Below, piece by piece: positions 1 to 64,000 of a DNA stretch of 64,000 nucleotides. This DNA is from an uncultured archaeon. Lineage in GTDB: Archaea; Thermoproteota; Bathyarchaeia; Bathyarchaeales; Bathycorpusculaceae. The notes under the pieces are model-generated. The model was given only the letters and a program-made list of their open reading frames with translations, had not been told where the DNA came from and did no database searches. The DNA lies in NCBI GenBank assembly GCA_963810275.1, contig CAWENF010000027.1, positions 23,655 to 87,654 on the forward strand, given 5' to 3'. A program made the translations under genes and the position numbers. Numbering within the stretch: the first letter of the stretch is position 1; each line of letters opens with the position of its first letter.

Positions 1-381
1 GCATACGGAGAAAAAATGTGGGACGCATACGAGAACGCTGCTTTGGCGATGTTTGAGACCATGACTGACACAAGCAAAGTTGCGCATACCGTAGAGGAAG
101 ACTTTGAGGTGGAAGCCGAAGACCAGTATGCACTGCTGTATAACTGGCTGGAGACACTTTTGGTTAAGTCTGAAACTCAGGGCATGATGTACAGCCGGTT
201 TATAGTTGAACACTGGCAGGAGACCCCTGAGGGCTTCAAATTTGAAGCAAAAATTTTTGGAGAAAAATTTAACCCCAAAAAGCATCCACAGAAGGTAGGC
301 GTAAAGGCAATAACTTACCATTTGATGATGGTTATCCGCGAATCTGACAACGTGACTTTGGAGTTTATTCTGGATATATAG
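1..381 (+). CDS. Archease (tRNA splicing ligase cofactor), 5'-partial
   Basis: Frame is open from base 1 (AYGEKMWDAYENAALAMF). C-terminal VKAITYH and final LDI motifs are typical of archease. Confidence 0.9.
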   Translation, partial: AYGEKMWDAYENAALAMFETMTDTSKVAHTVEEDFEVEAEDQYALLYNWLETLLVKSETQGMMYSRFIVEHWQETPEGFKFEAKIFGEKFNPKKHPQKVGVKAITYHLMMVIRESDNVTLEFILDI

Positions 382-402
382 AAAAAAAAGAAGAAAAGTT
401 GT

Positions 403-1068
403 TTAGACGAGCCCTAATTTTTTGAGCTCCAGTATCATGTGGTCAACCATCGGGCCTGGCGGCTGATCGATGGATGTGGTCACATTCACGACAAAGGGTA
501 CACCTTTTTGTTTGTAGTAAGCTACTACCGGTTCGGTTTGGGTTTTGTAGACTTGAAGGCGGTTGCGGATAACATCTTCGTTGTCATCGGCGCGTTGGTA
601 GAGTTGGCCACCACATTTATCACAGACTCCTTCAACTTTGGGTTTTAAAAAACGTATGTTGTAGACTTCCCCGCAGTTTTTGCATATTCGACGTGATGTA
701 AGGCGTTCCACGATGATTTGGTCGGGCACTTCAAGCATCAAGATAACGTCGATTTTGGCAATGTTTTGTAGTTCTTCAGCCTGGGCTATTGTTCTTGGGA
801 ACCCATCGAGCAGAAAGCCTTTGCCCTCTGGGACTCTGCTGAGACGGTCTTTGAGGACTTCGACCACAACTTCGTCGGGTACAAGTGCGCCTTTTTCTAC
901 GTAGCTTCTGACTTTTCTTCCAAGTTCGCTGTCCTGTTTAACTGATTCACGGAAGATGTCGCCCATGGCAATTACGTCTACGCCAAGCTGGTTTTGCATC
1001 CTTGTAGAGTAGGTGCCTTTACCTGCGCCTGGCGCTCCAAAGATAATAGCGTTCAAACTCTGATTCAC
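403..1068 (-). CDS. adk: Adenylate kinase (long LID, Zn-binding type)
   Basis: GAPGAGKGT P-loop, GFLLDGFPRT, LID CKNC...CDKC, RADDNE. Confidence 0.95.
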   Translation of the reverse strand: MNQSLNAIIFGAPGAGKGTYSTRMQNQLGVDVIAMGDIFRESVKQDSELGRKVRSYVEKGALVPDEVVVEVLKDRLSRVPEGKGFLLDGFPRTIAQAEELQNIAKIDVILMLEVPDQIIVERLTSRRICKNCGEVYNIRFLKPKVEGVCDKCGGQLYQRADDNEDVIRNRLQVYKTQTEPVVAYYKQKGVPFVVNVTTSIDQPPGPMVDHMILELKKLGLV

Positions 1069-1487
1069 CTGTTAGATTGTCACATGTTACGATGGAATCG
1101 ATAATTAAGGTTTGTCGTGTTAGGCATGGTTAGGTTTCGTTTTTTGTTTTGTTGTGGTTGTGATATGCCTATTTTTTTGCGACATGGCTATTTTTCTTGG
1201 TCTGATAGGTTGTGCTGGATTCTATTTCCTATCACACTCTACCATAGGAACAATCGCTGTACTTGTGCTGTGTATAGGACCACCTATAATACATCATATT
1301 GAAGGGAGCATACTTTTGTTTTTATACCATAAAAAGAAAAAGACCCTTATTGTCCATCTTTTTGGCTTTTGGCAGCACAGTACGTTTTGACGTCAGAGTC
1401 TGTTTTAGTTTGCTTGCTGGTTGTAGTTTTTGCTTGGGCAGAACAACATTTTAGTGCCTAAAAACCCAATTACCTTCTGAACCTTTC

Positions 1488-2324
1488 ATGCCGACCCCCC
1501 GATACCACATCTACATAGAATATGTCGAACCCGATAAATCCGGTTATCGCTTCAACCTAACACGGGAAGAACTTCAACGCACCTTTGCTGAACCTTATAC
1601 GCAAGGAAAAACCTTCTGGCTCCAAGGAAAACTCCTAAACCCCGCCAAAGTCCAAAAAGCACTGATTTTCTGGTCCTATAGTTCGGCAGACAAACTATTC
1701 CTGCCCAACCATGAGTATCTTTTGCTTGCCAAAGACAAAAAAGCCGTTGCAGATGCCGTGGAATGCAGCAAAGTAAAGGGCGCTTATGTTTGCACAGAAA
1801 AATACATTCCTCATACCTGTAAAGTAGCTGCAGAGACTGGGACGATTATGCCCGTTTCTGCTCGGCGCAGGGTAATTGTCGCCTGCGGTTCCGATGAGCA
1901 AATGAAAACCTTTCTCACTGAGGCTTTGGTAAAGCTCCGCCTGACGCCCGTGGTGCTCTGCGAGGAACCAGGACACGGCAGAAAATTTGTCACCAGTTTT
2001 GGCGATTATGCTGATGTAGCGTTTGCAGTGGTAATGTTGTCGCCTGATGACTACGTGTATTCTAAGATTGAAGAACCCACTAAGCGCAAACTCAAAGCAA
2101 GTCAGGCTGTGGTTTTTGAGTTAGGATTTTTGCTCGGCAAGCTTGGCAGGGAACGGGTGCTTGTGCTGTTTCGTGAATCTGAGAAGGGGGAATTTGATGT
2201 GAGCCTGGATTTCGAAGGCATAATAGCCACTCCGTTTGATGACCGCGACAGCTGGAAAATTGCACTCATACGCGAACTTACAAACTGCGGTTACATAATT
2301 GAGGGCGACAGAATCCTAAAATAA
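1488..2324 (+). CDS. TIR-like nucleotide-binding domain protein (CAP12/Pycsar-type TIR) with unknown N-terminal domain
   Basis: C-terminal half has FAVVMLSPDD and QAVVFELGFLLGKLGRERV, characteristic of the PF10137-type TIR domain. The putative catalytic Glu is retained. Confidence 0.8.
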   Translation: MPTPRYHIYIEYVEPDKSGYRFNLTREELQRTFAEPYTQGKTFWLQGKLLNPAKVQKALIFWSYSSADKLFLPNHEYLLLAKDKKAVADAVECSKVKGAYVCTEKYIPHTCKVAAETGTIMPVSARRRVIVACGSDEQMKTFLTEALVKLRLTPVVLCEEPGHGRKFVTSFGDYADVAFAVVMLSPDDYVYSKIEEPTKRKLKASQAVVFELGFLLGKLGRERVLVLFRESEKGEFDVSLDFEGIIATPFDDRDSWKIALIRELTNCGYIIEGDRILK

Positions 2325-2357
2325 GTCTTATCTGTTTTCTGATAGCACCAGTCGTTT

Positions 2358-2460
2358 GCGGTTGTAGTCTAGCTCGGTAGGACTCCAGCTTCCCAAACTC
2401 AGGTCTCGGAAACTTTGGTGGAAAAAGCTGGCTACCCGGGTTCAAATCCCGGCAACCGCA
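2358..2460 (+). tRNA. tRNA-Gly(CCC) with ~30-nt intron at canonical position 37/38 (approx. 2396-2425)
   Basis: Acceptor stem GCGGTTG/CAACCGC+A, D-arm, anticodon stem CCAGC/GCTGG with loop TT-CCC-A interrupted by an insert, T-arm CCGGG-TTCAAAT-CCCGG. Confidence 0.92.
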
Positions 2461-2740
2461 CTCCTTCTTACTTTCTCCTCTTAATGATGTTTAGGTTTGT
2501 AAGCAAGAGTAGCCAGATTCATATAGTATTTTGGATAAAACTATACGTAACTGGTTCTTAATCGAGCCATAAAAAAGTTTTACTAAGCGGATTTAGCTTT
2601 GTGTTATCAAAGTAGTGACCCTCGTTAACACCCAAACCCGCCTAACTTGTTGGCTATCCATAAATACTAACTGCTACTCCTTTTGACATACGCGCATGTT
2701 GGCATAACCGTATAACAACATACCGCTGCATGGGTTCTTG

Positions 2741-4531
2741 CTACTGGTTGCTCTTCTGGTCTTCTAAAATCGCGTGAAGCCCAACGCGGTAAACTCGCCA
2801 AATATCCTGTCTTGTCACGATGCCCACCAATTGCTTTTCATTGAAGCGGTGCACCACGGGGAGTCTGCCAATCTCGTTGCCCGTCAACTTCTCCATAACG
2901 TCTGAGAGGTTCTCCCCGGGGTACGTGACCACGGGGTTCTTGGTCATAATTTCTCCAATGGTTATTTTGCCTCTGTCATCAGGGTCAACTCCTAGCACGT
3001 CGTGTATGGCAACTATGCCGACAAGTTCGTCTTGATGGTTGATAACCGGTAACCCGTGGACTTTTTTCTGTTGCATAACTTCTGCGGCTTCAGAAACCAG
3101 CTGTTCAGGATAGATGGTGGTTACTTTTTTGCTCATTGCGTCCTGCACGTAAATTTGCTCAAGCAAGGGCAGGGTGTATTCTTCCCGGTGTGCTGGCGAG
3201 TCGCTGCGGTTAGGCAGTTGACTCTTGTAGATGGTTCGGCGGGTTGTTACAACGTATGCTATTGCGACCGCAATCATAGAGGGCACTAGTAACGTGTATG
3301 ACCCTGTCATTTCGCTTGCCATCAAAATCACTGCAACGGGCACTTTACCGACTCCGCCAAAAAACGCCATCATACCTACAATGACAAACACTGCAATGTT
3401 GAGGTTTGCGTCGGGCAGGAAATAGTTAAGAATCGACCATAGTAGTGCGCCTACCATGCCGCCTATTACCAGCGCTGGACCGAAAACTCCTCCGCTTCCT
3501 CCGGAACCGATGGTAAGCGAGGTTGCCACGATTTTCAATCCTATGATAATTGGTAGCATGAACAGCGGTAGATAAGTAAAGTTGCCGTCTATCAAAAGCT
3601 GTAGCCAACCATACCCGACGCCGAGCACCTGGGGGAAAAAGACGCCAATCAAGCCAACTGCTAAGCCGCCAATGGCGGGTTTAACGTAGTTGGGGATTTT
3701 TAATTTCAGAAATACATCTCTTATTCCATAGAAGCTCATTACGTAAATGATTCCAACTAAGCCGCAAGCAACACCCAAAAGAGCAAAGAATGGCAACTGG
3801 AGAGGATCTTGAAGGAAACCAAAGTTGTAGGTGCCAAAGAGTGGCGTCCAACCATTTACTAAGCCGAAAATGCTGTAGCCTACTGTTGAGGCTATGAATC
3901 CGGGTAAGAGGGCGTCAACTTCAAAGTCAGCTATGTAGAGAATTTCAGCCGCCAAAATTGCTCCGCCAAAAGGTGCTTTGAAGATGGCTCCGATGCCTGC
4001 GCCGATGCCTACTGCTAAAGCGATGCGTCGGTCACGTTGGCTCAGCTTAAGCTGTTTGCCGATGAAGGAGCCGAAGCCTGCGCCGATTTGGGCGGTTGGG
4101 CCTTCTCTGCCTGCGCTGCCTCCTGACCCAATGGTTATGGCGGAGGCTACTAGTTTTATGATTGGGGTTCGGCTGCGGATTTCGCCTTTTTTATTATGGA
4201 ACGCATCGATTGCTGCGTCGGTTCCATGTCCTTCCGCTTCAGGCGCTAACCCGAAAACGATTATGCCGCTTAACAAGCCGCCAAGCATGGTTACGATGGG
4301 TAGCAAATACGGGCTCAAGATTGCGGTTGGCATAATTGCGCCTTCGCCAAATGGCGTCGGAGGATAATAGCCCGCTACCCCTCCAAGTAGCGCTCCGCTG
4401 ACGAGGCTGATGGCTGCGTCGAAAACGATTGCGCCTACCCCGCTGACGACGCCGATGAGGATGGCTATAGGTATCCATTTTCTTAGGTATCGGAGTTCTC
4501 CTGAAAAAAGGATAGATTTACCTATGCCCAC
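2741..4531 (-). CDS. ClC-family chloride channel / Cl-/H+ antiporter with tandem CBS domains
   Basis: GSAGREGP gating motif, GGSGGVFGP, many TM segments, two C-terminal CBS domains. Confidence 0.93.
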   Translation of the reverse strand: MGIGKSILFSGELRYLRKWIPIAILIGVVSGVGAIVFDAAISLVSGALLGGVAGYYPPTPFGEGAIMPTAILSPYLLPIVTMLGGLLSGIIVFGLAPEAEGHGTDAAIDAFHNKKGEIRSRTPIIKLVASAITIGSGGSAGREGPTAQIGAGFGSFIGKQLKLSQRDRRIALAVGIGAGIGAIFKAPFGGAILAAEILYIADFEVDALLPGFIASTVGYSIFGLVNGWTPLFGTYNFGFLQDPLQLPFFALLGVACGLVGIIYVMSFYGIRDVFLKLKIPNYVKPAIGGLAVGLIGVFFPQVLGVGYGWLQLLIDGNFTYLPLFMLPIIIGLKIVATSLTIGSGGSGGVFGPALVIGGMVGALLWSILNYFLPDANLNIAVFVIVGMMAFFGGVGKVPVAVILMASEMTGSYTLLVPSMIAVAIAYVVTTRRTIYKSQLPNRSDSPAHREEYTLPLLEQIYVQDAMSKKVTTIYPEQLVSEAAEVMQQKKVHGLPVINHQDELVGIVAIHDVLGVDPDDRGKITIGEIMTKNPVVTYPGENLSDVMEKLTGNEIGRLPVVHRFNEKQLVGIVTRQDIWRVYRVGLHAILEDQKSNQ

Positions 4532-4811
4532 TTCAACGTCAGGGTCCTGTATATAGATGAAAACCTCTGATGTGGGGCTTTCAGTGTTTGTTGTATAGCG
4601 TTGCGGCGGTTAAAATGTAGCATCGTGTTACATCGTTTTTAGGGTTTTATCGTTATTTAAATTAAAGGTTTCCCAACGTAAACCGCGTTTTATTGGGGTT
4701 TTTTGGTTGGCTGACTAGAAAAATAGCGAAAAGGGTGGAATTCAGCTGTTTAGCTGAATAATACCTGCAAGCTCTCCTTTTTACCACTAGACCGTGCAGT
4801 AGCTTTCCTCA

Positions 4812-6002
4812 TTAGCTTCTGCTTCTTTTTTTGGGTCTTTTAGCGTTAAGCAAAAACAGCACCACCAAAAACGCACAGACCAACCCCGCAGTCAAGAATA
4901 CCCCTGCAAAGCTAAACGCCGAGAACACTGGGTTAAAGATTATTGGTGGCAGAAACTGTCCAAGGAACAAGAACATGGTGAGGAAAGACACCATTCTGCC
5001 CCGTGCGTAGGTGTCAGAGAGTTCGCCAACCCACAAGTTTAGCGTTGGCATAAGCATCCCTTGTCCCACTCCAAACAGAACGACGGTCAGAACAACTGGC
5101 AGTATCTGGACGAATTGTGATAAAACCACAAAACCAGCAGCCCATAAACTAAGCGCTATGATGGCAATTGTGTTGTGTGAAAACTTGGCTTTCACTTTTT
5201 TGTACATGAACGCGCTTAGGGTTGCTGCGATGCCCATTACGCTAATGAATAGGCTTATGAAAAATGTGTTGTTCACGCCAAACCCTTGCGCCACTAACTG
5301 AGGCACAAACGTGACGTTGGTGTATAGCATAGCCATCAACCATAACCCCAACCCATAAATTGCTAAGATGAATGGTTGGCGTTTAATCCCTTGCACAACT
5401 GATACACCTCCGGCGGGCTTGGTTTGGGAGGCAATTTTGGTTTTTTCGACATCGGGTACGAATAGTAACGCCAGTAAACCAAGTGGAATACCCATAAGGT
5501 AGATGCCAAACGGCAGATTCCATGCTAACATCCCCAATGCTCCCCCTATAAGCGGCCAAATTACCCCGCCAAGAGATGCTGAGCTAGCTTGCCAGCCCAT
5601 CACCTTGTTACATTCTTCGCCTCTGTATGCGTTTAGAATAAGCACTATGAGTGTGTTAGCGATTGCCGCTACTGCAATTCCCAGAAACACGCGGCTGATT
5701 ATCATGGTGGTTATGTCAGTGATGAATAGTCCAGCGGCGCCGGCGACGCCGTAGAGCAGTAGTCCAAACGTGAAGGGTTTTTTCGGTCCAATTTTATCGA
5801 TTAGGCTTCCGAAGATGGGGCTAAAAATTGCGATGAAGAGTGCGTGGATGGTTAACACAAATCGGATGTTGTTTTCATCTGCACCAGCCAAGTTGCCCTG
5901 CATTAACGCGATAACCGGCGAAATGATTGCGCCTGCCATGACCGCTAAGGTGCCGGCTGCTAAAATTATGAATAGGGTTTTTCTGTTAATTGTTTGACTC
6001 AT
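4812..6002 (-). CDS. MFS transporter (drug/H+ antiporter-like)
   Basis: About 12 hydrophobic segments, motif A-like GSLIDKIGPKK, overlaps the upstream MarR gene. Confidence 0.9.
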   Translation of the reverse strand: MSQTINRKTLFIILAAGTLAVMAGAIISPVIALMQGNLAGADENNIRFVLTIHALFIAIFSPIFGSLIDKIGPKKPFTFGLLLYGVAGAAGLFITDITTMIISRVFLGIAVAAIANTLIVLILNAYRGEECNKVMGWQASSASLGGVIWPLIGGALGMLAWNLPFGIYLMGIPLGLLALLFVPDVEKTKIASQTKPAGGVSVVQGIKRQPFILAIYGLGLWLMAMLYTNVTFVPQLVAQGFGVNNTFFISLFISVMGIAATLSAFMYKKVKAKFSHNTIAIIALSLWAAGFVVLSQFVQILPVVLTVVLFGVGQGMLMPTLNLWVGELSDTYARGRMVSFLTMFLFLGQFLPPIIFNPVFSAFSFAGVFLTAGLVCAFLVVLFLLNAKRPKKRSRS

Positions 6003-6444
6003 GGGTCGTGCCTTTGGCTTTTTTGTTTTGGGCTAAAATGTTTCGCTCAAGCTTCTCTAGTAGCGTTACGACTGATGCTTTTTCTTCCTCGGTTAAGCCT
6101 TCGGAAAGTATGACGTTGAGTTGCTGGAGAATGCTGTATAGTTTGTGTTCTATGCTGCGTCCTTTTTTGGTTAGGTATATTTTGTAGGCTCGGTTGTCGG
6201 TTTGGTCTTTTTTGCGGGTTACATAACCTTCTTTGACTAGTTTTGCGATTGCTCGGGCAGTGGTAGATTTGTCAACATTGGACGCTGCTGTGAGGGTTTC
6301 TTGGTTTACGCCGTCTTTGTTTAGGAGTGCTGTGAGAAAGGAGACTTGGGCTGTTCCGATTCCATAGGGTTTGAGTTCTTTGTCTATGTGGGTGCTTATG
6401 TTTTGGTAGATTATGGAGATTAGTCTGCCGAAGGATTGTATCAT
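5986..6444 (-). CDS. MarR family transcriptional regulator
   Basis: wHTH VDKSTTARAIAKLVKEGYVTR..DNR...LTKKG. Start placed at the ATG at 6444; the track's upstream start lies inside the operator. Confidence 0.9.
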   Translation of the reverse strand: MIQSFGRLISIIYQNISTHIDKELKPYGIGTAQVSFLTALLNKDGVNQETLTAASNVDKSTTARAIAKLVKEGYVTRKKDQTDNRAYKIYLTKKGRSIEHKLYSILQQLNVILSEGLTEEEKASVVTLLEKLERNILAQNKKAKGTTHESNN

Positions 6445-6464
6445 TAGGTTTTCTCCAGAATATG

Positions 6465-6513
6465 GTTGCGTATGCAACTATCTATATAGAGTAATAAAGG
6501 TTGAGTACGCAAC
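6465..6513. promoter_or_regulatory. Two MarR-type inverted-repeat operators flanking a TATA-like element
   Basis: GTTGC-GTAT-GCAAC (6465-6478) and GTTGA-GTAC-GCAAC (6500-6513) on either side of TCTATATAGA, directly upstream of marR. Confidence 0.7.
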
Positions 6514-6627
6514 TAATTAATTGAGATGAAAAACTAACACTCAACAGTTCCGTAACCATATCTTCTCATAACCGATACCATAGCGCAGATTGTAAAACAT
6601 TAAAGCAACGGTAGCTTCATTTGATAG

Positions 6628-7011
6628 GTGATTTTAATGAAATATGTAAGTCTCTACACTGACGGCAAAGGCGAAACCCACTTCAAAAACGTCGACGCCG
6701 CCTTCAAGCAAGTCAACTTCGCACCTCCCGCACCGCCCGTCGGCTTAACCGAATTCGTGAACGCCGACAAAATCGTGTTTTTCCAAATACCCTCCGGCTG
6801 GTTTGGCAATTGGCATCCCGCCCCTAAAACCCAGTTTTTCTGCTGCCTCAAAGGCGAAGTGGAGCTCACCGCAGGTGACGGTGAAGTGCGGCGGTTCAAG
6901 GCAGGTAATGTGTTCCTTTTAGAAGATACTTCTGGAAAAGGTCATACAACTCGGGTTATTGGCGAGGCGGCGTTTGAGGCTGCGGTTGTGCAACTATCCA
7001 CAGAAATCTAA
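6628..7011 (+). CDS. Cupin-fold protein
   Basis: WHPAP...LKGEVELTAGDGEVRRF.AG...LEDTSGKGH cupin motifs. Confidence 0.85.
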   Translation: MILMKYVSLYTDGKGETHFKNVDAAFKQVNFAPPAPPVGLTEFVNADKIVFFQIPSGWFGNWHPAPKTQFFCCLKGEVELTAGDGEVRRFKAGNVFLLEDTSGKGHTTRVIGEAAFEAAVVQLSTEI

Positions 7012-7074
7012 CCACTTCCTGGTTTGGGAATTAGTTTTTAACCCACTATTACCAATCATTTTTGGGGGATAGTT

Positions 7075-7437
7075 GTGACAGTTTTCATCGTAAGAACTTA
7101 CATAGTAAAACCCGACAAACTCCAAGAGCATCTTGATTGGGGTAAAAAACTGGTTAAACTCATGAAAAAGCAACCTGGACTTTTTGGCGAGGTGCTCTCA
7201 ATGCAGGTTTTAAGCCACAAATATGGTGGATGCGTCGGCGGCTTCACTGCTATGTGGAAATTCAAGACTTTTGCGGATTCCGAGAAATGGGTACATGGCT
7301 TCTCAGCGGTTAAAGAGGAGATAGATTTGCGCAGCGAATTCCTTTCCCTTATCGTGCTAGGTTCCTACAGCGAATGCATCTGGGAGTCTGTCTGCACAAT
7401 TAATAAGAAGCCGAAAAGGTGCAAACCCAAAAAGTAA
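7075..7437 (+). CDS. Hypothetical protein, possibly dimeric alpha/beta-barrel (NIPSNAP-like)
   Basis: N-terminal VRTYIVKPDK and WKF..FAD pattern; SD-like GGGGG upstream. Confidence 0.55.
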   Translation: MTVFIVRTYIVKPDKLQEHLDWGKKLVKLMKKQPGLFGEVLSMQVLSHKYGGCVGGFTAMWKFKTFADSEKWVHGFSAVKEEIDLRSEFLSLIVLGSYSECIWESVCTINKKPKRCKPKK

Positions 7438-7457
7438 CCCTATCCCTTTATGTTGGG

Positions 7458-9761
7458 TTACGTTTGAACTACCCTGAAAACCACATAGCGGTCATTCGAG
7501 TATACCATCTGAAGGATTTTGTTGTGTATCATCTGGGGATCTAACTCGTTTTTGTCGTATACTATGAAGCCAATGCCATACTCTTTGATGTAGCTGTTAA
7601 AGTCACGGGCGGTAACATAGAACGCATCAAATTGCTTATCGAAGAGTCCCTGCAAACTTTCTGGCTGCAGACTAGGATAGCGGGATTGACTTAAAGTCAG
7701 CACCTCATATGATCTCGAAGCAGTCTCACCCACTGCTACATCTCCTAAGTCGTAAACCAACCGTATAGCGTCGATTTGGCGGTTGCCCAACGCCCCAATG
7801 TTTCCCCACACTGGCAACTCATCAAACTTAAATGCATATCCTGTCTCGTATCCCTCATCGTATAAGCCTAAGAAGTGGCTTTCTGCAAGGTCGTCGCCCG
7901 CAAAGGACACCACCGTCCAAGTGTCATCGCTGGTTTGAATCTGGCTGGGAGCATCCCACGGGTTAACCCAGTCCAGCAAGCCAGGGATTTCGGCTTTGTC
8001 AAAATGGAACTGCAAGTTAAAGTTCGTAGTCAAATACAGGGTGGTGTTAACAACTTGGCTTTTTAGCGGGGTTAATGTCCACTCTACGTTGAAGGGGTAA
8101 CCGGTGTTATGGAAGGTGACTGTTTTGGTTAGGACGATTTCGTCGTTTGATAAAACTAACGTCATGTTTTTAGGTGACGTGTCCGCTTGAAAAATGATTT
8201 CTTTGTTCAGCTCGTTTAATCTGATCTCATGTTCCACGCCGTTCACAGTGTATAATACGGAGTTGCCTGAACCAATCGAGGAACTAACTCTCGTCCAAAT
8301 ATCATTTAACGACACATACTCCTCGTCTAAGGTATCGCCTTTAGCTTGGTAAGCTTTGACCATCGTCTGCGAGTGCTCCAACTCATAAGACAACGTCAAC
8401 ACAGCCTCCGCGACTTCCATACGCTGCACCGCAAGATCAGTCTGCGCCGTCACGTTTTTGCCAGAGAACACTTGCAGCCAGAAACCCGGAACCTCTGTGC
8501 AAGTCACATTTATCTGCTCAGGATAGTTCTCTTTAAGCCAGACACCCGCATCAAGGGCTTTTAAGTCGGTGGTAGAGTAGTAAACCCCCGCCTCATTAAT
8601 CTGCTCATACATCGAGTCGGCGCGCACAGCAACCACCGCAAACAACCCTACAACAAGCGCAACTGCGATGGCTTTAACCCAAAGTTTCCTGAAAACCGCC
8701 CTGTTCTTGAGGTAATACGCCGATGCCTTATCCCAAGCAAACACCAGTGTGGCAGCCGCCAGAATCGCAATTGGCGGCGTCATGTAATAGATGAACCAGC
8801 TAAACGGCATATAGAAGCCGACGAGGTAGGATTCGGCGAAAAAGAATGGCACAAACAAGGCCAGCGCCAGAATCAGCCAGTAAAGCACCTTCTTCTCTTT
8901 CTTAAGCACATAGAACGAGACACCGACTCCTGCCAACGCCGCAAAAAACACGAAGCCAAAGTTAGTCATAATAGCGGTAAAGCCAGAATAGGGAATCTGG
9001 TACGCATAGGTTTTCACGGCGAAAAACACGTACTCTATAACCACATCGAGATAAGCGAAGAGTGCTTGGAAATAGTAGAGGAAAAATGCTATACCCCCGC
9101 CCAACGCTATGGCTATGACTACTTTGAGGTTTTTGCCCTTTGACTTTATGAGCATAAAGAGTAGTACAGGCGGCAAAATAAACACCGCAAGAAACGTCGC
9201 TAATTGATGTGACAGCACCAACCCAAACGCTGCCAAAAAAGCCACCACAAGGTAGCCCATCTTATCCACAGCCAATGGCGTATACAGTAGCACTAGCAAG
9301 GTGAACCCCAACGCCAAAACCGTAGTGTAGCCGCCAAACTGGTTAGCTTCGAACACAGGAAAACACATCAACAAAACAACAGCAGCTGTGGCTCCGACTT
9401 TCTTGTTGAAGAAGCGGCTGCCTACGAGATAAACCGACATGAATAGCATCCAATCAATGACAGCTGTTAATGCTCTGAGTAGGAAGATGTATTCGCCTAT
9501 GTTGGATGCGCCTGTTAAGGCGATGGCTACGGCGAGGAAAATCTGGTAAAGCGGTGGTGTCCAGCCCAGATTTGCCAGAGAAATATAATGGGTGTTTAGA
9601 TAAATATTGGCTTTCTCAAGGTGCACGGCGGGGTCGTTGCCTAAAACTACGCCGTTCATGGATATTACGCTGTAGAACCCAATTAGGATGACGACTGAGA
9701 AAACCGCTATGAAACCGACTTCAAGTTGTTTCTCTTTAGACCACTCGTTTAATACCGAGAT
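7458..9761 (-). CDS. Large multi-pass membrane protein, GT-C/PMT-like glycosyltransferase fold with extracytoplasmic C-domain
   Basis: GNDPAVH loop after TM1, WTPPLY, LSHQL, about 12 TMs. The frame is open 34 codons upstream of the ATG at 9659 and encodes an extra TM, so the start is uncertain (ATC at 9761, or GTG with an indel). Confidence 0.7.
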   Translation of the reverse strand: MSVLNEWSKEKQLEVGFIAVFSVVILIGFYSVISMNGVVLGNDPAVHLEKANIYLNTHYISLANLGWTPPLYQIFLAVAIALTGASNIGEYIFLLRALTAVIDWMLFMSVYLVGSRFFNKKVGATAAVVLLMCFPVFEANQFGGYTTVLALGFTLLVLLYTPLAVDKMGYLVVAFLAAFGLVLSHQLATFLAVFILPPVLLFMLIKSKGKNLKVVIAIALGGGIAFFLYYFQALFAYLDVVIEYVFFAVKTYAYQIPYSGFTAIMTNFGFVFFAALAGVGVSFYVLKKEKKVLYWLILALALFVPFFFAESYLVGFYMPFSWFIYYMTPPIAILAAATLVFAWDKASAYYLKNRAVFRKLWVKAIAVALVVGLFAVVAVRADSMYEQINEAGVYYSTTDLKALDAGVWLKENYPEQINVTCTEVPGFWLQVFSGKNVTAQTDLAVQRMEVAEAVLTLSYELEHSQTMVKAYQAKGDTLDEEYVSLNDIWTRVSSSIGSGNSVLYTVNGVEHEIRLNELNKEIIFQADTSPKNMTLVLSNDEIVLTKTVTFHNTGYPFNVEWTLTPLKSQVVNTTLYLTTNFNLQFHFDKAEIPGLLDWVNPWDAPSQIQTSDDTWTVVSFAGDDLAESHFLGLYDEGYETGYAFKFDELPVWGNIGALGNRQIDAIRLVYDLGDVAVGETASRSYEVLTLSQSRYPSLQPESLQGLFDKQFDAFYVTARDFNSYIKEYGIGFIVYDKNELDPQMIHNKILQMVYSNDRYVVFRVVQT

Positions 9762-9778
9762 CCCTCACCCCTTTGAGG

Positions 9779-12119
9779 CTACCCGTTTACCCGATAGATT
9801 GCTGCTTCTTTGTTAATAAATACCAAGCTATATTGAGGGTCAAGGGTGAATTTAGGCTGTATACCTGGGTTTTTAAAAACAATCACGTAGGAAACTTGGC
9901 GGCAGCTCAATTGGGCGTGGTAATCGAATACAGTAAAGTCATCTTGACCTGTAGTTTTAAGTTTCTGCATTTTATCTAGTTTTTCTGCAGAGTACAGCTG
10001 TATTAAGCCCGTATAGTCGAGGATTCCGTCGTTGATTTTCTCAATGTCTTTGTCTGTGTATTGGTATGTTCCAGCGTAGAAGCTAAACTCCACTGAAGAC
10101 GCCAAATTGAGTTTGTACGTGAGGTATAGAGAATCAGAATTTGAAATTTCCGCAGGGCGAGCCTCTGCACTGGGAAAACTCAACTGTGCCATCGTTTTCA
10201 TGCCTATATCAACTAAGCCAACGTTTGAGTGGTCATCAGCGATGAAGGGTGCAATGCTACTTTTCGTGGCTATGCCGAACTGCAGTGTTACAAATCCAAC
10301 TTCAGGTTTTACGGCGGTGAACCTTTCTGTTACATTTGCCAGAACAGATTCTGCGTACATAGTCACTTTCTGAGTGTAGTTGAAAAATGTGTTTCCATGC
10401 GTGACTACAATTGACTCCGAGTTAGCGGTACTCTCAAGGTGCATATCCAGAACAGACATGTCGGAGATGTGGATGATTTCGGTGTCTTTTCCGTCTTGAA
10501 GGGTGACTATTGTATTAGTGTTATTGAAGTTGAAGAACGGGAACGGGTAGTATTCATTTCGGATTTTTGCTAAAAACTCTGGGTTATGCCGTCCCAGATA
10601 GCCACCGTCTTCTCTCACCTGCAAATACCCATTGTCAATCATGTAATCCGTATCAAGGATATTTCTGGCAAACGTGGCGTTATCCACCTCACGGTTAAGC
10701 GACAGAAACTGCGGATCCACAGCACTTAAAGTCGGACGCTGGGCAAATCCGCCAAGCCACCAGCCATACAAGGCGTCAGTGACAAACACAGCATTTCTTG
10801 CAGTGTTGTTTTTAGTCCACTGCAATGCCTCCCAACCCTGATTATCCATGGTCTGATAGAAACTCTGGATGCTCTCCCCAACATTGTTGTAGATAGGCGA
10901 CATGAAAATCGGAAGCGCAACAAACGAGAAAATCAGAAAAGAAGCGGAGAAGATGGTGTAGATGTTTTTGTGTGCTAAGGCTTTGGCGATTTGGTTTGCG
11001 CGTTTGTTGACCGTTTTCTTGATGGGTTGAGCTTTCTGGCTTAGAGTTTGGTATGTGTCAATGATGTGGGCGAAGAACTCTGAGCCATAGTCGATGAGTA
11101 CCGCAATAAACACCAAAAGCGGTAGAATTAGAAAGTAGAGGAAGCGGTTGTAGTCAAAGGGAAACTGTGCCAGATAGCCCTGCGTGAAGACGACGCACAC
11201 TAACACCCAAACGGAAAGCAAAAACACGGGCAAAGTAAACCAGCTGTTATAAAAGCGTTTGGAGAATATGGCAAAAGCAGGGATTAACCCAAGCAGCGGC
11301 AAAACAATCGGTAATGGGCAAGACGCGGGTTGAGAGCGTGGCGTTGCCAATGTCACTTGCAGCTGAAGAGCCGGATAGATAGCTGCTTTCACCCAGATAT
11401 GCTGGTATTGCCTCGGCAATGAAGGGCGCCACCAATACAGCGCCTATTATGATGGGCAGCACCCAGTAGAGCGCCGTTTTCCTAGTGATGCCTAAATGCT
11501 TGGGGAACAGCAAGATGCCCAAAACAACGACTGCTGATATTATCACAAATACGCCTGAGCTAAGCGAATGTGTTAGGAAAAGGGCGCCGACTATTATTGA
11601 TGTGGAGGCTAAGTAGGGTAGCTTAGTGAAGCGTTCCCGCTCAAGGTAGAGGTAAAACGTCAACGGAATCAGCATTAAGGTTATAACATTAGGGTAGCCA
11701 GCCCACAGGAGCATTTCGATGTCAAAACGGGAAATCGCTGCTAAAAACGCCACTAACAGCGCTGCTGACTCCGAGAAAACCTGTTTAGTAATCAGATAAG
11801 TGCACAGCACAAGAATTGAACTAAAAAGTGCTACAACCACACCCTGTGCCACAAACTCAGGCAACCCAGTAAGCATAAACATTGCAGACATGAAGATGTG
11901 GTAACCCGGAAAAGTCAGTGAAGGACCACCGCCAATGTGGAAAAAGTTGTAGAAATAATCCACGCCTCCCGAACCCGTAATTGAGTAAATCACGCTGTTA
12001 TGTAATCCTATGTCGGCTCCCGGAGGGTATCCATCCCAAAAAATGAGCAGCATGCGGAATGCAAATGAAAAAATAAAGATAGTAGCCAGCAACAAATGCT
12101 TTCGATTTACGCCCCGCAT
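9779..12119 (-). CDS. Second GT-C/PMT-like membrane protein, paralog of 7458-9761; split by one frameshift near 11317
   Basis: ORFs 11247-12119 and 9779-11419 join by removing one C (VLP|LPIVLPLLGLIP). Motifs GADIGLH, FPGYH, LTHSLS. C-terminus resembles the paralog (LVFINKEAAIYRV vs MVYSNDRYVVFRV). Confidence 0.7.
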
Positions 12120-12159
12120 TAACTTTCAGCCCTAATATGCATACTTTTAATTTGTTGGT

Positions 12160-12172
12160 AAAAGGTTAAATA
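12160..12172 (+). promoter_or_regulatory. Archaeal BRE/TATA promoter for the corrinoid protein-mtrH operon
   Basis: AAAAGG-TTAAATA about 45 bp upstream of the gene start. Confidence 0.45.
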
Positions 12173-12217
12173 TGAATCTCGAGTATAAAAAGCCCAGAGT
12201 ATCAACAAAGGAAAAAG

Positions 12218-12652
12218 GTGTTTAATATGTCGTGGCTAAAATCTATGATGGAAAAAGAACCACCAGAACCAGAGAATCCATTAGGCATTGTCGTTATTGG
12301 TAACATTGAACCAGACATGCATGACACAGCCAAAGAAGCAGTACGCAGATCACTAAAACGCGCAGGCTTCAAAACCATCGATGTCGGAAAAAGTGTCGCA
12401 CCACAGGTCTTCATTGACAAGGTAAAAGAAAACAACGCAAACCTAATCGCACTCTCAGTCAACACTGTCCCAGCAAAGAACAACCTATCAAAACTAGACG
12501 AACTACTCAAAGCAGCAGGTCTGAAAGACAAAGTCGGCATCATCATGGGCGGCGCAGCCGTTAAAAAAGAAGATGCTGATGCGTTTGGTGCACTCTTCGG
12601 CAAAAACAAAGAAGAAGCTCCAGAGCTGGCAAAGAAAGCAATTAAGCAATAA
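12218..12652 (+). CDS. Stand-alone cobalamin (B12)-binding corrinoid protein
   Basis: GNIEPDMHDTAK (DxHxxG-like), IDVG, IALS, IMGGAAV Rossmann B12-binding motifs. No N-terminal cap domain. Confidence 0.88.
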   Translation: MFNMSWLKSMMEKEPPEPENPLGIVVIGNIEPDMHDTAKEAVRRSLKRAGFKTIDVGKSVAPQVFIDKVKENNANLIALSVNTVPAKNNLSKLDELLKAAGLKDKVGIIMGGAAVKKEDADAFGALFGKNKEEAPELAKKAIKQ

Positions 12653-12671
12653 TCCATCAGAAGTGGAATAA

Positions 12672-13583
12672 ATGTCCTTTAAGTTCAACACAGAACAAAA
12701 AATATTCGAAATTGGGAATGCCAAAATTGGCGGTCAGCCAGGCGAAAACCCTACTTTCTTAATCGGTTCCATCTTCTGGTTAGGCCAAAAAATGGTTCAA
12801 GATGCAAACAAAGGCATCTTCGACGCCAAAGCTGCAGAAGATATAATTAACCGGTGCCAAACACAAAGCGACATCACAGGCGTTAAGTTCGCTCTCGACA
12901 TTGTTGGCACAACTGAAACCGCCTTCGAAAAATACATTGACTTCGTCCCCAATCACACTGACGCACCACTTATGCTTGACGCAATGAGTCCAAAGACCCG
13001 TATGGCTGCAGCAAACTTGGCAAAGAAAATGGGCTTAACCGACAGATGCCTTTACAACTCAGTTTATAAAGGCGTTACAGACGCCGAATTAGCAAACCTT
13101 AAAGAAAGCGGCATCAAAATGTCAATTGTTCTCGCTGACGACCCCAAAGACACAACTCTCGAAGGCAAAATGAACGTTATCGTTGAAGCATTAGCCCTCG
13201 CAGAGAAAGGCGGAATCACCAAACCACTCATCGATACAGCAATCCCCGCATTCGAACCAGACATGGGCACATCCGTCAGAGCAATAACCATCATGAAGGA
13301 AAAGTATGGTTACCCAGTCGGATTAGGCAGCGGAAACGTTGTCACAACCATGGGTTGGGTCAAAGCAAACTTTGAAAAACAATACCGCAAAGGCACAGTA
13401 TGTTCAACAAACACCATCATGCAAATGGCCGGCGCAAACTGGCTCATGATTGGTCCAGCTGAACAAGCTGAATGGGTGTTCCCAGCCGCAGCCATCACCG
13501 ACACATACATTGCATCTGCAGCAGCTGACCTCGGAACAAGACCACTCGAAGAAACCCACCCAATCTACAAAGCTTTCCTGTAA
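12672..13583 (+). CDS. mtrH: MtrH/MtgA-like methylcorrinoid:pterin methyltransferase
   Basis: EQKIFEIGNAKIGGQPGENPTFLIGSIF N-terminus, YNSV, KPLIDTA, KEKYGYPVGLG, GANWLMIGP. No other mtr subunits nearby. Confidence 0.9.
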   Translation: MSFKFNTEQKIFEIGNAKIGGQPGENPTFLIGSIFWLGQKMVQDANKGIFDAKAAEDIINRCQTQSDITGVKFALDIVGTTETAFEKYIDFVPNHTDAPLMLDAMSPKTRMAAANLAKKMGLTDRCLYNSVYKGVTDAELANLKESGIKMSIVLADDPKDTTLEGKMNVIVEALALAEKGGITKPLIDTAIPAFEPDMGTSVRAITIMKEKYGYPVGLGSGNVVTTMGWVKANFEKQYRKGTVCSTNTIMQMAGANWLMIGPAEQAEWVFPAAAITDTYIASAAADLGTRPLEETHPIYKAFL

Positions 13584-13585
13584 AG

Positions 13586-13605
13586 CTTTTCCTTTTCTTT
13601 TCTTT
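13586..13605 (+). terminator. Oligo-T/pyrimidine-rich archaeal terminator after mtrH
   Basis: CTTTTCCTTTTCTTTTCTTT immediately after the stop codon. Confidence 0.5.
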
Positions 13606-13981
13606 GTTTAAAAAACTTGAAAGTGCCCCTTTGAAACCGCTAAGATGGCTAGAAATCGTTGCAGGATACACTTTAGTGACGTTACTCGCCACACTCTTTG
13701 TAACCGCTGAACCGCTTATTTATGTGCGTTACATTTTGGGTTTCGTCTTCGTTGTGTTTCTGCCGGGGTATTGTTTGGTTAACATATTGTTTATTGGTAA
13801 AAACCGAATTGACTTCGTCGAGACTCTTGTGCTTTCTGTAGCGCTAAGTTTCAGTTTAACAGGCTTAATCGGGCTGTTTCTGGGTTTGTCACCCATCGGC
13901 ATTGACTTTGCCTCCATCACTATATCGCTAAACGCCCTTGGTATTTGCTTTAGCCTCCGTGGCTTACATACGAAAAGTTAA
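13604..13981 (+). CDS. DUF1616-like small membrane protein
   Basis: RYILGFVFVVFLPGY..V..LF and E..VLSVALS motifs. Confidence 0.75.
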   Translation: MFKKLESAPLKPLRWLEIVAGYTLVTLLATLFVTAEPLIYVRYILGFVFVVFLPGYCLVNILFIGKNRIDFVETLVLSVALSFSLTGLIGLFLGLSPIGIDFASITISLNALGICFSLRGLHTKS

Positions 13982-13988
13982 GGTGCCT

Positions 13989-15371
13989 CTACCAGTACTT
14001 CAAGTGCAGAGCTCTAAGCAGGTAAGCGCCTGACGTTTTAACCGCAGATTTCCCATAAGTCCCGCCCAACAGCATCATGTGCAGAACGTAGCCTGGTCGG
14101 AGGTAGAAGTCCTGGTATGCTTTAGCTCGTAACTCCGCAAGTTTTTCCATGCTTAACTGAGGGGTTTCGAAGGTTGGACCTGCGGTATCGTAGCGGTCAA
14201 AGTCTGTGACTCGTAGCCACCCGTTTTTGATGACTTCATCATACATTGGCGTTCCCGGGTAGGGGGTGGCTATGTAGAAGCCTACGTCTTCGGGGTTTAG
14301 TGAAGAGACGAATTTGATGGTTTCTTTGGCTGTCTGCTCGGTTTCGCCCGGGAAGCCTAAGACAACATTGGCGATGGTCATTAAGCCGACTTGATGAGCA
14401 GTTTTGTAGGCTTGGCGGGTTTGTTCCAGTTTGATGCTCTTGTTCATTTTGCCTAAAATCAGCTCTGAACCCGATTCGACGCCTAGCCAGACGGCGATGC
14501 ATCCTGCGTTTTTCATGGTTTGCATGAGTTCTCGGTCTACCATGTCGACGCGGGTCCCGCAGTCCCAAATGAGTTTGAGGTTTCGTTTGTGGAGTTCACT
14601 GCAGATTTCCAGTACCCTGTTGCGGTCAACGCTAAACGCATCGTCGTAGAAGGTAACTTGGTCTACGCCGTACTTGTCGTGCACGTATTGCATTTCGTCC
14701 ACAACGTTTTTGGCGCTACGCATACGGTAGCCTCTGCCGAACATGCGAACAGTGCTGCAGAAGTCGCACCAATACACGCAGCCTCTGCTGGAGACGAGTG
14801 GAAAGAGGATTTTGCCGTTATGTCGAAGGTTTTCCAGTGGCAGGAGATGGTGCGCTGGGAATGGCAGGGCGTCAAGATCTTTTATGAAGGGACGGTCGGG
14901 GTTTCGGACGGTTTTGTCGTCATCACGGTAAGTTATGCCCAATATGCCTTTGAGGCTGCTTTGACCCTCAAGCTTCTCAGCCAATTCGAGAAGGGTTTCT
15001 TCTCCTTCGCGTCTGACTACGACATCAAGAGCTGAGTACTCTTTGAGGGCGTTTTCATCCCAGAACGTCCCATGTGAACCACCCAGAGCTGTTGTTGCTT
15101 GGGGCTGGACTTCCTTGGCAATGGTGATTAGTTTCATGGCGGATTTGTAGAGCAGCGTGGTGGCGGTTGCGCCTATGAGGTCGGAGGGTGTTTCTGCAAG
15201 GCGTGTGCGGAAGGTGTCATAGTTTAGGTGGTCAGCTTGGCAATCGATGACGTTGACTTTGTGTCCTGCATTTTCGGCCACGGCGCCCAAGTATGCAAGT
15301 CCGAGCGGTATAAAGGGTGGGTGGCTGTGTACGCTTGGCGGGTATGGCGGGTTAACTAGAGTGATTTTCAT
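13989..15371 (-). CDS. Cobalamin-binding radical SAM enzyme (#1)
   Basis: MKITLVNPPYP...PLGLAYL B12-binding N-domain, GGSH, SRGCVYWCDFC, GVESGS, TPYPGT, FYLRP. Confidence 0.93.
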   Translation of the reverse strand: MKITLVNPPYPPSVHSHPPFIPLGLAYLGAVAENAGHKVNVIDCQADHLNYDTFRTRLAETPSDLIGATATTLLYKSAMKLITIAKEVQPQATTALGGSHGTFWDENALKEYSALDVVVRREGEETLLELAEKLEGQSSLKGILGITYRDDDKTVRNPDRPFIKDLDALPFPAHHLLPLENLRHNGKILFPLVSSRGCVYWCDFCSTVRMFGRGYRMRSAKNVVDEMQYVHDKYGVDQVTFYDDAFSVDRNRVLEICSELHKRNLKLIWDCGTRVDMVDRELMQTMKNAGCIAVWLGVESGSELILGKMNKSIKLEQTRQAYKTAHQVGLMTIANVVLGFPGETEQTAKETIKFVSSLNPEDVGFYIATPYPGTPMYDEVIKNGWLRVTDFDRYDTAGPTFETPQLSMEKLAELRAKAYQDFYLRPGYVLHMMLLGGTYGKSAVKTSGAYLLRALHLKYW

Positions 15372-15587
15372 GTGATTTGCCCCTTGACCTTTGTTTTTAA
15401 TGTTGGAACCCATATAATGCTTTCTTAGTAGATGCAAAGTTTTAGGTTGTATGCTGTTTTTTTTTTAGTAAACAGCAACCGGGGCTGCGTTATCTCCACC
15501 TTAGAGACTAAGCAAGTTTTTGGCGTTTGCGTCCGGTTTGGGTTGTGCTGCCCATTGGTTAGTTGTAGAGATTTGTCCATATGGTTC

Positions 15588-16612
15588 TCAGAGGCGCTTT
15601 TCGGTTAGAACCTTCATGTCAACATTTACGAATTGCTTGAAAGCTTTCTTCCCATACTTCTTATCCAACATCTGCGTGTACTCTTAAAACGCCTTAAGCA
15701 CTGGGGCACCTCCAAGTTTTTTTCTCAAACGTCATCTTCATAATCCACCCTCTGCCCCGAAGATAACCCGTTCCCGCCGCTAAATTCTATTCTTTCAAAC
15801 CTTGCTGCGCAATGCGTTCGCAGTGGATGCAATGTTCAGATAAAATCTTGAATATGGTGCCTTGAACAAAACCCCAAATCGTCAGCGACTTCTCACTGCC
15901 TCTATTGGCGAAGTAGACTTCAGGGTCAACCACTAGTTTCTCCGTCTCAAATTTGCTGCGGCGACCAAAATCCGCAAAAACTAAATACATGCGCCTCAAA
16001 GTTTACAGTTTGTGCTTGATGAGCAAACGTGTCTTTTCCACTCATCTTTAACGAAGAATCAAACAAGGTCTTCAACAGCTTATGAACAGTTTTGAACGAG
16101 GCCGTTTCTTCCTCAGAGAACGGCAAGTTCTGAGGGAAATCAGTGATTTTTACCTCAGACGTTAGTGCTTTTTCAGGTTCCACCAACTCGCTTTGCGGCA
16201 ACTCTGCAAGAATAGCCTTCAAACGCCTTATCCCCTCGAAAGGCTCCACAAATATGATACTCTTCCTCAGACGCCACGCCAATTTTCGCCTTAATTTTCT
16301 CTCTGTTCCAAGGGCCAAGCGTATCCTTCAAAGTGTCACATTGAAACCGAGTGCAATATCCGCAGTTACTTACATCCATCCCATTATGTGTGCGCATTCC
16401 CGTTTCAGGTATCTTCTGTTTGGGAGCTTGGATTGCCTTGGGATTTCTGCATCTGAGGTCTGGCATGTCACGCATGGAGTCTGAATCGGCATATACCCAA
16501 GAATGCTTTTAGTTTTGTTCTTTTAGCTTTCAAACTCTTCTTTAATCATGCCTTTGCAGGGGTAAGGTTCCCACGGGCAAGCGCCATATTTTATGCCACA
16601 TTTAGAAACCAT
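15588..16612 (-). pseudogene. Decayed DUF3795-like Cys-rich protein gene
   Basis: Starts MVSKCGIKYGACPW, contains NCGYCTRFQC. Several in-frame stops and frameshifts split it into ORF fragments at 16173, 15947 and 15787. Confidence 0.55.
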
Positions 16613-16745
16613 ATTCGGAATTTATCTTGTCTCCAAGAAAAATTGGGCGGGAAATTGATTAAAAGATTTTTTGTGGTAGATTCGTTATCCTATTTTTAGA
16701 GTACGCGCCTCATTTGATAAAATTGAAAACAAAAGAAAGGAAAAC

Positions 16746-18131
16746 TTAGGACAATTTGATGTGCATGGCTCTCAACGCATACGCTGCTGACGTTTTAAGT
16801 CCGCTCCGCCCGTACGTTCCGCCTCTGCGAATCATCTTGAGCATGTAAGCGGGACGCAGATAAAACTTCTGATGTGCTTTGTACTTGATTTCGCGGAGTT
16901 TCTCCATGCTCAAGTCTGGAGTTTCAAACGTAGGGGTTGCGGTGTCATACTTGTTGAAGTCTGTAACTCGTAGCCAGCCGTTGTTGACTACTTCGTCGTA
17001 CATTGGCGTGCCGGGGTAGGGTGTTGCGATGTAGCAGCCAATGTCATCAGGATTTAGGCTGTTGATGAAGTTGATGGTTTCCCATGCTGTCTCTTCGGTT
17101 TCGCCTGGGAACCCAATGACGGCGCTTGCAATCGTCATCAACCCAGATTTCTGGGATATTTTAAAGGCATCCTTGACTTGTTCACGGTTAATTTTCTTGT
17201 GCATCTTGTCTAAGATCTTGGTTGAGCCAGATTCAACGCCGTACCAAACGGTGATGCATCCTGCGTCATGCATATTCTCCAGCAGCTCCTTGTCTACTGC
17301 GTCGACGCGGGTTTCGCAGTCCCACTCCACATTGAGCCCACGTGCTTTAATGTCTGCGCAGAGCTCAAGGGTGTGGTTGCGGTTGATGGTGAATGCGTCG
17401 TCATAGAAGGTGAATTGGCTTTCACCGTACTTTTTGTTAAGCATCTCCATTTCGTCAACGACTTTGTGGGGGTTGCGGACGCGGTAGCCTCTGCCGAACA
17501 TACGAACAGTGCTACAGAAGTCACACCATTGGACGCAGCCGCGGCTAGTGACTAATGGAAAGATGGTTTTGCCCATGCGGTGGAACGCGTCGATGGGCAG
17601 CAAGTGGTAAGCGGGTGAGGGTAAGCTGTCGAGATCCATGAGGAAGGGCCGATCGTCATGACGGATGATTTTGCCTTCTTCGCTGCGAATTGTAGTTCCC
17701 AAGACGCCTTTGAAGTTCTTCTTTTCCTGCATGCGTTTGAGGAGTTCGACGAATGTGGTTTCGCCTTCCCGTCTTACGATGACGTCTATTGATGGGCATT
17801 CGTTTAGGGCGTTTTCATCCCAAAAAGTTACGTGGCTGCCTCCTATCATGGTGGTGGCGTCTGGGTGCTCCTCTTTGGCTGCTTCCATGATGCCTTTAGC
17901 AGAGTTGTACAGCAATGTAGTGGAGGTTACGCCGACGATGTCTGGAGATTCTTTGCTTATACGTTGCTGGAAGGTTTCGACTGTTAAATGTTCAGCTTGG
18001 CAGTCAATGACGTTAACTTCGTGTCCTTCCTTTTCTGCGACTGCTCCCAAGTAGGCGATGCCTAACGGAATGAAGGGTGGGTGAGCGTGAGCGTTAGGTG
18101 GATAGGGTGGGTTGACGAGGGTAACTTTCAC
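16746..18131 (-). CDS. Cobalamin-binding radical SAM enzyme (#2), close paralog of #1
   Basis: MKVTLVNPPYP, SRGCVQWCDFCSTVRMFGRGYR, GVESGS, TPYPGT, FYLRP. Confidence 0.93.
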   Translation of the reverse strand: MKVTLVNPPYPPNAHAHPPFIPLGIAYLGAVAEKEGHEVNVIDCQAEHLTVETFQQRISKESPDIVGVTSTTLLYNSAKGIMEAAKEEHPDATTMIGGSHVTFWDENALNECPSIDVIVRREGETTFVELLKRMQEKKNFKGVLGTTIRSEEGKIIRHDDRPFLMDLDSLPSPAYHLLPIDAFHRMGKTIFPLVTSRGCVQWCDFCSTVRMFGRGYRVRNPHKVVDEMEMLNKKYGESQFTFYDDAFTINRNHTLELCADIKARGLNVEWDCETRVDAVDKELLENMHDAGCITVWYGVESGSTKILDKMHKKINREQVKDAFKISQKSGLMTIASAVIGFPGETEETAWETINFINSLNPDDIGCYIATPYPGTPMYDEVVNNGWLRVTDFNKYDTATPTFETPDLSMEKLREIKYKAHQKFYLRPAYMLKMIRRGGTYGRSGLKTSAAYALRAMHIKLS

Positions 18132-18323
18132 ATGTATTCGCCCTTGATAGTGTTGGATAAACGGTGGAACGCAATATAATGTTTACGTATTAGATTGGAT
18201 AAGGTGTAAATTGCGTTTTCTACCAAAAAACTGTATGGAAAAAGCTAAAATCTGTTAGTCTACGCTTGAATCTTTATGCTCACTTTCCTCATCAACTGTG
18301 CCTTTTCTTTTTGCGCCTAAGAG

Positions 18324-19409
18324 TCATAAACGCCGCTGAAGCCCAGTAACCGCAGCTACCAAGCCCAAAGATACTAAAATAAAGTACATAGGCAACACGA
18401 CAACAGTGCTTTGGCCGCTGATTGCTCCGTTTAGCTCCCTGTTACCCAACCAGCTTGCCTGCACCTGAATGTTGCCAGTAGCGGTCGGCAGCAAAATATA
18501 GCTGAAAGTTCCGTCAGGTTTGGTTTGCGCCGTTGCGATAGTCCGCCAGCAGTCATTGCCCCACTGCGTCTGCAATGTTACGTTTTCGTTGGGGGTTAAC
18601 GGCTCAATTTTCCCAGTTATGACGAGTTCGGTGTGTTCAAGTGTGAACGGCGCTGAAACATGGAGGTTTAAGTTGCTTGCGTCGAGTTCCCGCAATTTTG
18701 CCGATACCTGTCCGATGGAGGCCTGTTCAGTGTGGGGTAATCCGACGATTTGCGCCGTCACGTTCTGGTAACCAGTTGGGCACTCTCCGATGCGCCATCC
18801 GTCCCTCCATTTACTGCCTGTGCATTCGCCGATGTAGTAGGTCGCATTTTGATAAGTTACACTGTAAACGTCTACTCGGGCATCCGTGGGTGCACCTTCT
18901 ATGTCGACAGCGATCTCCATGTGGTCGCTGCTCTTGATAGTGGAGGATGACCACCGGGACACCGCCTGCCTCAAGTATGGATGCCGCAAAGTAGACAAAA
19001 AGGTCGCATTCTACGCTATTATCCACCATAATCTCCCCAAGGTACTTTCCAGGCAAGGTTTCCTAATAAGGAATCTGGTGCACCAACGCCAAGACGCCGT
19101 TAGCGAAGTCTTCGGTATTGTTTTAAATCTGCCACATTCTGTTCAATATGGGTGTAAGAGCATAGGGCGAACGAACTTGGCGAAGTCGTCAGGTTGAAAC
19201 ACGAAGTGGTTCTGAATGGAATAATACTGATAGAGGCTGTATTATGGTAACGTTTAATTCGTAGTTCACAGGCTACCAGGGGATACTGGCAGTAGAAATG
19301 AAACTGCATAATCGTGTGGTTCCCCCTGCATTTTAGCTATAGGCGCCAGTGAGAGAATAACCAGTGATAATGTGGCGAAACATACAACTTGAAGACGCGG
19401 AATTTTCAT
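18324..19409 (-). pseudogene. Decayed secreted transglutaminase-like (Cys-protease fold) protein with Ig-like domain and C-terminal TM anchor
   Basis: Signal peptide from ATG 19409. Fragments VHQIPY*ETLPGKY..E.MVDN..ECDL...AASILEAGG..VV.L....HM and YYIGECTG. Multiple stops and frameshifts. Confidence 0.55.
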
Positions 19410-19482
19410 TATGCGATAGCCAGCTCAAGTGAACCTCTTAATGCAGCTGTGATTTAAATTGTTATTTCCCAAACCCGTCTTG

Positions 19483-20298
19483 TCAAGCTTCACCAAGGAT
19501 TACGCCGTCGCCTGCCAAAATTAGCGCAGACAGTTCCCTTGCAGCTTTAGCCACAGATTGGAAAGGGTTTTTCTCCGCCGCATCTGTCATAGTTAAGTGA
19601 AGCTCCACTTTAGGTCTTACATCAGAACCCATCGGATGCGACTTAACGTAAACCCCCACATTATCCGCCATTACTATATCGATTAACGGGGCAAGTTTAG
19701 ACTCGATTTCCTCCACAAACAGACTCCTCTGAGCAAAAACCTCCGAACCCGCAGCCTCCAAAATCCGAGGTGCAATAGTCTCTGTGAAGATAGCCCCCAT
19801 CTCTTTTGGGATGCCGGGCAAAACATACAGCTCCGATTCTCCGATGACCGCTCGCATGGCTGGCGCGGTGCCGATCGGGTTATCAACAACTTGAGCGTTT
19901 TTGGGCAGCATAGCCATCTTTAACCGTGGCGGATTCATCTGAAACTCTGTGGGTTCACCGCGTTCTTTGAAGTACTGTGCGATTCGAGTTTTAACGAACT
20001 TTAACGCCTCGGGATTCACAACCACCTTCTGCCCCAGTGCGACTGCGGCGGCCTGCATCGTTTTATCATCGAAAGTGGGTCCCAAGCCGCCTGTAGTGAT
20101 TATGAAATGAGATTTTCGGGCTGCAGCCTCACGTATACATTCTGCTATTGTGGGAATAACATCTGGGATGATGGTTTCCCGCTGAACTGACGCGCCCAGA
20201 GCTGTTATTTGCTGCGATAGCCAGTAGGCGTTGGTGTTTTGGATTTTCCCTATGAGCAGTTCGTTACCGATAGAGATGATTTCGACGTTTACAGTCAC
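19483..20298 (-). CDS. CinA N-terminal-like (molybdopterin-binding/MocF domain) protein
   Basis: IGNELLIGKIQNTNA, TGGLGPTFDDKT, NPIGTAP, LPGIPKEM. Confidence 0.9.
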   Translation of the reverse strand: MTVNVEIISIGNELLIGKIQNTNAYWLSQQITALGASVQRETIIPDVIPTIAECIREAAARKSHFIITTGGLGPTFDDKTMQAAAVALGQKVVVNPEALKFVKTRIAQYFKERGEPTEFQMNPPRLKMAMLPKNAQVVDNPIGTAPAMRAVIGESELYVLPGIPKEMGAIFTETIAPRILEAAGSEVFAQRSLFVEEIESKLAPLIDIVMADNVGVYVKSHPMGSDVRPKVELHLTMTDAAEKNPFQSVAKAARELSALILAGDGVILGEA

Positions 20299-20406
20299 AG
20301 CTGTTACCTTCCTGACAATACATTAGCGCTGTGCTTTTATGCCTATCCAAAAACGTGGTGCAGAGTCAACGCTAATAAAAGTATCCTGTGTCCAAATTGG
20401 GCAAAG

Positions 20407-20607
20407 CTACTTTTTGCTAAGGTACCATTTGAGGTATTCTTTGCGGCGGGCGGTTTTTGGGTCGTCATCGTCGAATCTTTGGCGTTTGTCTCGTTCGTCA
20501 TTTAGCTCCTGACCTGTGCAGGATAAACCGCAGCTTTTACACACATAGTTCTTGGTCAGCGAGATGTAATGCATTTCTCCACCGCATTCGGGACAATAAT
20601 TAACCAT
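20407..20607 (-). CDS. Small Zn-ribbon protein
   Basis: CPECGG...CKSCG, C-terminal EYLKWYLSKK typical of TACK small proteins. Confidence 0.8.
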   Translation of the reverse strand: MVNYCPECGGEMHYISLTKNYVCKSCGLSCTGQELNDERDKRQRFDDDDPKTARRKEYLKWYLSKK

Positions 20608-20701
20608 GTTGTTCAGCTCTATTTTCTGTATTACATCGCTTCTAGGCAGATATTAGTCTTCGCATGAGAAATTCTGATTTAAACCTAAAAAAAATGGACT
20701 T

Positions 20702-21772
20702 TTAGACGTGGATGTACATGTTGTTGCTGCTGTACTTACCCGTGTCCATCTCCGTCTCAATGTCACGCAACAGCATTATGCGCTTAAAAGTCGGTGGGTG
20801 TGTGGCAAAAAGGTGGTTCATCTGCGCCCACGTAGATTTCGCCTCCCGTTCCATCGCCAAATGCAACTCTCGCTCATCCAACACACCGTCATGGTCCAGA
20901 TCATACTTGTTCTTGTTTTGCATGATTTGCTCAACCTCGCTTTTGGCTTGGCTTGGGTCCTCAATGTAGAAACTGCGTGCGCTCATGTTAGCTTTTGGCG
21001 CCATTGATAACCCGTAAGTGATTTTCGCAAGGGCACTCTGCAAGCCCCGCGGGTTTCCTGTAAGGTACGCACTAAATGCGTCGGCGAAGTGCTCCCGCAA
21101 CCGGCTTAGCCGCATTACGGCTATGAAACTGGCGATGTAGACGATAAACGAGATTACTCCGATGGCTACAAGGATTATGCCTGCGTTTCCCTCGTTTCTG
21201 CCTCCTCGTCTTGAGGTACCTCCGCTAAACCAGCCAGCGGTAAGCGCAATCTGGGAAACCCAGTATGCAATCAGCGGCAGGGCGGAGAGAACAGTCATGA
21301 CAATGTAGTCTTTGTGTTTTATGTGTCCCAATTCGTGGGCGATAACTGCTTTGATTTCGTCTTGGTTTAGTTGACGAAGTAATCCTTCGTGGACGGCTAA
21401 GACGGCGCTGTTGCTGGTTCTACCAAACGTGAAAGCGTTGGGGCTTCGGTCGGGGACGATTGCGAGGCGTGGCATTGGTAGTCCTGCTTTCTGCACCATT
21501 TCTTTTACTGTGTTTTCCAGCCACAGGTTCTCTCCGGGTTTTAGATACTGCAGATGAGTGCTTGTGGCAACTATAGTGGGACCGACGGCATACTCGAAGA
21601 GAATGAAAAGTAAGGTGCCGCCCAACGCCAGAAACAGCATGGTGATGAGGTCAAAGCCGATTACGTAATACTGAAGTAGGAAGATGACGACCAAGAGGAA
21701 TATTCCGAAGATGAATCCTGCTAAGAAGATGCTTGTTCCCATAGCTAACTTTAGGTCGCTGAGCTTAGCCAA
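20702..21772 (-). CDS. htpX: HtpX (M48) membrane zinc metalloprotease
   Basis: PNAFTFG, AHELGH (HExxH), LSRLREHFAD, FATHPP. Confidence 0.93.
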   Translation of the reverse strand: MAKLSDLKLAMGTSIFLAGFIFGIFLLVVIFLLQYYVIGFDLITMLFLALGGTLLFILFEYAVGPTIVATSTHLQYLKPGENLWLENTVKEMVQKAGLPMPRLAIVPDRSPNAFTFGRTSNSAVLAVHEGLLRQLNQDEIKAVIAHELGHIKHKDYIVMTVLSALPLIAYWVSQIALTAGWFSGGTSRRGGRNEGNAGIILVAIGVISFIVYIASFIAVMRLSRLREHFADAFSAYLTGNPRGLQSALAKITYGLSMAPKANMSARSFYIEDPSQAKSEVEQIMQNKNKYDLDHDGVLDERELHLAMEREAKSTWAQMNHLFATHPPTFKRIMLLRDIETEMDTGKYSSNNMYIHV

Positions 21773-22018
21773 CAGTGTACACCCTTGTGTTTGGTGAATG
21801 GTGTCTGGTTAGAGAATTAAGTCTTTTCCCAAAAAATTTTGCAGTTACTATAAGTTGATTATTATGAAAAAAATCCATCATTGACTTAACTCATCCCATA
21901 GACACCTGCCCTTAATACTTTAATGAGGGGAGGAGAGCAAAAAAGCAAATCAGAAACCATAGCCTGGCAGAAAAGTTCATAACCAAACCAGTGCAAAACC
22001 ATTACGGAGAAACCTTTA

Positions 22019-22780
22019 ATGCCTCTAGTGTTTATAATCGGAACAGCCGGAAGCGGCAAATCCCTTTTTACCGCAGCTTTTGCGGAATGGCTCAAGATGA
22101 GCAAACAAGATGTCGCAGTCGTCAATCTAGACCCAGGCACGCTTAAACTGCCTTACCAGCCTGATGTTGACGTACGCAACTACGTGAACGTAGGTGATCT
22201 GATGGAGAAATACAGTCTTGGCCCCAACGGTGCCCTGATTATGGCTGCAGATTTAATCGCGGACGAAATCGAAAACCTCACCCGCGACATAGAGGAAGCC
22301 CACGCCGACATTGTGTTAGTGGATACGCCTGGGCAGATGGAGCTCTTCGCTTTCCGCGCATCTGGCCCCTACATCGTCAACGAGTTAACCCGTGAACCTA
22401 AAGCGCTTGTGTACCTTTTCGACGCTGTTTTCTCCACCAATCCCCTAAACTATGTTTCCAACATGTTTCTCTCAGCCGCTGTTTACAACCGTTTCTTCCA
22501 GCCGCAACTACACGTGTTGTCCAAGACTGATTTGATCCCCAAAAAAGACGCCCAAGCTATTGCGTCGTGGTCAGCTAACCCCATGGCTCTTGAAGACGCA
22601 ATAGAAGAAAAACTCGAAGGCACTAAACGCCTCTTCAGCCGCAACATGATGCAAGCAATCAACAAACTCGGCTTAAAATTCCTCCTGATGCCTATTTCAT
22701 CCAAAACAAACGAGGGCATGGTTAACATCAACACTTTGCTGGAAAGAATCTTAAACGAAGGAGAAAAATACACCTCTTAA
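22019..22780 (+). CDS. GPN-loop GTPase
   Basis: GTAGSGKS, NLDPG, LGPNG, DTPGQME. Confidence 0.95.
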   Translation: MPLVFIIGTAGSGKSLFTAAFAEWLKMSKQDVAVVNLDPGTLKLPYQPDVDVRNYVNVGDLMEKYSLGPNGALIMAADLIADEIENLTRDIEEAHADIVLVDTPGQMELFAFRASGPYIVNELTREPKALVYLFDAVFSTNPLNYVSNMFLSAAVYNRFFQPQLHVLSKTDLIPKKDAQAIASWSANPMALEDAIEEKLEGTKRLFSRNMMQAINKLGLKFLLMPISSKTNEGMVNINTLLERILNEGEKYTS

Positions 22781-23403
22781 GCGCTGACCAGTGACCAGCT
22801 AGCGGCAAACGCACCGCGCTTTGCCCTCAGAGCCGACTCTGCACTCGCAACAACAACCGCATCGTTCTCCTCTGGTTTTAGTTGCTCAAGAATCTGCTTT
22901 GCCGCTTCAGGGTACTGCTGCTCAATGTTGTCGCTTACGGATTTGATGCTTAAGTGCCCGGTTCTGTAGACCATAACAAACGCTTTTTTTGCGCCTGCAA
23001 TGATGGCTGCGTCGCGTTGATCTATACCACTTTTCACTTTATCGCTGCTATTATGCACCAAGACTGCATAATTGTAGGGGTACTCGCTTAACTCGGATTT
23101 GGATAATGCTCCTTGGCGAGGGAAAACCTGCTCGAATTGGCTCCAAACTTCCCTGCCTCGCTCAGTTAAAGCGCAGCCTGCCTTGGAGGTCTCGATTAAC
23201 CCCGCTTCCCGCAGACGGCTAATTATGGTGCGCACTGCGCCATCGCCCACTTTGAGCTTCTCGGCAAGCTTATTTCTGCCCAACGGCTTCTGAGCAAGCA
23301 ATTCCAGCGCGTAGAACACATGAAAAATCGTGAACGACGTGGAAGGTCCAGGGGCTTTTTTGCCGCTTATCTGCTGCATGAACCGTTTAAGTGAGACTGC
23401 CAT
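22777..23403 (-). CDS. wHTH + DUF4443-like archaeal protein
   Basis: LGRNKLAEKLKVGDGAVRTIISRL HTH; SGIDQRDAAIIAGA motif. Confidence 0.8.
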   Translation of the reverse strand: MAVSLKRFMQQISGKKAPGPSTSFTIFHVFYALELLAQKPLGRNKLAEKLKVGDGAVRTIISRLREAGLIETSKAGCALTERGREVWSQFEQVFPRQGALSKSELSEYPYNYAVLVHNSSDKVKSGIDQRDAAIIAGAKKAFVMVYRTGHLSIKSVSDNIEQQYPEAAKQILEQLKPEENDAVVVASAESALRAKRGAFAASWSLVSA

Positions 23404-23452
23404 GTTTGCGCCTATAATTACTTAGCGTCAACTAAGCTTTTATAACTTATTA

Positions 23453-23840
23453 AATCACTGAGGTTCTTTGTAGGCTATTGTGGCGATTTCCACTTGTTTT
23501 TCGGCTTTAAGGGTGCAGGCGACGGTTGCGCGAGCAAGAGCTTCCAAGGTGAAGTACTTAGAATATTAGCGGTTGAACTCTTCAAACAGCGCTCATAGAC
23601 GACAGAGATACGGTTGACTGCACCACATCGTTTAGGTTGTAGTCGGCTGTTGGCAGTATAGCCTTGATATTCTCCATGACTTGCCGAGTCTCCCCTGATG
23701 TCAGCTTCTACTAATTTGCTGTCTCTATGTTTATGGGAAGTTCTATTGAAACAACCTGGAACCAGCCAGCCTTTACCGCTTGGTTGTAGGGACCTATGGG
23801 TTTAGGAGCTTTAGGTGTTGAAAAATAGTTTTTTATGTTT
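23453..23840 (-). pseudogene. ridA: RidA (YjgF/YER057c/UK114) family pseudogene, absent from the ORF track
   Basis: Manual translation across frames gives TPKAPKPIGPYNQAVKAG ... RQVMENIKAIL..ADYNLNDVVQSTV ... FEEFN..YSKYF...ARATVAC.L...QVEI..IAYK, with stops and frameshifts. Confidence 0.8.
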
Positions 23841-23999
23841 TCACTTTTGAGGATAACATTTTGGTTAAACCAGTTATCCAATTAAGTGTGCAGCAACACA
23901 GTGGTATTCGGATTGGAATATTTTATTCAGAAAGCCATATAAGAAAAATGAAGAGTAACCTAAGCTACCGAATCTACCGAACGCAAAGAAGGAAACTCG

Positions 24000-25172
24000 A
24001 TGAAAAAAAACGGAAAATATCTGTTCACATCCGAATCAGTCGGTGAAGGTCATCCAGACAAAGTTTCAGACCAAATCTCCGACAGCGTCCTAGACGCAAT
24101 TTTCACCCAAGACTCCAAAGCCCGCGTTGACTGTGAAACCCTCGTCATGCAGGGGACCGTCATAATAACAGGGCAAATCACCACATGCGTGCAGGTAAAC
24201 ATCCCAAAAATTGTCCGCAATACCCTCAAAGAAATCGGCTTTGACAACGCCAAAGACGGTTTAGATTGGGAAACCTGTGGCATTTTAGTCTCCTTAACTG
24301 AGCAGTCTCCAGACATCGCCATGGGAGTCGATGAAACCAACGGCAAAGAACAAGGCGCAGGTGACCAAGGCATGGTTTTCGGTTATGCAAGCAACGAAAC
24401 CAAAGAACTCATGCCTCTACCTATACTTCTTGCTCACCGCCTAGTAAAACGTCTAGCAGATGTCCGCCACGACGGCACCATGCCCTACTTACGTCCAGAC
24501 TGCAAATCCCAAGTTACCGTGGAATACGAGAACGGCAAGCCTAAATGCGTAAAAACAGTCGTCATAGCAGCGCAGAACAACGGTTCAATCGAAGACTCAG
24601 TTCTAAAACAGCAAATCGTTGAGAAAGTCATAAAACACGTAATTCCCGCAAACCTGCTCGCGCCAGACGTGAATTACGTCATCAACGGTACAGGCAGATT
24701 TGTCATCGGAGGTACTCTCGCCGATTCAGGTTTAACAGGCAGAAAAATAATTGTAGATACCTACGGGGGAGTAGGCAGTCACGGCGGCGGATGCTTCAGC
24801 GGCAAAGACCCATCCAAAGTGGACCGCAGCGGATGTTATATGGCTCGCTATATCGCCAAAAACATCGTAGCCGCTGGCCTTGCTGACCAATGTGAAGTGC
24901 AAATTAGCTATGCCATCGGTGTCGCCCAACCAATCAGCGTACTAGTGAACACTTTTGAGACCGGAAAAATATCCGACGAGAAGATCCTTGAAATCGTCAA
25001 AGCAAACTTCAACATGACTCCACGCGGCATCATAACCACGCTCAAACTGCTAAGACCGATCTACCGGAAAAGTGCATGCTTTGGCCATTTTGGCCGCGAC
25101 GACGTAGCGTTCCCATGGGAATGCTGCGATAAAGCTGAAATTCTCAAGATAGCCCTTGAGAATAAAGCCTAA
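24000..25172 (+). CDS. metK: S-adenosylmethionine synthetase, bacterial/eukaryotic type
   Basis: [57 protein letters not shown]. Confidence 0.96.
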
Positions 25173-25215
25173 TTTTTTCTTTTGTTGTTAAAGAAAAAGT
25201 GCTTGTGGACTTGTT

Positions 25216-25802
25216 TTAGATTCTGCAGAGATAGTTTCGAATTATTTCTGAGCCTGTTTCAGTCAAAAATAGCCTTCGGTTTCGATGCTCGTTTGCTGAG
25301 AGGGCTGAAGCGACTCCTAAGCGACGGAAATCCACAAGTATGCTTCCTAATGTGCTTCCGGTAAAATCATAACTGTTTAGGACTACGATTTTTTTGTTGG
25401 CGAGGCCGAATTTGAGGTTGATCTAAGCCAACTTGCGTTGTGTAGGTTACATAGCGTACGGCTTGGCGCTGTGCCGAATGTGAAGGTAGTGTGTCTGTGT
25501 AGTCTTGAAATTCGGGGTTTTTTTTGGAAAAGAATACATGAGTTGCTCAATTGAGACTCTGGTGTCATGAAGGATTTTGATAGAGCCTTCAAATTCGTGT
25601 CTAGACTTGCGTCATAAGGATTCGTTGGTGCTTCTTTTCTTAATTATTACGGCATATCTTTTAGGGGTCTTTGGTATGGGCTGCTCTTTACGTAGTCGAG
25701 GACAGTTGCGTAATGAGTCCTTGTTTACATCCCCAAAATACTCAATTTCTTTATCGCCCTATTTGATTCGGAATTTAAGCTTGAGCCCTTATCGCTTGAC
25801 AT
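25216..25802 (-). pseudogene. Decayed hypothetical gene with wHTH-like C-terminus
   Basis: Fragments LKLKFRIK*GDKEIEYFGDV and GSTLGSILVDFRRLGV...RRLFLTETG; interrupted by stops and frameshifts. Confidence 0.4.
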
Positions 25803-25928
25803 GTAGATCAGTAATAAATGAATTGTTTGCGAATGAAATTTTAGCAAAAAAATTACTTTAGGCACAAAAAATTTAATCCGACAATCAAGAAAATAAAAAA
25901 TGAAAAAACTGAAAAGAAAAAAATGGAT

Positions 25929-26831
25929 TTAGAAATAAAGTTTTTCCCAGCGGGCAAACAGGTCAAGGACTTCGTCGCCGCCGTGGTCTTTTAGGAATTC
26001 ACGGGTTTCTTTGTCCTGAGCTGCTTCCTTCTGGAATTTCTGTATATACTCTGCCTTCTCAGCAAGGAAGATTATGCCGTCAATGCCTTGGCGTGCAACG
26101 CGGGTTGCAACAGTCATAATCTGTTTGGTTGGTGCGACAGTGTCCCATGTTTCGTTGGGGCCGCGGACGTAGAAGTTTACGAATGTTGGCTTTTTAAGTT
26201 GGCTCTTGAAGCCACGTGCGATGGTTTCCCAGTACCATGGGGTTGGGTAGTTCTTGCTGAACATTGGGATAACAAAGTAGTCTGCGTACTGTGCGAGTGC
26301 TTCAAAATCGTAGCCGAAGCGGACTTTGCCCAACAGTGGGTCTGGCAGTAAGTTGACGAAGAGTGGTTTTTCCTGAACAATTTCTTTAACTTCTGCAAGG
26401 AAGTCGGTAACTGTTTTTGCTCTCCATTCCACCCAGTTTAAGCCGCTTTTGCGTTGTTGCTCAATACAGCGTGGACAAGTGCAGAAGCCTTGATCAGCGA
26501 AATGCTGACTGCTGATGCTGATGCCTGGACTTTTTTTGGCGCTGTCCGCAATGATTTTAAGGTTGTATTCGCGGGCTTCGGGGTTAGTCATGCAGACGAC
26601 GTCCCAGCGCAGGTTATAACGTTTGTTAGTGCGAAGAGCTGGACCAAAGCTGCTTTGGGAGACCCAATCGGGGCGTTGTGCAGCCATGTTGTTGTCGCCG
26701 AAGACTGCGATGTTAGTGTACATCTTTGGGTTTACAACACCGACAATGCCTGATTCGGATTTTTGCCGGTAAAAGTTCATGTCGACGCCTTCAACAGGCT
26801 CGGGTTGGTAAAGGAACGTGCCGAATTTCAA
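25929..26831 (-). CDS. Uncharacterised TIM-barrel (glycoside-hydrolase-like) protein with FCTCPRC Cys motif, paralog A
   Basis: TTG start at 26831 after GGTGA SD gives MKFGTFLYQPEPVEG, aligning with the paralog at 29452. Motifs HFADQGFCTCPRC, WVEWRAKTVTDFL, RFGYDF. Confidence 0.75.
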   Translation of the reverse strand: MKFGTFLYQPEPVEGVDMNFYRQKSESGIVGVVNPKMYTNIAVFGDNNMAAQRPDWVSQSSFGPALRTNKRYNLRWDVVCMTNPEAREYNLKIIADSAKKSPGISISSQHFADQGFCTCPRCIEQQRKSGLNWVEWRAKTVTDFLAEVKEIVQEKPLFVNLLPDPLLGKVRFGYDFEALAQYADYFVIPMFSKNYPTPWYWETIARGFKSQLKKPTFVNFYVRGPNETWDTVAPTKQIMTVATRVARQGIDGIIFLAEKAEYIQKFQKEAAQDKETREFLKDHGGDEVLDLFARWEKLYF

Positions 26832-27124
26832 GTTATATTCACCATGATTTTGTTCTATTTTTATATGGAATTGGGTTTGGGGGTTATAAGCTTTTGCAGT
26901 TGATCGCACCTTGTATTGTTATTTTTGTTTTTCACAGAGGTTGTTTTAGAATTTGACCCAGTTTAGCGCTTGTCGGTAAGATTTTGGTCTTTACTTGGAT
27001 ACGAGTGTTAATTCGTTTAGTAAAACCAAAACAGCGAAAAATCATCTGTGAACTGGTACTTTATTCCGCGTCTTTATATACCCAGAAACCGCTTGATTTG
27101 TCTCACTAAGATACCTTTTTACTT

Positions 27125-27259
27125 CTAAATCTTGTAGGTGAGCAAATGTGTTTTATGCGCATCCATTCTGTGTTTTCTCAGTTGATCTGGGTTTTTGAAG
27201 CGTGCCGCGCATATTCTGCATTTGAAGTTTTCCTTAGGATTCGAGTTGTAATTTAACAT
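27125..27259 (-). CDS. Small C2H2 zinc-finger protein
   Basis: FKCRICAARFKNPDQLRKHRMDAH. Confidence 0.6.
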   Translation of the reverse strand: MLNYNSNPKENFKCRICAARFKNPDQLRKHRMDAHKTHLLTYKI

Positions 27260-27472
27260 ACAGGTATTTCCGTTCAATAGTTGAATCTTGCAAAAAATTT
27301 TACAAGTTAATAGCAAATATCCTTGTCAACTTATAAAGGTGAGAGCTTCTTTTAGCAAAAAGCATGAAGTGGATCTCCAAAAACGGAAAACGAGTTGTTG
27401 CAGAGGTTGCATTTATAAAACCAGTTTTTGTTGCATAGCGTTTGATTACTATCTAAAAAAGTGACCGTAGTC

Positions 27473-27706
27473 TCAGGTTATACCGTTGGGGTTTTTTGTC
27501 ATGAGTTTAATCGCGTATGCTTCCGCTTTAGTTTCAGTTGAAAATTCTGGCGAAATCACTCTGCCATCTTTATTTTCAGTTCGCTTTGCGACAAAAACCA
27601 GAACACAATAGTTAGTGCTGAATTGTTTCTTTGTAACAATCAGAGTTTGCCCTGTGCATTCGTTAAGGAAGCCGCCATCATGTTTTAGTGTTTTCCAGCC
27701 TTTAAT
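27473..27706 (-). CDS. Probable small hypothetical protein with no canonical start codon (not in ORF track)
   Basis: Open frame 27473-27769 reads IKGWKTLKHDGGFLNECTGQTLIVTKKQFSTNYCVLVF...ISPEFSTETKAEAYAIKLMTKNPNGIT*. No ATG/GTG/TTG in its first ~69 codons; start uncertain. Confidence 0.5.
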   Translation of the reverse strand: MKGWKTLKHDGGFLNECTGQTLIVTKKQFSTNYCVLVFVAKRTENKDGRVISPEFSTETKAEAYAIKLMTKNPNGIT

Positions 27707-27773
27707 TACGTTGACTGTACAAACCGCCTGTATACCGATTGGATGATGGGCAAAACCCCATCCAATATGTTAC

Positions 27774-28043
27774 TTAGTTTACTATTTGGACAACTGTGCC
27801 GATTGCTTCACCGGGAACCCCGCGGCGAAACCTCACTTTAACAATGCCGTTTCTGCCATGGAGCGCTTTGACTTGGCCAAGACGCACCTTTTCCCCTGCT
27901 TTCCATGCTACCTTTTGGCCCACTAATTTGCCTGCTACAGCAGCGGAGTTTATGCCCTTAAATTCTACGAGACATTCTCTTGGAGTTTGAGATTTATTTC
28001 CTACTCTATAGTTAGTAATTCTGCCATAAATAATCTGAGACAA
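27774..28043 (-). CDS. rpl35ae: 50S ribosomal protein L35Ae
   Basis: NYRVG...Q, LVGQKV.W, G.V...HGRNGIVKVRF..GVPGEAIG. Confidence 0.93.
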   Translation of the reverse strand: MSQIIYGRITNYRVGNKSQTPRECLVEFKGINSAAVAGKLVGQKVAWKAGEKVRLGQVKALHGRNGIVKVRFRRGVPGEAIGTVVQIVN

Positions 28044-28164
28044 AAATATTCACCGTTTAAGTACTCCAGTAAATGTTCCTCGAGCTTTTAAAGATACGCT
28101 ATTTTTTTCAGCCTTTTAAAACTAAAAATACCGTTTAGTTTTTACGAAAAAAGCTCATCCGTGT

Positions 28165-29154
28165 TTAGGCTGCTTTTACAACTTTAATTAAAGCGTTTTT
28201 TACGAATGGCGGCAACTCAACTGACTCAACCGAGTTTGTGACCTCTGTGATTTGACTCCAATTCTTGAAATCAGCCGGCAGCAGGTTCTTTTTGTAGTCG
28301 TCATCCATCTTTGCAGCCGCCAGCAGCGCCGCCGACGCAGCGGGGTTTTCGTTAAGAATCTTTGTTAATTCTTCGACGGTGACTGTTAAGCCCTTAATTT
28401 TGGAGACTTCCAACGCCAATTTCTCCACGGGCAGGTGGCGCTCCTTAAGCCTGTCAAACACGCTACGCTTAGCCCAAACGGGTTCTTGACGCAAAAGAGC
28501 CTCCGTAACCGCCTGCCTTGCACATCGCCCCACAACTTGTCCGAGAACAGACGCGGGTCCGCCCAAGACGATTGGGGTGCCTTTGCCGGTTGTTGCAACC
28601 GTGACGCTGTCGGTGATTGAGCCTGTGGCTAAGTCGCCGGTATAGCGGCTTCGCACATCAAAATCATGCAACGCCGCTGATTTAGCTTCCGTTGCAGTGA
28701 TGAGGGCTGCTACCATGCAGCTCTCTAACGGTGAAGCGTCGATGTAAACAATTATGTTAATGGTTCCAACGATTTCCTCAACCGTGATTTCCTCACCGCT
28801 GGATTCGCCATGTGAACACCCTGCAGTTGCTGCGACGGCTACGGTGAACTCGTCGGTTGTTTGGGTTACTAAACTGAAATTGTGCACGTTGGCTGCGGTG
28901 ACCATAGCAAGGTAGTCATCGGAAACGTCGATTTTTGCGGCCGACATTTTGATGAGCTGCAGTGGGTCCATGTGCAATGCCACGTCGCTGTAGCCTGGCG
29001 GTACGCCAATATTGAGCGTGTGCTTAACTTTTTTTGCGCCGCCGTTATAGACTGCTGAACTGATTATTTTGAATTGGTCTGGAGAGGTGAATGCTAAAAC
29101 GTTGTCCTTAATGGTGAATTTCACATTGCCTGATAGGTCACGTTGCTGGTCCAC
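28165..29154 (-). CDS. cbiZ: Adenosylcobinamide amidohydrolase CbiZ with C-terminal extension
   Basis: SSAVYNGG, MVTAA, GTINIIV, ITATEAKSAAL, ATGSITDSV, GGPASVLG. Confidence 0.88.
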   Translation of the reverse strand: MDQQRDLSGNVKFTIKDNVLAFTSPDQFKIISSAVYNGGAKKVKHTLNIGVPPGYSDVALHMDPLQLIKMSAAKIDVSDDYLAMVTAANVHNFSLVTQTTDEFTVAVAATAGCSHGESSGEEITVEEIVGTINIIVYIDASPLESCMVAALITATEAKSAALHDFDVRSRYTGDLATGSITDSVTVATTGKGTPIVLGGPASVLGQVVGRCARQAVTEALLRQEPVWAKRSVFDRLKERHLPVEKLALEVSKIKGLTVTVEELTKILNENPAASAALLAAAKMDDDYKKNLLPADFKNWSQITEVTNSVESVELPPFVKNALIKVVKAA

Positions 29155-29173
29155 TTTGCCAACCCCATATTGG

Positions 29174-29392
29174 CTACTTCTTGGGGGTTGCCGCATTTAA
29201 AGTGATGGCTTTGTTAGGGCACAGGTTCACGCAGATGCCGCACCGGGTGCACTGTACCACCTCGATGATTTGGGGTTTGCGGTTTTTGCCTTCTTCAATT
29301 GCACCCACTGGACAAACACCGATGCAAATTTGTCCTATACAAGGCGGGCACTTGCTTAAGTCGACGTTTATGGGTGCCTTCTGTTTGTCCAT
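29174..29392 (-). CDS. 4Fe-4S dicluster ferredoxin
   Basis: CPPC.GQIC.GVCP and CTRCGICVNLCP. Confidence 0.88.
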   Translation of the reverse strand: MDKQKAPINVDLSKCPPCIGQICIGVCPVGAIEEGKNRKPQIIEVVQCTRCGICVNLCPNKAITLNAATPKK

Positions 29393-29451
29393 GGGAAATC
29401 AACAACTAAATAAGCGCCAATAATATATCTTTTGCGAGCAAGAGTTTAGGC

Positions 29452-30336
29452 ATGAAAATCGGTTTAGTAACGTACAAGCCAGAACATGTAGAAGGCTATG
29501 ATGTACACGTTTACTACTGTAAATGGGCTGATGGGCAGGCTAACCCAGCAGCAGAGCACATGCAAAACGACGTTACTGTTTTCTGTGACGCAAAAGCCAT
29601 CCGGGACGATCCTTCAATCGTGCAGACCTCTCAGTATGGTCCGGCGCTACGGCGTAACAGAAGAAACAACTTGCCGTTTGACTATGTGTGCCCCACACAC
29701 CCTGGCTACCGCAAAAAAATTTACGCCTACCTCGACAGCCTGTCCAAACAGGACATCGAGGGAATCACGCTCAACCTTTACCACTTTGCCGATCAAGACT
29801 TCTGCACCTGCCCACGCTGCACTGAACTGCGGGAAAAAAGTGGTTTAGGCTGGATGGAGTGGCGTGCCAAAGTAGTTACTGACTTCTTGGCAGAAGCTAA
29901 AACCCACACTAAAGGCACTTTTGCGGTGGAGATGTTTCCTGACCCCGTGTTGGCTAAGGAACGCTTCGGCATCGACTTCCCCGACATCGCCGAGTTAGTT
30001 GATTACTTCCATGTGCCGCTGTCTTCACGGGATTACTTCACTAACTACTGGGTAGACCTCATCACAAGGGACTTTGTAGCTACGCTCAAGAAACCCGTGG
30101 TGGTGGAGTTAAGCGCCGAGTTGCCAACCGACGAAAAACTTGAAGCACTTCTAAAAACTGTCGCCTACATTTCCCGCCATAACTTGATGGCGACGCTACT
30201 ACTGGTTCACGATTCGGAGAACGCCCATCAGATCGCTCGGTTCGCTGTTCACAATGAGGGCTTCCGTGAGTGGCTGGACACTTACGAATTTAGTCAAATG
30301 CAACGAATTGTGGATACCTGGGCAAAAATCTACTAG
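29452..30336 (+). CDS. Uncharacterised TIM-barrel (glycoside-hydrolase-like) protein with FCTCPRC Cys motif, paralog B
   Basis: GPALR.N...N, VCPTHPGYR, HFADQDFCTCPRC, WMEWRAKVVTDFL, PDPVLAKERFGIDF shared with paralog A. Confidence 0.78.
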   Translation: MKIGLVTYKPEHVEGYDVHVYYCKWADGQANPAAEHMQNDVTVFCDAKAIRDDPSIVQTSQYGPALRRNRRNNLPFDYVCPTHPGYRKKIYAYLDSLSKQDIEGITLNLYHFADQDFCTCPRCTELREKSGLGWMEWRAKVVTDFLAEAKTHTKGTFAVEMFPDPVLAKERFGIDFPDIAELVDYFHVPLSSRDYFTNYWVDLITRDFVATLKKPVVVELSAELPTDEKLEALLKTVAYISRHNLMATLLLVHDSENAHQIARFAVHNEGFREWLDTYEFSQMQRIVDTWAKIY

Positions 30337-30361
30337 TGCAGTTCTGTAAAACCAAAATTTT

Positions 30362-31114
30362 TTAGGCTTTTTTGAGTTTCGCACGGTACTCTCTTAAACG
30401 CGCCATATCCAAATCCCCCGTTAAGATGGAATCTTCGGGCGCATCCGTTACTTCAACTAAAATTCCCCATGGCGCAATAATAGCGCTTCTGCCGCCACGC
30501 ATGTTTGACGATACGTTGCCGACTTTAAGGACGAACACTCCGTAATCACGAGCGATGCCCTCGGTCAGCGGGTGTCCTTTAACGGTGGGATGAGCTCCCA
30601 TAGCTGCCACTGGAAGCGTGATAATTTCGGCGCCTAACTCTGCTACCTTCTTAACTAAGGCAGGGTCAAATGTGTCAGCGCACACAATCATCCCAAGCTT
30701 GCCAAAGTCAGAATCAAAAACCATTGGAGTACAGCCTCGGGAAACGCCAGCGTCCACCTCTGCCTGTATAGGGTTGATTTTCTTGTAGCTCGCCAGCAAC
30801 TCGCCGTTTCTCCAAAGCGTGCAGGTGTTGTAAAATTTACTGCCGTCTTCTTGAAGTACGCTACCGCCGAGCAGGTAGATGTCGCCGATTTCTTCCGAGA
30901 TTTCTTGTAGGAACTCGAGAGTTTGGTTGCAGGTTTCGCGGCTGATTTTGGGTGCATCGTTGAAGTGTGCCATGCAGTTTGGGACGGTGAAGTATTCGGG
31001 TAGCGCTATTAGGGCTGGTTGGTCTTTTGCGGCTTTACGCACTGCGGTTTTGGCTGCTTTGAGGTTTTCTTGGAGGGTTTGGCGGATTCCCATGTGGAGT
31101 ACACTGACTTTCAT
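30362..31114 (-). CDS. Carbon-nitrogen hydrolase (nitrilase superfamily)
   Basis: Glu-Lys-Cys triad: LPEYF, YKKINP, IVCAD; GRSAIIAPWG. Start placed at MKVSVL (31114). Confidence 0.9.
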   Translation of the reverse strand: MKVSVLHMGIRQTLQENLKAAKTAVRKAAKDQPALIALPEYFTVPNCMAHFNDAPKISRETCNQTLEFLQEISEEIGDIYLLGGSVLQEDGSKFYNTCTLWRNGELLASYKKINPIQAEVDAGVSRGCTPMVFDSDFGKLGMIVCADTFDPALVKKVAELGAEIITLPVAAMGAHPTVKGHPLTEGIARDYGVFVLKVGNVSSNMRGGRSAIIAPWGILVEVTDAPEDSILTGDLDMARLREYRAKLKKA

Positions 31115-31367
31115 GTCTGGTCCTTGGGGATATGGTTTGGTGATGGGTTTTAAGCTTACGGTCGGCAGCGAAGTTATTGTCGTTTTTGTCGCTCTGCTTT
31201 TAGGTTGGTTGGCTAATTCAACCATGTGTTTTATTCTTATATGCATCATTTGTTCAAATTAAAGGGTCATTTTTGCATATGTGTTTACTAATCATTCAGT
31301 TTTATATGCGCCAGTTAACTTTATATGCGCCGCAGATGACAAACACTATAATATCGAGGAATAAATA

Positions 31368-32351
31368 ATGAGCATTAACGAGTCTGAAGTTAGCAAACTC
31401 ATCCCCGAAGTACGCACCCTTGTAAACAGAATCGTCAAAGAAAACGTCGCAGACGGCTTCCTGTTCTCCGCTGGAACCGACACTCAAATCATCGCATACG
31501 AAGCAGTAAAATACAAACCTGACATTCCCTGCTTAACCTTGGCCTTCAAACACGGCCAACCTAAAGACACTGAATACGTAAAAAAAATGGTCGAACTCCT
31601 CCATCTAAAACACGAAACCTACCAGTTCGGCAAAGAAGATGTATACAAATTCTACCCCAAAGTCGTTGAAGCACTTAAAAAATATGACCCTATGGAAATC
31701 CGCAACAGCCTCCCAGTATTCATCGGCTTAACACTGCTTAAACCTAAAGGCATCAAATCCGTCTTTACCGGCGATGCATTAGATGAACTCTTCGGCTATC
31801 CCTGGCAGTTTCACCTGAGCGAGGAACAATTCGCCATAAAGCAGCAGGAGATGTGGGCTGAAATGGGTTTCTCCTCTTTCCCGATGGCTGAATCTATGGG
31901 CATGCAAATTATTGCGCCATATCGCCACCCTGACTTTATGGAGTGGGCCATGAAGTTGCCGATAAAGTACAAAATTAACATGTACAATGGCGTGAAGTAT
32001 GGCAAGTGGATTATGCGTAAAGCCTACGAAGACGTTATACCCAACGATATCATTTGGAGACCAAAAGCGCCGCTTGAGGCTGGAACAGGCACCGAAACGT
32101 TGCGTACCTACTTTAATGATCTTATTGAAGACAAAGAATTCGAGGAGAAGAAAGCTGCCATCAAAGCTGAAGACGACGTGGAAATCCAAGACAAGGAACA
32201 GCTACTTTACTACGAGGTTTTCCGAGAGAAATTTGGCAAACCCAAAGACGTTTTCCCTAAAGTCGAAGGCGCAATCGAATGTCCCAAATGCCACAGTCAC
32301 CTTAAGACAAAGATTTCGTTCTGCAAGATTTGCGGCGCGTACCCAATCTAA
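31368..32351 (+). CDS. Asparagine synthase-like ATP pyrophosphatase (no glutaminase domain) with C-terminal Zn ribbon
   Basis: FSAGTDT (variant PP-loop), TGDALDELFGY, KWIMRKA, WRPKAP; CPKC...CKICG. Confidence 0.85.
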   Translation: MSINESEVSKLIPEVRTLVNRIVKENVADGFLFSAGTDTQIIAYEAVKYKPDIPCLTLAFKHGQPKDTEYVKKMVELLHLKHETYQFGKEDVYKFYPKVVEALKKYDPMEIRNSLPVFIGLTLLKPKGIKSVFTGDALDELFGYPWQFHLSEEQFAIKQQEMWAEMGFSSFPMAESMGMQIIAPYRHPDFMEWAMKLPIKYKINMYNGVKYGKWIMRKAYEDVIPNDIIWRPKAPLEAGTGTETLRTYFNDLIEDKEFEEKKAAIKAEDDVEIQDKEQLLYYEVFREKFGKPKDVFPKVEGAIECPKCHSHLKTKISFCKICGAYPI

Positions 32352-32525
32352 CTCTTTTCTTTTTTGTTTTTGTTGTTCTGTTTTTGTACCTGATTGTATA
32401 CCTGACAGCGACACTCGACTGAAAAAGACAACTCAGAAGCTTAAAGAAATTACCAAGATCTCTTTGCTAAATGATCAGATAGTGAAAACGAATTTAAAAA
32501 ACAAAAAAGAAGAAAGAATAAAAAT

Positions 32526-33638
32526 TTACTTTTTGATTTGTGCGAGTTTTTCTGCCCTCTGCACTTCTTCAAGCAACTTGGGGTTATCACGTAGAACCTT
32601 AGGGATATAGTTGCATGCTGGGTCAGAAGCGTACAGGTCACCTGTATAGAATTCGGCGCGTGTCCTGCATCCTCCGCAGATTTCTCGATACTCACAGTAT
32701 CCGCATCTGCCTTTGAGGTTGTTTTTGTCTCTGAGTTTGAGGTGGAATTCGCTGTGTTGGAGTTGTTCCCATGCGTCGCTAAGTTTGGTTTCATTGACGT
32801 TGCCGACGCGATAGCCTTCGTGGAAGCCGCAGCTGCGGTAGTCACCGTTTTCGGTGATGCCAATGTAGTTGCCGCCGATGGTGCATCTGCCGAGGTAGCC
32901 TTCGTTGTACCATTCCCAGAAATCAGAGGTGTTTTTCTGTTTGACAATGCGGGCGTAGAAGGGTGAGTAAACGTTTACTTTGACTTTACCGTAGAGTCGG
33001 CGTTGGATGTTGTAAATTTCGTTGAAAGCAGTTTCATATTCTTCTGGTGTTGGGGCTATGTCTTCCATATGTTCGCCTGCGCGCCCAACCGGCACAAGGT
33101 TATGATAAACTACGCTGCGGGCGTGAAAATCTTCTGCTAACTGTGCAGTGTGGGGCAAGTCTTGGATGTTGAACTTAGTCATAGTTGTGACTAAGCAGTC
33201 CAAGAGTCCGACGCTGCTAAGCTGCTTCATAGCGTTTAGGGCTTTTTCGTAGCCGCCTTGGCGTCTGATTCTGTCGTTTGTCTCTTTGGTGCCATCAATG
33301 CTGATAGCGGTCTTTACGTTATACTTTGTTAGTTTGTCAAAGCGGTCTTTATCCCACGCGTAGCCGCTTGTAATAAGACTCACGTTTAAGCCGTGTTCTT
33401 TTTCGGCGTACTCGATGATTTCCCAGATGTCTGGGCGAACCAAAGGTTCTCCACCGCTGATTCCGAACCATTGCGAACCAAATTCCGCAATCTCATCAAC
33501 CATGTGTTTGGCTTGTTCGGTGGTTAACTCTTGGTCTTTGGCATAATCTTTAATGTAGCTGCAATACGTGCAAGTGCCAACGCAGTTGCGGGTACACCGC
33601 CACACAACCATAAACAAGGGCGTTGTGGTTGGATTCAT
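32526..33638 (-). CDS. Radical SAM/SPASM enzyme (NirJ/AhbC-D/PqqE-like)
   Basis: CVGTCTYC, SGGEPL, ISIDG, PVGRA; SPASM CTIG...C...CGYCEYREICGGCR...DPAC. Confidence 0.92.
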   Translation of the reverse strand: MNPTTTPLFMVVWRCTRNCVGTCTYCSYIKDYAKDQELTTEQAKHMVDEIAEFGSQWFGISGGEPLVRPDIWEIIEYAEKEHGLNVSLITSGYAWDKDRFDKLTKYNVKTAISIDGTKETNDRIRRQGGYEKALNAMKQLSSVGLLDCLVTTMTKFNIQDLPHTAQLAEDFHARSVVYHNLVPVGRAGEHMEDIAPTPEEYETAFNEIYNIQRRLYGKVKVNVYSPFYARIVKQKNTSDFWEWYNEGYLGRCTIGGNYIGITENGDYRSCGFHEGYRVGNVNETKLSDAWEQLQHSEFHLKLRDKNNLKGRCGYCEYREICGGCRTRAEFYTGDLYASDPACNYIPKVLRDNPKLLEEVQRAEKLAQIKK

Positions 33639-33752
33639 TTATTTCACAGTGGAGAATAGATTTGCCCTGATGATATAAAATTTACTCTGAGATTATGCTT
33701 TTCTACTTATTTCCCTTAGTCGCAATGGAGCCACAACTTGGACAATTAAATT

Positions 33753-34211
33753 CTACTCACTTGGCGAACCACTTCGCAATCGTCTACTCTGCAAATAACC
33801 TTCAGCTGCGAAAACAGTAAACGCCGCCCCAGTAATAAGCGTGAGAAGTAAGAAGAAAACTTTGAATTCGTAGGTTTCTACCGAAAAATGAATTGCTAAA
33901 ATCGCAAACTCGACAATCAAGATGCCCAAGAAAATCGCAGCGTACAAATACATTTTAGGCAGCAGGCGTTTTCCCAGCCAAGTCATTTCCCTAAGGGGTG
34001 CCTTGCGTTTAACTGTGTATTCGCCGTACGCGTTTTTAGCTAAATAGTCGAGGTCTTCGAGTTTTTGCAGGTGCCGATACGCGACACTGGGGCTGCTCAA
34101 GTTTACGCCTTTTGTGACTTCTCGAGGGCCCACAGGCGTAGCTTTTTTGGCTACATATAAGTACACGGTTAAGGTGATTCCTTCAAGTTCCTCGGTGCAG
34201 GTTTTTCCCAC
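33753..34211 (-). CDS. wHTH transcription-factor-like protein with two C-terminal TM helices
   Basis: VGPREV...NLSSPSVAYRHLQKL..L.Y..KN.YGEY followed by two hydrophobic segments. Confidence 0.8.
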   Translation of the reverse strand: MGKTCTEELEGITLTVYLYVAKKATPVGPREVTKGVNLSSPSVAYRHLQKLEDLDYLAKNAYGEYTVKRKAPLREMTWLGKRLLPKMYLYAAIFLGILIVEFAILAIHFSVETYEFKVFFLLLTLITGAAFTVFAAEGYLQSRRLRSGSPSE

Positions 34212-34426
34212 TTCTTGTTCCTCGGCAATACCTGATATTCAGGCCAGTGCCGTATTAGTTTTGCTTAGTTATCCACTTTTGCTGCTTCTGTGCTTCTGCT
34301 GTTTTTGGAAAAAAAGTCTTATTCCACCCTTTAGAACGGAGTTTTCGCTTGCTTTTTAAGTGTTCGCGAAAAAGTTTAATAAGTGAGCACTCTGAAATAC
34401 CTCTTCATTTGAGAAGGTTAGAATAA

Positions 34427-35553
34427 ATGAGTAACGAAAACTCAACTGAACTAGTTGTAAACCAAGCACCACACATTCATGGTCCAATGACAAAGAATCG
34501 CATAATGCAGCTTACTTTCTTCGCAATTCTCGCAGTCACTATCGTTTCCTCGGCTCTCTGGTCTCAAGTTACTACCCCCTCAGGATGGAACTTGGGTGTA
34601 ACTGTAGCTCTCGGCGCATTCATAGCAGTCGGCATAGCCGTAGTCGTTGACCTGTTAATTGGCAAATTAGCCGTAGACAGCGAAGTTAACACTTGGTCAG
34701 CAGCCGTCTTCGGTTTAATCGTAATTAACTGTTTCACCCTCGGCTACCCAGGCATGGCAGTAGGCATGGAAACTGGCGTACCTGTCGAAGCACCACTCGC
34801 ATTCTTCTACATAGCATTAATCTCGCTCATAGGTCTCGTTGTTTTCAAGAAAGTCGCAAGCTTAGCTGGCCACAAACCCGTAAACCCTGCCGCAGCAGCT
34901 AAATTCCTTGTCTTGCTTCCAGCAACAGCCACTACTCTACTCACAAGCTGGCACCTTAAAACTGGCCTGCTTCAGGTACCCTCACTGTCAGGTCCAATCG
35001 GCGCTGTTATCGTGGGTGGAAACGGCGGACCAACTGGCTACTTTCATTTGCAGGTTACCTACAAACTTGCTACGCTTTACCCACGAGCCCAAGACTCTAC
35101 CCAGTGTAGAGGAAATTATGTTGTTAACGAAATTCCACGGATGGGTCGGTGGAGCATAGCAGCATCGCAGTAATAATCGCAGGTGTCGCACTATTCGTTA
35201 TCGGTCGCAAATACTTCAAATGGAGAATCACCGCAAGCTACCTAGTCGCAATCGCAATTCTCTCAGTCATGTTCTCAGCAATCTTTGGCGATGCAGACTT
35301 TACCACAAGACTGCTCTTCGAACTATTCATAGGTAGCTCAATATTCATGGCGTTCTTCATGGCAACAGACCCCGCTACAACACCCTATAATGGCGTAGGA
35401 CAAATCATCTTCGGCATTGGCTTAGCAGTTTTGACCATACTGATACAAACCTTTATGGGCTTCTTCGGCGGTTCACTACTTGCATTACTAATCATGAACC
35501 TGATTGTACCGTTCATCGATAAAGTTCGCTTAAACAAACCCTTTGGAGAGTAA
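34427..35553 (+). CDS. rnfD: RnfD/NqrB-family membrane subunit, split by two frameshifts
   Basis: APHIHG, NPAAAA, FFMATDPATTP, motifs spread over ORFs 34427, 34908 and 35149. Confidence 0.8.
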
Positions 35554-35558
35554 ATAAA

Positions 35559-36839
35559 ATGGCAAACTTAGTATCTATCCCAGAAGTAAAAGATGTCGCG
35601 CGAAAAACACCCATCGAAATCTTTCCAGACCCCAAAATCGCAGTAGTCTTAACCAACCAGCAAGTCGGAGCAACCAACGTTCCAACAGTCAAAGTCGGCG
35701 ACGCAGTTATAATCGGACAGAAAATCGCAGACGTAGATGCCAAAATCAGCGCGCCAGTTCACAGCCCAATCTGCGGTAAAGTCATAAAAATCGAAAATGC
35801 ATTCAACAGCTGCTTTGAAGCACCAACCGAAGCTATCTACATCGAAAACGACGGCAAAAAAACTGTTGACAAAGCAATAACACCCATAAAAGAAACAGAG
35901 TTAGCAACAACCAAAAACGAGGATCTCCTAAAAATCATCCGTGAAGCAGGCATCATCGGCATGGGCGGCGCAGGTTTCCCATCATCCGTTAAGTTGGCTG
36001 TTCCAGCGGACAAGAAAATCAAGTACCTCCTCGTTAACGGCGCAGAAGGCGAACCCTACGACACAGCCGACGAACGCATAATGATCGAGAAAACCGCAAA
36101 CCTAGTTCGCGGTGTTCGCGTTGTACGCAAGATTTTGGGTAACCCCAAAGTTATCGTTGTCACCAAAGAAAGCAAAGCTGAAGCTGTACCTAAACTTCAA
36201 CAAGCATTCGCTAACGAACCAGACACTGAAGTTCGCGTGTTGCACCTCACCTATCAGCAGGGTGACGCAGGCCTGATGCAAAAAGCTATCCTCGGATATG
36301 AGCAGCCTTCAGGTAAACGCAGCTATGAAATGGGCACCATCGTCCAGAACGTAGCCACGATGAACGCAATCGCAAACGCAGTCTTTGAAGGTGAACCTCT
36401 CATAAGCAGAGTCACAGCTCTCAACGGTGACTTACCAAAACCAAAGAACCTGATGGTGAAAATCGGTACCCCAATCAACAACATACTTAGCGCAAACAAC
36501 GTCTCTAACATTGGTGCGGTTGTCGTCGGCGGAGTAATGATGGGAACAGCACTCCAAGAAACCGCCGCTCCCATTACTAAACGTACCTCAAGCATAATTG
36601 TCTTCAACAAAGCCCACGCCAAAGCAAAAAAACAAACTGCATGTATTCATTGCGGTAGATGTGTCAGCGCATGTCCAGTACGTCTGCAGCCAGTAGCTAT
36701 CTACAACGCCGTCGTTAAAGGTGACTTCGAGAAGGCATCCAAACTGTACGCCAAAGACTGTATTATGTGTGGAACTTGCTCGTATGTTTGCCCAGCCAAC
36801 TTGCCATTAGCGTTCAACGTTAAGATGGCGCGTCAATAG
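35559..36839 (+). CDS. rnfC: RnfC-family FMN/Fe-S electron transfer subunit
   Basis: APVHSPICGKV, AGIIGMGGAGFP..VKL, NGAEGEPY..AD, GGVMMG, CIHCGRCVSACP and CIMCGTCSYVCP. Confidence 0.92.
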   Translation: MANLVSIPEVKDVARKTPIEIFPDPKIAVVLTNQQVGATNVPTVKVGDAVIIGQKIADVDAKISAPVHSPICGKVIKIENAFNSCFEAPTEAIYIENDGKKTVDKAITPIKETELATTKNEDLLKIIREAGIIGMGGAGFPSSVKLAVPADKKIKYLLVNGAEGEPYDTADERIMIEKTANLVRGVRVVRKILGNPKVIVVTKESKAEAVPKLQQAFANEPDTEVRVLHLTYQQGDAGLMQKAILGYEQPSGKRSYEMGTIVQNVATMNAIANAVFEGEPLISRVTALNGDLPKPKNLMVKIGTPINNILSANNVSNIGAVVVGGVMMGTALQETAAPITKRTSSIIVFNKAHAKAKKQTACIHCGRCVSACPVRLQPVAIYNAVVKGDFEKASKLYAKDCIMCGTCSYVCPANLPLAFNVKMARQ

Positions 36840-36840
36840 C

Positions 36841-36868
36841 CCCTATCTTCCCTTTTTATCTTTTCTTT
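36841..36868 (+). terminator. Pyrimidine-rich terminator after rnfC
   Basis: CCCTATCTTCCCTTTTTATCTTTTCTTT after the TAG. Confidence 0.45.
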
Positions 36869-37024
36869 AATTAATCTCGACTTAGCAACATTATATCTAC
36901 TTAACGTGTTTGAAGCATATGTCCTTTATGCTGGTTATTATGACATTATTTTTTAACATACCAAGCTTTCAAGCATTAAACTTATAAACCCGCCACAATG
37001 TAAAGATAAAGTAAAGGGAAAAAA

Positions 37025-37690
37025 ATGGCAGAAGATAACAGATTTAAACTATCAGACATTTTCGGCGGCATTATAATTCCCATAATTCTAGTAATACTAA
37101 TCTATGTTTTGGCGGTCTACGTTAACATTGGCGGTCAGAATCACATTCTTGGTGAAGATAATGTCATTGGTGTGATTCTGACAAGCGGCTTTGCACAGAT
37201 GATTATTCTTGGTGTCCCACTTGTGTTGGGTTTGCTGTGGAATAAATGGGCTGGTGGAGCTGCAGGTTTCATCATGGGTGGTATGTACTACGTTGCAAGT
37301 GCAGGTCAATACAATGGACTCTTTTCAAGCATGGGCGTTACTCAATATAATTTCTTTGGCGATGTGAGTATGCTCTTCTGGATAGTTTACGGTGTAACCA
37401 TCGGCTACATGGCAGGCTCATTAAACAATGGATCAACCAACTTTAAACGAATGCTCCTCTCTGGTCTAACTGCTTCGATAATAATTTCGGTCGTCAAAGC
37501 ATACATGAACTACACTGTTGCGCTTGAACCTGGACGAAACATGGCAGTAGACGCTTGGGCAGTAGATCCATTGATGGCAGTTGTAACAAACTTTGTACCC
37601 CTGATTGCTTTAGGTGTGATCGTTCCGATTCTTGCCAAAGTAATGACTTGGTACGGCCTTCAGCCACAAAAGCACAGTATGGGCTATTAA
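37025..37690 (+). CDS. Uncharacterised ~6-TM membrane protein, tandem copy 1
   Basis: Hydrophobic profile; GLLWNKWAGGAAGF motif; near-identical to the next gene. Confidence 0.85.
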   Translation: MAEDNRFKLSDIFGGIIIPIILVILIYVLAVYVNIGGQNHILGEDNVIGVILTSGFAQMIILGVPLVLGLLWNKWAGGAAGFIMGGMYYVASAGQYNGLFSSMGVTQYNFFGDVSMLFWIVYGVTIGYMAGSLNNGSTNFKRMLLSGLTASIIISVVKAYMNYTVALEPGRNMAVDAWAVDPLMAVVTNFVPLIALGVIVPILAKVMTWYGLQPQKHSMGY

Positions 37691-38357
37691 ACAAAAAAGG
37701 GATAAAACATGGCAGAAAACAAACTTAAAATATCATCAATCTTAGACGGCATAGCAATTCCGTTAATATTAGTCCTGCTCGTTTTTGTTTTTGCGGTCTA
37801 CATTAACGTTGGCGGTCAAAATCACATTCTCGGTGCAGATAATGTCATTGCAGTGATTCTTGTCTCAGGCTTTGCAGAAATGATCATCCTTGGTATCCCG
37901 CTTGTTCTAGGTTTGCTCTGGAATAAATGGGCTGGTGGAGCTGCTGGCTTCATCATGGGTGGTATGTACTACGTTGCAAGTGCAGGTCAATACAATGGAC
38001 TCTTTTCAAGCATGGGCGTTACTCAATATAATTTCTTTGGCGATGTGAGTATGCTCTTCTGGATAGTTTACGGTGTAACCATCGGCTACATGGCAGGCTC
38101 ATTAAACAATGGATCAACCAACTTTAAACGAATGCTAGGCGCAGGCTTAACTGCTTCGATAATAATTTCGGTCGTCAAAGCATACATGAACTACACTGTT
38201 GCGCTTGAACCTGGACGAAACATGGCAGTAGACGCTTGGGCAGTAGATCCATTGATGGCAGTTGTAACAAACTTTGTACCCCTGATTGCTTTAGGTGTGA
38301 TCGTTCCGATTCTTGCCAAAGTAATGACTTGGTACGGCCTTCAGCCACAAAAGCACA
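37268..38357 (+). repeat. Direct repeat (681-bp offset): identical blocks 37268-37455/37949-38136 and 37467-37676/38148-38357
   Basis: Direct nucleotide comparison of the two genes. Confidence 0.9.
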
Positions 38358-38368
38358 TGGGATACTAA
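37709..38368 (+). CDS. Uncharacterised ~6-TM membrane protein, tandem copy 2
   Basis: As copy 1; differs mainly in the N-terminal third. Confidence 0.85.
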   Translation: MAENKLKISSILDGIAIPLILVLLVFVFAVYINVGGQNHILGADNVIAVILVSGFAEMIILGIPLVLGLLWNKWAGGAAGFIMGGMYYVASAGQYNGLFSSMGVTQYNFFGDVSMLFWIVYGVTIGYMAGSLNNGSTNFKRMLGAGLTASIIISVVKAYMNYTVALEPGRNMAVDAWAVDPLMAVVTNFVPLIALGVIVPILAKVMTWYGLQPQKHMGY

Positions 38369-38451
38369 ATCTCCACTTTCTTTTCTTTTTTGTTTAAAAC
38401 TTTTCAATAGAACCCTAAAACGCAGATTTCTAAAATAATAAGAAAAGAAAC

Positions 38452-39756
38452 TTAGGTTTCTTTTTGGCTTGGAGCAAATTCCCAAGCAATATTGCCTTTC
38501 CAAAGTTCGCCTTTCTTTGTCAAGCGGACTTCGTTTTCATCAGTCTCAAGTAGGCCCTCAGCTTTTAGCTTATCAATCTGCTTGGGAAACACCGCTTCAG
38601 GGGTGGTGCCAAATTTCTCCATGAACTCTTTTTTGCTTACAGGCAACCTGAGGTACAATCTGGACATAGTGCGGCGCATCATATCATCCATCGTAGACTC
38701 AGATAATCTGGAGATGGGCAGTTTGCCTGAACGTACCGTATCCATGTAGGTATGGATGTCTTCGATGTTTGAGTAGCTGAACTTTTGTAGGTAACCCATG
38801 AAGCATCCTGCACCTGTAGTTAAGATGCCGCCCCATGGCCACCCGTTAAGGCAGTTTTCACGCATGTGCCACTCGACGCGGCTATAGCGGTCGTGTCCAA
38901 CTGCGCTGTAGCCTGCCTTCATGAGTGTTTCGTGGGCTTTCATGAAGAGTTGCTTTTCGAATTCTGCGTTGCCCTGTGGAGGGGAAGTGCCGTTTTGAAT
39001 CATCTTTTCAAGGATGGTTCCGGGGTCAACGTGCAGTGAGTAGCAGTCTACTTCTGCGTCTAACTCGATGGTTTTTTTGAGTGTATCTTCCCAGCTATCC
39101 ATTGTTTGGCCGGGTAGGTTGTACATGATGTCTACGCATACAACTAAGCCTAAACTGCGGGCGTATCTGATAGCATCTTCAACGTCTTTTGCGCTGTCTG
39201 GCAAACAGAGGGCTTTGCGTAGTTTGTCGTCAAAGGTTTGTGCACCCATGTCCATCTGGTAGACACCATAGTCGGCGAGTTTCTTTATTTTTGGGATAGC
39301 TAACGTTTTGGATGAGCCAGTGACTTTGATAAAGTATTCTTTGCTTGTGTTAAAGTTGGCTTTGCAGAAGTCGATCAAGTCGATGATTTGCTCCGCACTC
39401 AGCACACTGGGTGTTCCACCGCCCAATACGATTTCGTCGAAGTAGCTTGTTTTTACGTACTTCGTTTTTGCATACATTGTCAGTTCTTTTTTGAGCAGGG
39501 TCAGGTATGTATCTATGTCGACGTTTCGCGACGCGGTGGTTGGGAAGTAGCAAAACGCGCAGCGGCTGTCGCAAACCGAAACCCACGGTTGCAGCTCCAT
39601 TAGTCTACCTGAGGTGTTTTCGGTGTCTAGAAACTTCATGAATGCTTCGTAGGTTTCTGGTTTGATGTCAGGATAATCACGGTAGGTGTATGGGGGCCAG
39701 TTTTCACGTGAGTCATACGCTTCTATCTGGTCTGCGGTTGCAGAGGTTTTTGCCAT
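38452..39756 (-). CDS. HemN/HemW-like (class C-type) radical SAM enzyme
   Basis: CDSRCAFCYF, GGGTPSVL, MGAQTF, DIMYNLPGQT, HemN_C-like RLTKKG. Confidence 0.9.
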   Translation of the reverse strand: MAKTSATADQIEAYDSRENWPPYTYRDYPDIKPETYEAFMKFLDTENTSGRLMELQPWVSVCDSRCAFCYFPTTASRNVDIDTYLTLLKKELTMYAKTKYVKTSYFDEIVLGGGTPSVLSAEQIIDLIDFCKANFNTSKEYFIKVTGSSKTLAIPKIKKLADYGVYQMDMGAQTFDDKLRKALCLPDSAKDVEDAIRYARSLGLVVCVDIMYNLPGQTMDSWEDTLKKTIELDAEVDCYSLHVDPGTILEKMIQNGTSPPQGNAEFEKQLFMKAHETLMKAGYSAVGHDRYSRVEWHMRENCLNGWPWGGILTTGAGCFMGYLQKFSYSNIEDIHTYMDTVRSGKLPISRLSESTMDDMMRRTMSRLYLRLPVSKKEFMEKFGTTPEAVFPKQIDKLKAEGLLETDENEVRLTKKGELWKGNIAWEFAPSQKET

Positions 39757-39856
39757 TGAAATATATCCCCTATTGATTTACGTTAAAACGGGCTGGTAAC
39801 GTAATAAAGTTTACTGGTTCAAAGGTAAATTTGAGAAAAATTTGGAAAGGCACTTT

Positions 39857-41272
39857 TTAGCGGTGAAATGCTGACATGACTCGCCAGAGATTATAGTTTA
39901 GGGCGGTTCGAGTCATGATTTTGCTGTACAGGTTGCCCCTGAGATATCCTTTGTTTGCTTGCCGCAGAATGTATGTAGTATTGTAGAATTTGTTGTAGAA
40001 CTGGCGCCGCATCTCCGCGATTTCTTTTGCTGGCAGGTTGGGGTCTTCGTAGATGGCGTTCATGGTGTTGTAAGTTTTCCAGTCCTGCGACATAGGCCAT
40101 CCATTCTTCACTACAATTTCCCGCAGGTGAGTCCCCGGGTATGGCGTGGCATGGCAAAGCCAAACATCATCTGGTTTAAGTTTACCTGCAAAATCCAGTG
40201 TTTCTTGCAGTGTCTCGCGAGTTTCGCCTGGGTAACCTAAAATTACTGAGACCGTGACAAACATACCTGCGTCTTTTGCCCATTGGATGGCGTTTTGGAT
40301 TTGCTGGTTTGTGACGCCTTTTTTGAGGATTGCCCGCATGCTTGCGCAGCCTGCCTCCACACCAAACATTGTTTCGTCGCAGTGCGCCGCCGCCATCTTG
40401 TTCAGCACTTCCTTGGTGACTACATCGGCGCGGGTTCCGCATCCCCAATGTAGCTTCAGTTTGCGTTCGATCATGCCGTCGCAAATCTTCATGGCGCGGT
40501 TGCGGTCAAAAGTGAATGTGTCGTCTTGAAACGCGATTCCTTCTGCGTCAAACTCGTTTTGTAGCCACTCCAACTCGTCGAGCACGTTTTTTGGGCTGCG
40601 TGCCCGGAACTTTTGCCCAAACATCTGTGAAGCAACACAAAAACTGCAAGCATAGGGGCAACCGCGGCTGGTAATTATCGGGAGCAGTTTGCGTTTAGAA
40701 ACATAATACTTCTCGATAGGCAACAGGTGATACGCTGGTAGTGGCAAGGTGTCAAGGTCTTGAATGAAAGGACCTTGCGGCGTCTGCACTACTTCGCCGT
40801 CTTTGCGAAAAGAAATACCTTTGATGTCGCCGAGTTTCTGTCCAGTTTCGGAGCGTTTGGCTATTTCGAGCAGTGTTTCTTCGCCTTCGCCGCGCACGAT
40901 TAAGTCAATTGTTTTTTCTTGGGTTAGAACTTCTTTGTCGGAGAAGGTTGCGTGTGGACCGCCCATTACGACGGTGGCTTCTGGGCATGCTTCTTTAGCT
41001 ACCTGGGCACATTTGAGGGCTGACTCGATAGTCGGCGTCATAGCGCCTGTTCCAATTAGGGCGGGTTGGAAAGTGTCGAGTTCTGCTTTAAGGTTTGCGT
41101 GGTCATAGTGGTTAACTGGGCAGTCGACGATTTTAACTTCAAAACCGTTTTTCTCCAACACCGCTGCCATATAAGCTAAGCCAAGCGGGGGGAACTGTGG
41201 GTGGTGACCGATGTCTACTGGTAGAGGTGGGTTTACAAGGGCTACTTTTTTGTTTGTTGACATTAAGTCCAC
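39857..41272 (-). CDS. Cobalamin-binding radical SAM enzyme (#3)
   Basis: VALVNPP, PPLGLAYMAA, GGPHATF, SRGCPYACSFC, TPYPGT. Confidence 0.93.
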   Translation of the reverse strand: MDLMSTNKKVALVNPPLPVDIGHHPQFPPLGLAYMAAVLEKNGFEVKIVDCPVNHYDHANLKAELDTFQPALIGTGAMTPTIESALKCAQVAKEACPEATVVMGGPHATFSDKEVLTQEKTIDLIVRGEGEETLLEIAKRSETGQKLGDIKGISFRKDGEVVQTPQGPFIQDLDTLPLPAYHLLPIEKYYVSKRKLLPIITSRGCPYACSFCVASQMFGQKFRARSPKNVLDELEWLQNEFDAEGIAFQDDTFTFDRNRAMKICDGMIERKLKLHWGCGTRADVVTKEVLNKMAAAHCDETMFGVEAGCASMRAILKKGVTNQQIQNAIQWAKDAGMFVTVSVILGYPGETRETLQETLDFAGKLKPDDVWLCHATPYPGTHLREIVVKNGWPMSQDWKTYNTMNAIYEDPNLPAKEIAEMRRQFYNKFYNTTYILRQANKGYLRGNLYSKIMTRTALNYNLWRVMSAFHR

Positions 41273-41366
41273 TCACGTGTGCTTAGGAGCAGGTGAACTT
41301 TAACCGATGGCGTTTTTGCTTATGAACTTTTGGCTAAACGGCGCCCGACATGTTTCTTTTGCTGTT

Positions 41367-43619
41367 CTAGCTGGATGTTTTGGGTTGGCGGCGCTTTGAA
41401 ATGAGGTACGCTGCGGCGGCAATGACGATTAGACCTAAGTTTGCGGCTGCAACAATCCATACAAGCCAAGAAATTTCGGTGCTTGCTGGCTGTTGCGGCT
41501 GCTTGTCGATTGCGCCGATTGCATAGACAAAATGATCATAGGAACCAACGTAAACCACGCTGTTGACAACTGCAGGTGACGAAACCACCGCATCATCAGT
41601 CAGATAACTCCACAACTGATTCCCTGTTTGAGCGTTTACTGCATGGATTCTTCCGTCGCTGGAACCAAAAACCACCATACCGCTGGCTATAGCGGGCGAA
41701 GACGCCACAGGATCCTCAGTAGCAAAACTCCACTTGACCGAGCCGTCAAAGGCATCTAATGCGTACAGTTTCCCATCGTCCGAACCCGCATACACTATCC
41801 CGTCCGCAATTGCTGGTGATGACGCCACGGGGGCACCGCACTCATAGCTCCAAACTAAACCGCCATCCGCAGTGTTTAGGCAGTAGAGGTTGTGGTCGTA
41901 GGAGCCAAAGTAAACCCTGCCATCCATTACCGCTGGCGAAGAAACCACCTCTCCGCCTGTTTGGAACTTCCATTTCAAGTTACCCTCTGCGGCGTCTAAG
42001 GCGTAGAGGTAGCCGTCGTTAGAGCCAACGTAAACCAATCCGTCGACGATTGCAGCTGAGGAAACCGCAATTTGGTCCCCAGTGGTGTATTTCCAGAGTA
42101 GTTCTCCGCTATCAGCGTTGAGCGCATAAAAAGTGTAGTCTTCCGAACCAACATACACCGCTCCGTTATAGACCGAGGGCGAGGAAACAACAGCGTACCC
42201 AGTTTGGTAACTCCACTGATAACCGCCTGTTTGAGTGTTTAGACAGTAGATTTTGCCGTTGTAACCCCCAACATAGAGACGGTCGCCTTCAACTGCTGCG
42301 GATGAGAACATCACCATGTCTTTCGTGTCATAGCTCCAAACAACCGTATTATGTTGCTCCCAATCTAACCCAACCATGCCCGTTTCGGCATCTAATGCAT
42401 ATATTTTACCATCATGCGAACCCACAAACACCAACCCATCAGCCACTGTGGGGGATGCATCGATGCCGCCGCCAGTGGCAAAACTCCACCCAAGAGTGCC
42501 ATCTGCTGTGTTCAGGGCGTAGAGTTTGCCGTCACCTGAACCTACATACACCACGCCATCAGCTACCGCTGGCTGCGAAATAACCATTTCACCTGTTGCA
42601 TAATTCCATAAGAGTTGCCCGTCTGCGGTGTTCAAAGCGTAGATTTTGTAATCATTGGAACCCACATAAACAACGCCCCCCGACACAGTTGGCGCCGAAG
42701 CCACACCCGCACCCGTCTGGTACCTCCATAGTTCCTCACCATTGGAGGCTTGGAGAGCATAAACGTAGCCGTCCAACGAGCCTACAAAAACAACCCCTCC
42801 AGACACGAAGGGCGATGAGTAAACATCGCCGCCAGTAGTGAACTGCCACTTCAAACCCCCATCTGATGCGTTCAGCGCGTAGACGGAGTCGTCGCTTGAG
42901 CCGAAAAACACTGTTCCATCTGAGACTGCGGGGACAGACAAGATGCTGTCGCCTGTTGCGAAGCTCCAGTCGAGGTCGCCCGTGGAGGCGTCAAGGGCGT
43001 AAAGCGTGTTGTCCAAAGAGCCAATGTAGACTTCGCCGTTGGCGACGGTCGCTGCGGATAGCATAATTTTGTCACCTGCCTCAAAGCTCCAAAGCTTTTC
43101 CCCAGTGGCAAGCTTTAGCGCGTAAACGTGATGGTCTTCTGAGCCAAAGTAAATCACTCCATCTACAATGGCTGGGTCAGAATCCACATAGTAACCTGTC
43201 TGAAAACTCCAAATTTTGCTTCCGTCAGAGGCGTTTAATGCGTAGAGGTTGTAGTCTTCAGAACCTACGCAGACGATGCCCTCTGATATGGCTGGTTTGG
43301 AAATCACAATCGCTCCCATAGTGAAAGCCCATAGTTTCTCACTTGTGGACGCATTGAAAGCGTAAACTTTGTTGTCATAGCTCCCAACATACACCACCCC
43401 GTCAGCTGCGTTTGGGGACCCGACTTGCCCGCCTGTGTTGAATTTCCAGAGCGTTTGGTTACTATGCGGCGCCGAAGAGTCTGTAGTGCTTGTGTGGGCT
43501 AAGTCGCCTCGGAACATTGGCCAAGAATCTTTGCTAAGCGCTCCCTCTGAGATGGCGACGGAGGAACCCAAAACCAGCACAAATGCCAAGCAGACCCAAA
43601 CCTTGCTATTCATTTCCAC
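41367..43619 (-). CDS. Secreted, C-terminally anchored PQQ-like (BamB-type) beta-propeller repeat protein, 16 repeats
   Basis: Signal peptide, WPMFRGD..H, 16 copies of W.(F/Y).TG..V.SSP.V.DG.VYVGS.D..LYAL, C-terminal TM plus basic tail. Confidence 0.92.
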   Translation of the reverse strand: MEMNSKVWVCLAFVLVLGSSVAISEGALSKDSWPMFRGDLAHTSTTDSSAPHSNQTLWKFNTGGQVGSPNAADGVVYVGSYDNKVYAFNASTSEKLWAFTMGAIVISKPAISEGIVCVGSEDYNLYALNASDGSKIWSFQTGYYVDSDPAIVDGVIYFGSEDHHVYALKLATGEKLWSFEAGDKIMLSAATVANGEVYIGSLDNTLYALDASTGDLDWSFATGDSILSVPAVSDGTVFFGSSDDSVYALNASDGGLKWQFTTGGDVYSSPFVSGGVVFVGSLDGYVYALQASNGEELWRYQTGAGVASAPTVSGGVVYVGSNDYKIYALNTADGQLLWNYATGEMVISQPAVADGVVYVGSGDGKLYALNTADGTLGWSFATGGGIDASPTVADGLVFVGSHDGKIYALDAETGMVGLDWEQHNTVVWSYDTKDMVMFSSAAVEGDRLYVGGYNGKIYCLNTQTGGYQWSYQTGYAVVSSPSVYNGAVYVGSEDYTFYALNADSGELLWKYTTGDQIAVSSAAIVDGLVYVGSNDGYLYALDAAEGNLKWKFQTGGEVVSSPAVMDGRVYFGSYDHNLYCLNTADGGLVWSYECGAPVASSPAIADGIVYAGSDDGKLYALDAFDGSVKWSFATEDPVASSPAIASGMVVFGSSDGRIHAVNAQTGNQLWSYLTDDAVVSSPAVVNSVVYVGSYDHFVYAIGAIDKQPQQPASTEISWLVWIVAAANLGLIVIAAAAYLISKRRQPKTSS

Positions 43620-43691
43620 TCAAAAAATAATGTTCAGTTCTAATCCTTTAGATTTTCGCTAAAAACAAAAAATAAAATTAAGAAAAGAAAT

Positions 43692-44789
43692 TTACTGTTT
43701 ATTCTGCTTCTGCATTTCAGCCCATGCTTTAGGAATGTATGGACAGGCGGGGTCAGATTCGGTGATGTCGCCGGTGTAGGCATAGGAGCGGTTTCTGCAT
43801 CCGCCGCAGATTTCTCGGTACTCGCAGACGCCGCATTTGCCTTTTAGGATGTTGCGGTCTTGGAATTTTGTGTAGTATGTTGAGGCTTTGATTTCTTCCC
43901 ATGCGTGAGTTATGGGTTTGCTGCGGATGTTTCCAAGCATCATAGGTTCGTTTGGTGTTAGGTCAGTGTAGAAGCAGGGTATTAAGTCGCCATTCTCCGT
44001 TACGGATATGTAGCCGCCAAATGCGAAGTAGGTGCATTTTCCGTGGAACTCTTTTTCGTACCATTCGTTGAAACGTTCCTCGGGGATTCGTTGTTTGACT
44101 ACTCTTGCAAAGTGTGGGCAGTGAACGTGTATTTCGAATTTGTCATGGTATGTCTCGGTTAAGTCCCAGATATGGTTGAGTGTCCACTCTAACTGTTCAG
44201 GAGTCGGGTTTAAGTCTAAGGTTGTTTTAGCTCTACCGCTGGGCACAAGAGCGTTGTACCAAACGAAGTTAGCTTTGTACTTTTCAGCCAACTCTGCGAC
44301 GTGGTCGAGGTGCTGAAAGTTTATACTTGTAATGGCGCAAGCCAAACCGTTTAAAATTTTACCGGCTGATAATTTCTCTATGGCTGCGAGGGCTTTTTTG
44401 TAGCTACCTTTACCACGCAGTTGATCATTGATATCTTCAGGGCCATCAATGCTCACCGAGGACCAAACATTGTACTTGACCAAGTTATCGTAGATTTCGC
44501 CATCCACAAAACAGCCATTGGTTAATAGGCATACGTTTAATCCCTTGCCTTTGGCGTACCGAACTATCTCAAAGATGTCCTTGCGCAGCAGTGGCTCGCC
44601 GCCTTTGATGCCGAACCATCTTACGCCAAATTCATGTACTTCATCGACAAGATGAAACGCTTCCTGAGTGGTCATTTCTCTGGGCGCGTTTTCACAGGTT
44701 GCGTCTACGTTGCAGTATGCGCATCTTGCGTTGCAGGCGCCTGTGGACCGCCAAGAAGTCATTAGTAGGGGCCCTTTCTTTTCGGTCAA
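43692..44789 (-). CDS. Radical SAM/SPASM enzyme, paralog of 32526-33638
   Basis: CNARCAYC, GGEPL, VSIDG, PSGRA; CGVCEYREICGGCR...DPAC. Confidence 0.92.
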   Translation of the reverse strand: MTEKKGPLLMTSWRSTGACNARCAYCNVDATCENAPREMTTQEAFHLVDEVHEFGVRWFGIKGGEPLLRKDIFEIVRYAKGKGLNVCLLTNGCFVDGEIYDNLVKYNVWSSVSIDGPEDINDQLRGKGSYKKALAAIEKLSAGKILNGLACAITSINFQHLDHVAELAEKYKANFVWYNALVPSGRAKTTLDLNPTPEQLEWTLNHIWDLTETYHDKFEIHVHCPHFARVVKQRIPEERFNEWYEKEFHGKCTYFAFGGYISVTENGDLIPCFYTDLTPNEPMMLGNIRSKPITHAWEEIKASTYYTKFQDRNILKGKCGVCEYREICGGCRNRSYAYTGDITESDPACPYIPKAWAEMQKQNKQ

Positions 44790-45039
44790 GTAGAATCGTC
44801 TCTTTCCCTTTTTGGTATTGTTGTATTTGGGCTATTTCGCCCCTTAATAAGCTTACGCGTTTCCACTTCAATACAGCTTTGGAAGCTAAAAGAGCATTAG
44901 CTGTCGTGGTTTGGGGTTAAGGGGCTTTTTCCATAAACTTTATAGTGCCTCTAGTTGATGTTTAAGACTGGGGGCAAAACAAAGGATTATCCTTCGAATT
45001 TAATTACGTTCTGCCCTAAAAAAGACGGGGGAAACGGTC

Positions 45040-47565
45040 ATCCAAAAAAAAATCGCATTAACCATAATTTTAGCCTGTTTACTATTCACAACCGCATATT
45101 CTAGCATATACAATGTACAAATCACCCAAGCCGCCAGCTCTCTAAACGAGTACGAGTGGGCTCAATACCAAGGCGACTCCGCACTAACCCGATTCAGCGC
45201 TGGACCCGCCCCAGACACTCCCAACGTAATCTGGAAAACCAACATAACCGAAATCCAGCCTTACCTGTCTGCTTTCAACGGCAAAATATACGTCTGCAGC
45301 AACCACGTTGCATATGCGCTTGACCAGCAGGGCGACATCGCTTGGCAAACTCCTTTCCCCAATGCTACTCATTGGCCAATAGCCTATAAAATCGATAGCG
45401 CACACATGATAATTGAAAACTACTGCCTTAATCCCGAAACAGGCAAAATACTCTGGGAAAGCCCTGACTTTAACGCTTTCACAGGTATCTTTAACACCAA
45501 CGTTTACAGCCCCGAAGAAAGAATGTTCTACACCAAAGTTAATTCCACAATCGTAGCCTGGGACTTCTCCCACCCTTCAAATCCGCCCACAGTGGCTTGG
45601 ACAACTTACATCCGGGGCGGGGGCATAACCGGCATCGGAGCAGCCTATGGTGACGGCAAAATCTTCACGGGCTCCTTCGAGAACATGCAGGTTGCATTAG
45701 ACGCTAAGACAGGCGAAATCCTTTGGACAACTAACACGAAAGGCCCTATGATCTTCACTGGTGCCTACAGCGACGGCAAATACTTCAAAGGCGGAAGCGA
45801 CGACAACACTATGTACTGCTTTAACGCCTCCACAGGTGACATAATCTGGAAGTTCACCCCCGAGACAGACGGCTACTTCACAACAGGCTGCGCTGTCGGC
45901 TACGGTATGGTTTACGAAATGAACAAAGACGGCTACCTATACGCTTTCAGCCAAGAAACAGGCTCTATAGTTTGGAAGTATAAAGGACCCAACGATTCGT
46001 TGATGTGGCCTGGCATGCCTACAGTTGCAGACGGCAAAATCTACATGACCACAGGCGAAGCAGCGCAATACAACAAGCCTCTGGGCATCTCCGAGTTCTC
46101 ATGCTTAGACGCCTATAACGGGCAGCAACTATGGAAGTTTGATATGGAAGCTTTGCCTCCCCGCGAATCTGTAGCGGTGGCTTATGGTACACTCTACATT
46201 ATCCCCGGTGACGTCACCACCGCGGTGGATACGATTTCTGGGAACGAGTATGCTACTGATCATCAAATCTGGGCAATAAAAGACGCAGCGAAAACTGAGG
46301 ACCCCTTGTTTGTTAGCAACTGGCCTCAGTGGCGCGCCGATGCGGCTCACAGCTCAACAGCGCCTAAAGGTCCCTCTAACTTGTCTTTAGCTTGGAAGTA
46401 CGAAACCAGCGGCTCAGTTATCTCGTCTCCTTCTGTTGTTGATGAAGTGGTTTACTTTGGATCTTCAGACACTTACATCTATGCTTTAGACGCGTGGAAC
46501 GGCAACCTGATTTGGAAATTTAAAACGCAGGCACCTATAGAATCCTCCGTAGCAGTTGAAGACGGCAGAGTCTACACTGGCGGAGACGACGGCTACGTTT
46601 ACTGCCTCAACGCAGACACCGGAGCATTTCTCTGGAAAACCTTTGTCAACGGGAACCTGCCTTTCACGTTTGGAAATTTGGTTTTGAAATCTTCTCCAGC
46701 AGTCGCCAACAAAACGGTTTATGTGGGCAGCTTGGACGGCAACCTGTACGCCTTAAACTCCGCAAACGGAGACATACTCTGGCAAACAGCAGCCCTAGGT
46801 CCCATCGAGTCCTCCCCTGCAGTTGCCGACGGCGCAGTCTACTTCACCGCCGAAGAACCCGAAACAGGCGCCTTATACAAACTAAACGCTGATACAGGCG
46901 AAGTCATGTGGAAAAACGAAATCCCATATCGTATTTCGTTTGGCGGCGGCACAGAAATGCTTGGCTCCCCCTCGGTGGCGGCTGGCAGAGTGTTTGCATC
47001 CAGCGACTGGGGCGACTACTACTGCTACAGCGTGGACAGCGGCATGATGGAGTGGCACTTCCAGAATCCCACCGCCACAGAATTCATCGTCTCCTCACCT
47101 ATCTATGTTGACGACACTGTGCTGCTAATTGACAAGTTCGACTTAACATGTGTCAACATCACTAACGGCTGGACGCTATGGAATAAGTACACTGGCGACG
47201 AACTCTACGTGTCGCCCTCATACGCCGACGGCAAGGTCTACATGGTCACCAGCCAACGCCACATATTCGTTTTAGATACAACAAACGAAGGCAATATCAT
47301 AGATACCGCCACAACAGGCAGCAGCAGCTGGTCCTCGCCAACCATAGCCAACAACCGTCTCTACGTCGGATGCAACGACTGGAACCTCTACTGCTTCGCC
47401 GAAAACATCACCACCGCCAACCAAAGCGACGGCACTCCAACACCTACCGGCACGCCATCCCCAGAGGACGAACTAAACGCAACCTACATAGCAGCCATAA
47501 TAGCCGCAATTGCCATAGTCGCAGTCGCATTATCAGTTGTTTACCTTAAAAAATTCAAAAACTAA
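45040..47565 (+). CDS. Secreted, C-terminally anchored two-domain PQQ-like beta-propeller protein
   Basis: Propeller repeats, PT linker, C-terminal TM. The frame extends upstream of ATG 45406 to 45004 and encodes a signal peptide plus WAQYQGD motif; likely start is ATC at 45040. Confidence 0.88.
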   Translation: MQKKIALTIILACLLFTTAYSSIYNVQITQAASSLNEYEWAQYQGDSALTRFSAGPAPDTPNVIWKTNITEIQPYLSAFNGKIYVCSNHVAYALDQQGDIAWQTPFPNATHWPIAYKIDSAHMIIENYCLNPETGKILWESPDFNAFTGIFNTNVYSPEERMFYTKVNSTIVAWDFSHPSNPPTVAWTTYIRGGGITGIGAAYGDGKIFTGSFENMQVALDAKTGEILWTTNTKGPMIFTGAYSDGKYFKGGSDDNTMYCFNASTGDIIWKFTPETDGYFTTGCAVGYGMVYEMNKDGYLYAFSQETGSIVWKYKGPNDSLMWPGMPTVADGKIYMTTGEAAQYNKPLGISEFSCLDAYNGQQLWKFDMEALPPRESVAVAYGTLYIIPGDVTTAVDTISGNEYATDHQIWAIKDAAKTEDPLFVSNWPQWRADAAHSSTAPKGPSNLSLAWKYETSGSVISSPSVVDEVVYFGSSDTYIYALDAWNGNLIWKFKTQAPIESSVAVEDGRVYTGGDDGYVYCLNADTGAFLWKTFVNGNLPFTFGNLVLKSSPAVANKTVYVGSLDGNLYALNSANGDILWQTAALGPIESSPAVADGAVYFTAEEPETGALYKLNADTGEVMWKNEIPYRISFGGGTEMLGSPSVAAGRVFASSDWGDYYCYSVDSGMMEWHFQNPTATEFIVSSPIYVDDTVLLIDKFDLTCVNITNGWTLWNKYTGDELYVSPSYADGKVYMVTSQRHIFVLDTTNEGNIIDTATTGSSSWSSPTIANNRLYVGCNDWNLYCFAENITTANQSDGTPTPTGTPSPEDELNATYIAAIIAAIAIVAVALSVVYLKKFKN

Positions 47566-49041
47566 CTACGCTTGGCTCTGCTGCTCCACTTCAGACGTGC
47601 TGTAGCCACCCACACTTTTCTTTGGCTTCCGAACCTTGCTAAGTTGCCTAAAGCCCCAGCGCAGAGTTTTGCTGTTCCAAACCAAATGGTTGAGTGCGGC
47701 GCGTGCCATGATTTGGCTGTAGAAGTCTCCTTTGAGTTTTTTGCGCAAGAAGTAGCCTGTGGTGAAGTAGTGGTCGTAGAATTCCTTTTTGACTTCCTCA
47801 AGCCTCTCCAGTGGCAGGAGGGTGTTGGTGAAGATTTGGGTTTCCTCTCGGTAGTCATTCCAGTTTGAGGGAATTTCTAATCCGAGGGATTGAATGAAGT
47901 TGGCGAGTTCCGTGCCGGGGTAGGGGACGGCTTCGCACATGTACACGTAGTCGGGTTTGGTTTTGTGCAGAAAGTCAATGGTTTGTTGAAGCATCTCAGG
48001 GGTTTCGGTGGGGTAACCGATGACAAGTGACACCGCCACGGAGATGCCCGCTTCTTTTCCCCAGCGGATGGCTTGCGCGTTTAGTTCGGGCGTGGTGCCT
48101 TTGCGCATGAGTTTTAGCATTTCGGGGCTGCCTGATTCGACGCCGAAATGGATAAGCTGGCAGTTAGTGGCTTTAAGTTTCGCTAAAAGCTCTTTGCTAA
48201 CTCGATCTACTCTGGTGCGGCAGTCCCAAGGCAAATCCACCCCACGTTTTTGCATTTCGTCACAGATGGCAAACGCCCGCTTCAAATCAAACGTAAACGT
48301 ATCATCGTAAAAAGCGTAGGCGCCCGCATGGAATTCGTCTCGCAACCAAATCAACTCGTCCACCACTTTGCTGGGGCTTCTGCCTCTGAACGCATGACCG
48401 CACATTTTACGAGAAAGGCAAAATGTGCATGCAGATGGGCAGCCGCGGCTGGTTATGATGGGCATGTAGTTGACGCCAAACAGCTTATAGAGGTTAGTCT
48501 CAAAGAATTTGTGCGCTGGAAACGGCAGCTGGTCGATGTCGGTCATGAAGGGGCGGTCGGGGGTCTGAGCGATTTGCCCGTTTTTCTGGTAAGTGATTCC
48601 CTGTACTTTGTCTATATCCCGCAGGTTGTCATCTGAGATCATAGCGGCGATTTCGAGCATGGTTTGTTCGCCTTCGCCGCGCACGACTACGTCAAGGTTG
48701 CCGCTGTCCACGAACGCTTCCCTATCCAAAACAGAGACATGCGGTCCACCCATAAGCGTCAAAGCGTTGGGCGCAGCAACTTTCGCTGCCTTCAAAACAT
48801 CCAACGCAGGCAAATAAGTAACAGTCGCCGAAGTGACACCAACTATGTCAGGGCTTAATTCACTGAATTTTTCTTGTAGCGCCTGCGGGTTGAATTTGCT
48901 GGTTTGACAATCCACCACCGAAACCTTGTAACCTTCCCTTTCAAGCACGGCAGCCAAGTAGCCCAAGCCAAGTGGCAGAAAAACGGATTGCCCCGCTTCA
49001 GGCGGATAAGGCGGATTAACAAGGGCTACGTGGGCTTTCAC
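47566..49041 (-). CDS. Cobalamin-binding radical SAM enzyme (#4)
   Basis: VALVNPPYP, PLGLGYLAA, GGPHVS, SRGCPSACTFC, GVESGS, PYPGT. Confidence 0.93.
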   Translation of the reverse strand: MKAHVALVNPPYPPEAGQSVFLPLGLGYLAAVLEREGYKVSVVDCQTSKFNPQALQEKFSELSPDIVGVTSATVTYLPALDVLKAAKVAAPNALTLMGGPHVSVLDREAFVDSGNLDVVVRGEGEQTMLEIAAMISDDNLRDIDKVQGITYQKNGQIAQTPDRPFMTDIDQLPFPAHKFFETNLYKLFGVNYMPIITSRGCPSACTFCLSRKMCGHAFRGRSPSKVVDELIWLRDEFHAGAYAFYDDTFTFDLKRAFAICDEMQKRGVDLPWDCRTRVDRVSKELLAKLKATNCQLIHFGVESGSPEMLKLMRKGTTPELNAQAIRWGKEAGISVAVSLVIGYPTETPEMLQQTIDFLHKTKPDYVYMCEAVPYPGTELANFIQSLGLEIPSNWNDYREETQIFTNTLLPLERLEEVKKEFYDHYFTTGYFLRKKLKGDFYSQIMARAALNHLVWNSKTLRWGFRQLSKVRKPKKSVGGYSTSEVEQQSQA

Positions 49042-49193
49042 TAAGAGTTCCCCAATTGTGGTATTAACAGAAAACACGGTGTGCGAAGCTATATCTTTTA
49101 CTAAAACCCACCTTTACTCAGCGATGTCGGCGTTTTCCGCAAGGTTTTATATTTTGTGTTCTTCTCTAGCGCCTATTCGGGAGAGAAGATTAT

Positions 49194-50739
49194 TTGTCAG
49201 CCACACTTGCACTTGTAAACGCAAACATAAAAACCATGAACCCCAAGAAGCCCCACGATGAAGCAGTCGCAATAGCCAACAACAGAATAATTAAAGTCGG
49301 CTCAAACACCGAAATCAAAGTTCTTGTCGGCCACCAGACACAAGTCCTGGATTTAGAGGGCAGAACCGTCGTGCCAGGACTCATTGATACTCATATTCAT
49401 GTGGCGGATTTTGGACGATGCTTGATGTGGTTTGACCTCTCAGCTACGAAATCTATTGAAGACCTGCAAAATTTAATCAAAGAAAAAGTCAAACATCTAA
49501 TCAAAGGAAAATGGGTGATTGGGCAAGGCTGGAACGAAACCCGGTTCGCCGAGCAACGTATGCCAACCCTGGAGGATTTGGATGCTGCCGCACCAGACAA
49601 CCCCGTTATACTCTACCGAGAAGCCGCAATGACATGTGCCGTTAACACCAAGGCCCTGCAAGCGGCAGGCGTAACCGAGCAAACTCCAGTGCCTGAGGGC
49701 GGATCAGTAGACAAAACCCTCGATGGCAAACTCTCAGGCATACTTCCGAGACAACGCCACCTCACTGATCTGGAATTCAGTTCCAGAACCAAACGACGCC
49801 GAACTTTTGGAGGCCACAGCAGAGGCATGCCACAAAATATTCCAAGCAGGCATAACAAGCCTCAACTGGATAGTCATATCTGAAACCGAACTCCCAATTA
49901 TCCAGTTGCTACATGCGCAAGGGCGGCTTTTGTTCCGCGTCAATGTTGTTGTCCCCGAGGCGCTTCTGGAGAAAACTGTGGATTTCAAAACAAAGGACCC
50001 GTCCGTGCTGCGTGTAGGCGGCGCATTCATTGTTTCCGATGGTTACTTGGATTCTAAAGAAGCAGCGTTGATGAAGCCTTATAGTGATGACCCTGCCAAC
50101 AGCGGCAAAATGTTTCTTTCCCATGAGCAGTTGGGGGCGGCGGTTAAGCGGGTGTTGGCGTTTGGTATGCAACCCGTGATTCACGCAATGGGCGATCGTG
50201 CTGTGGATGAAGCGCTTATTGCAATTGAGCAATCGGGTAGCGATGTGCGTTTTCGCATAGAGCAAGCCGCAGTTCTTAACAGAGCATTGATTGACCGTCT
50301 AAAAAAACAAAACGTGGTTGTTTCCATCCAGCCTAAAGTGGTTTCCACAGAGTTCACGGTTTGGTCTGCGAGTCAACGTTTGGGTAACCGTGCACGGCTT
50401 CTGCATCCAATCAAGACGCTGCTTGACGAAGGCGTTCACGTGGCTGCGGGTTCTGACTGTCCAATGGAGCCATTAAGTGCGTTGCTGGGCGTACAGGAGC
50501 TCGTAGCTCGGCAGAGCTTCCCTGAGCAGCGACTAAGCGTAGATGAGGCGTTGCGGCTATACACGTTGGACGCTGCTTACTGTTCAGGCGAGGAAACCCA
50601 GAAAGGCTCCATCGAAGAGGGCAAACTTGCAGACCTCACTATACTCGCAGAGGATCCAGCTGCGGTTGGCGCCCAAAAAATCAAAGACATCGCAGTGGAT
50701 TTTGTTGTTCTAAATGGTCGACTGCTCATAGTCTCTTGA
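49194..50739 (+). CDS. Amidohydrolase 3 (YtcJ-like) metal-dependent hydrolase, split by one frameshift near 49746
   Basis: PGLIDTHIH, HAMGDRA, GSDCP, GSIEEGKLAD. ORFs 49194 and 49723 join by removing one C (GIL|RDNA). Confidence 0.88.
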
Positions 50740-50824
50740 GCGCTTGGGTGTTCTGATTACAGAACAGAAGTGTTCTGGAGGGAGAGCTAAAACCTAGAGA
50801 TTCTTACTATCTGCGGGGTTAGCC

Positions 50825-51058
50825 ATGGAAAACAAAAAGTTACAGTGCCCTTGTTGGTTGCGTTGCTGCTTCTACCCTTGGTTTGGTGCTAAACAAGTTC
50901 AAGCAGACATCTCCTCCAACGCAACTCCCACGGCAACCCCAACCCCTCCCCCAGCGGACGGAACCCAAATGTGGCTGATGCTTGTTTTGACTGCGGTTTT
51001 GATTGCTGCCTACATAGTTGTGATTGTTTTTTTGATTGATAGGAAAAGCAAGCCCTGA
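50825..51058 (+). CDS. Small membrane-anchored protein (signal peptide, Pro/Thr linker, TM)
   Basis: ATPTATPTPPP followed by a TM helix and RKSKP. The N-terminus probably carries two compensating indels. Confidence 0.6.
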   Translation: MENKKLQCPCWLRCCFYPWFGAKQVQADISSNATPTATPTPPPADGTQMWLMLVLTAVLIAAYIVVIVFLIDRKSKP

Positions 51059-51209
51059 TTTTTAGGCAACTCAACATGGCGTCACACCACACCGCGTCAG
51101 ACAAACAAAAACAATGCTTTTCAAAAAAGCAAATAGTCTCAACGTCTTTCTTGTGGTGCCGAAGAAATTGCCACACACATAAAGAGAAAAAACAGATAAG
51201 AAAACACGC

Positions 51210-52679
51210 CTAACGCTGCTTCGGCTTCCTCAAAACTATCCCAACCATCTGGACAGTACGCCGCGGATTACGCACAGCCTTAGCGATTTTATGCCGTGTC
51301 AAAGTCCGATTAATCGCATTAGCCCGCACACACAACTCCATTAATTCGTCTGCGCTCCACTCAGGCGTTTCCACCAGTGGCTCCGTCGCCGCCAACGCAT
51401 AATCACAGAAGCCATCTCGAATGAAGCCGCCCGCCTTTGCCTGCTCATAAAACGCAGTTCCATAAAGCGGCATGGCAATGCTGAAAATGAAGCTTTCCGC
51501 GCCGAGTTTTTTGAGTTTGTAAGCATACTGGATTGTCGCTTCAATGTCTTGTTTAGTTTCGCCGATTAAGCCTAAAACAAAGAAGCAGCCGACCTTTATG
51601 CCAACTTTCTTACACAACGCCACCGCCGCCTCAACCTTGGCTAAGTCCAATCTTTTTTTGGCGACTTCAGTGACAATACGTTGTACGCCTGATTCTGGGG
51701 CTAGACGGATTTTTCTGCATCCTGCCTGCTTCATTTTGCGAAGCAAGTCCTCGTCAAGGGTGTCTGCTCGAACGCCATTTGGTGTAAACCACTCAAATCG
51801 CAAACCGCGCTCCACGATTAAGTTACATATCTGTTCCATGCGTCCTCTGTTCCAGGTCATGTTGTCGTCTGCGAAATCCACTTGTTGTATACCGTAGGTT
51901 TCTATGACGTGCTGGATTTCGTCTACCACGTTTTTAGGGCTGCGTGGACGCCACTGTTTACCCCAGATGATGCTGTGGGTGCAGAAGACGCAGTTAAAGG
52001 GGCAGCCGCGGCTTGTGATGATGATGGTGTAGGGTTTGGTTATTTCTCCTCGTAGCGGGTTTTGTTTGACTGCTTGGGCGTAAACGTTCATGGGTAAGAG
52101 GTGTCTTGCGGGTATTGGCAGTGTATCTAAATCCTGAATCGCTGCGCGCTTTTTTGTGAAAACAGTTTTGCCGCCTAACCTGAAGCTTAAGCCTTCGATA
52201 ACGGTGAAATCGGTTTTTTTCTGCTCCAGCGCCTCAAGTAACTCCGAAACAGTGACTTCTGGCTCCCCCACAACCACAAAGTCCACCTCTGGGTTTTCCA
52301 TGCACTGCTTTGGTCGCGAAGATGGATGCAAACCAAACAGTACCACCCGAATGTCTTTGTCGACCTTCTTAGTGATGGACACAACTTCGAATGCGGTTTT
52401 GGACCACCCCGAAAAAGGGATTTCCACGGCTACCACATCAGGTTTCCAGTCAGCAATCCGCTGAGCGATGGTTTCGGCGCTTAATCCCACCCGGTACTTG
52501 GACTCGTCCAGTTCAAGGAGGTTTTCCCAACCCTCTGTTGGGGCGTCAATGATGCTGACTGTATACCCATTTTTTTCCAGAACCGCAGCCACCGACGCCA
52601 TTGCTATGGGTGGAAAAACGTTGGGTTTTCCCCATGCTTTAGGCTGAATCCTTGGTGGATTGATGAGGCAAACACGCAT
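51210..52679 (-). CDS. Cobalamin-binding radical SAM enzyme (#5), more divergent
   Basis: MRVCLINPP, GLHPS, SRGCPFNCVFC, PNGVRAD, APESG, MPLYGT. Confidence 0.92.
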   Translation of the reverse strand: MRVCLINPPRIQPKAWGKPNVFPPIAMASVAAVLEKNGYTVSIIDAPTEGWENLLELDESKYRVGLSAETIAQRIADWKPDVVAVEIPFSGWSKTAFEVVSITKKVDKDIRVVLFGLHPSSRPKQCMENPEVDFVVVGEPEVTVSELLEALEQKKTDFTVIEGLSFRLGGKTVFTKKRAAIQDLDTLPIPARHLLPMNVYAQAVKQNPLRGEITKPYTIIITSRGCPFNCVFCTHSIIWGKQWRPRSPKNVVDEIQHVIETYGIQQVDFADDNMTWNRGRMEQICNLIVERGLRFEWFTPNGVRADTLDEDLLRKMKQAGCRKIRLAPESGVQRIVTEVAKKRLDLAKVEAAVALCKKVGIKVGCFFVLGLIGETKQDIEATIQYAYKLKKLGAESFIFSIAMPLYGTAFYEQAKAGGFIRDGFCDYALAATEPLVETPEWSADELMELCVRANAINRTLTRHKIAKAVRNPRRTVQMVGIVLRKPKQR

Positions 52680-52736
52680 TAAGCTGGCACTTCTGTGAAA
52701 AATCATTAGCTTAGGAGGGTGATTTATTGTTTTGCA

Positions 52737-53760
52737 CTAAATCGGTGTAAACCACAGCCGCACCAAGATTAGTACGGCTACGCAGATTAAGCCCCACAAG
52801 ACGATGGTGGCATCTCGGATTCTGACTGCATCCAGCAGCTTTTTGCCCGTTATCGGCTCCTCTGCGTCGCCTAAGATGTAGCGGTCGGGCTTTTCCAGCT
52901 GAATGTGAAGGGCGCCTGCTACGGCTGCCATGGGCCAACCGTGGTTTCGGCTCTGGGTTTTGTGGTGGTCTCGGCGTGCGATTCTCCAAGCGTTTCTGGC
53001 GTCCAACCTCAGGATCCATGCGGAGGCAATCATTAGGAGTGCAGCTAGCCTCGTTGGAATGTAGTTAACAAAGTTGTCCAAATTAGCGCTGAACCAGCCT
53101 ATGTTTATGTGCTCTTTGGTTTTGAAGCCGACCATGCCGTCCAAGGTGTTTATGACTCTGAATGCTATGGCACCTGTTACGCCGAAGAGTGCGAACGCCA
53201 TCATAGGGGAGAGTTTGAAGTCGATTAAGTTCTCGGACATGGATTCGATAACTGCGCTTCCCATTTGTTCCGCGTTTAGGTTTCTGAGAGTCGCGGCGGC
53301 TGAAATGGGCATATTTTTTTGTCTCAGCAGCGTCGTCTGCGTCTATGGCTTTGGCTGTGGCTTTTGCCCAGTCGGTTTCAAGTTTGATGCATATAGTCAT
53401 TTTGAGCAGTATGATGCCGATGACTGAGTACACAATGACGTTAGCGTAAAAGGGCAGGAACGTGTAGATTGCCCACAACCCAAAGAAGGTCGGCAACGCA
53501 AAGGCTGCAATCGAGGTTAAACCGAGTAAGACGCCAAGGAACTTTTCTGTTGCTGGGTTGGGGTTTTTGAAAGCCGCCTCGATTTTTTTGATGAAATTCC
53601 CCATAAGCACAGTGGGGTGCATCTTAAACGCCAATCGTTCGGGGTAGTTGGGTGAGGGGTCTCCGAAAATCAAATCCAGTAGTATGGCTAAAACAAGCAT
53701 CGCTAACCCGGCGCCGATAAAGAGCGTGTTTGGACCCAGCCAACTGATCAGAGGCAGCAT
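52737..53760 (-). CDS. cbiB: Adenosylcobinamide-phosphate synthase CbiB/CobD, split by one frameshift near 53290
   Basis: LDLIFGDP, HPTV.MG, SRRD, AVIESMSEN, FRVINTLDGMVG, LDNFVNYIPTRL, SRNHGWPMAA.AGAL. Confidence 0.9.
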
Positions 53761-54139
53761 TGCTTCGATACTTGGATACTGCGTTTATATCAATTACGGT
53801 TAGCTCTAAGTGTTTGTGCTTGCTGGTCTTCATCCTTCTTTTACTATGGGTTCAGCAGTTGGGGGGTGGCTGTTTAGTAGTTGGATAGGGCTGGGTTTGC
53901 GTGTCTGAAGGGTTTGGGCTCGGGTTGTAAGTGGATTCTGAGCTTTTTTGTAGGTTTTGGTGATGCTTTTGTATACGGTTTTGTTGTGTGTGTATATATA
54001 TATTACTGATTGAACTTTAAGGCTAACTTTCAGGTGAATTATGTTTCTGGAGGAACTCAATACCCCTATCAAGCTTGCTGGGCTTTTCAGATTATTTTTT
54101 AAGGCTAAACATCGCTTACCTAAACTGTTAGGTGCCAAA

Positions 54140-54580
54140 ATGGAGCAGCAGGAACTAAACGGAACCCTCTTTAGCACATACGTTTATCTGGTCAAAGCAG
54201 CCAGACCTGTCGGACCCAGAGACCTCATGCGAGGAGCAAACCTCAGCAGCCCAAGCGTAGCCTACCGTAACCTACAGCGCCTAACCGACCTCGGCATTGT
54301 CGACAAAGATAGTTATGGCAGCTACATCGTAAAAAAGAAAGTGGGCTTGCGCGGCTATGTCTGGATTGGCAGAAAGCTTGTTCCCCGCTTCGCCATTTTC
54401 GGTTTCATATTCGTCGGTGTCGTAATCACTGAACTCGCCGTTTTGGTTCCGCACTTGCTGTTGGGCTCGCCAATTCAGGAATCATTCTGGCTCCTCACAG
54501 TAGTTACGGTTGTGGCAGCGGCGATTTTCTTATTCGAGGGCTTAAGGTTTAGAAAAAAGCCCCATACTCGCAACGATTAG
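54140..54580 (+). CDS. wHTH transcription-factor-like protein with two C-terminal TM helices, paralog of 33753-34211
   Basis: VGPRDL...NLSSPSVAYRNLQRL..LG...KD.YG.Y followed by two TMs. Confidence 0.8.
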   Translation: MEQQELNGTLFSTYVYLVKAARPVGPRDLMRGANLSSPSVAYRNLQRLTDLGIVDKDSYGSYIVKKKVGLRGYVWIGRKLVPRFAIFGFIFVGVVITELAVLVPHLLLGSPIQESFWLLTVVTVVAAAIFLFEGLRFRKKPHTRND

Positions 54581-55962
54581 CTTCTGCGCAGCTTTAGTTT
54601 GATGTTGGCAACGAAGTGCATTCCAACAATTATTGCAGTTTGAACTTTGAATCGATGGCGTTTATCCCACCAGAACCCTTTGCGCAGGTAGAAGTGATGG
54701 AATGCGCTCTCACGCATCTTACCGAGATCTTTCATGCTGAACTGTGGCGTCTCAAAAATTGGGCGCGTCGTGTCGTACTTGTCAAAGTCCGTGATTCGCA
54801 GCCAGCCGTTGGCTTTCACTTGGTCGTAGAGCGGCGTGCCCGGAAACGGCGTCGCAACGTTGTAGAAGCCCACTTGATCGGGAGCGATTTTCTCTATGAA
54901 CTTGATTGTTTTCCACGCGCTCTGCTTGGTCTCGCCGGGGAACCCTAAAATGACGTTTGGGGTGGGCTTTAAGCCGACTTCTTGGACCCAGGCGATGACT
55001 TTTTCTGTCAACTCGGGAGTAATGCCTTTTTTCATGGCGTCCAGGACTTGCTGGGTGGCGGATTCAACGCCAAACCACACTGAAACGCAGCCCGCATCCT
55101 TCATGGTTACTAGCAGGTCTTTGGTTATCATGTCGACGCGGGTGCCGCAGTTCCACTCGATTTTGAGGTTGCGTTTCTTGATTTCGCGGCACAACTCTTC
55201 CACGCGGGGTTTGTCTACAGTAAAGGCGTCGTCGCAGAATGTGAACTTGGTTTTGCCATAAGTCTTGTAGAGGTCCTCTATTTCGTCTACGACGTTTTTG
55301 GCGCTTCTCATGCGGTAAGCACGTCCATGCATGCGTACGGTGCAGCAGAATTCACACCAGTATACGCAACCCCTTGTCATGGCGAGGTAGAGAACATCTT
55401 CGTACTGGGTGAACTTGTCCATAGGCCACAGATGCCTTGCCGGGAAGGGCAGGCTGTCAAGGTCCTCGATGTAGGGGCGCTCTTTGTTGCGTACTATTTT
55501 GCCGTCTTTGCGATACGTGATGCCCAAGACGTCGTCGAAACTTTTGCCCTCTTCAACGTGCCTAACCAAATCAACAAGGGTGGCTTCGCCTTCCCTGCGT
55601 ATAACAACATCTAGCTCTGGGTAGTCTTCTAAGGCGTGGTCATCCCAGAACGTGACGTGAGGTCCGCCTGCGAAAGTGACTACGTTTGGGAGGACTTCTC
55701 GGGCGGCTTGGATGAGTTTCATGCCTGACTTGTAGGTTAGCGTGGAGCTGGTTGCCCCCACAATGTCTGGTTTTCGCTTGGCAATTTCTGCTTTGAACTC
55801 GTCTAGGCTCATCTGTTGAACTTGGCAGTCGATGACGTCGACTTGATAGTTGCTTTTCTCTAAAACCGCAGCCAAATAACCTAAGCCGAGAAGGGCGAAG
55901 GGCCAGTGCATGACTGCGCCTGCGGGTGCAGCGGGGTTAACCAAGGTAATGTGAGGTTTCAT
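54577..55962 (-). CDS. Cobalamin-binding radical SAM enzyme (#6), same subclade as #1 and #2
   Basis: ITLVNP, LGLGYLAA, GGPHVTFWD, RGCVYWCEFC, TPFPGT, GWLRITDFDKYDT. Confidence 0.93.
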   Translation of the reverse strand: MKPHITLVNPAAPAGAVMHWPFALLGLGYLAAVLEKSNYQVDVIDCQVQQMSLDEFKAEIAKRKPDIVGATSSTLTYKSGMKLIQAAREVLPNVVTFAGGPHVTFWDDHALEDYPELDVVIRREGEATLVDLVRHVEEGKSFDDVLGITYRKDGKIVRNKERPYIEDLDSLPFPARHLWPMDKFTQYEDVLYLAMTRGCVYWCEFCCTVRMHGRAYRMRSAKNVVDEIEDLYKTYGKTKFTFCDDAFTVDKPRVEELCREIKKRNLKIEWNCGTRVDMITKDLLVTMKDAGCVSVWFGVESATQQVLDAMKKGITPELTEKVIAWVQEVGLKPTPNVILGFPGETKQSAWKTIKFIEKIAPDQVGFYNVATPFPGTPLYDQVKANGWLRITDFDKYDTTRPIFETPQFSMKDLGKMRESAFHHFYLRKGFWWDKRHRFKVQTAIIVGMHFVANIKLKLRRS

Positions 55963-56091
55963 GTTTGCTTCACGCTGTAGGCATTTTACTTTATGCATGG
56001 TTATGTAGTTAACTGTCCTCTTAGGGGTTTTCTCAAACTATTTAAATTCGCAGAGGCGTTTAATGCATGCTAAATCGGGAGAAGTCTGGCT

Positions 56092-56904
56092 TTGCAAAGC
56101 GACCAAGCATTCCGTAACCAAATTCACGAGGCAAACGTTTCAGTGCATCGACTCGAAGCTCAATATTACGAGCTTTTGCATCCGGAAGTTTATAGCAGAA
56201 AAGAGCAGCAGCGCGTTTGGCGTCAACTACACGCTGTAGACAAGCAAATCACGAATAACCAGAAGCGGGCTTTGGATGTTGGCGCTGGTACGGGAAACTT
56301 GACTGGGAAACTGCTGGAGATGGGCTACAGTGTGGTTGCTACGGATATATCGCCTGAAATGTGTGGCATTCTAAAGAAGAAATACTGCAAGTACCTCCTA
56401 AGCAAGTTATCGGTGTTTAATTCTCCTATTGAAGACCTCCACTTCAAACAGGGCGAATTCGATTTGGTATGCGCCTACTCAGTTCTTCATCACCTTCCAG
56501 ACTACGCCTCGGCGCTGACAACATTATGCGCCTACGTCAAGAAAGGCGGTGTCGTCTACATCGACCACGAAGCATCGCCGTCGTACTGGAGAAACGAAAA
56601 AAGTATGCTCTCAAGCATAGTTAAAGGCTTAACCTTCCACTCCAACCCCATAATAAATAGCTTCTACTTCCAAATCATCGGCTTACATTTCCCAAACATT
56701 GACTACACGCTGTCAGATTATTGGCATAAAAAAGGTCACGCCCTAAACCACCAAACCCTTGCAGCGGTCTTTAAGCAGCAGGGTTTTCGCAGCTATCGCC
56801 GATTTGACCACTTCTTAACCGGCACTTGGCTCCCCAACCCTCTCGCATACGTCTACCGCTTGGTCTGTAGGCCTGAGATGAGTTTATGGGTAGCTCAAAA
56901 ATAG
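56092..56904 (+). CDS. Class I SAM-dependent methyltransferase
   Basis: LDVGAGTG, DISPEM, FDLV....VLHH. Confidence 0.9.
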   Translation: MQSDQAFRNQIHEANVSVHRLEAQYYELLHPEVYSRKEQQRVWRQLHAVDKQITNNQKRALDVGAGTGNLTGKLLEMGYSVVATDISPEMCGILKKKYCKYLLSKLSVFNSPIEDLHFKQGEFDLVCAYSVLHHLPDYASALTTLCAYVKKGGVVYIDHEASPSYWRNEKSMLSSIVKGLTFHSNPIINSFYFQIIGLHFPNIDYTLSDYWHKKGHALNHQTLAAVFKQQGFRSYRRFDHFLTGTWLPNPLAYVYRLVCRPEMSLWVAQK

Positions 56905-56910
56905 CGAGGG

Positions 56911-57954
56911 TTAAGGAAGATTGGGTTTTTTCTGTCCGGGTTTGCCTAGCCAGAACTTGGGCATATCTTCATCTTCGAGCATAGCTGGAAAAAGATTAAG
57001 TGGCCAAGCGGGCAACATAGGCGTAATAAAGACGTCAGGTTTATCTAAGCCTGGAATTTTGCTAATGCGGTCAGATATTTCAAACATTTTGTTAAAGTCT
57101 TCCAGCGCGACGGATATGTATAGATCGTAGCTGCCGAACAGGCGGATAATGACAATTACATTTGGGATTTGAAGGAGTTGCTTGTAGATTTCGCCCATTT
57201 TGCTGCGGTTAGACACTTTAACGTATAAGTCTGCCATGGCGTGGTAGCCAAGTCTGTTAAGATCTAAAGTTACCGAAGACCGCACTAGAAGATTTTCACG
57301 TAGTTTCTTGTATCGTTGAATCACAGTTTTGGTGGATATGTTTAGTTGCTCAGCGATTTGCCTAAAAGGTGTACGGGACTTTTTAGAGAGGATAACAGCG
57401 ATTCTTCGGTCGATTTCGTCAAGTTTAACTTGGGTTTGGTCCAGATTGGATATTGAGGGCCTATGTATGGGTTTACTATTGGGCGGCAGCGGCTTGATTA
57501 TCAGGTTTTGGGGGAATTCGATGTTTACGGCTTCTGCCCAGATGATAGGGTCAACTCGTTTGATTTTGGGGTTGGCTTCAAGATCTTCGAGGATTTCAGC
57601 CATCTGGTTTAGATCACGCAAAGCAATTTTGCCGTAGAAGTTGTATTTGCCCAGATGAGTGACGATTTGAGCTATGTATTGTTTGTTTTCTAGGTAATCG
57701 GCGACTTCCTTTTCGTCTTCAACGTCGGTTATGATGCCTAAATCTACGATATGGCGGTAGCCTAGGCAGTGGGGATTAATGAGGGTGACTTCGCCGTTTA
57801 TGGTACCTTCTTTGCAGAGGCGTTTGTAGCGCATGCGTACTGCGCCAACTGTGATTTTGCATTCTTTAGATATGTCCGTGAAGCTGGTTCTGGATTCTGC
57901 TAAGAGCATTTTCAAAATCTTGGCATCTATTTCGTCTATTTTAGCTACGGCCAT
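56911..57954 (-). CDS. Tandem (double) Lrp/AsnC family protein
   Basis: Two D.ID..I...L...SRT.F..I HTH units, each followed by an AsnC-type domain (G.YN/G.YD). Confidence 0.85.
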   Translation of the reverse strand: MAVAKIDEIDAKILKMLLAESRTSFTDISKECKITVGAVRMRYKRLCKEGTINGEVTLINPHCLGYRHIVDLGIITDVEDEKEVADYLENKQYIAQIVTHLGKYNFYGKIALRDLNQMAEILEDLEANPKIKRVDPIIWAEAVNIEFPQNLIIKPLPPNSKPIHRPSISNLDQTQVKLDEIDRRIAVILSKKSRTPFRQIAEQLNISTKTVIQRYKKLRENLLVRSSVTLDLNRLGYHAMADLYVKVSNRSKMGEIYKQLLQIPNVIVIIRLFGSYDLYISVALEDFNKMFEISDRISKIPGLDKPDVFITPMLPAWPLNLFPAMLEDEDMPKFWLGKPGQKKPNLP

Positions 57955-58239
57955 CGATAAACCCTTGGATTGGTTTTTATTTGTTACAGCAAGGGTGTGG
58001 TGGCTAATTAAGTTAACGAGACCAATTTGTAGAATCTATCGGTTTTTAGGTGTTTTTTTTGATTTTTCTGTCTGAAAAAGGAAAAAGTTGCGGATTAAGC
58101 CAAAATATTCACTTTTCGAATGCTTTTTTTAACCTCATATGCAAACCCTCTATGGTTCCTACTACAACGGGAAAATCCGTTAAAGCTATAAACGCGCAAA
58201 ATAATCAAACCGTCAACTAACCCTCGCCGAGGAAACCCT

Positions 58240-59664
58240 GTGCCTAAAAAAATCAAACTCCAAACCACCTCCCTGCCCAAACCGCAACGGGTTCTACTCA
58301 TGACAACGGCGCCCCCCGAAAAAGACACATGGTACCACGGCAAACGCCTACCTCCAATCGGCTTAATGTATGTGGCTTCCTCGCTTGAAAAAGCAGGGTT
58401 TGAGGTGCAGATGCTGGATAACTACCTGCAGAACAAACCCCTAGAAGAAGTCAAACAGTTAATTGCAGATTTTTCGCCTTCACTGGTCGGAATCACCTGC
58501 GGCTCCGCAACATACAAGCGATGCGTCGAAACCGCCGCCGCCATAAAAGAAGCTAAACCTGACTGCACAGTAGTTGTGGGCGGCTGGCACGCTTCTTACC
58601 TGCCTGACACATTGCTGTCTCACCCTGAAATAGACTACGTCGTGATGGGCGAGGGCGAACGAGCTATGACCAAGCTTGCAGACGCTCTAATAGCTGGAGA
58701 CTTAGAAGCCGCTTCAGCTGTTGCAGGCGTTGCATGCCGCGGACCCGACGGAAACATCCGCAACCCGCCCGTGTATATCGAGAACATGGATGAAATCCCC
58801 TACCCTGCACGCCATCTGCTGCCGCTGGAACAGTACAGCCGCATCGTGGAATTCCTAAACGCCAAACCAGCCGACATAATGAGCATCAGCCGTGGCTGCG
58901 TTTTTAGCTGCGGATTCTGCGAAACCCGCAAACTCTGGGGAAACATCTGCCGAGGTTTTAGTCCACGGCGGGTGATTGGCGAAATTGAGGATTTGCAGAG
59001 GCGGTTTGGCACTAAGGGCATTTACTTTATCAACGACAACTTTACTCTGCGCAAAGAGAAAACCAAAGAACTCTGCCGCCTTATGATTGAGCGGAATCTG
59101 GGGTTGGAGTGGGTGTGCGATACCCGTGTGGATTTGGTAGATGATGAGCTTTTGGAGCTTATGAGCAAAGCGGGGTGCAAAGTCATCTGGTTCGGCGTCG
59201 AATCAGGTTCGCCCAAGGTGCTAAAGCGTATCGGCAGAAACACCACGCCAGCCCAAGTAGAAGAAGCGTTTAACCTGTGTAAGAAGCACGGCATAAAAAC
59301 TGCCTGCTCATTCATGATAGGCTTACCCGACGAAACATTAGCCGACATGGAAGAATCTCTGAAATTCGCCAAAAAAATCGACCCCGACTACTGCCAATTC
59401 AACATATTCATCGCCTACCCCGACAGCCGCCTCTATAACGAACTCTTAGAAAGCGGCAACTATACGCAGCTAGACAATTACCTTCTCAGCGTCAAATCTG
59501 ACGAATACGACTTCGAGTCTTTAAAAGCAGTGCAGTGGCGGTTTTTCAAAAGCTTCCATATGGCCCCCAAACAGATTCTAAAACGCGCCAAACGCGAAGG
59601 CCTCCTGAAATTCGCCAAAAGCCGCTTGATGCATGGAACCAAGAAAGCCAGCGGCATGGCTTAG
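58240..59664 (+). CDS. Cobalamin-binding radical SAM enzyme (#7)
   Basis: PPIGLMYVAS, GGWHAS, SRGCVFSCGFC, GVESGS, AYPDS. Confidence 0.92.
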   Translation: MPKKIKLQTTSLPKPQRVLLMTTAPPEKDTWYHGKRLPPIGLMYVASSLEKAGFEVQMLDNYLQNKPLEEVKQLIADFSPSLVGITCGSATYKRCVETAAAIKEAKPDCTVVVGGWHASYLPDTLLSHPEIDYVVMGEGERAMTKLADALIAGDLEAASAVAGVACRGPDGNIRNPPVYIENMDEIPYPARHLLPLEQYSRIVEFLNAKPADIMSISRGCVFSCGFCETRKLWGNICRGFSPRRVIGEIEDLQRRFGTKGIYFINDNFTLRKEKTKELCRLMIERNLGLEWVCDTRVDLVDDELLELMSKAGCKVIWFGVESGSPKVLKRIGRNTTPAQVEEAFNLCKKHGIKTACSFMIGLPDETLADMEESLKFAKKIDPDYCQFNIFIAYPDSRLYNELLESGNYTQLDNYLLSVKSDEYDFESLKAVQWRFFKSFHMAPKQILKRAKREGLLKFAKSRLMHGTKKASGMA

Positions 59665-60756
59665 GTGAGCTTGATGGATAAGCGGCGGCTTGGGCGAACC
59701 AATTTGATGGTTTCGCAGGTGGGGTTTGGCGGCACATGGATAGCCGAGTTGTCGGCGCCCGAAGCGGTTGAAGTTGTACAGCACGCTCTTGATTTGGGTA
59801 TTACCTATTTTGATACGGCTCGTTGGGATGGGGATAGCGAAGAAAAACTCGGTGCCGCATTACAAGATGTCCGAAGTAAATGCGTTATTGCAACAAAGAC
59901 AGGTAGCCGAACAAAAAAGGAATCGATGGACGACTTCTCAGTTAGTCTCAAGAACCTGCGCACCGACCGTGTTGACATTTTGCAACTTCATGGCATCGAT
60001 GACGAAAAAACGCTTGCAAAAGCCATGGGTGAGGATGGTTCATTGCAGACTTGCAAGCAGGCTCGGCGAGAAGGCTTGGCGGATTTTGTGGGCATCACGG
60101 GGCACAAGCCGCGGGTGCTGGCCAAGGCGGTTGAGACTGGGGAGTTTGACACGGTTTTGGTTCAGTTAAACGTTGTGACTGTGCAGGCGCTTGAGGAACT
60201 GCTGCCAGCTGCCAAGGCGCATGATGTTGGTGTGGTGGCTATGAAGCCATTTATGGCTAAGACCTCGAATTTGATTACTTGCCTGTATCAGCCGTCGCTA
60301 TCGCTAATTAGTGATGAACCCGAACTCAAAGCGTTACTCGGCGACACATCCGATGAGCAGGTAAGTAGCTTGCTTGGTTTTGACCTCTCCCAAGATATCT
60401 CAACCGTAATAGCAGGCGTTAAAAGCCTAAAAGAGGTTGATGCAGCAGCCAAGGCAGGCTACATATATTCAGGTTTGTTAAACGAAGAGCACCGGCGTCT
60501 TAGACCAGATTTAGGCAATTACTGCCGCGACTGCGGAGCCTGCATGCCCTGCCCTGAAAAGGTGAATATTCCCGCTGTGCTGAGGTTCCAAATGTTTGCT
60601 GAGGGTTATGGCTTGAAAGATTGGGTTACTAAACTGTATAGTGGGTTGGAAGTTAAAGCAGATCGGTGTAGTTGTTGCGGTGAATGTGAACCTAAATGTC
60701 CTTATCAGTTGCCTATTGAGCGTAAACTGTGTGCAGCTCACCGTAATCTGGTTTAA
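59665..60756 (+). CDS. Aldo/keto reductase with C-terminal 4Fe-4S dicluster
   Basis: RRLGRT, YFDTA, IATK, LQLHG, GITGH, AMKP; CRDCGACMPC and CSCCGECEPKCP. Confidence 0.9.
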   Translation: MSLMDKRRLGRTNLMVSQVGFGGTWIAELSAPEAVEVVQHALDLGITYFDTARWDGDSEEKLGAALQDVRSKCVIATKTGSRTKKESMDDFSVSLKNLRTDRVDILQLHGIDDEKTLAKAMGEDGSLQTCKQARREGLADFVGITGHKPRVLAKAVETGEFDTVLVQLNVVTVQALEELLPAAKAHDVGVVAMKPFMAKTSNLITCLYQPSLSLISDEPELKALLGDTSDEQVSSLLGFDLSQDISTVIAGVKSLKEVDAAAKAGYIYSGLLNEEHRRLRPDLGNYCRDCGACMPCPEKVNIPAVLRFQMFAEGYGLKDWVTKLYSGLEVKADRCSCCGECEPKCPYQLPIERKLCAAHRNLV

Positions 60757-60993
60757 TTTGGCGGTTTTTTTGCTAAAATGATGGCGCAACGTGCCTTGCT
60801 TATCATAAACTTGGAGGGGCAAGAAAGAACAAAAAATTTTAGCATCAGCATTTGAGGCTGGTTTCTTGCTGTTTTAGGAGAGCTTGTACTTGCAGCTTTT
60901 TTGTACTATTGACGCTTCCGACTCTTTTTAGAGAAATCTTTACATCCACCACAACCACAAATACATACCAGAACCGCTTGGAGAACCCCCCCA

Positions 60994-62418
60994 GTGAGTA
61001 TACTTAGCCATGATACGTTCTGGAACGCTATTGTATCCATGCCCATGACCAAGTGGATGCTCCAGCTCTCACTTAAAAAGTGTCCCGGCTGCGGCAGAAC
61101 TGTGCTGGAGGCGGCATTAGACGACTATGGGGGCAAAGCTGACCAGAAATGCCAAAAATGCAGCCACCTGTACAGTCAAATAGTCGCTTTTTGGATAGAG
61201 TTTCTGCGCAGGGCGCTTGGGTTCAAACGGGCAAAAGTTGAGAAGCTCTTAACTGACCGTTACGCACGAAACGCCGTGCTAAACTTAGTCGAATCCTTCG
61301 CTTACTTCGGCATCAAAAAGCCAATGTCTCTTGTGGCGCCTTTCCTTGTAGTCTGGGATTTCACTCACCGATGCAACCTGCGTTGCAAACACTGCTACAG
61401 CAACTCAGGCGAACCCGACAAAGACGAGTTAACAACCGAGCAGGCACTCAACGTTGTGGACCAACTGGCGGACGCCCACGTAACCGCCTTGGCTTTCAGC
61501 GGCGGCGAACCATTAACCCGACCCGACTTCTTCCAAGTTGCGCGGCACGCCTCTGATCGCGGCCTATACATATCGCTCGCCTCAAACGGCACGCTTCTCA
61601 ACAAGGAAAACGTGGCGAAAATTAAAGCCGCAGGCGTCAATTACATCGACATCAGCATAGATGGCGCCACCGCTAAAACCCATGACGACTTTCGAGGCGT
61701 ACCCGGAGCCTACGACCGAGCCGTTGCGGGACTCAAAAACTGCATTGAAGCAGACATCTGTGTCTGTATAGCTACCACGGTAGGCAAAAACAACATGGTA
61801 GAACTTCCCGCAATCATTGACTTGGCGGAGGAGCTTGGCGTGGAGCGTTTCACCTACTTTAACTTCATACCCGCGGGTAGAGGGAAAAGTCACGTTGACC
61901 AGGATCTTTCGGCGGCTGAGCGTGAAGAAGTTATGCGTTATCTCTTGAATCGGATGTCGGCGGGCTGTAAAACCACAATCCTCGCTACGGCACCCCAGCT
62001 TGCCCGTGTCGCAGCTCAGTGCCAAGGGGACTCCGATACGGGTGAAGTTACAATGGCGTTGGCTCATATGCAAACCGTTAAAGTTACCAAAAAAGCTGTC
62101 CCGCTAGGTGACTTCATAGGTGGATGCGGAGCTGGGCGTCTCTATTGTGCCATCAGTCCTCAGGGTGATGTGCGTCCATGCGTTTTTCTGCCTGAAAACG
62201 TAGGCAACCTCAAAGACCGTAAATTCAAAGACATCTGGCTCAATGCGCCACTTTTCAATGCTTTTCGCAACCGTGCCAACCTCAAAGGCAGCTGCAGCAT
62301 ATGCGACTATAAGTTCATCTGCGGAGGCTGCCGAGCACGCTCTGCGGCTTACCACGGCGGGGACACCTTAAACGGCGACCCAGGATGCCTGCAAGGAGTT
62401 AAGAATAATGCCCGTTAA
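60994..62418 (+). CDS. Radical SAM/SPASM enzyme with Cys-rich N-terminal extension
   Basis: CPGC...CQKC N-terminus; WDFTHRCNLRCKHC, SGGEPL, GCGAGR, CSICDYKFICGGCRAR...DPGC. Confidence 0.92.
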   Translation: MSILSHDTFWNAIVSMPMTKWMLQLSLKKCPGCGRTVLEAALDDYGGKADQKCQKCSHLYSQIVAFWIEFLRRALGFKRAKVEKLLTDRYARNAVLNLVESFAYFGIKKPMSLVAPFLVVWDFTHRCNLRCKHCYSNSGEPDKDELTTEQALNVVDQLADAHVTALAFSGGEPLTRPDFFQVARHASDRGLYISLASNGTLLNKENVAKIKAAGVNYIDISIDGATAKTHDDFRGVPGAYDRAVAGLKNCIEADICVCIATTVGKNNMVELPAIIDLAEELGVERFTYFNFIPAGRGKSHVDQDLSAAEREEVMRYLLNRMSAGCKTTILATAPQLARVAAQCQGDSDTGEVTMALAHMQTVKVTKKAVPLGDFIGGCGAGRLYCAISPQGDVRPCVFLPENVGNLKDRKFKDIWLNAPLFNAFRNRANLKGSCSICDYKFICGGCRARSAAYHGGDTLNGDPGCLQGVKNNAR

Positions 62419-63361
62419 CTCTGTTAGAATCAGCGGTGCAGGTACTGACGTAAGTGAAATTGTAAAAGACGCTGTCAAAAACGCCAACCTGCGAGGCAAG
62501 AAACTCATTTACATTAAACCTAACCTTAGTCACCCCGAGTACCTGCCCGGCGTAGTTACAAGCCCCGACGTAATGCATCAAGTCGTTGCTTTTTTGCGTG
62601 ACCAGAATAGCGAAGTTGTCGTGGGTGAATCTAACGGAATCAACTACCCCTGCTGGACTGCTTTTGACAAGACAGGCGCCCAAGCTGCAGTGGAATCCGC
62701 AGGTGGCAAAGTAATCAACCTCTCAGACGACAAAGTGATCAAAGTCAAATTCGCCACAAACGGTCCCCTCAAACATCTCTACCTTCCCAAAACAGTGCTT
62801 GACGCTGATGCCGTAATCGACTTGCCTCTGATGAAGACACATGAGTTCATGACTTACACGGGCGCACTCAAAAACCTCTTTGGGTGCATTCCAAGTAACC
62901 GCCGCATCTATTTGCATCCGTATCTGCCCGAAGTGTTCTACCGCCTCTATACTGTGTTCAAGCCGGCGCTCACCATAATGGATGCCCGCATTGGTATAGA
63001 GGGTAATGGTCCCACTAAAGGTAAACCCAAAAAAATGGGTTTGTTTTTGACTGGCAATGACGCTTTAGCCGTGGACATAGTTGCTGCTCAGGTAATGAAG
63101 CTTGACTGGAAGAAAACATACCTCAAATACGTCTCTGACAAAGCCGGCTTCAATGGAGATGCAGTCCACGTCGAAGGCTTGCCCATAGAGTCGGTTGCGA
63201 AGCGCTTTGAGTTGCCCACAATTGATTTGCCTGTTAAGATGCAGATGGCAATTTACCAGCACGAGTACGCTACTAAGCTGATGTTCTGCTCACTTGACAT
63301 CATCCACCTGTTTCAAAAGATAACAAAGGCTTATCGAGGTAAGCCTATCGAAGTTGGGTAA
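62408..63361 (+). CDS. DUF362 domain protein
   Basis: IKPNL, VVTSP, P.MKTH....TGALKNLFG, GIEGNGP. Confidence 0.88.
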   Translation: MPVNSVRISGAGTDVSEIVKDAVKNANLRGKKLIYIKPNLSHPEYLPGVVTSPDVMHQVVAFLRDQNSEVVVGESNGINYPCWTAFDKTGAQAAVESAGGKVINLSDDKVIKVKFATNGPLKHLYLPKTVLDADAVIDLPLMKTHEFMTYTGALKNLFGCIPSNRRIYLHPYLPEVFYRLYTVFKPALTIMDARIGIEGNGPTKGKPKKMGLFLTGNDALAVDIVAAQVMKLDWKKTYLKYVSDKAGFNGDAVHVEGLPIESVAKRFELPTIDLPVKMQMAIYQHEYATKLMFCSLDIIHLFQKITKAYRGKPIEVG

Positions 63362-63517
63362 TGCACCGAGTTATTGTTGATGAAGTCATATTGATTTTTT
63401 GATAAATCACGGTTGGCACTGATAAACTTGATACAAGCATGCAGTAATCTTTAAGCGTGTGTATGCTATCGTAATATAGTGACTAGCTGTTTGGTCATCT
63501 GACTGGGGAGGTTTAAT

Positions 63518-63926
63518 TTGAGGGGTAAGTCCTGGTCAATTGAGGAAGAGCGGCAACTGCGAGAGCTTATTACCAATGGGTTAAGCGTTAATGAGATTGC
63601 CTCATTAAAGATATGGAGAACGCTGGGATAGAAAATGCTGAAGGCGTCAACTTTAGTGTGCCACGAAAAAGCGAAATGGCCAACCTACTAAGACAGCGTA
63701 TGCTAACCAGCAGCTATTCTTACCTCTGCTCACATGGGAAAAACCCTACAGAAGCGATATATGCACAGAATTAAACGTTGAAAAATACCAACTGCACAAA
63801 GACGGCAACATAGGATTCAGCCATCCCAACGGCACCCACGACGATGCATTCTTGAGCATCGCCTTAGCAGTTTATGCAACTGTCGAAATGGAGCCCGAAC
63901 CATTTTTAGCAGTTATACCTAGATAA
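63518..63926 (+). mobile_element. Provirus remnant: Myb/GcrA-like HTH N-terminus fused by deletion to the C-terminal nuclease end of a terminase large subunit
   Basis: TTG 63518 gives MRGKSWSIEEERQLRELI..GLSVNEIA. Then, in other frames, EGVNFSVPRKSEMANLLRQRM and ELNVEKY......FSHPNGTHDDAF.SIALA (terminase HDD..ALA pattern). Confidence 0.6.
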
Positions 63927-63976
63927 ACTTTAGGATAACAGCCGTTTGACACACCCCACTCCTATTTTGAATGAGC

Positions 63977-63998
63977 GTTCGAATCCCACCCCCCTGCA
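63977..63998 (+). other. Isolated tRNA 3'-end fragment, putative attachment (att) site
   Basis: GTTCGAATCCCACCCCCCTGCA resembles a T-loop plus acceptor 3' strand, with no tRNA 5' half upstream. Confidence 0.55.
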
Positions 63999-64000
63999 TC

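Follow-up and report, generated by a model that had tools for sequence, protein, structure and literature searches.

The window analysed here (the whole stretch of 64,000 nucleotides) belongs to the 2.26-Mb genome (G000) of a Bathy-6 Bathyarchaeon and carries an island uniting putative membrane-lipid enzymes, many B12-dependent radical enzymes and a published lignin demethylase system (Table 1). Since the window ends with its contig (C27), the island is truncated on the right side. A Pfam search of the window identified seven genes with B12-binding and radical SAM domains (B12-rSAMs), three SPASM genes and one HemN-like gene, all 11 proteins having the CxxxCxxC motif, which bears out the count of a preliminary description made from the sequence alone. 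Pfam and NCBIfam models also recovered MetK, CbiZ, CbiB, the corrinoid protein, MtrH, RnfD/RnfC, the Fe-S aldo-keto reductase, DUF362, the class I methyltransferase, the amidohydrolase, the CN hydrolase and the Asn-synthase domain where that description had placed them; its ferredoxin is the small one of Table 1. Genome-wide, 41 PF04055 matches were above the cut-off in 2.26 Mb, and 37 once three from contig C28 and one copy of a duplicated pair were dropped. Against 0.8-0.9 radical SAM genes expected in 51 kb (more exactly 0.84-0.93), the island has 11 (P(≥11) ~4e-10 to 1e-9), and the richest 51-kb segment in 20,000 random placements contained at most nine; the density exceeds the genome mean by far. 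Contig C28 duplicates positions 34224-47679 at 84-96% identity and probably comes from a second strain in the bin (bin contamination 4.45%).

Table 1. Features of the island in window coordinates, with families assigned from sequence or predicted structure.
Feature	Position	Strand	Basis
Large multi-pass membrane protein, GT-C candidate, first of pair	7458..9659	-	~10 TM segments; DUF6541 match in orthologue
Second GT-C-like membrane protein, frameshift-split (9779-11419 + 11247-12119)	9779..12119	-	PMT_2 E 4.5e-6
MtgC, stand-alone corrinoid (B12-binding) protein	12218..12652	+	PF02310; D-x-H motif
MtgA, MtrH-type methyl-pterin:corrinoid methyltransferase	12672..13583	+	TIGR01114 272.1 vs cut-off 271.4
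DUF1616 membrane protein	13604..13981	+	Pfam; the "membrane protein" between mtgA and mtgB in published cluster
B12-rSAM 1, Gmm-like	13989..15437	-	E 6e-90 to B12-rSAM adjoining V. distributa gms
B12-rSAM 2	16746..18131	-	62% to B12-rSAM 1; E 6e-76 to V. distributa stand-in
Bacterial-type MetK	24000..25172	+	TIGR01034 553 vs 309
MtgB family protein	25929..26831	-	Termini like those of published MtgB_2 primers
CbiZ adenosylcobinamide amidohydrolase	28165..29196	-	PF01955 E 2.5e-43
Small ferredoxin, 72 aa, two Cys motifs	29174..29392	-	Kept in relatives
Second MtgB-family protein, predicted glycoside-hydrolase-like TIM barrel, invariant Cys set	29452..30336	+	36% to 25929 protein
Carbon-nitrogen hydrolase	30362..31249	-	PF00795
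Asn-synthase C-terminal-domain amide ligase	31368..32351	+	PF00733
AhbD-like rSAM/SPASM 1, without Gms extension	32526..33638	-	TIGR04545 205 vs 500; E 2e-40 to V. distributa Gms
RnfD-like membrane protein (orphan; frameshifted here) and RnfC	34427..36839	+	Pfam/NCBIfam
Two tandem membrane proteins, ECF S-component-like predicted fold	37025..38368	+	Structural matches
HemN-like (class C type) radical SAM, best family ChuW/HutW	38452..39756	-	TIGR04107 176 vs 400
B12-rSAM 3, Gmm-like	39857..41272	-	E 7e-82 to V. distributa stand-in
PQQ-repeat beta-propeller surface protein	41367..43619	-	Pfam; hydrophobic segments at N- and C-terminal ends
AhbD-like rSAM/SPASM 2, without Gms extension	43692..44789	-	NCBIfam, Gms comparison, tree
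Second PQQ-repeat beta-propeller protein	45406..47565	+	Pfam
B12-rSAM 4, Gmm-like	47566..49077	-	E 2e-72 to V. distributa stand-in
Amidohydrolase (Amidohydro_3)	49194..50739	+	Pfam; frameshift confined to this assembly
B12-rSAM 5, most divergent; best family Sden_1168	51210..52706	-	NF038361 240 vs 575
Island CbiB, second copy in genome	52737..53760	-	Pfam; frameshift confined to this assembly
B12-rSAM 6, Gmm-like	54577..55998	-	E 7e-86 to V. distributa stand-in
Class I SAM methyltransferase	56092..56904	+	Pfam
B12-rSAM 7	58240..59664	+	E 5e-75 to V. distributa stand-in
Aldo-keto reductase with C-terminal Fe-S domain	59665..60756	+	Pfam
Putative GMGT synthase (Gms orthologue), AhbD-like rSAM/SPASM	60994..62418	+	N-terminal extension ~115 aa
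DUF362 Fe-S-family protein, directly after gms	62408..63361	+	Pfam

The first gene of the GT-C pair lies beyond the coordinates of the preliminary description, yet belongs to the block; its product has a 29% orthologue in the corresponding region of genome G611. Several genes are frameshift-split here and whole in relatives, namely those for RnfD, the amidohydrolase and CbiB and the genes at 9779-12119 (a single ORF of 730-820 aa in relatives) and at 18324. The splits are most likely assembly errors, since the relatives have whole genes, contigs of other runs are without the indels and housekeeping genes of contig C26 are also split. The comparison with other runs covered RnfD, the amidohydrolase and CbiB, the indels being missing from contigs of two or three of the four other public runs (per gene, at low depth).

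Co-inheritance was surveyed in 79 genomes of the order, split by B12-rSAM expansion into 35 with (5 or at least 6 HpnJ-like matches; 8 genera, 2 families) and 44 without (0-4 matches). Each of seven markers occurred in 30-35 of the 35 expansion genomes and in at most one of the others: the HutW-like gene and island-type MtgA (at least 46% identity) in 35/35 vs 0/44, the S-component-like gene in 34/35 vs 0/44, the RnfD-like gene in 33/35 vs 0/44, two CobS copies and island-type Gms (at least 53% identity) in 34/35 vs 1/44 each, and MtgB in 30/35 vs 1/44. The genomes are kin, and 35 vs 44 represents few evolutionary events, not 79. The gene set and much of its order are conserved in nine congeneric genomes as well as in other genera; in the complete B. 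tardum genome the island lies within one 66-kb stretch, and in several other genera it is broken into pieces. Four to five B12-rSAM orthologue groups are common to both families. Orthologues are syntenic and not scattered in related genomes, and the island is one conserved, co-inherited unit of about 25 genes, present or missing as one block in Bathyarchaeia, which are common sediment and soil archaea.

The corrinoid protein, the MtrH protein and two genes previously called hypothetical are, by their sequences, members of the published MtgC/MtgA/MtgB O-demethylase family. The N-terminus of MtgC (MSWLKSMM) is identical to what the published forward primer for MtgC encodes. The protein at 25929, probably translated from the TTG at 26831, starts with (M)KFGTFLY and has RWEKLYF at its C-terminus, compared with MKFGMFIY...DKWESILD from the published MtgB_2 primers; it has 53% identity to a G611 protein starting MKFGMFIY. 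For its paralogue at 29452 the predicted AlphaFold structure (pLDDT 95) was nearest to Cwp19 (Z 20.4, rmsd 3.7, 253 aligned) and the PgaB GH domain (Z 19.3). In two distant families MtgB homologues form part of operons for cobamide salvage, and in a third the homologue is divergent from a gene for cobalamin adenosyltransferase. Others stand alone in Bacteroidales, Thermaerobacter and a haloarchaeon, where reading of ORF starts revealed no corrinoid partner. The Asn-synthase-domain amide ligase adjoins cobamide-salvage genes in a distant family as well.

The gene at 60994 aligns with Gms of V. distributa (WP_013335538) at 41% identity over residues 18-466 (E 3e-116), including the N-terminal extension, with a clade support of 0.984; on this evidence it agrees with the published description of Gms and is a Gms orthologue. 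Relatives keep the gms-DUF362 adjacency. In three complete genomes (G014, G003, G611) the block runs on through GT4-GT2-GT2, CobD, CobY, CobS, an epimerase and UbiA (DGGGP-synthase-like) to the tetraether synthase Tes. The same series in identical order ends contig C14 of G000, where Tes passes NF045702 (459 vs 450); from the relatives' gene order we infer that C27 and C14 join, and a search for an overlap between them found none. Of the 44 island-less genomes 23 carry Gms-like genes; in island-less relatives such as G252, G059, G246, G194, G033 and G090 a Gms-like gene directly adjoins one B12-rSAM. Because of this frequency, and as Tes is expected broadly, presence of Gms and Tes alone is not special.

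Relation of the B12-rSAMs to Gmm was assessed with a cut-off of 1e-65, using as stand-in query the protein adjoining V. distributa gms; six of the seven pass, at a lenient cut-off that two non-island B12-rSAMs of G000 nearly reach (5e-64 and 3e-65). B12-rSAM 5 misses it (1e-57), and B12-rSAM 7 reaches 1e-57 to 1e-64 with three other gms-adjacent proteins. Those passing scored only 1e-28 to 1e-50 with two Sulfolobaceae-type B12-rSAMs, and two B12-rSAMs of other Thermoproteota that are not gms-adjacent (L138, L139) usually gave better scores than the Gmm stand-ins did, with L138 reaching up to E 2e-116. Deep branches of the B12-rSAM tree had supports of 0.23-0.76. The island B12-rSAMs likely belong to Gmm2; GrsA/B, HpnP/R and BchE, suggested earlier as kin, were not the closest relatives among those tested. 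No radical SAM enzyme of the island reached an NCBIfam equivalog cut-off, and none was placed in a family of unrelated known function.

Of the supply functions proposed earlier, that of MetK as a dedicated SAM source did not hold, since no other SAM synthetase was found in G000 and the B. tardum island is without MetK. MetK is absent from the G611 region, and PF01941 (archaeal SAM synthetase) from G000, G003 and G014; in the window MetK is surrounded by inserted housekeeping genes (CinA, HtpX, GPN GTPase, DUF4443). With the Rnf complex the island shares the RnfD-like protein, often fused to a [4Fe-4S] ferredoxin domain in relatives, and RnfC; RnfA/E and ApbE, sought in five genomes, were found in none, so that Rnf is incomplete and the pair does not make up an Rnf complex. 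The proteins at 37025..38368 matched no Pfam model, and their predicted structure (pLDDT 68) had S components in all of its top 11 matches (Z 8.5-11.6), making them candidates for vitamin or precursor uptake. For archaeal cobinamide salvage and nucleotide-loop assembly G000 holds the full set (CbiZ, CbiB, CobD, CobY, CobS, CobZ, CobT), and whole orthologues of the island CbiB clear the TIGR00380 equivalog cut-off (237-241 vs 165.9). The island differs in its second, divergent set (32-47% identity between the two; island CobS 99.5 vs a cut-off of 110, canonical CobS 155). The canonical cobamide locus often adjoins the island.

Membrane lipids, one of the substrates considered earlier, are now the best-supported substrate class. 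The block may be a cobamide-dependent module which makes and tailors a tetraether membrane lipid, its core and probably its polar head, possibly including a butanetriol (BDGT) backbone methylase; we hold this tetraether/glycolipid reading at even chances. BDGT is reported as the biomarker of Baizosediminiarchaeum (PMC12694404, a review available in part), from which the published mtg cluster comes. The DGGGP-synthase-like enzyme and Tes would form the tetraether and Gms, to judge from its orthologues, would bridge two chains. Five to nine Gmm-like B12-rSAMs in separate orthologue groups may then each introduce a methyl group or other radical change at one position of its own, in the chains, the glycerol backbone (giving butanetriol or pentanetriol tetraethers) or the head group. 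The weakest step is the third, in which GT2/GT4, the epimerase, amide ligases and divergent copies of CobD/CbiB/CobY/CobS could produce either a head group with sugar or a special cobamide. CbiZ, the S-component-like proteins, RnfD-Fe-S, the ferredoxin and the Fe-S reductase would supply and reduce the corrinoid. The co-occurring MtgA and MtgC would shuttle methyl between methyl-H4MPT and a corrinoid, and MtgB may feed in methoxy groups, as published, yet is dispensable.

Many parts of the island (CbiZ, the second CobD/CbiB/CobY/CobS, the HutW-like and two AhbD-like proteins, the S component, and CbiA/CobB in the G611 region) fit a corrinoid or tetrapyrrole product more naturally. The block might make a second cofactor, a cobamide or tetrapyrrole with chemical modifications. 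CbiZ and amidohydrolases would open a scavenged corrinoid, which would be re-amidated, C-methylated by B12-rSAMs and the HutW-like enzyme (PDB matches HemN and NocN) at its ring, linker or lower ligand, and closed by the second nucleotide-loop set, with MtgC as client. The paired loop sets and CobS copies, the AhbD-like and ChuW/HutW-like best matches, the MtgB homologues in cobamide-salvage operons and retention of the island in the complete genome G003, which is without CbiD, agree with this. We consider it unlikely, as it leaves Gms, Tes, UbiA, the glycosyltransferases and the GT-C pair unexplained and none of the seven B12-rSAMs reaches the BzaD cut-off (92-140 vs 450). To our knowledge, five to nine methylases exceed the needs of any known cobamide variation.

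Slightly less likely again is a neighbourhood without any single end product, in which lipid tailoring (by Tes, Gms and one or two Gmm), glycosylation of the surface (by the GT-C pair and GTs), cobamide salvage and O-demethylation are independent of one another and have drifted together through a common need for B12. Mixed strands, inserted housekeeping genes, the adjoining cobamide locus, fragmentation in some genera, five island genomes lacking MtgB and one genome (G260) with Gms, two CobS and MtgB but without the other five markers point that way; the finding that genes of seemingly unrelated kinds are nearly always present or absent together, across 35 genomes, and the distinct B12-rSAM groups retained in two families agree better with a functional unit. 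A catabolic island that breaks down methoxy-aromatics derived from lignin, with demethylation by MtgABC and aromatics processed by radical SAM and PQQ-repeat proteins, would accord with demethylation of guaiacol and vanillin by MtgB_2 and MtgC in vitro and expression on lignin (PMC10989822, available in part), growth of B. tardum on methoxylated aromatics (PMC10477458, likewise) and the role proposed for these proteins in PMC11697101. It appears improbable, given that MtgB follows the island less strictly than MtgA, has a glycoside-hydrolase-like model and occurs elsewhere in cobamide operons or alone, and that Tes, Gms and the GTs have no role there. B12-rSAMs moreover are known from biosynthesis, and their use of SAM is stoichiometric. 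On the lipid-module reading the block is a concrete place to search for enzymes of unusual methylated membrane lipids in Bathyarchaeia.

The system had been called undescribed, which holds only in part; the Mtg genes (Yu et al. 2023, PMC10989822), the Bathy-6 B12-rSAM expansion (PMC11697101) and multi-copy Gmm2 homologues in Bathyarchaeota (PMC11214058, available in part) were already published. Judged by primer-encoded termini, the island proteins are those of the Bathyarchaeial Mtg O-demethylase, and the order mtgC-mtgA-membrane protein-mtgB-mtgB (PMC10989822, Table S3) is kept in G611. Unlike the cluster account in the available part of that paper, the Mtg genes here are a single arm of the block, and MtgB homologues beyond Bathyarchaeia contradict its statement that MtgB is confined to them. 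The Cgm/Pgm GDGT methylases and the Ted desaturase (bioRxiv 10.1101/2025.10.20.683597, available in part), likened to the island candidates by description and not by sequence, are Gmm-related B12-rSAMs acting on tetraether lipids; this group performs methylation and desaturation, and one of them comes from a Bathyarchaeon. In the gms-gmm locus (GMGT synthase and GMGT methylase; Garcia et al. 2024, PMC11214058) an AhbD-like rSAM/SPASM gene with N-terminal extension likewise lies near a B12-rSAM, as gene 60994 lies near B12-rSAMs of the Gmm similarity range. That locus has one B12-rSAM and the island five to nine putative ones, together with Tes, UbiA, GTs, cobamide genes and MtgABC, a context not described in the available part of PMC11214058; the block would represent a much-enlarged gms-gmm locus of Bathy-6 and Bathyarchaeum-type Bathyarchaeia.

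All 11 radical SAM genes listed for the island in the preliminary description, together with every neighboring gene named there, were located in the window. Their density exceeds the average of the host genome (G000; 2.26 Mb in 28 contigs, 92.6% complete, 41 PF04055 matches over the cut-off): for 11 genes in 51 kb P was ~1e-9, and the maximum in 20,000 random placements was nine. By the names assigned to its cluster mates, the host belongs to Bathyarchaeia, close to Bathycorpusculum. The right edge of the window is the end of its contig (C27). Five window genes are frameshifted but intact in relatives; for the three of these that were compared with contigs from four public runs the indels were missing there, and decay of the island was rejected for these three genes. 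Split housekeeping genes occur elsewhere in the host genome as well. The composition check for a horizontally acquired island returned a GC content of 43-51% with neither a sharp edge nor a tRNA.

The genes had been proposed to belong together, and both synteny and co-occurrence agree with this. Gene set and order were largely retained in the nine genus genomes whose regions were compared, gaps in some of them being ends of the excised region or of a contig, and other genera retain the gene set, partly as separate pieces. HpnJ-like cobalamin-binding radical SAM genes (B12-rSAMs) numbered 3-14 per genome in all 24 genus genomes of a first draw. In the complete genome of Ca. Bathyarchaeum tardum (G611) 7/10 B12-binding domains lie within 432-466 kb, and the entire set, from the GT-C pair just left of the island through tetraether synthase (Tes), spans ~66 kb. 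A class-wide draw of 250 genomes included 79 from the order of the host; 35 of these (eight genera, two families) had from five to at least six HpnJ-like matches, and the other 44 had 0-4. Seven further markers track this split, and the lone exception among the 44, whenever one occurred, was the same genome (G260). Since the genomes are related by descent, the 35 vs. 44 division shows a block and not 79 independent trials. The B12-rSAMs, which as paralogs within the window share 29-62% identity, sort into stable ortholog groups, four to five of which are common to both families.

Occurrence of seven markers in the 79 genomes of the order of the host, divided by number of HpnJ-like matches; the identity thresholds for "island-type" were set from the result tables themselves
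Marker	Island genomes	Other genomes	Remark
HutW-like	35/35	0/44	
Island-type MtgA	35/35	0/44	More distant MtrH homologs in 24 others
S-component-like	34/35	0/44	
RnfD-like	33/35	0/44	
Two CobS copies	34/35	1/44	
Island-type Gms	34/35	1/44	Gms-like gene in 23 others
MtgB	30/35	1/44	

Judged by its sequence, the gene at 60994 is an ortholog of GMGT synthase (Gms), for which C-C bridging of GDGT is predicted. Its 474-aa product passes the criteria for Gms (AhbD-like radical SAM/SPASM protein, ≥400 aa, E ≤ 1e-80) with 41% identity, including the extension, to V. distributa Gms (E 3e-116 at a database size of 2.5e11), which was the query used here, the published query being T. guaymasensis Gms. Gms has been described as an AhbD homolog with a 100-aa N-terminal extension (Garcia et al., PMC11214058), and over this extension 60994 can be aligned with four Gms-type proteins of Thermoprotei (the COG4001 criterion, judged by alignment). 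In a FastTree phylogeny of 36 sequences the Gms clade including 60994 was set apart (support 0.984) from AhbD-like outgroups, which were local genes and not M. barkeri AhbD. The other two island SPASM genes do not fit the Gms description. In the genus members G003 and G014 and in Ca. B. tardum the block runs into genes for GT4, GT2, GT2, CobD, CobY, CobS, an epimerase, UbiA and Tes (NF045702 score of 494 in Ca. B. tardum, cut-off 450); in the host the series from GT4 to Tes is arranged likewise and lies where contig C14 ends, no overlap of C27 and C14 being found to prove their join. The GT-C pair had no match to PF02516 (STT3/AglB family) at E 0.001.

Six of the seven B12-rSAMs, numbered from left to right, pass the criteria for the tetraether methylase Gmm (B12-binding and radical SAM domains, ≥400 aa, E ≤ 1e-65) against the protein adjoining V. 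distributa gms, a stand-in named Gmm by adjacency and by Dataset S2 of PMC11214058; B12-rSAM 5 misses the cut-off (E 1e-57). Multi-copy Gmm2 has been reported for Bathyarchaeota (PMC11214058). Two unnamed B12-rSAMs of other Thermoproteota, not located beside gms (L138 and L139), usually outscore the Gmm stand-ins against the island enzymes, and the deep nodes of the B12-rSAM tree, which contained neither a Gmm2 nor a Moek5 reference, were without support. Against two Sulfolobaceae-type B12-rSAMs, which may not be Grs (L136 and L137), E-values were only 1e-28 to 1e-50. No island B12-rSAM reaches the curated NCBIfam cut-off for HpnJ, HpnR, BchE, BzaD, PhpK, Sden_1168 or QCMT (best equivalog scores 203-250 bits vs. 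cut-offs of 481-750; BzaD profile 92-140 bits vs. 450). A homolog search from B12-rSAM 6 returned close relatives only, and a search of PDB sequences returned distant matches only (best AprD4, E 3e-26). In a 66-genome sample, the relatives scoring best with the island enzymes included B12-rSAMs of other Thermoproteota (L108, L109, L111, and L112), each of which adjoins a conserved gene of ~430 aa.

Two of the supply functions proposed in the preliminary description were not borne out. MetK, put forward as a dedicated source of SAM, is the sole SAM synthetase found in G000, G003 and G014 and is missing from the block of Ca. B. tardum. It is of the bacterial type and likely replaced the archaeal SAM synthetase, which was not found in these three genomes; Ca. 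B. tardum and one further genome (G050) have the archaeal enzyme. For electron supply by Rnf the RnfD and RnfC genes are there, but RnfA/E and ApbE were not found (RnfA/E, PF02508: 0/5 genomes, three of them complete; controls positive 4/14). For the tandem membrane genes the top 11 structural rows were S components (model pLDDT 68), with Z 8.5-11.6 falling below the caution level for helical bundles, and ESM gave a lead (0.88) for an ECF S component; these genes may have an S-component-like fold, which we treat as a lead only. Diphthine-ammonia-ligase-like ATPases that score under the family cut-off are found repeatedly next to cobamide genes and within the islands of several genomes; they are possible corrinoid amide ligases.

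The island corrinoid and MtrH genes and the MtgB proteins are, going by sequence, members of the published MtgA/MtgB/MtgC O-demethylase family. The published MtgC primer encodes the peptide with which the island MtgC begins, the termini of gene 25929 match the published MtgB_2 primers, and gene 29452 is an additional family member; the identification rests on these primer-encoded termini and on cluster layout, not on full published sequences. The order mtgC-mtgA-membrane-mtgB-mtgB of the published cluster (PMC10989822) is also that of Ca. B. tardum. The predicted structure of MtgB (pLDDT 95) matches glycoside-hydrolase-like barrels. The results suggest that MtgA-MtgC belongs to the block, where it may supply methyl groups for biosynthesis.

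Location of features discussed (window coordinates unless a contig or locus is given)
Feature	Location	Strand	Observation
TIR domain protein, CAP12/Pycsar type (PF10137)	1488-2324	+	Adjoins island, syntenic in five genus genomes; possible defence or signalling gene
MetK, bacterial type	24000-25172		
Ribosomal protein L35Ae gene	27774-28043	-	Within island
Small protein	33753-34211	-	Apparently winged-helix with two C-terminal membrane segments; conserved in island; candidate membrane-anchored regulator
Small protein	54041-54580	+	As for 33753-34211
Mid-island stretch	34224-47679		84-96% identical second copy on host contig C28 (L098, 13.6 kb), RnfD intact there; the bin probably contains a second strain
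Tandem membrane genes	37025-38368		
300-bp element	63609-63927		Near contig end; four further host copies, ~70% identity; possible mobile-element remnant
Tes	Host C14:165942-167426		Outside window; NF045702 score 459 vs. cut-off 450
Second Tes-like radical SAM	L097:5893-7383 (host C19)		36% to island-linked Tes ortholog
Diphthine-ammonia-ligase-like ATPase	L094:3948-4616		One example

We consider the island to be best read as an enlarged gms-gmm locus that would tailor tetraether lipids and their head groups, a reading that we give an even chance; attached to it would be salvage of corrinoids, electron carriers of low potential and a shuttle for methyl groups. All substrates, as well as the direction of methyl flow, are what we infer from the genes. 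A further-reaching version, possible but doubtful, would have the block encode the complete route to the signature lipids of Bathyarchaeia. At least one Gmm-like enzyme would then be the C-methylase of the glycerol backbone (butanetriol/pentanetriol tetraethers), the second copies of the cobamide nucleotide-loop enzymes would have been repurposed to attach an amino-alcohol-phosphate head group (or a corrinoid) to a lipid or glycan, and MtgA-MtgC would mainly be a biosynthetic methyl supply, perhaps in place of methionine synthase, for which neither MetE/MesA nor a MetH homocysteine-binding domain was found in any of five genomes (G000, G003, G014, G016, and G611). Backbone methylation is a reaction of the B12-rSAM type. 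For Baizosediminiarchaeum, from which the published mtg cluster comes, the butanetriol tetraether BDGT has been reported as the biomarker (review PMC12694404). Were MtgA-MtgC mainly biosynthetic, mtgB would serve poorly to indicate lignin degradation.

Other readings were weighed against the enlarged gms-gmm locus. Nesbo et al. (PMC11697101) reported that conserved genes flank mtgA-mtgC and that each Bathy-6 genome has 7-20 COG1032 genes, which they interpret as lignin metabolism, and MtgB_2 demethylated guaiacol in vitro (Yu et al., PMC10989822), a result that stands and is not overturned by our observations. In the latter paper, O-demethylation of guaiacol/vanillin is demonstrated for one Bathy-8 MtgB_2 only. 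Five island genomes without MtgB retain island-type MtgA; lignin catabolism as the role of the block seems to us quite improbable. A modified cobamide or tetrapyrrole as the product is an unlikely alternative on present evidence. In its favor, the island adds a divergent set of cobamide genes to the canonical one, and MtgB lies inside cobamide-salvage operons in two distant Bathyarchaeia families and beside a cobalamin adenosyltransferase in a third; against it, no island B12-rSAM reached the BzaD cut-off. A part in de novo corrin ring synthesis is unlikely, since the complete genome G003 is without CbiD yet keeps the island; the de novo genes of the host sit on contig C2. The block might also be a mere neighborhood of B12-sharing genes, which we hold to be rather unlikely.

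Of the claim that the system is undescribed, one part stood: the components have already been published separately, whereas the literature searched did not present them together as a single co-inherited unit. In a search covering few subscription papers, none was found to link mtgABC with gms/tes and the B12-rSAM array, or to put a name to a BDGT methylase; part of this gene neighborhood, or a placement of these proteins in Gmm2, may already appear in supplements of PMC11697101 and PMC11214058. Two claims on Bathyarchaeia that are unconnected in the literature found, lignin O-demethylation and unusual tetraether lipids, hinge on this locus, mtgB serving as an environmental marker and BDGT as well as methylated and bridged GDGTs serving as biomarkers. 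The analysis provides a short list of enzyme groups that are found in a cultured species and expressible in existing archaeal hosts, which opens both the identity of the BDGT methylase and the interpretation of the "Gmm2" expansion to direct tests. It also predicts which genera produce these lipids, and gives a specific reason to doubt what MtgB mainly does.

MtgB-family genes at the loci and proteins L085, L088-L093, P0059 and P0061 belong to Bacteroidales, a Chlorobiota bin, Thermaerobacter, Dethiobacter and a haloarchaeon, and no corrinoid partner was seen there. A role of MtgB as a cobamide enzyme everywhere was unsupported, eight loci outside Bathyarchaeia being without obvious cob neighbors (ORF starts read). 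Among 401 Thermoproteota genomes MtgB was present in 25, all of them Bathyarchaeia. The published MtgB family is described as confined to Bathyarchaeia in PMC10989822, whereas homologs were found here in Dethiobacter, other Bacillota, Bacteroidales and a haloarchaeon.
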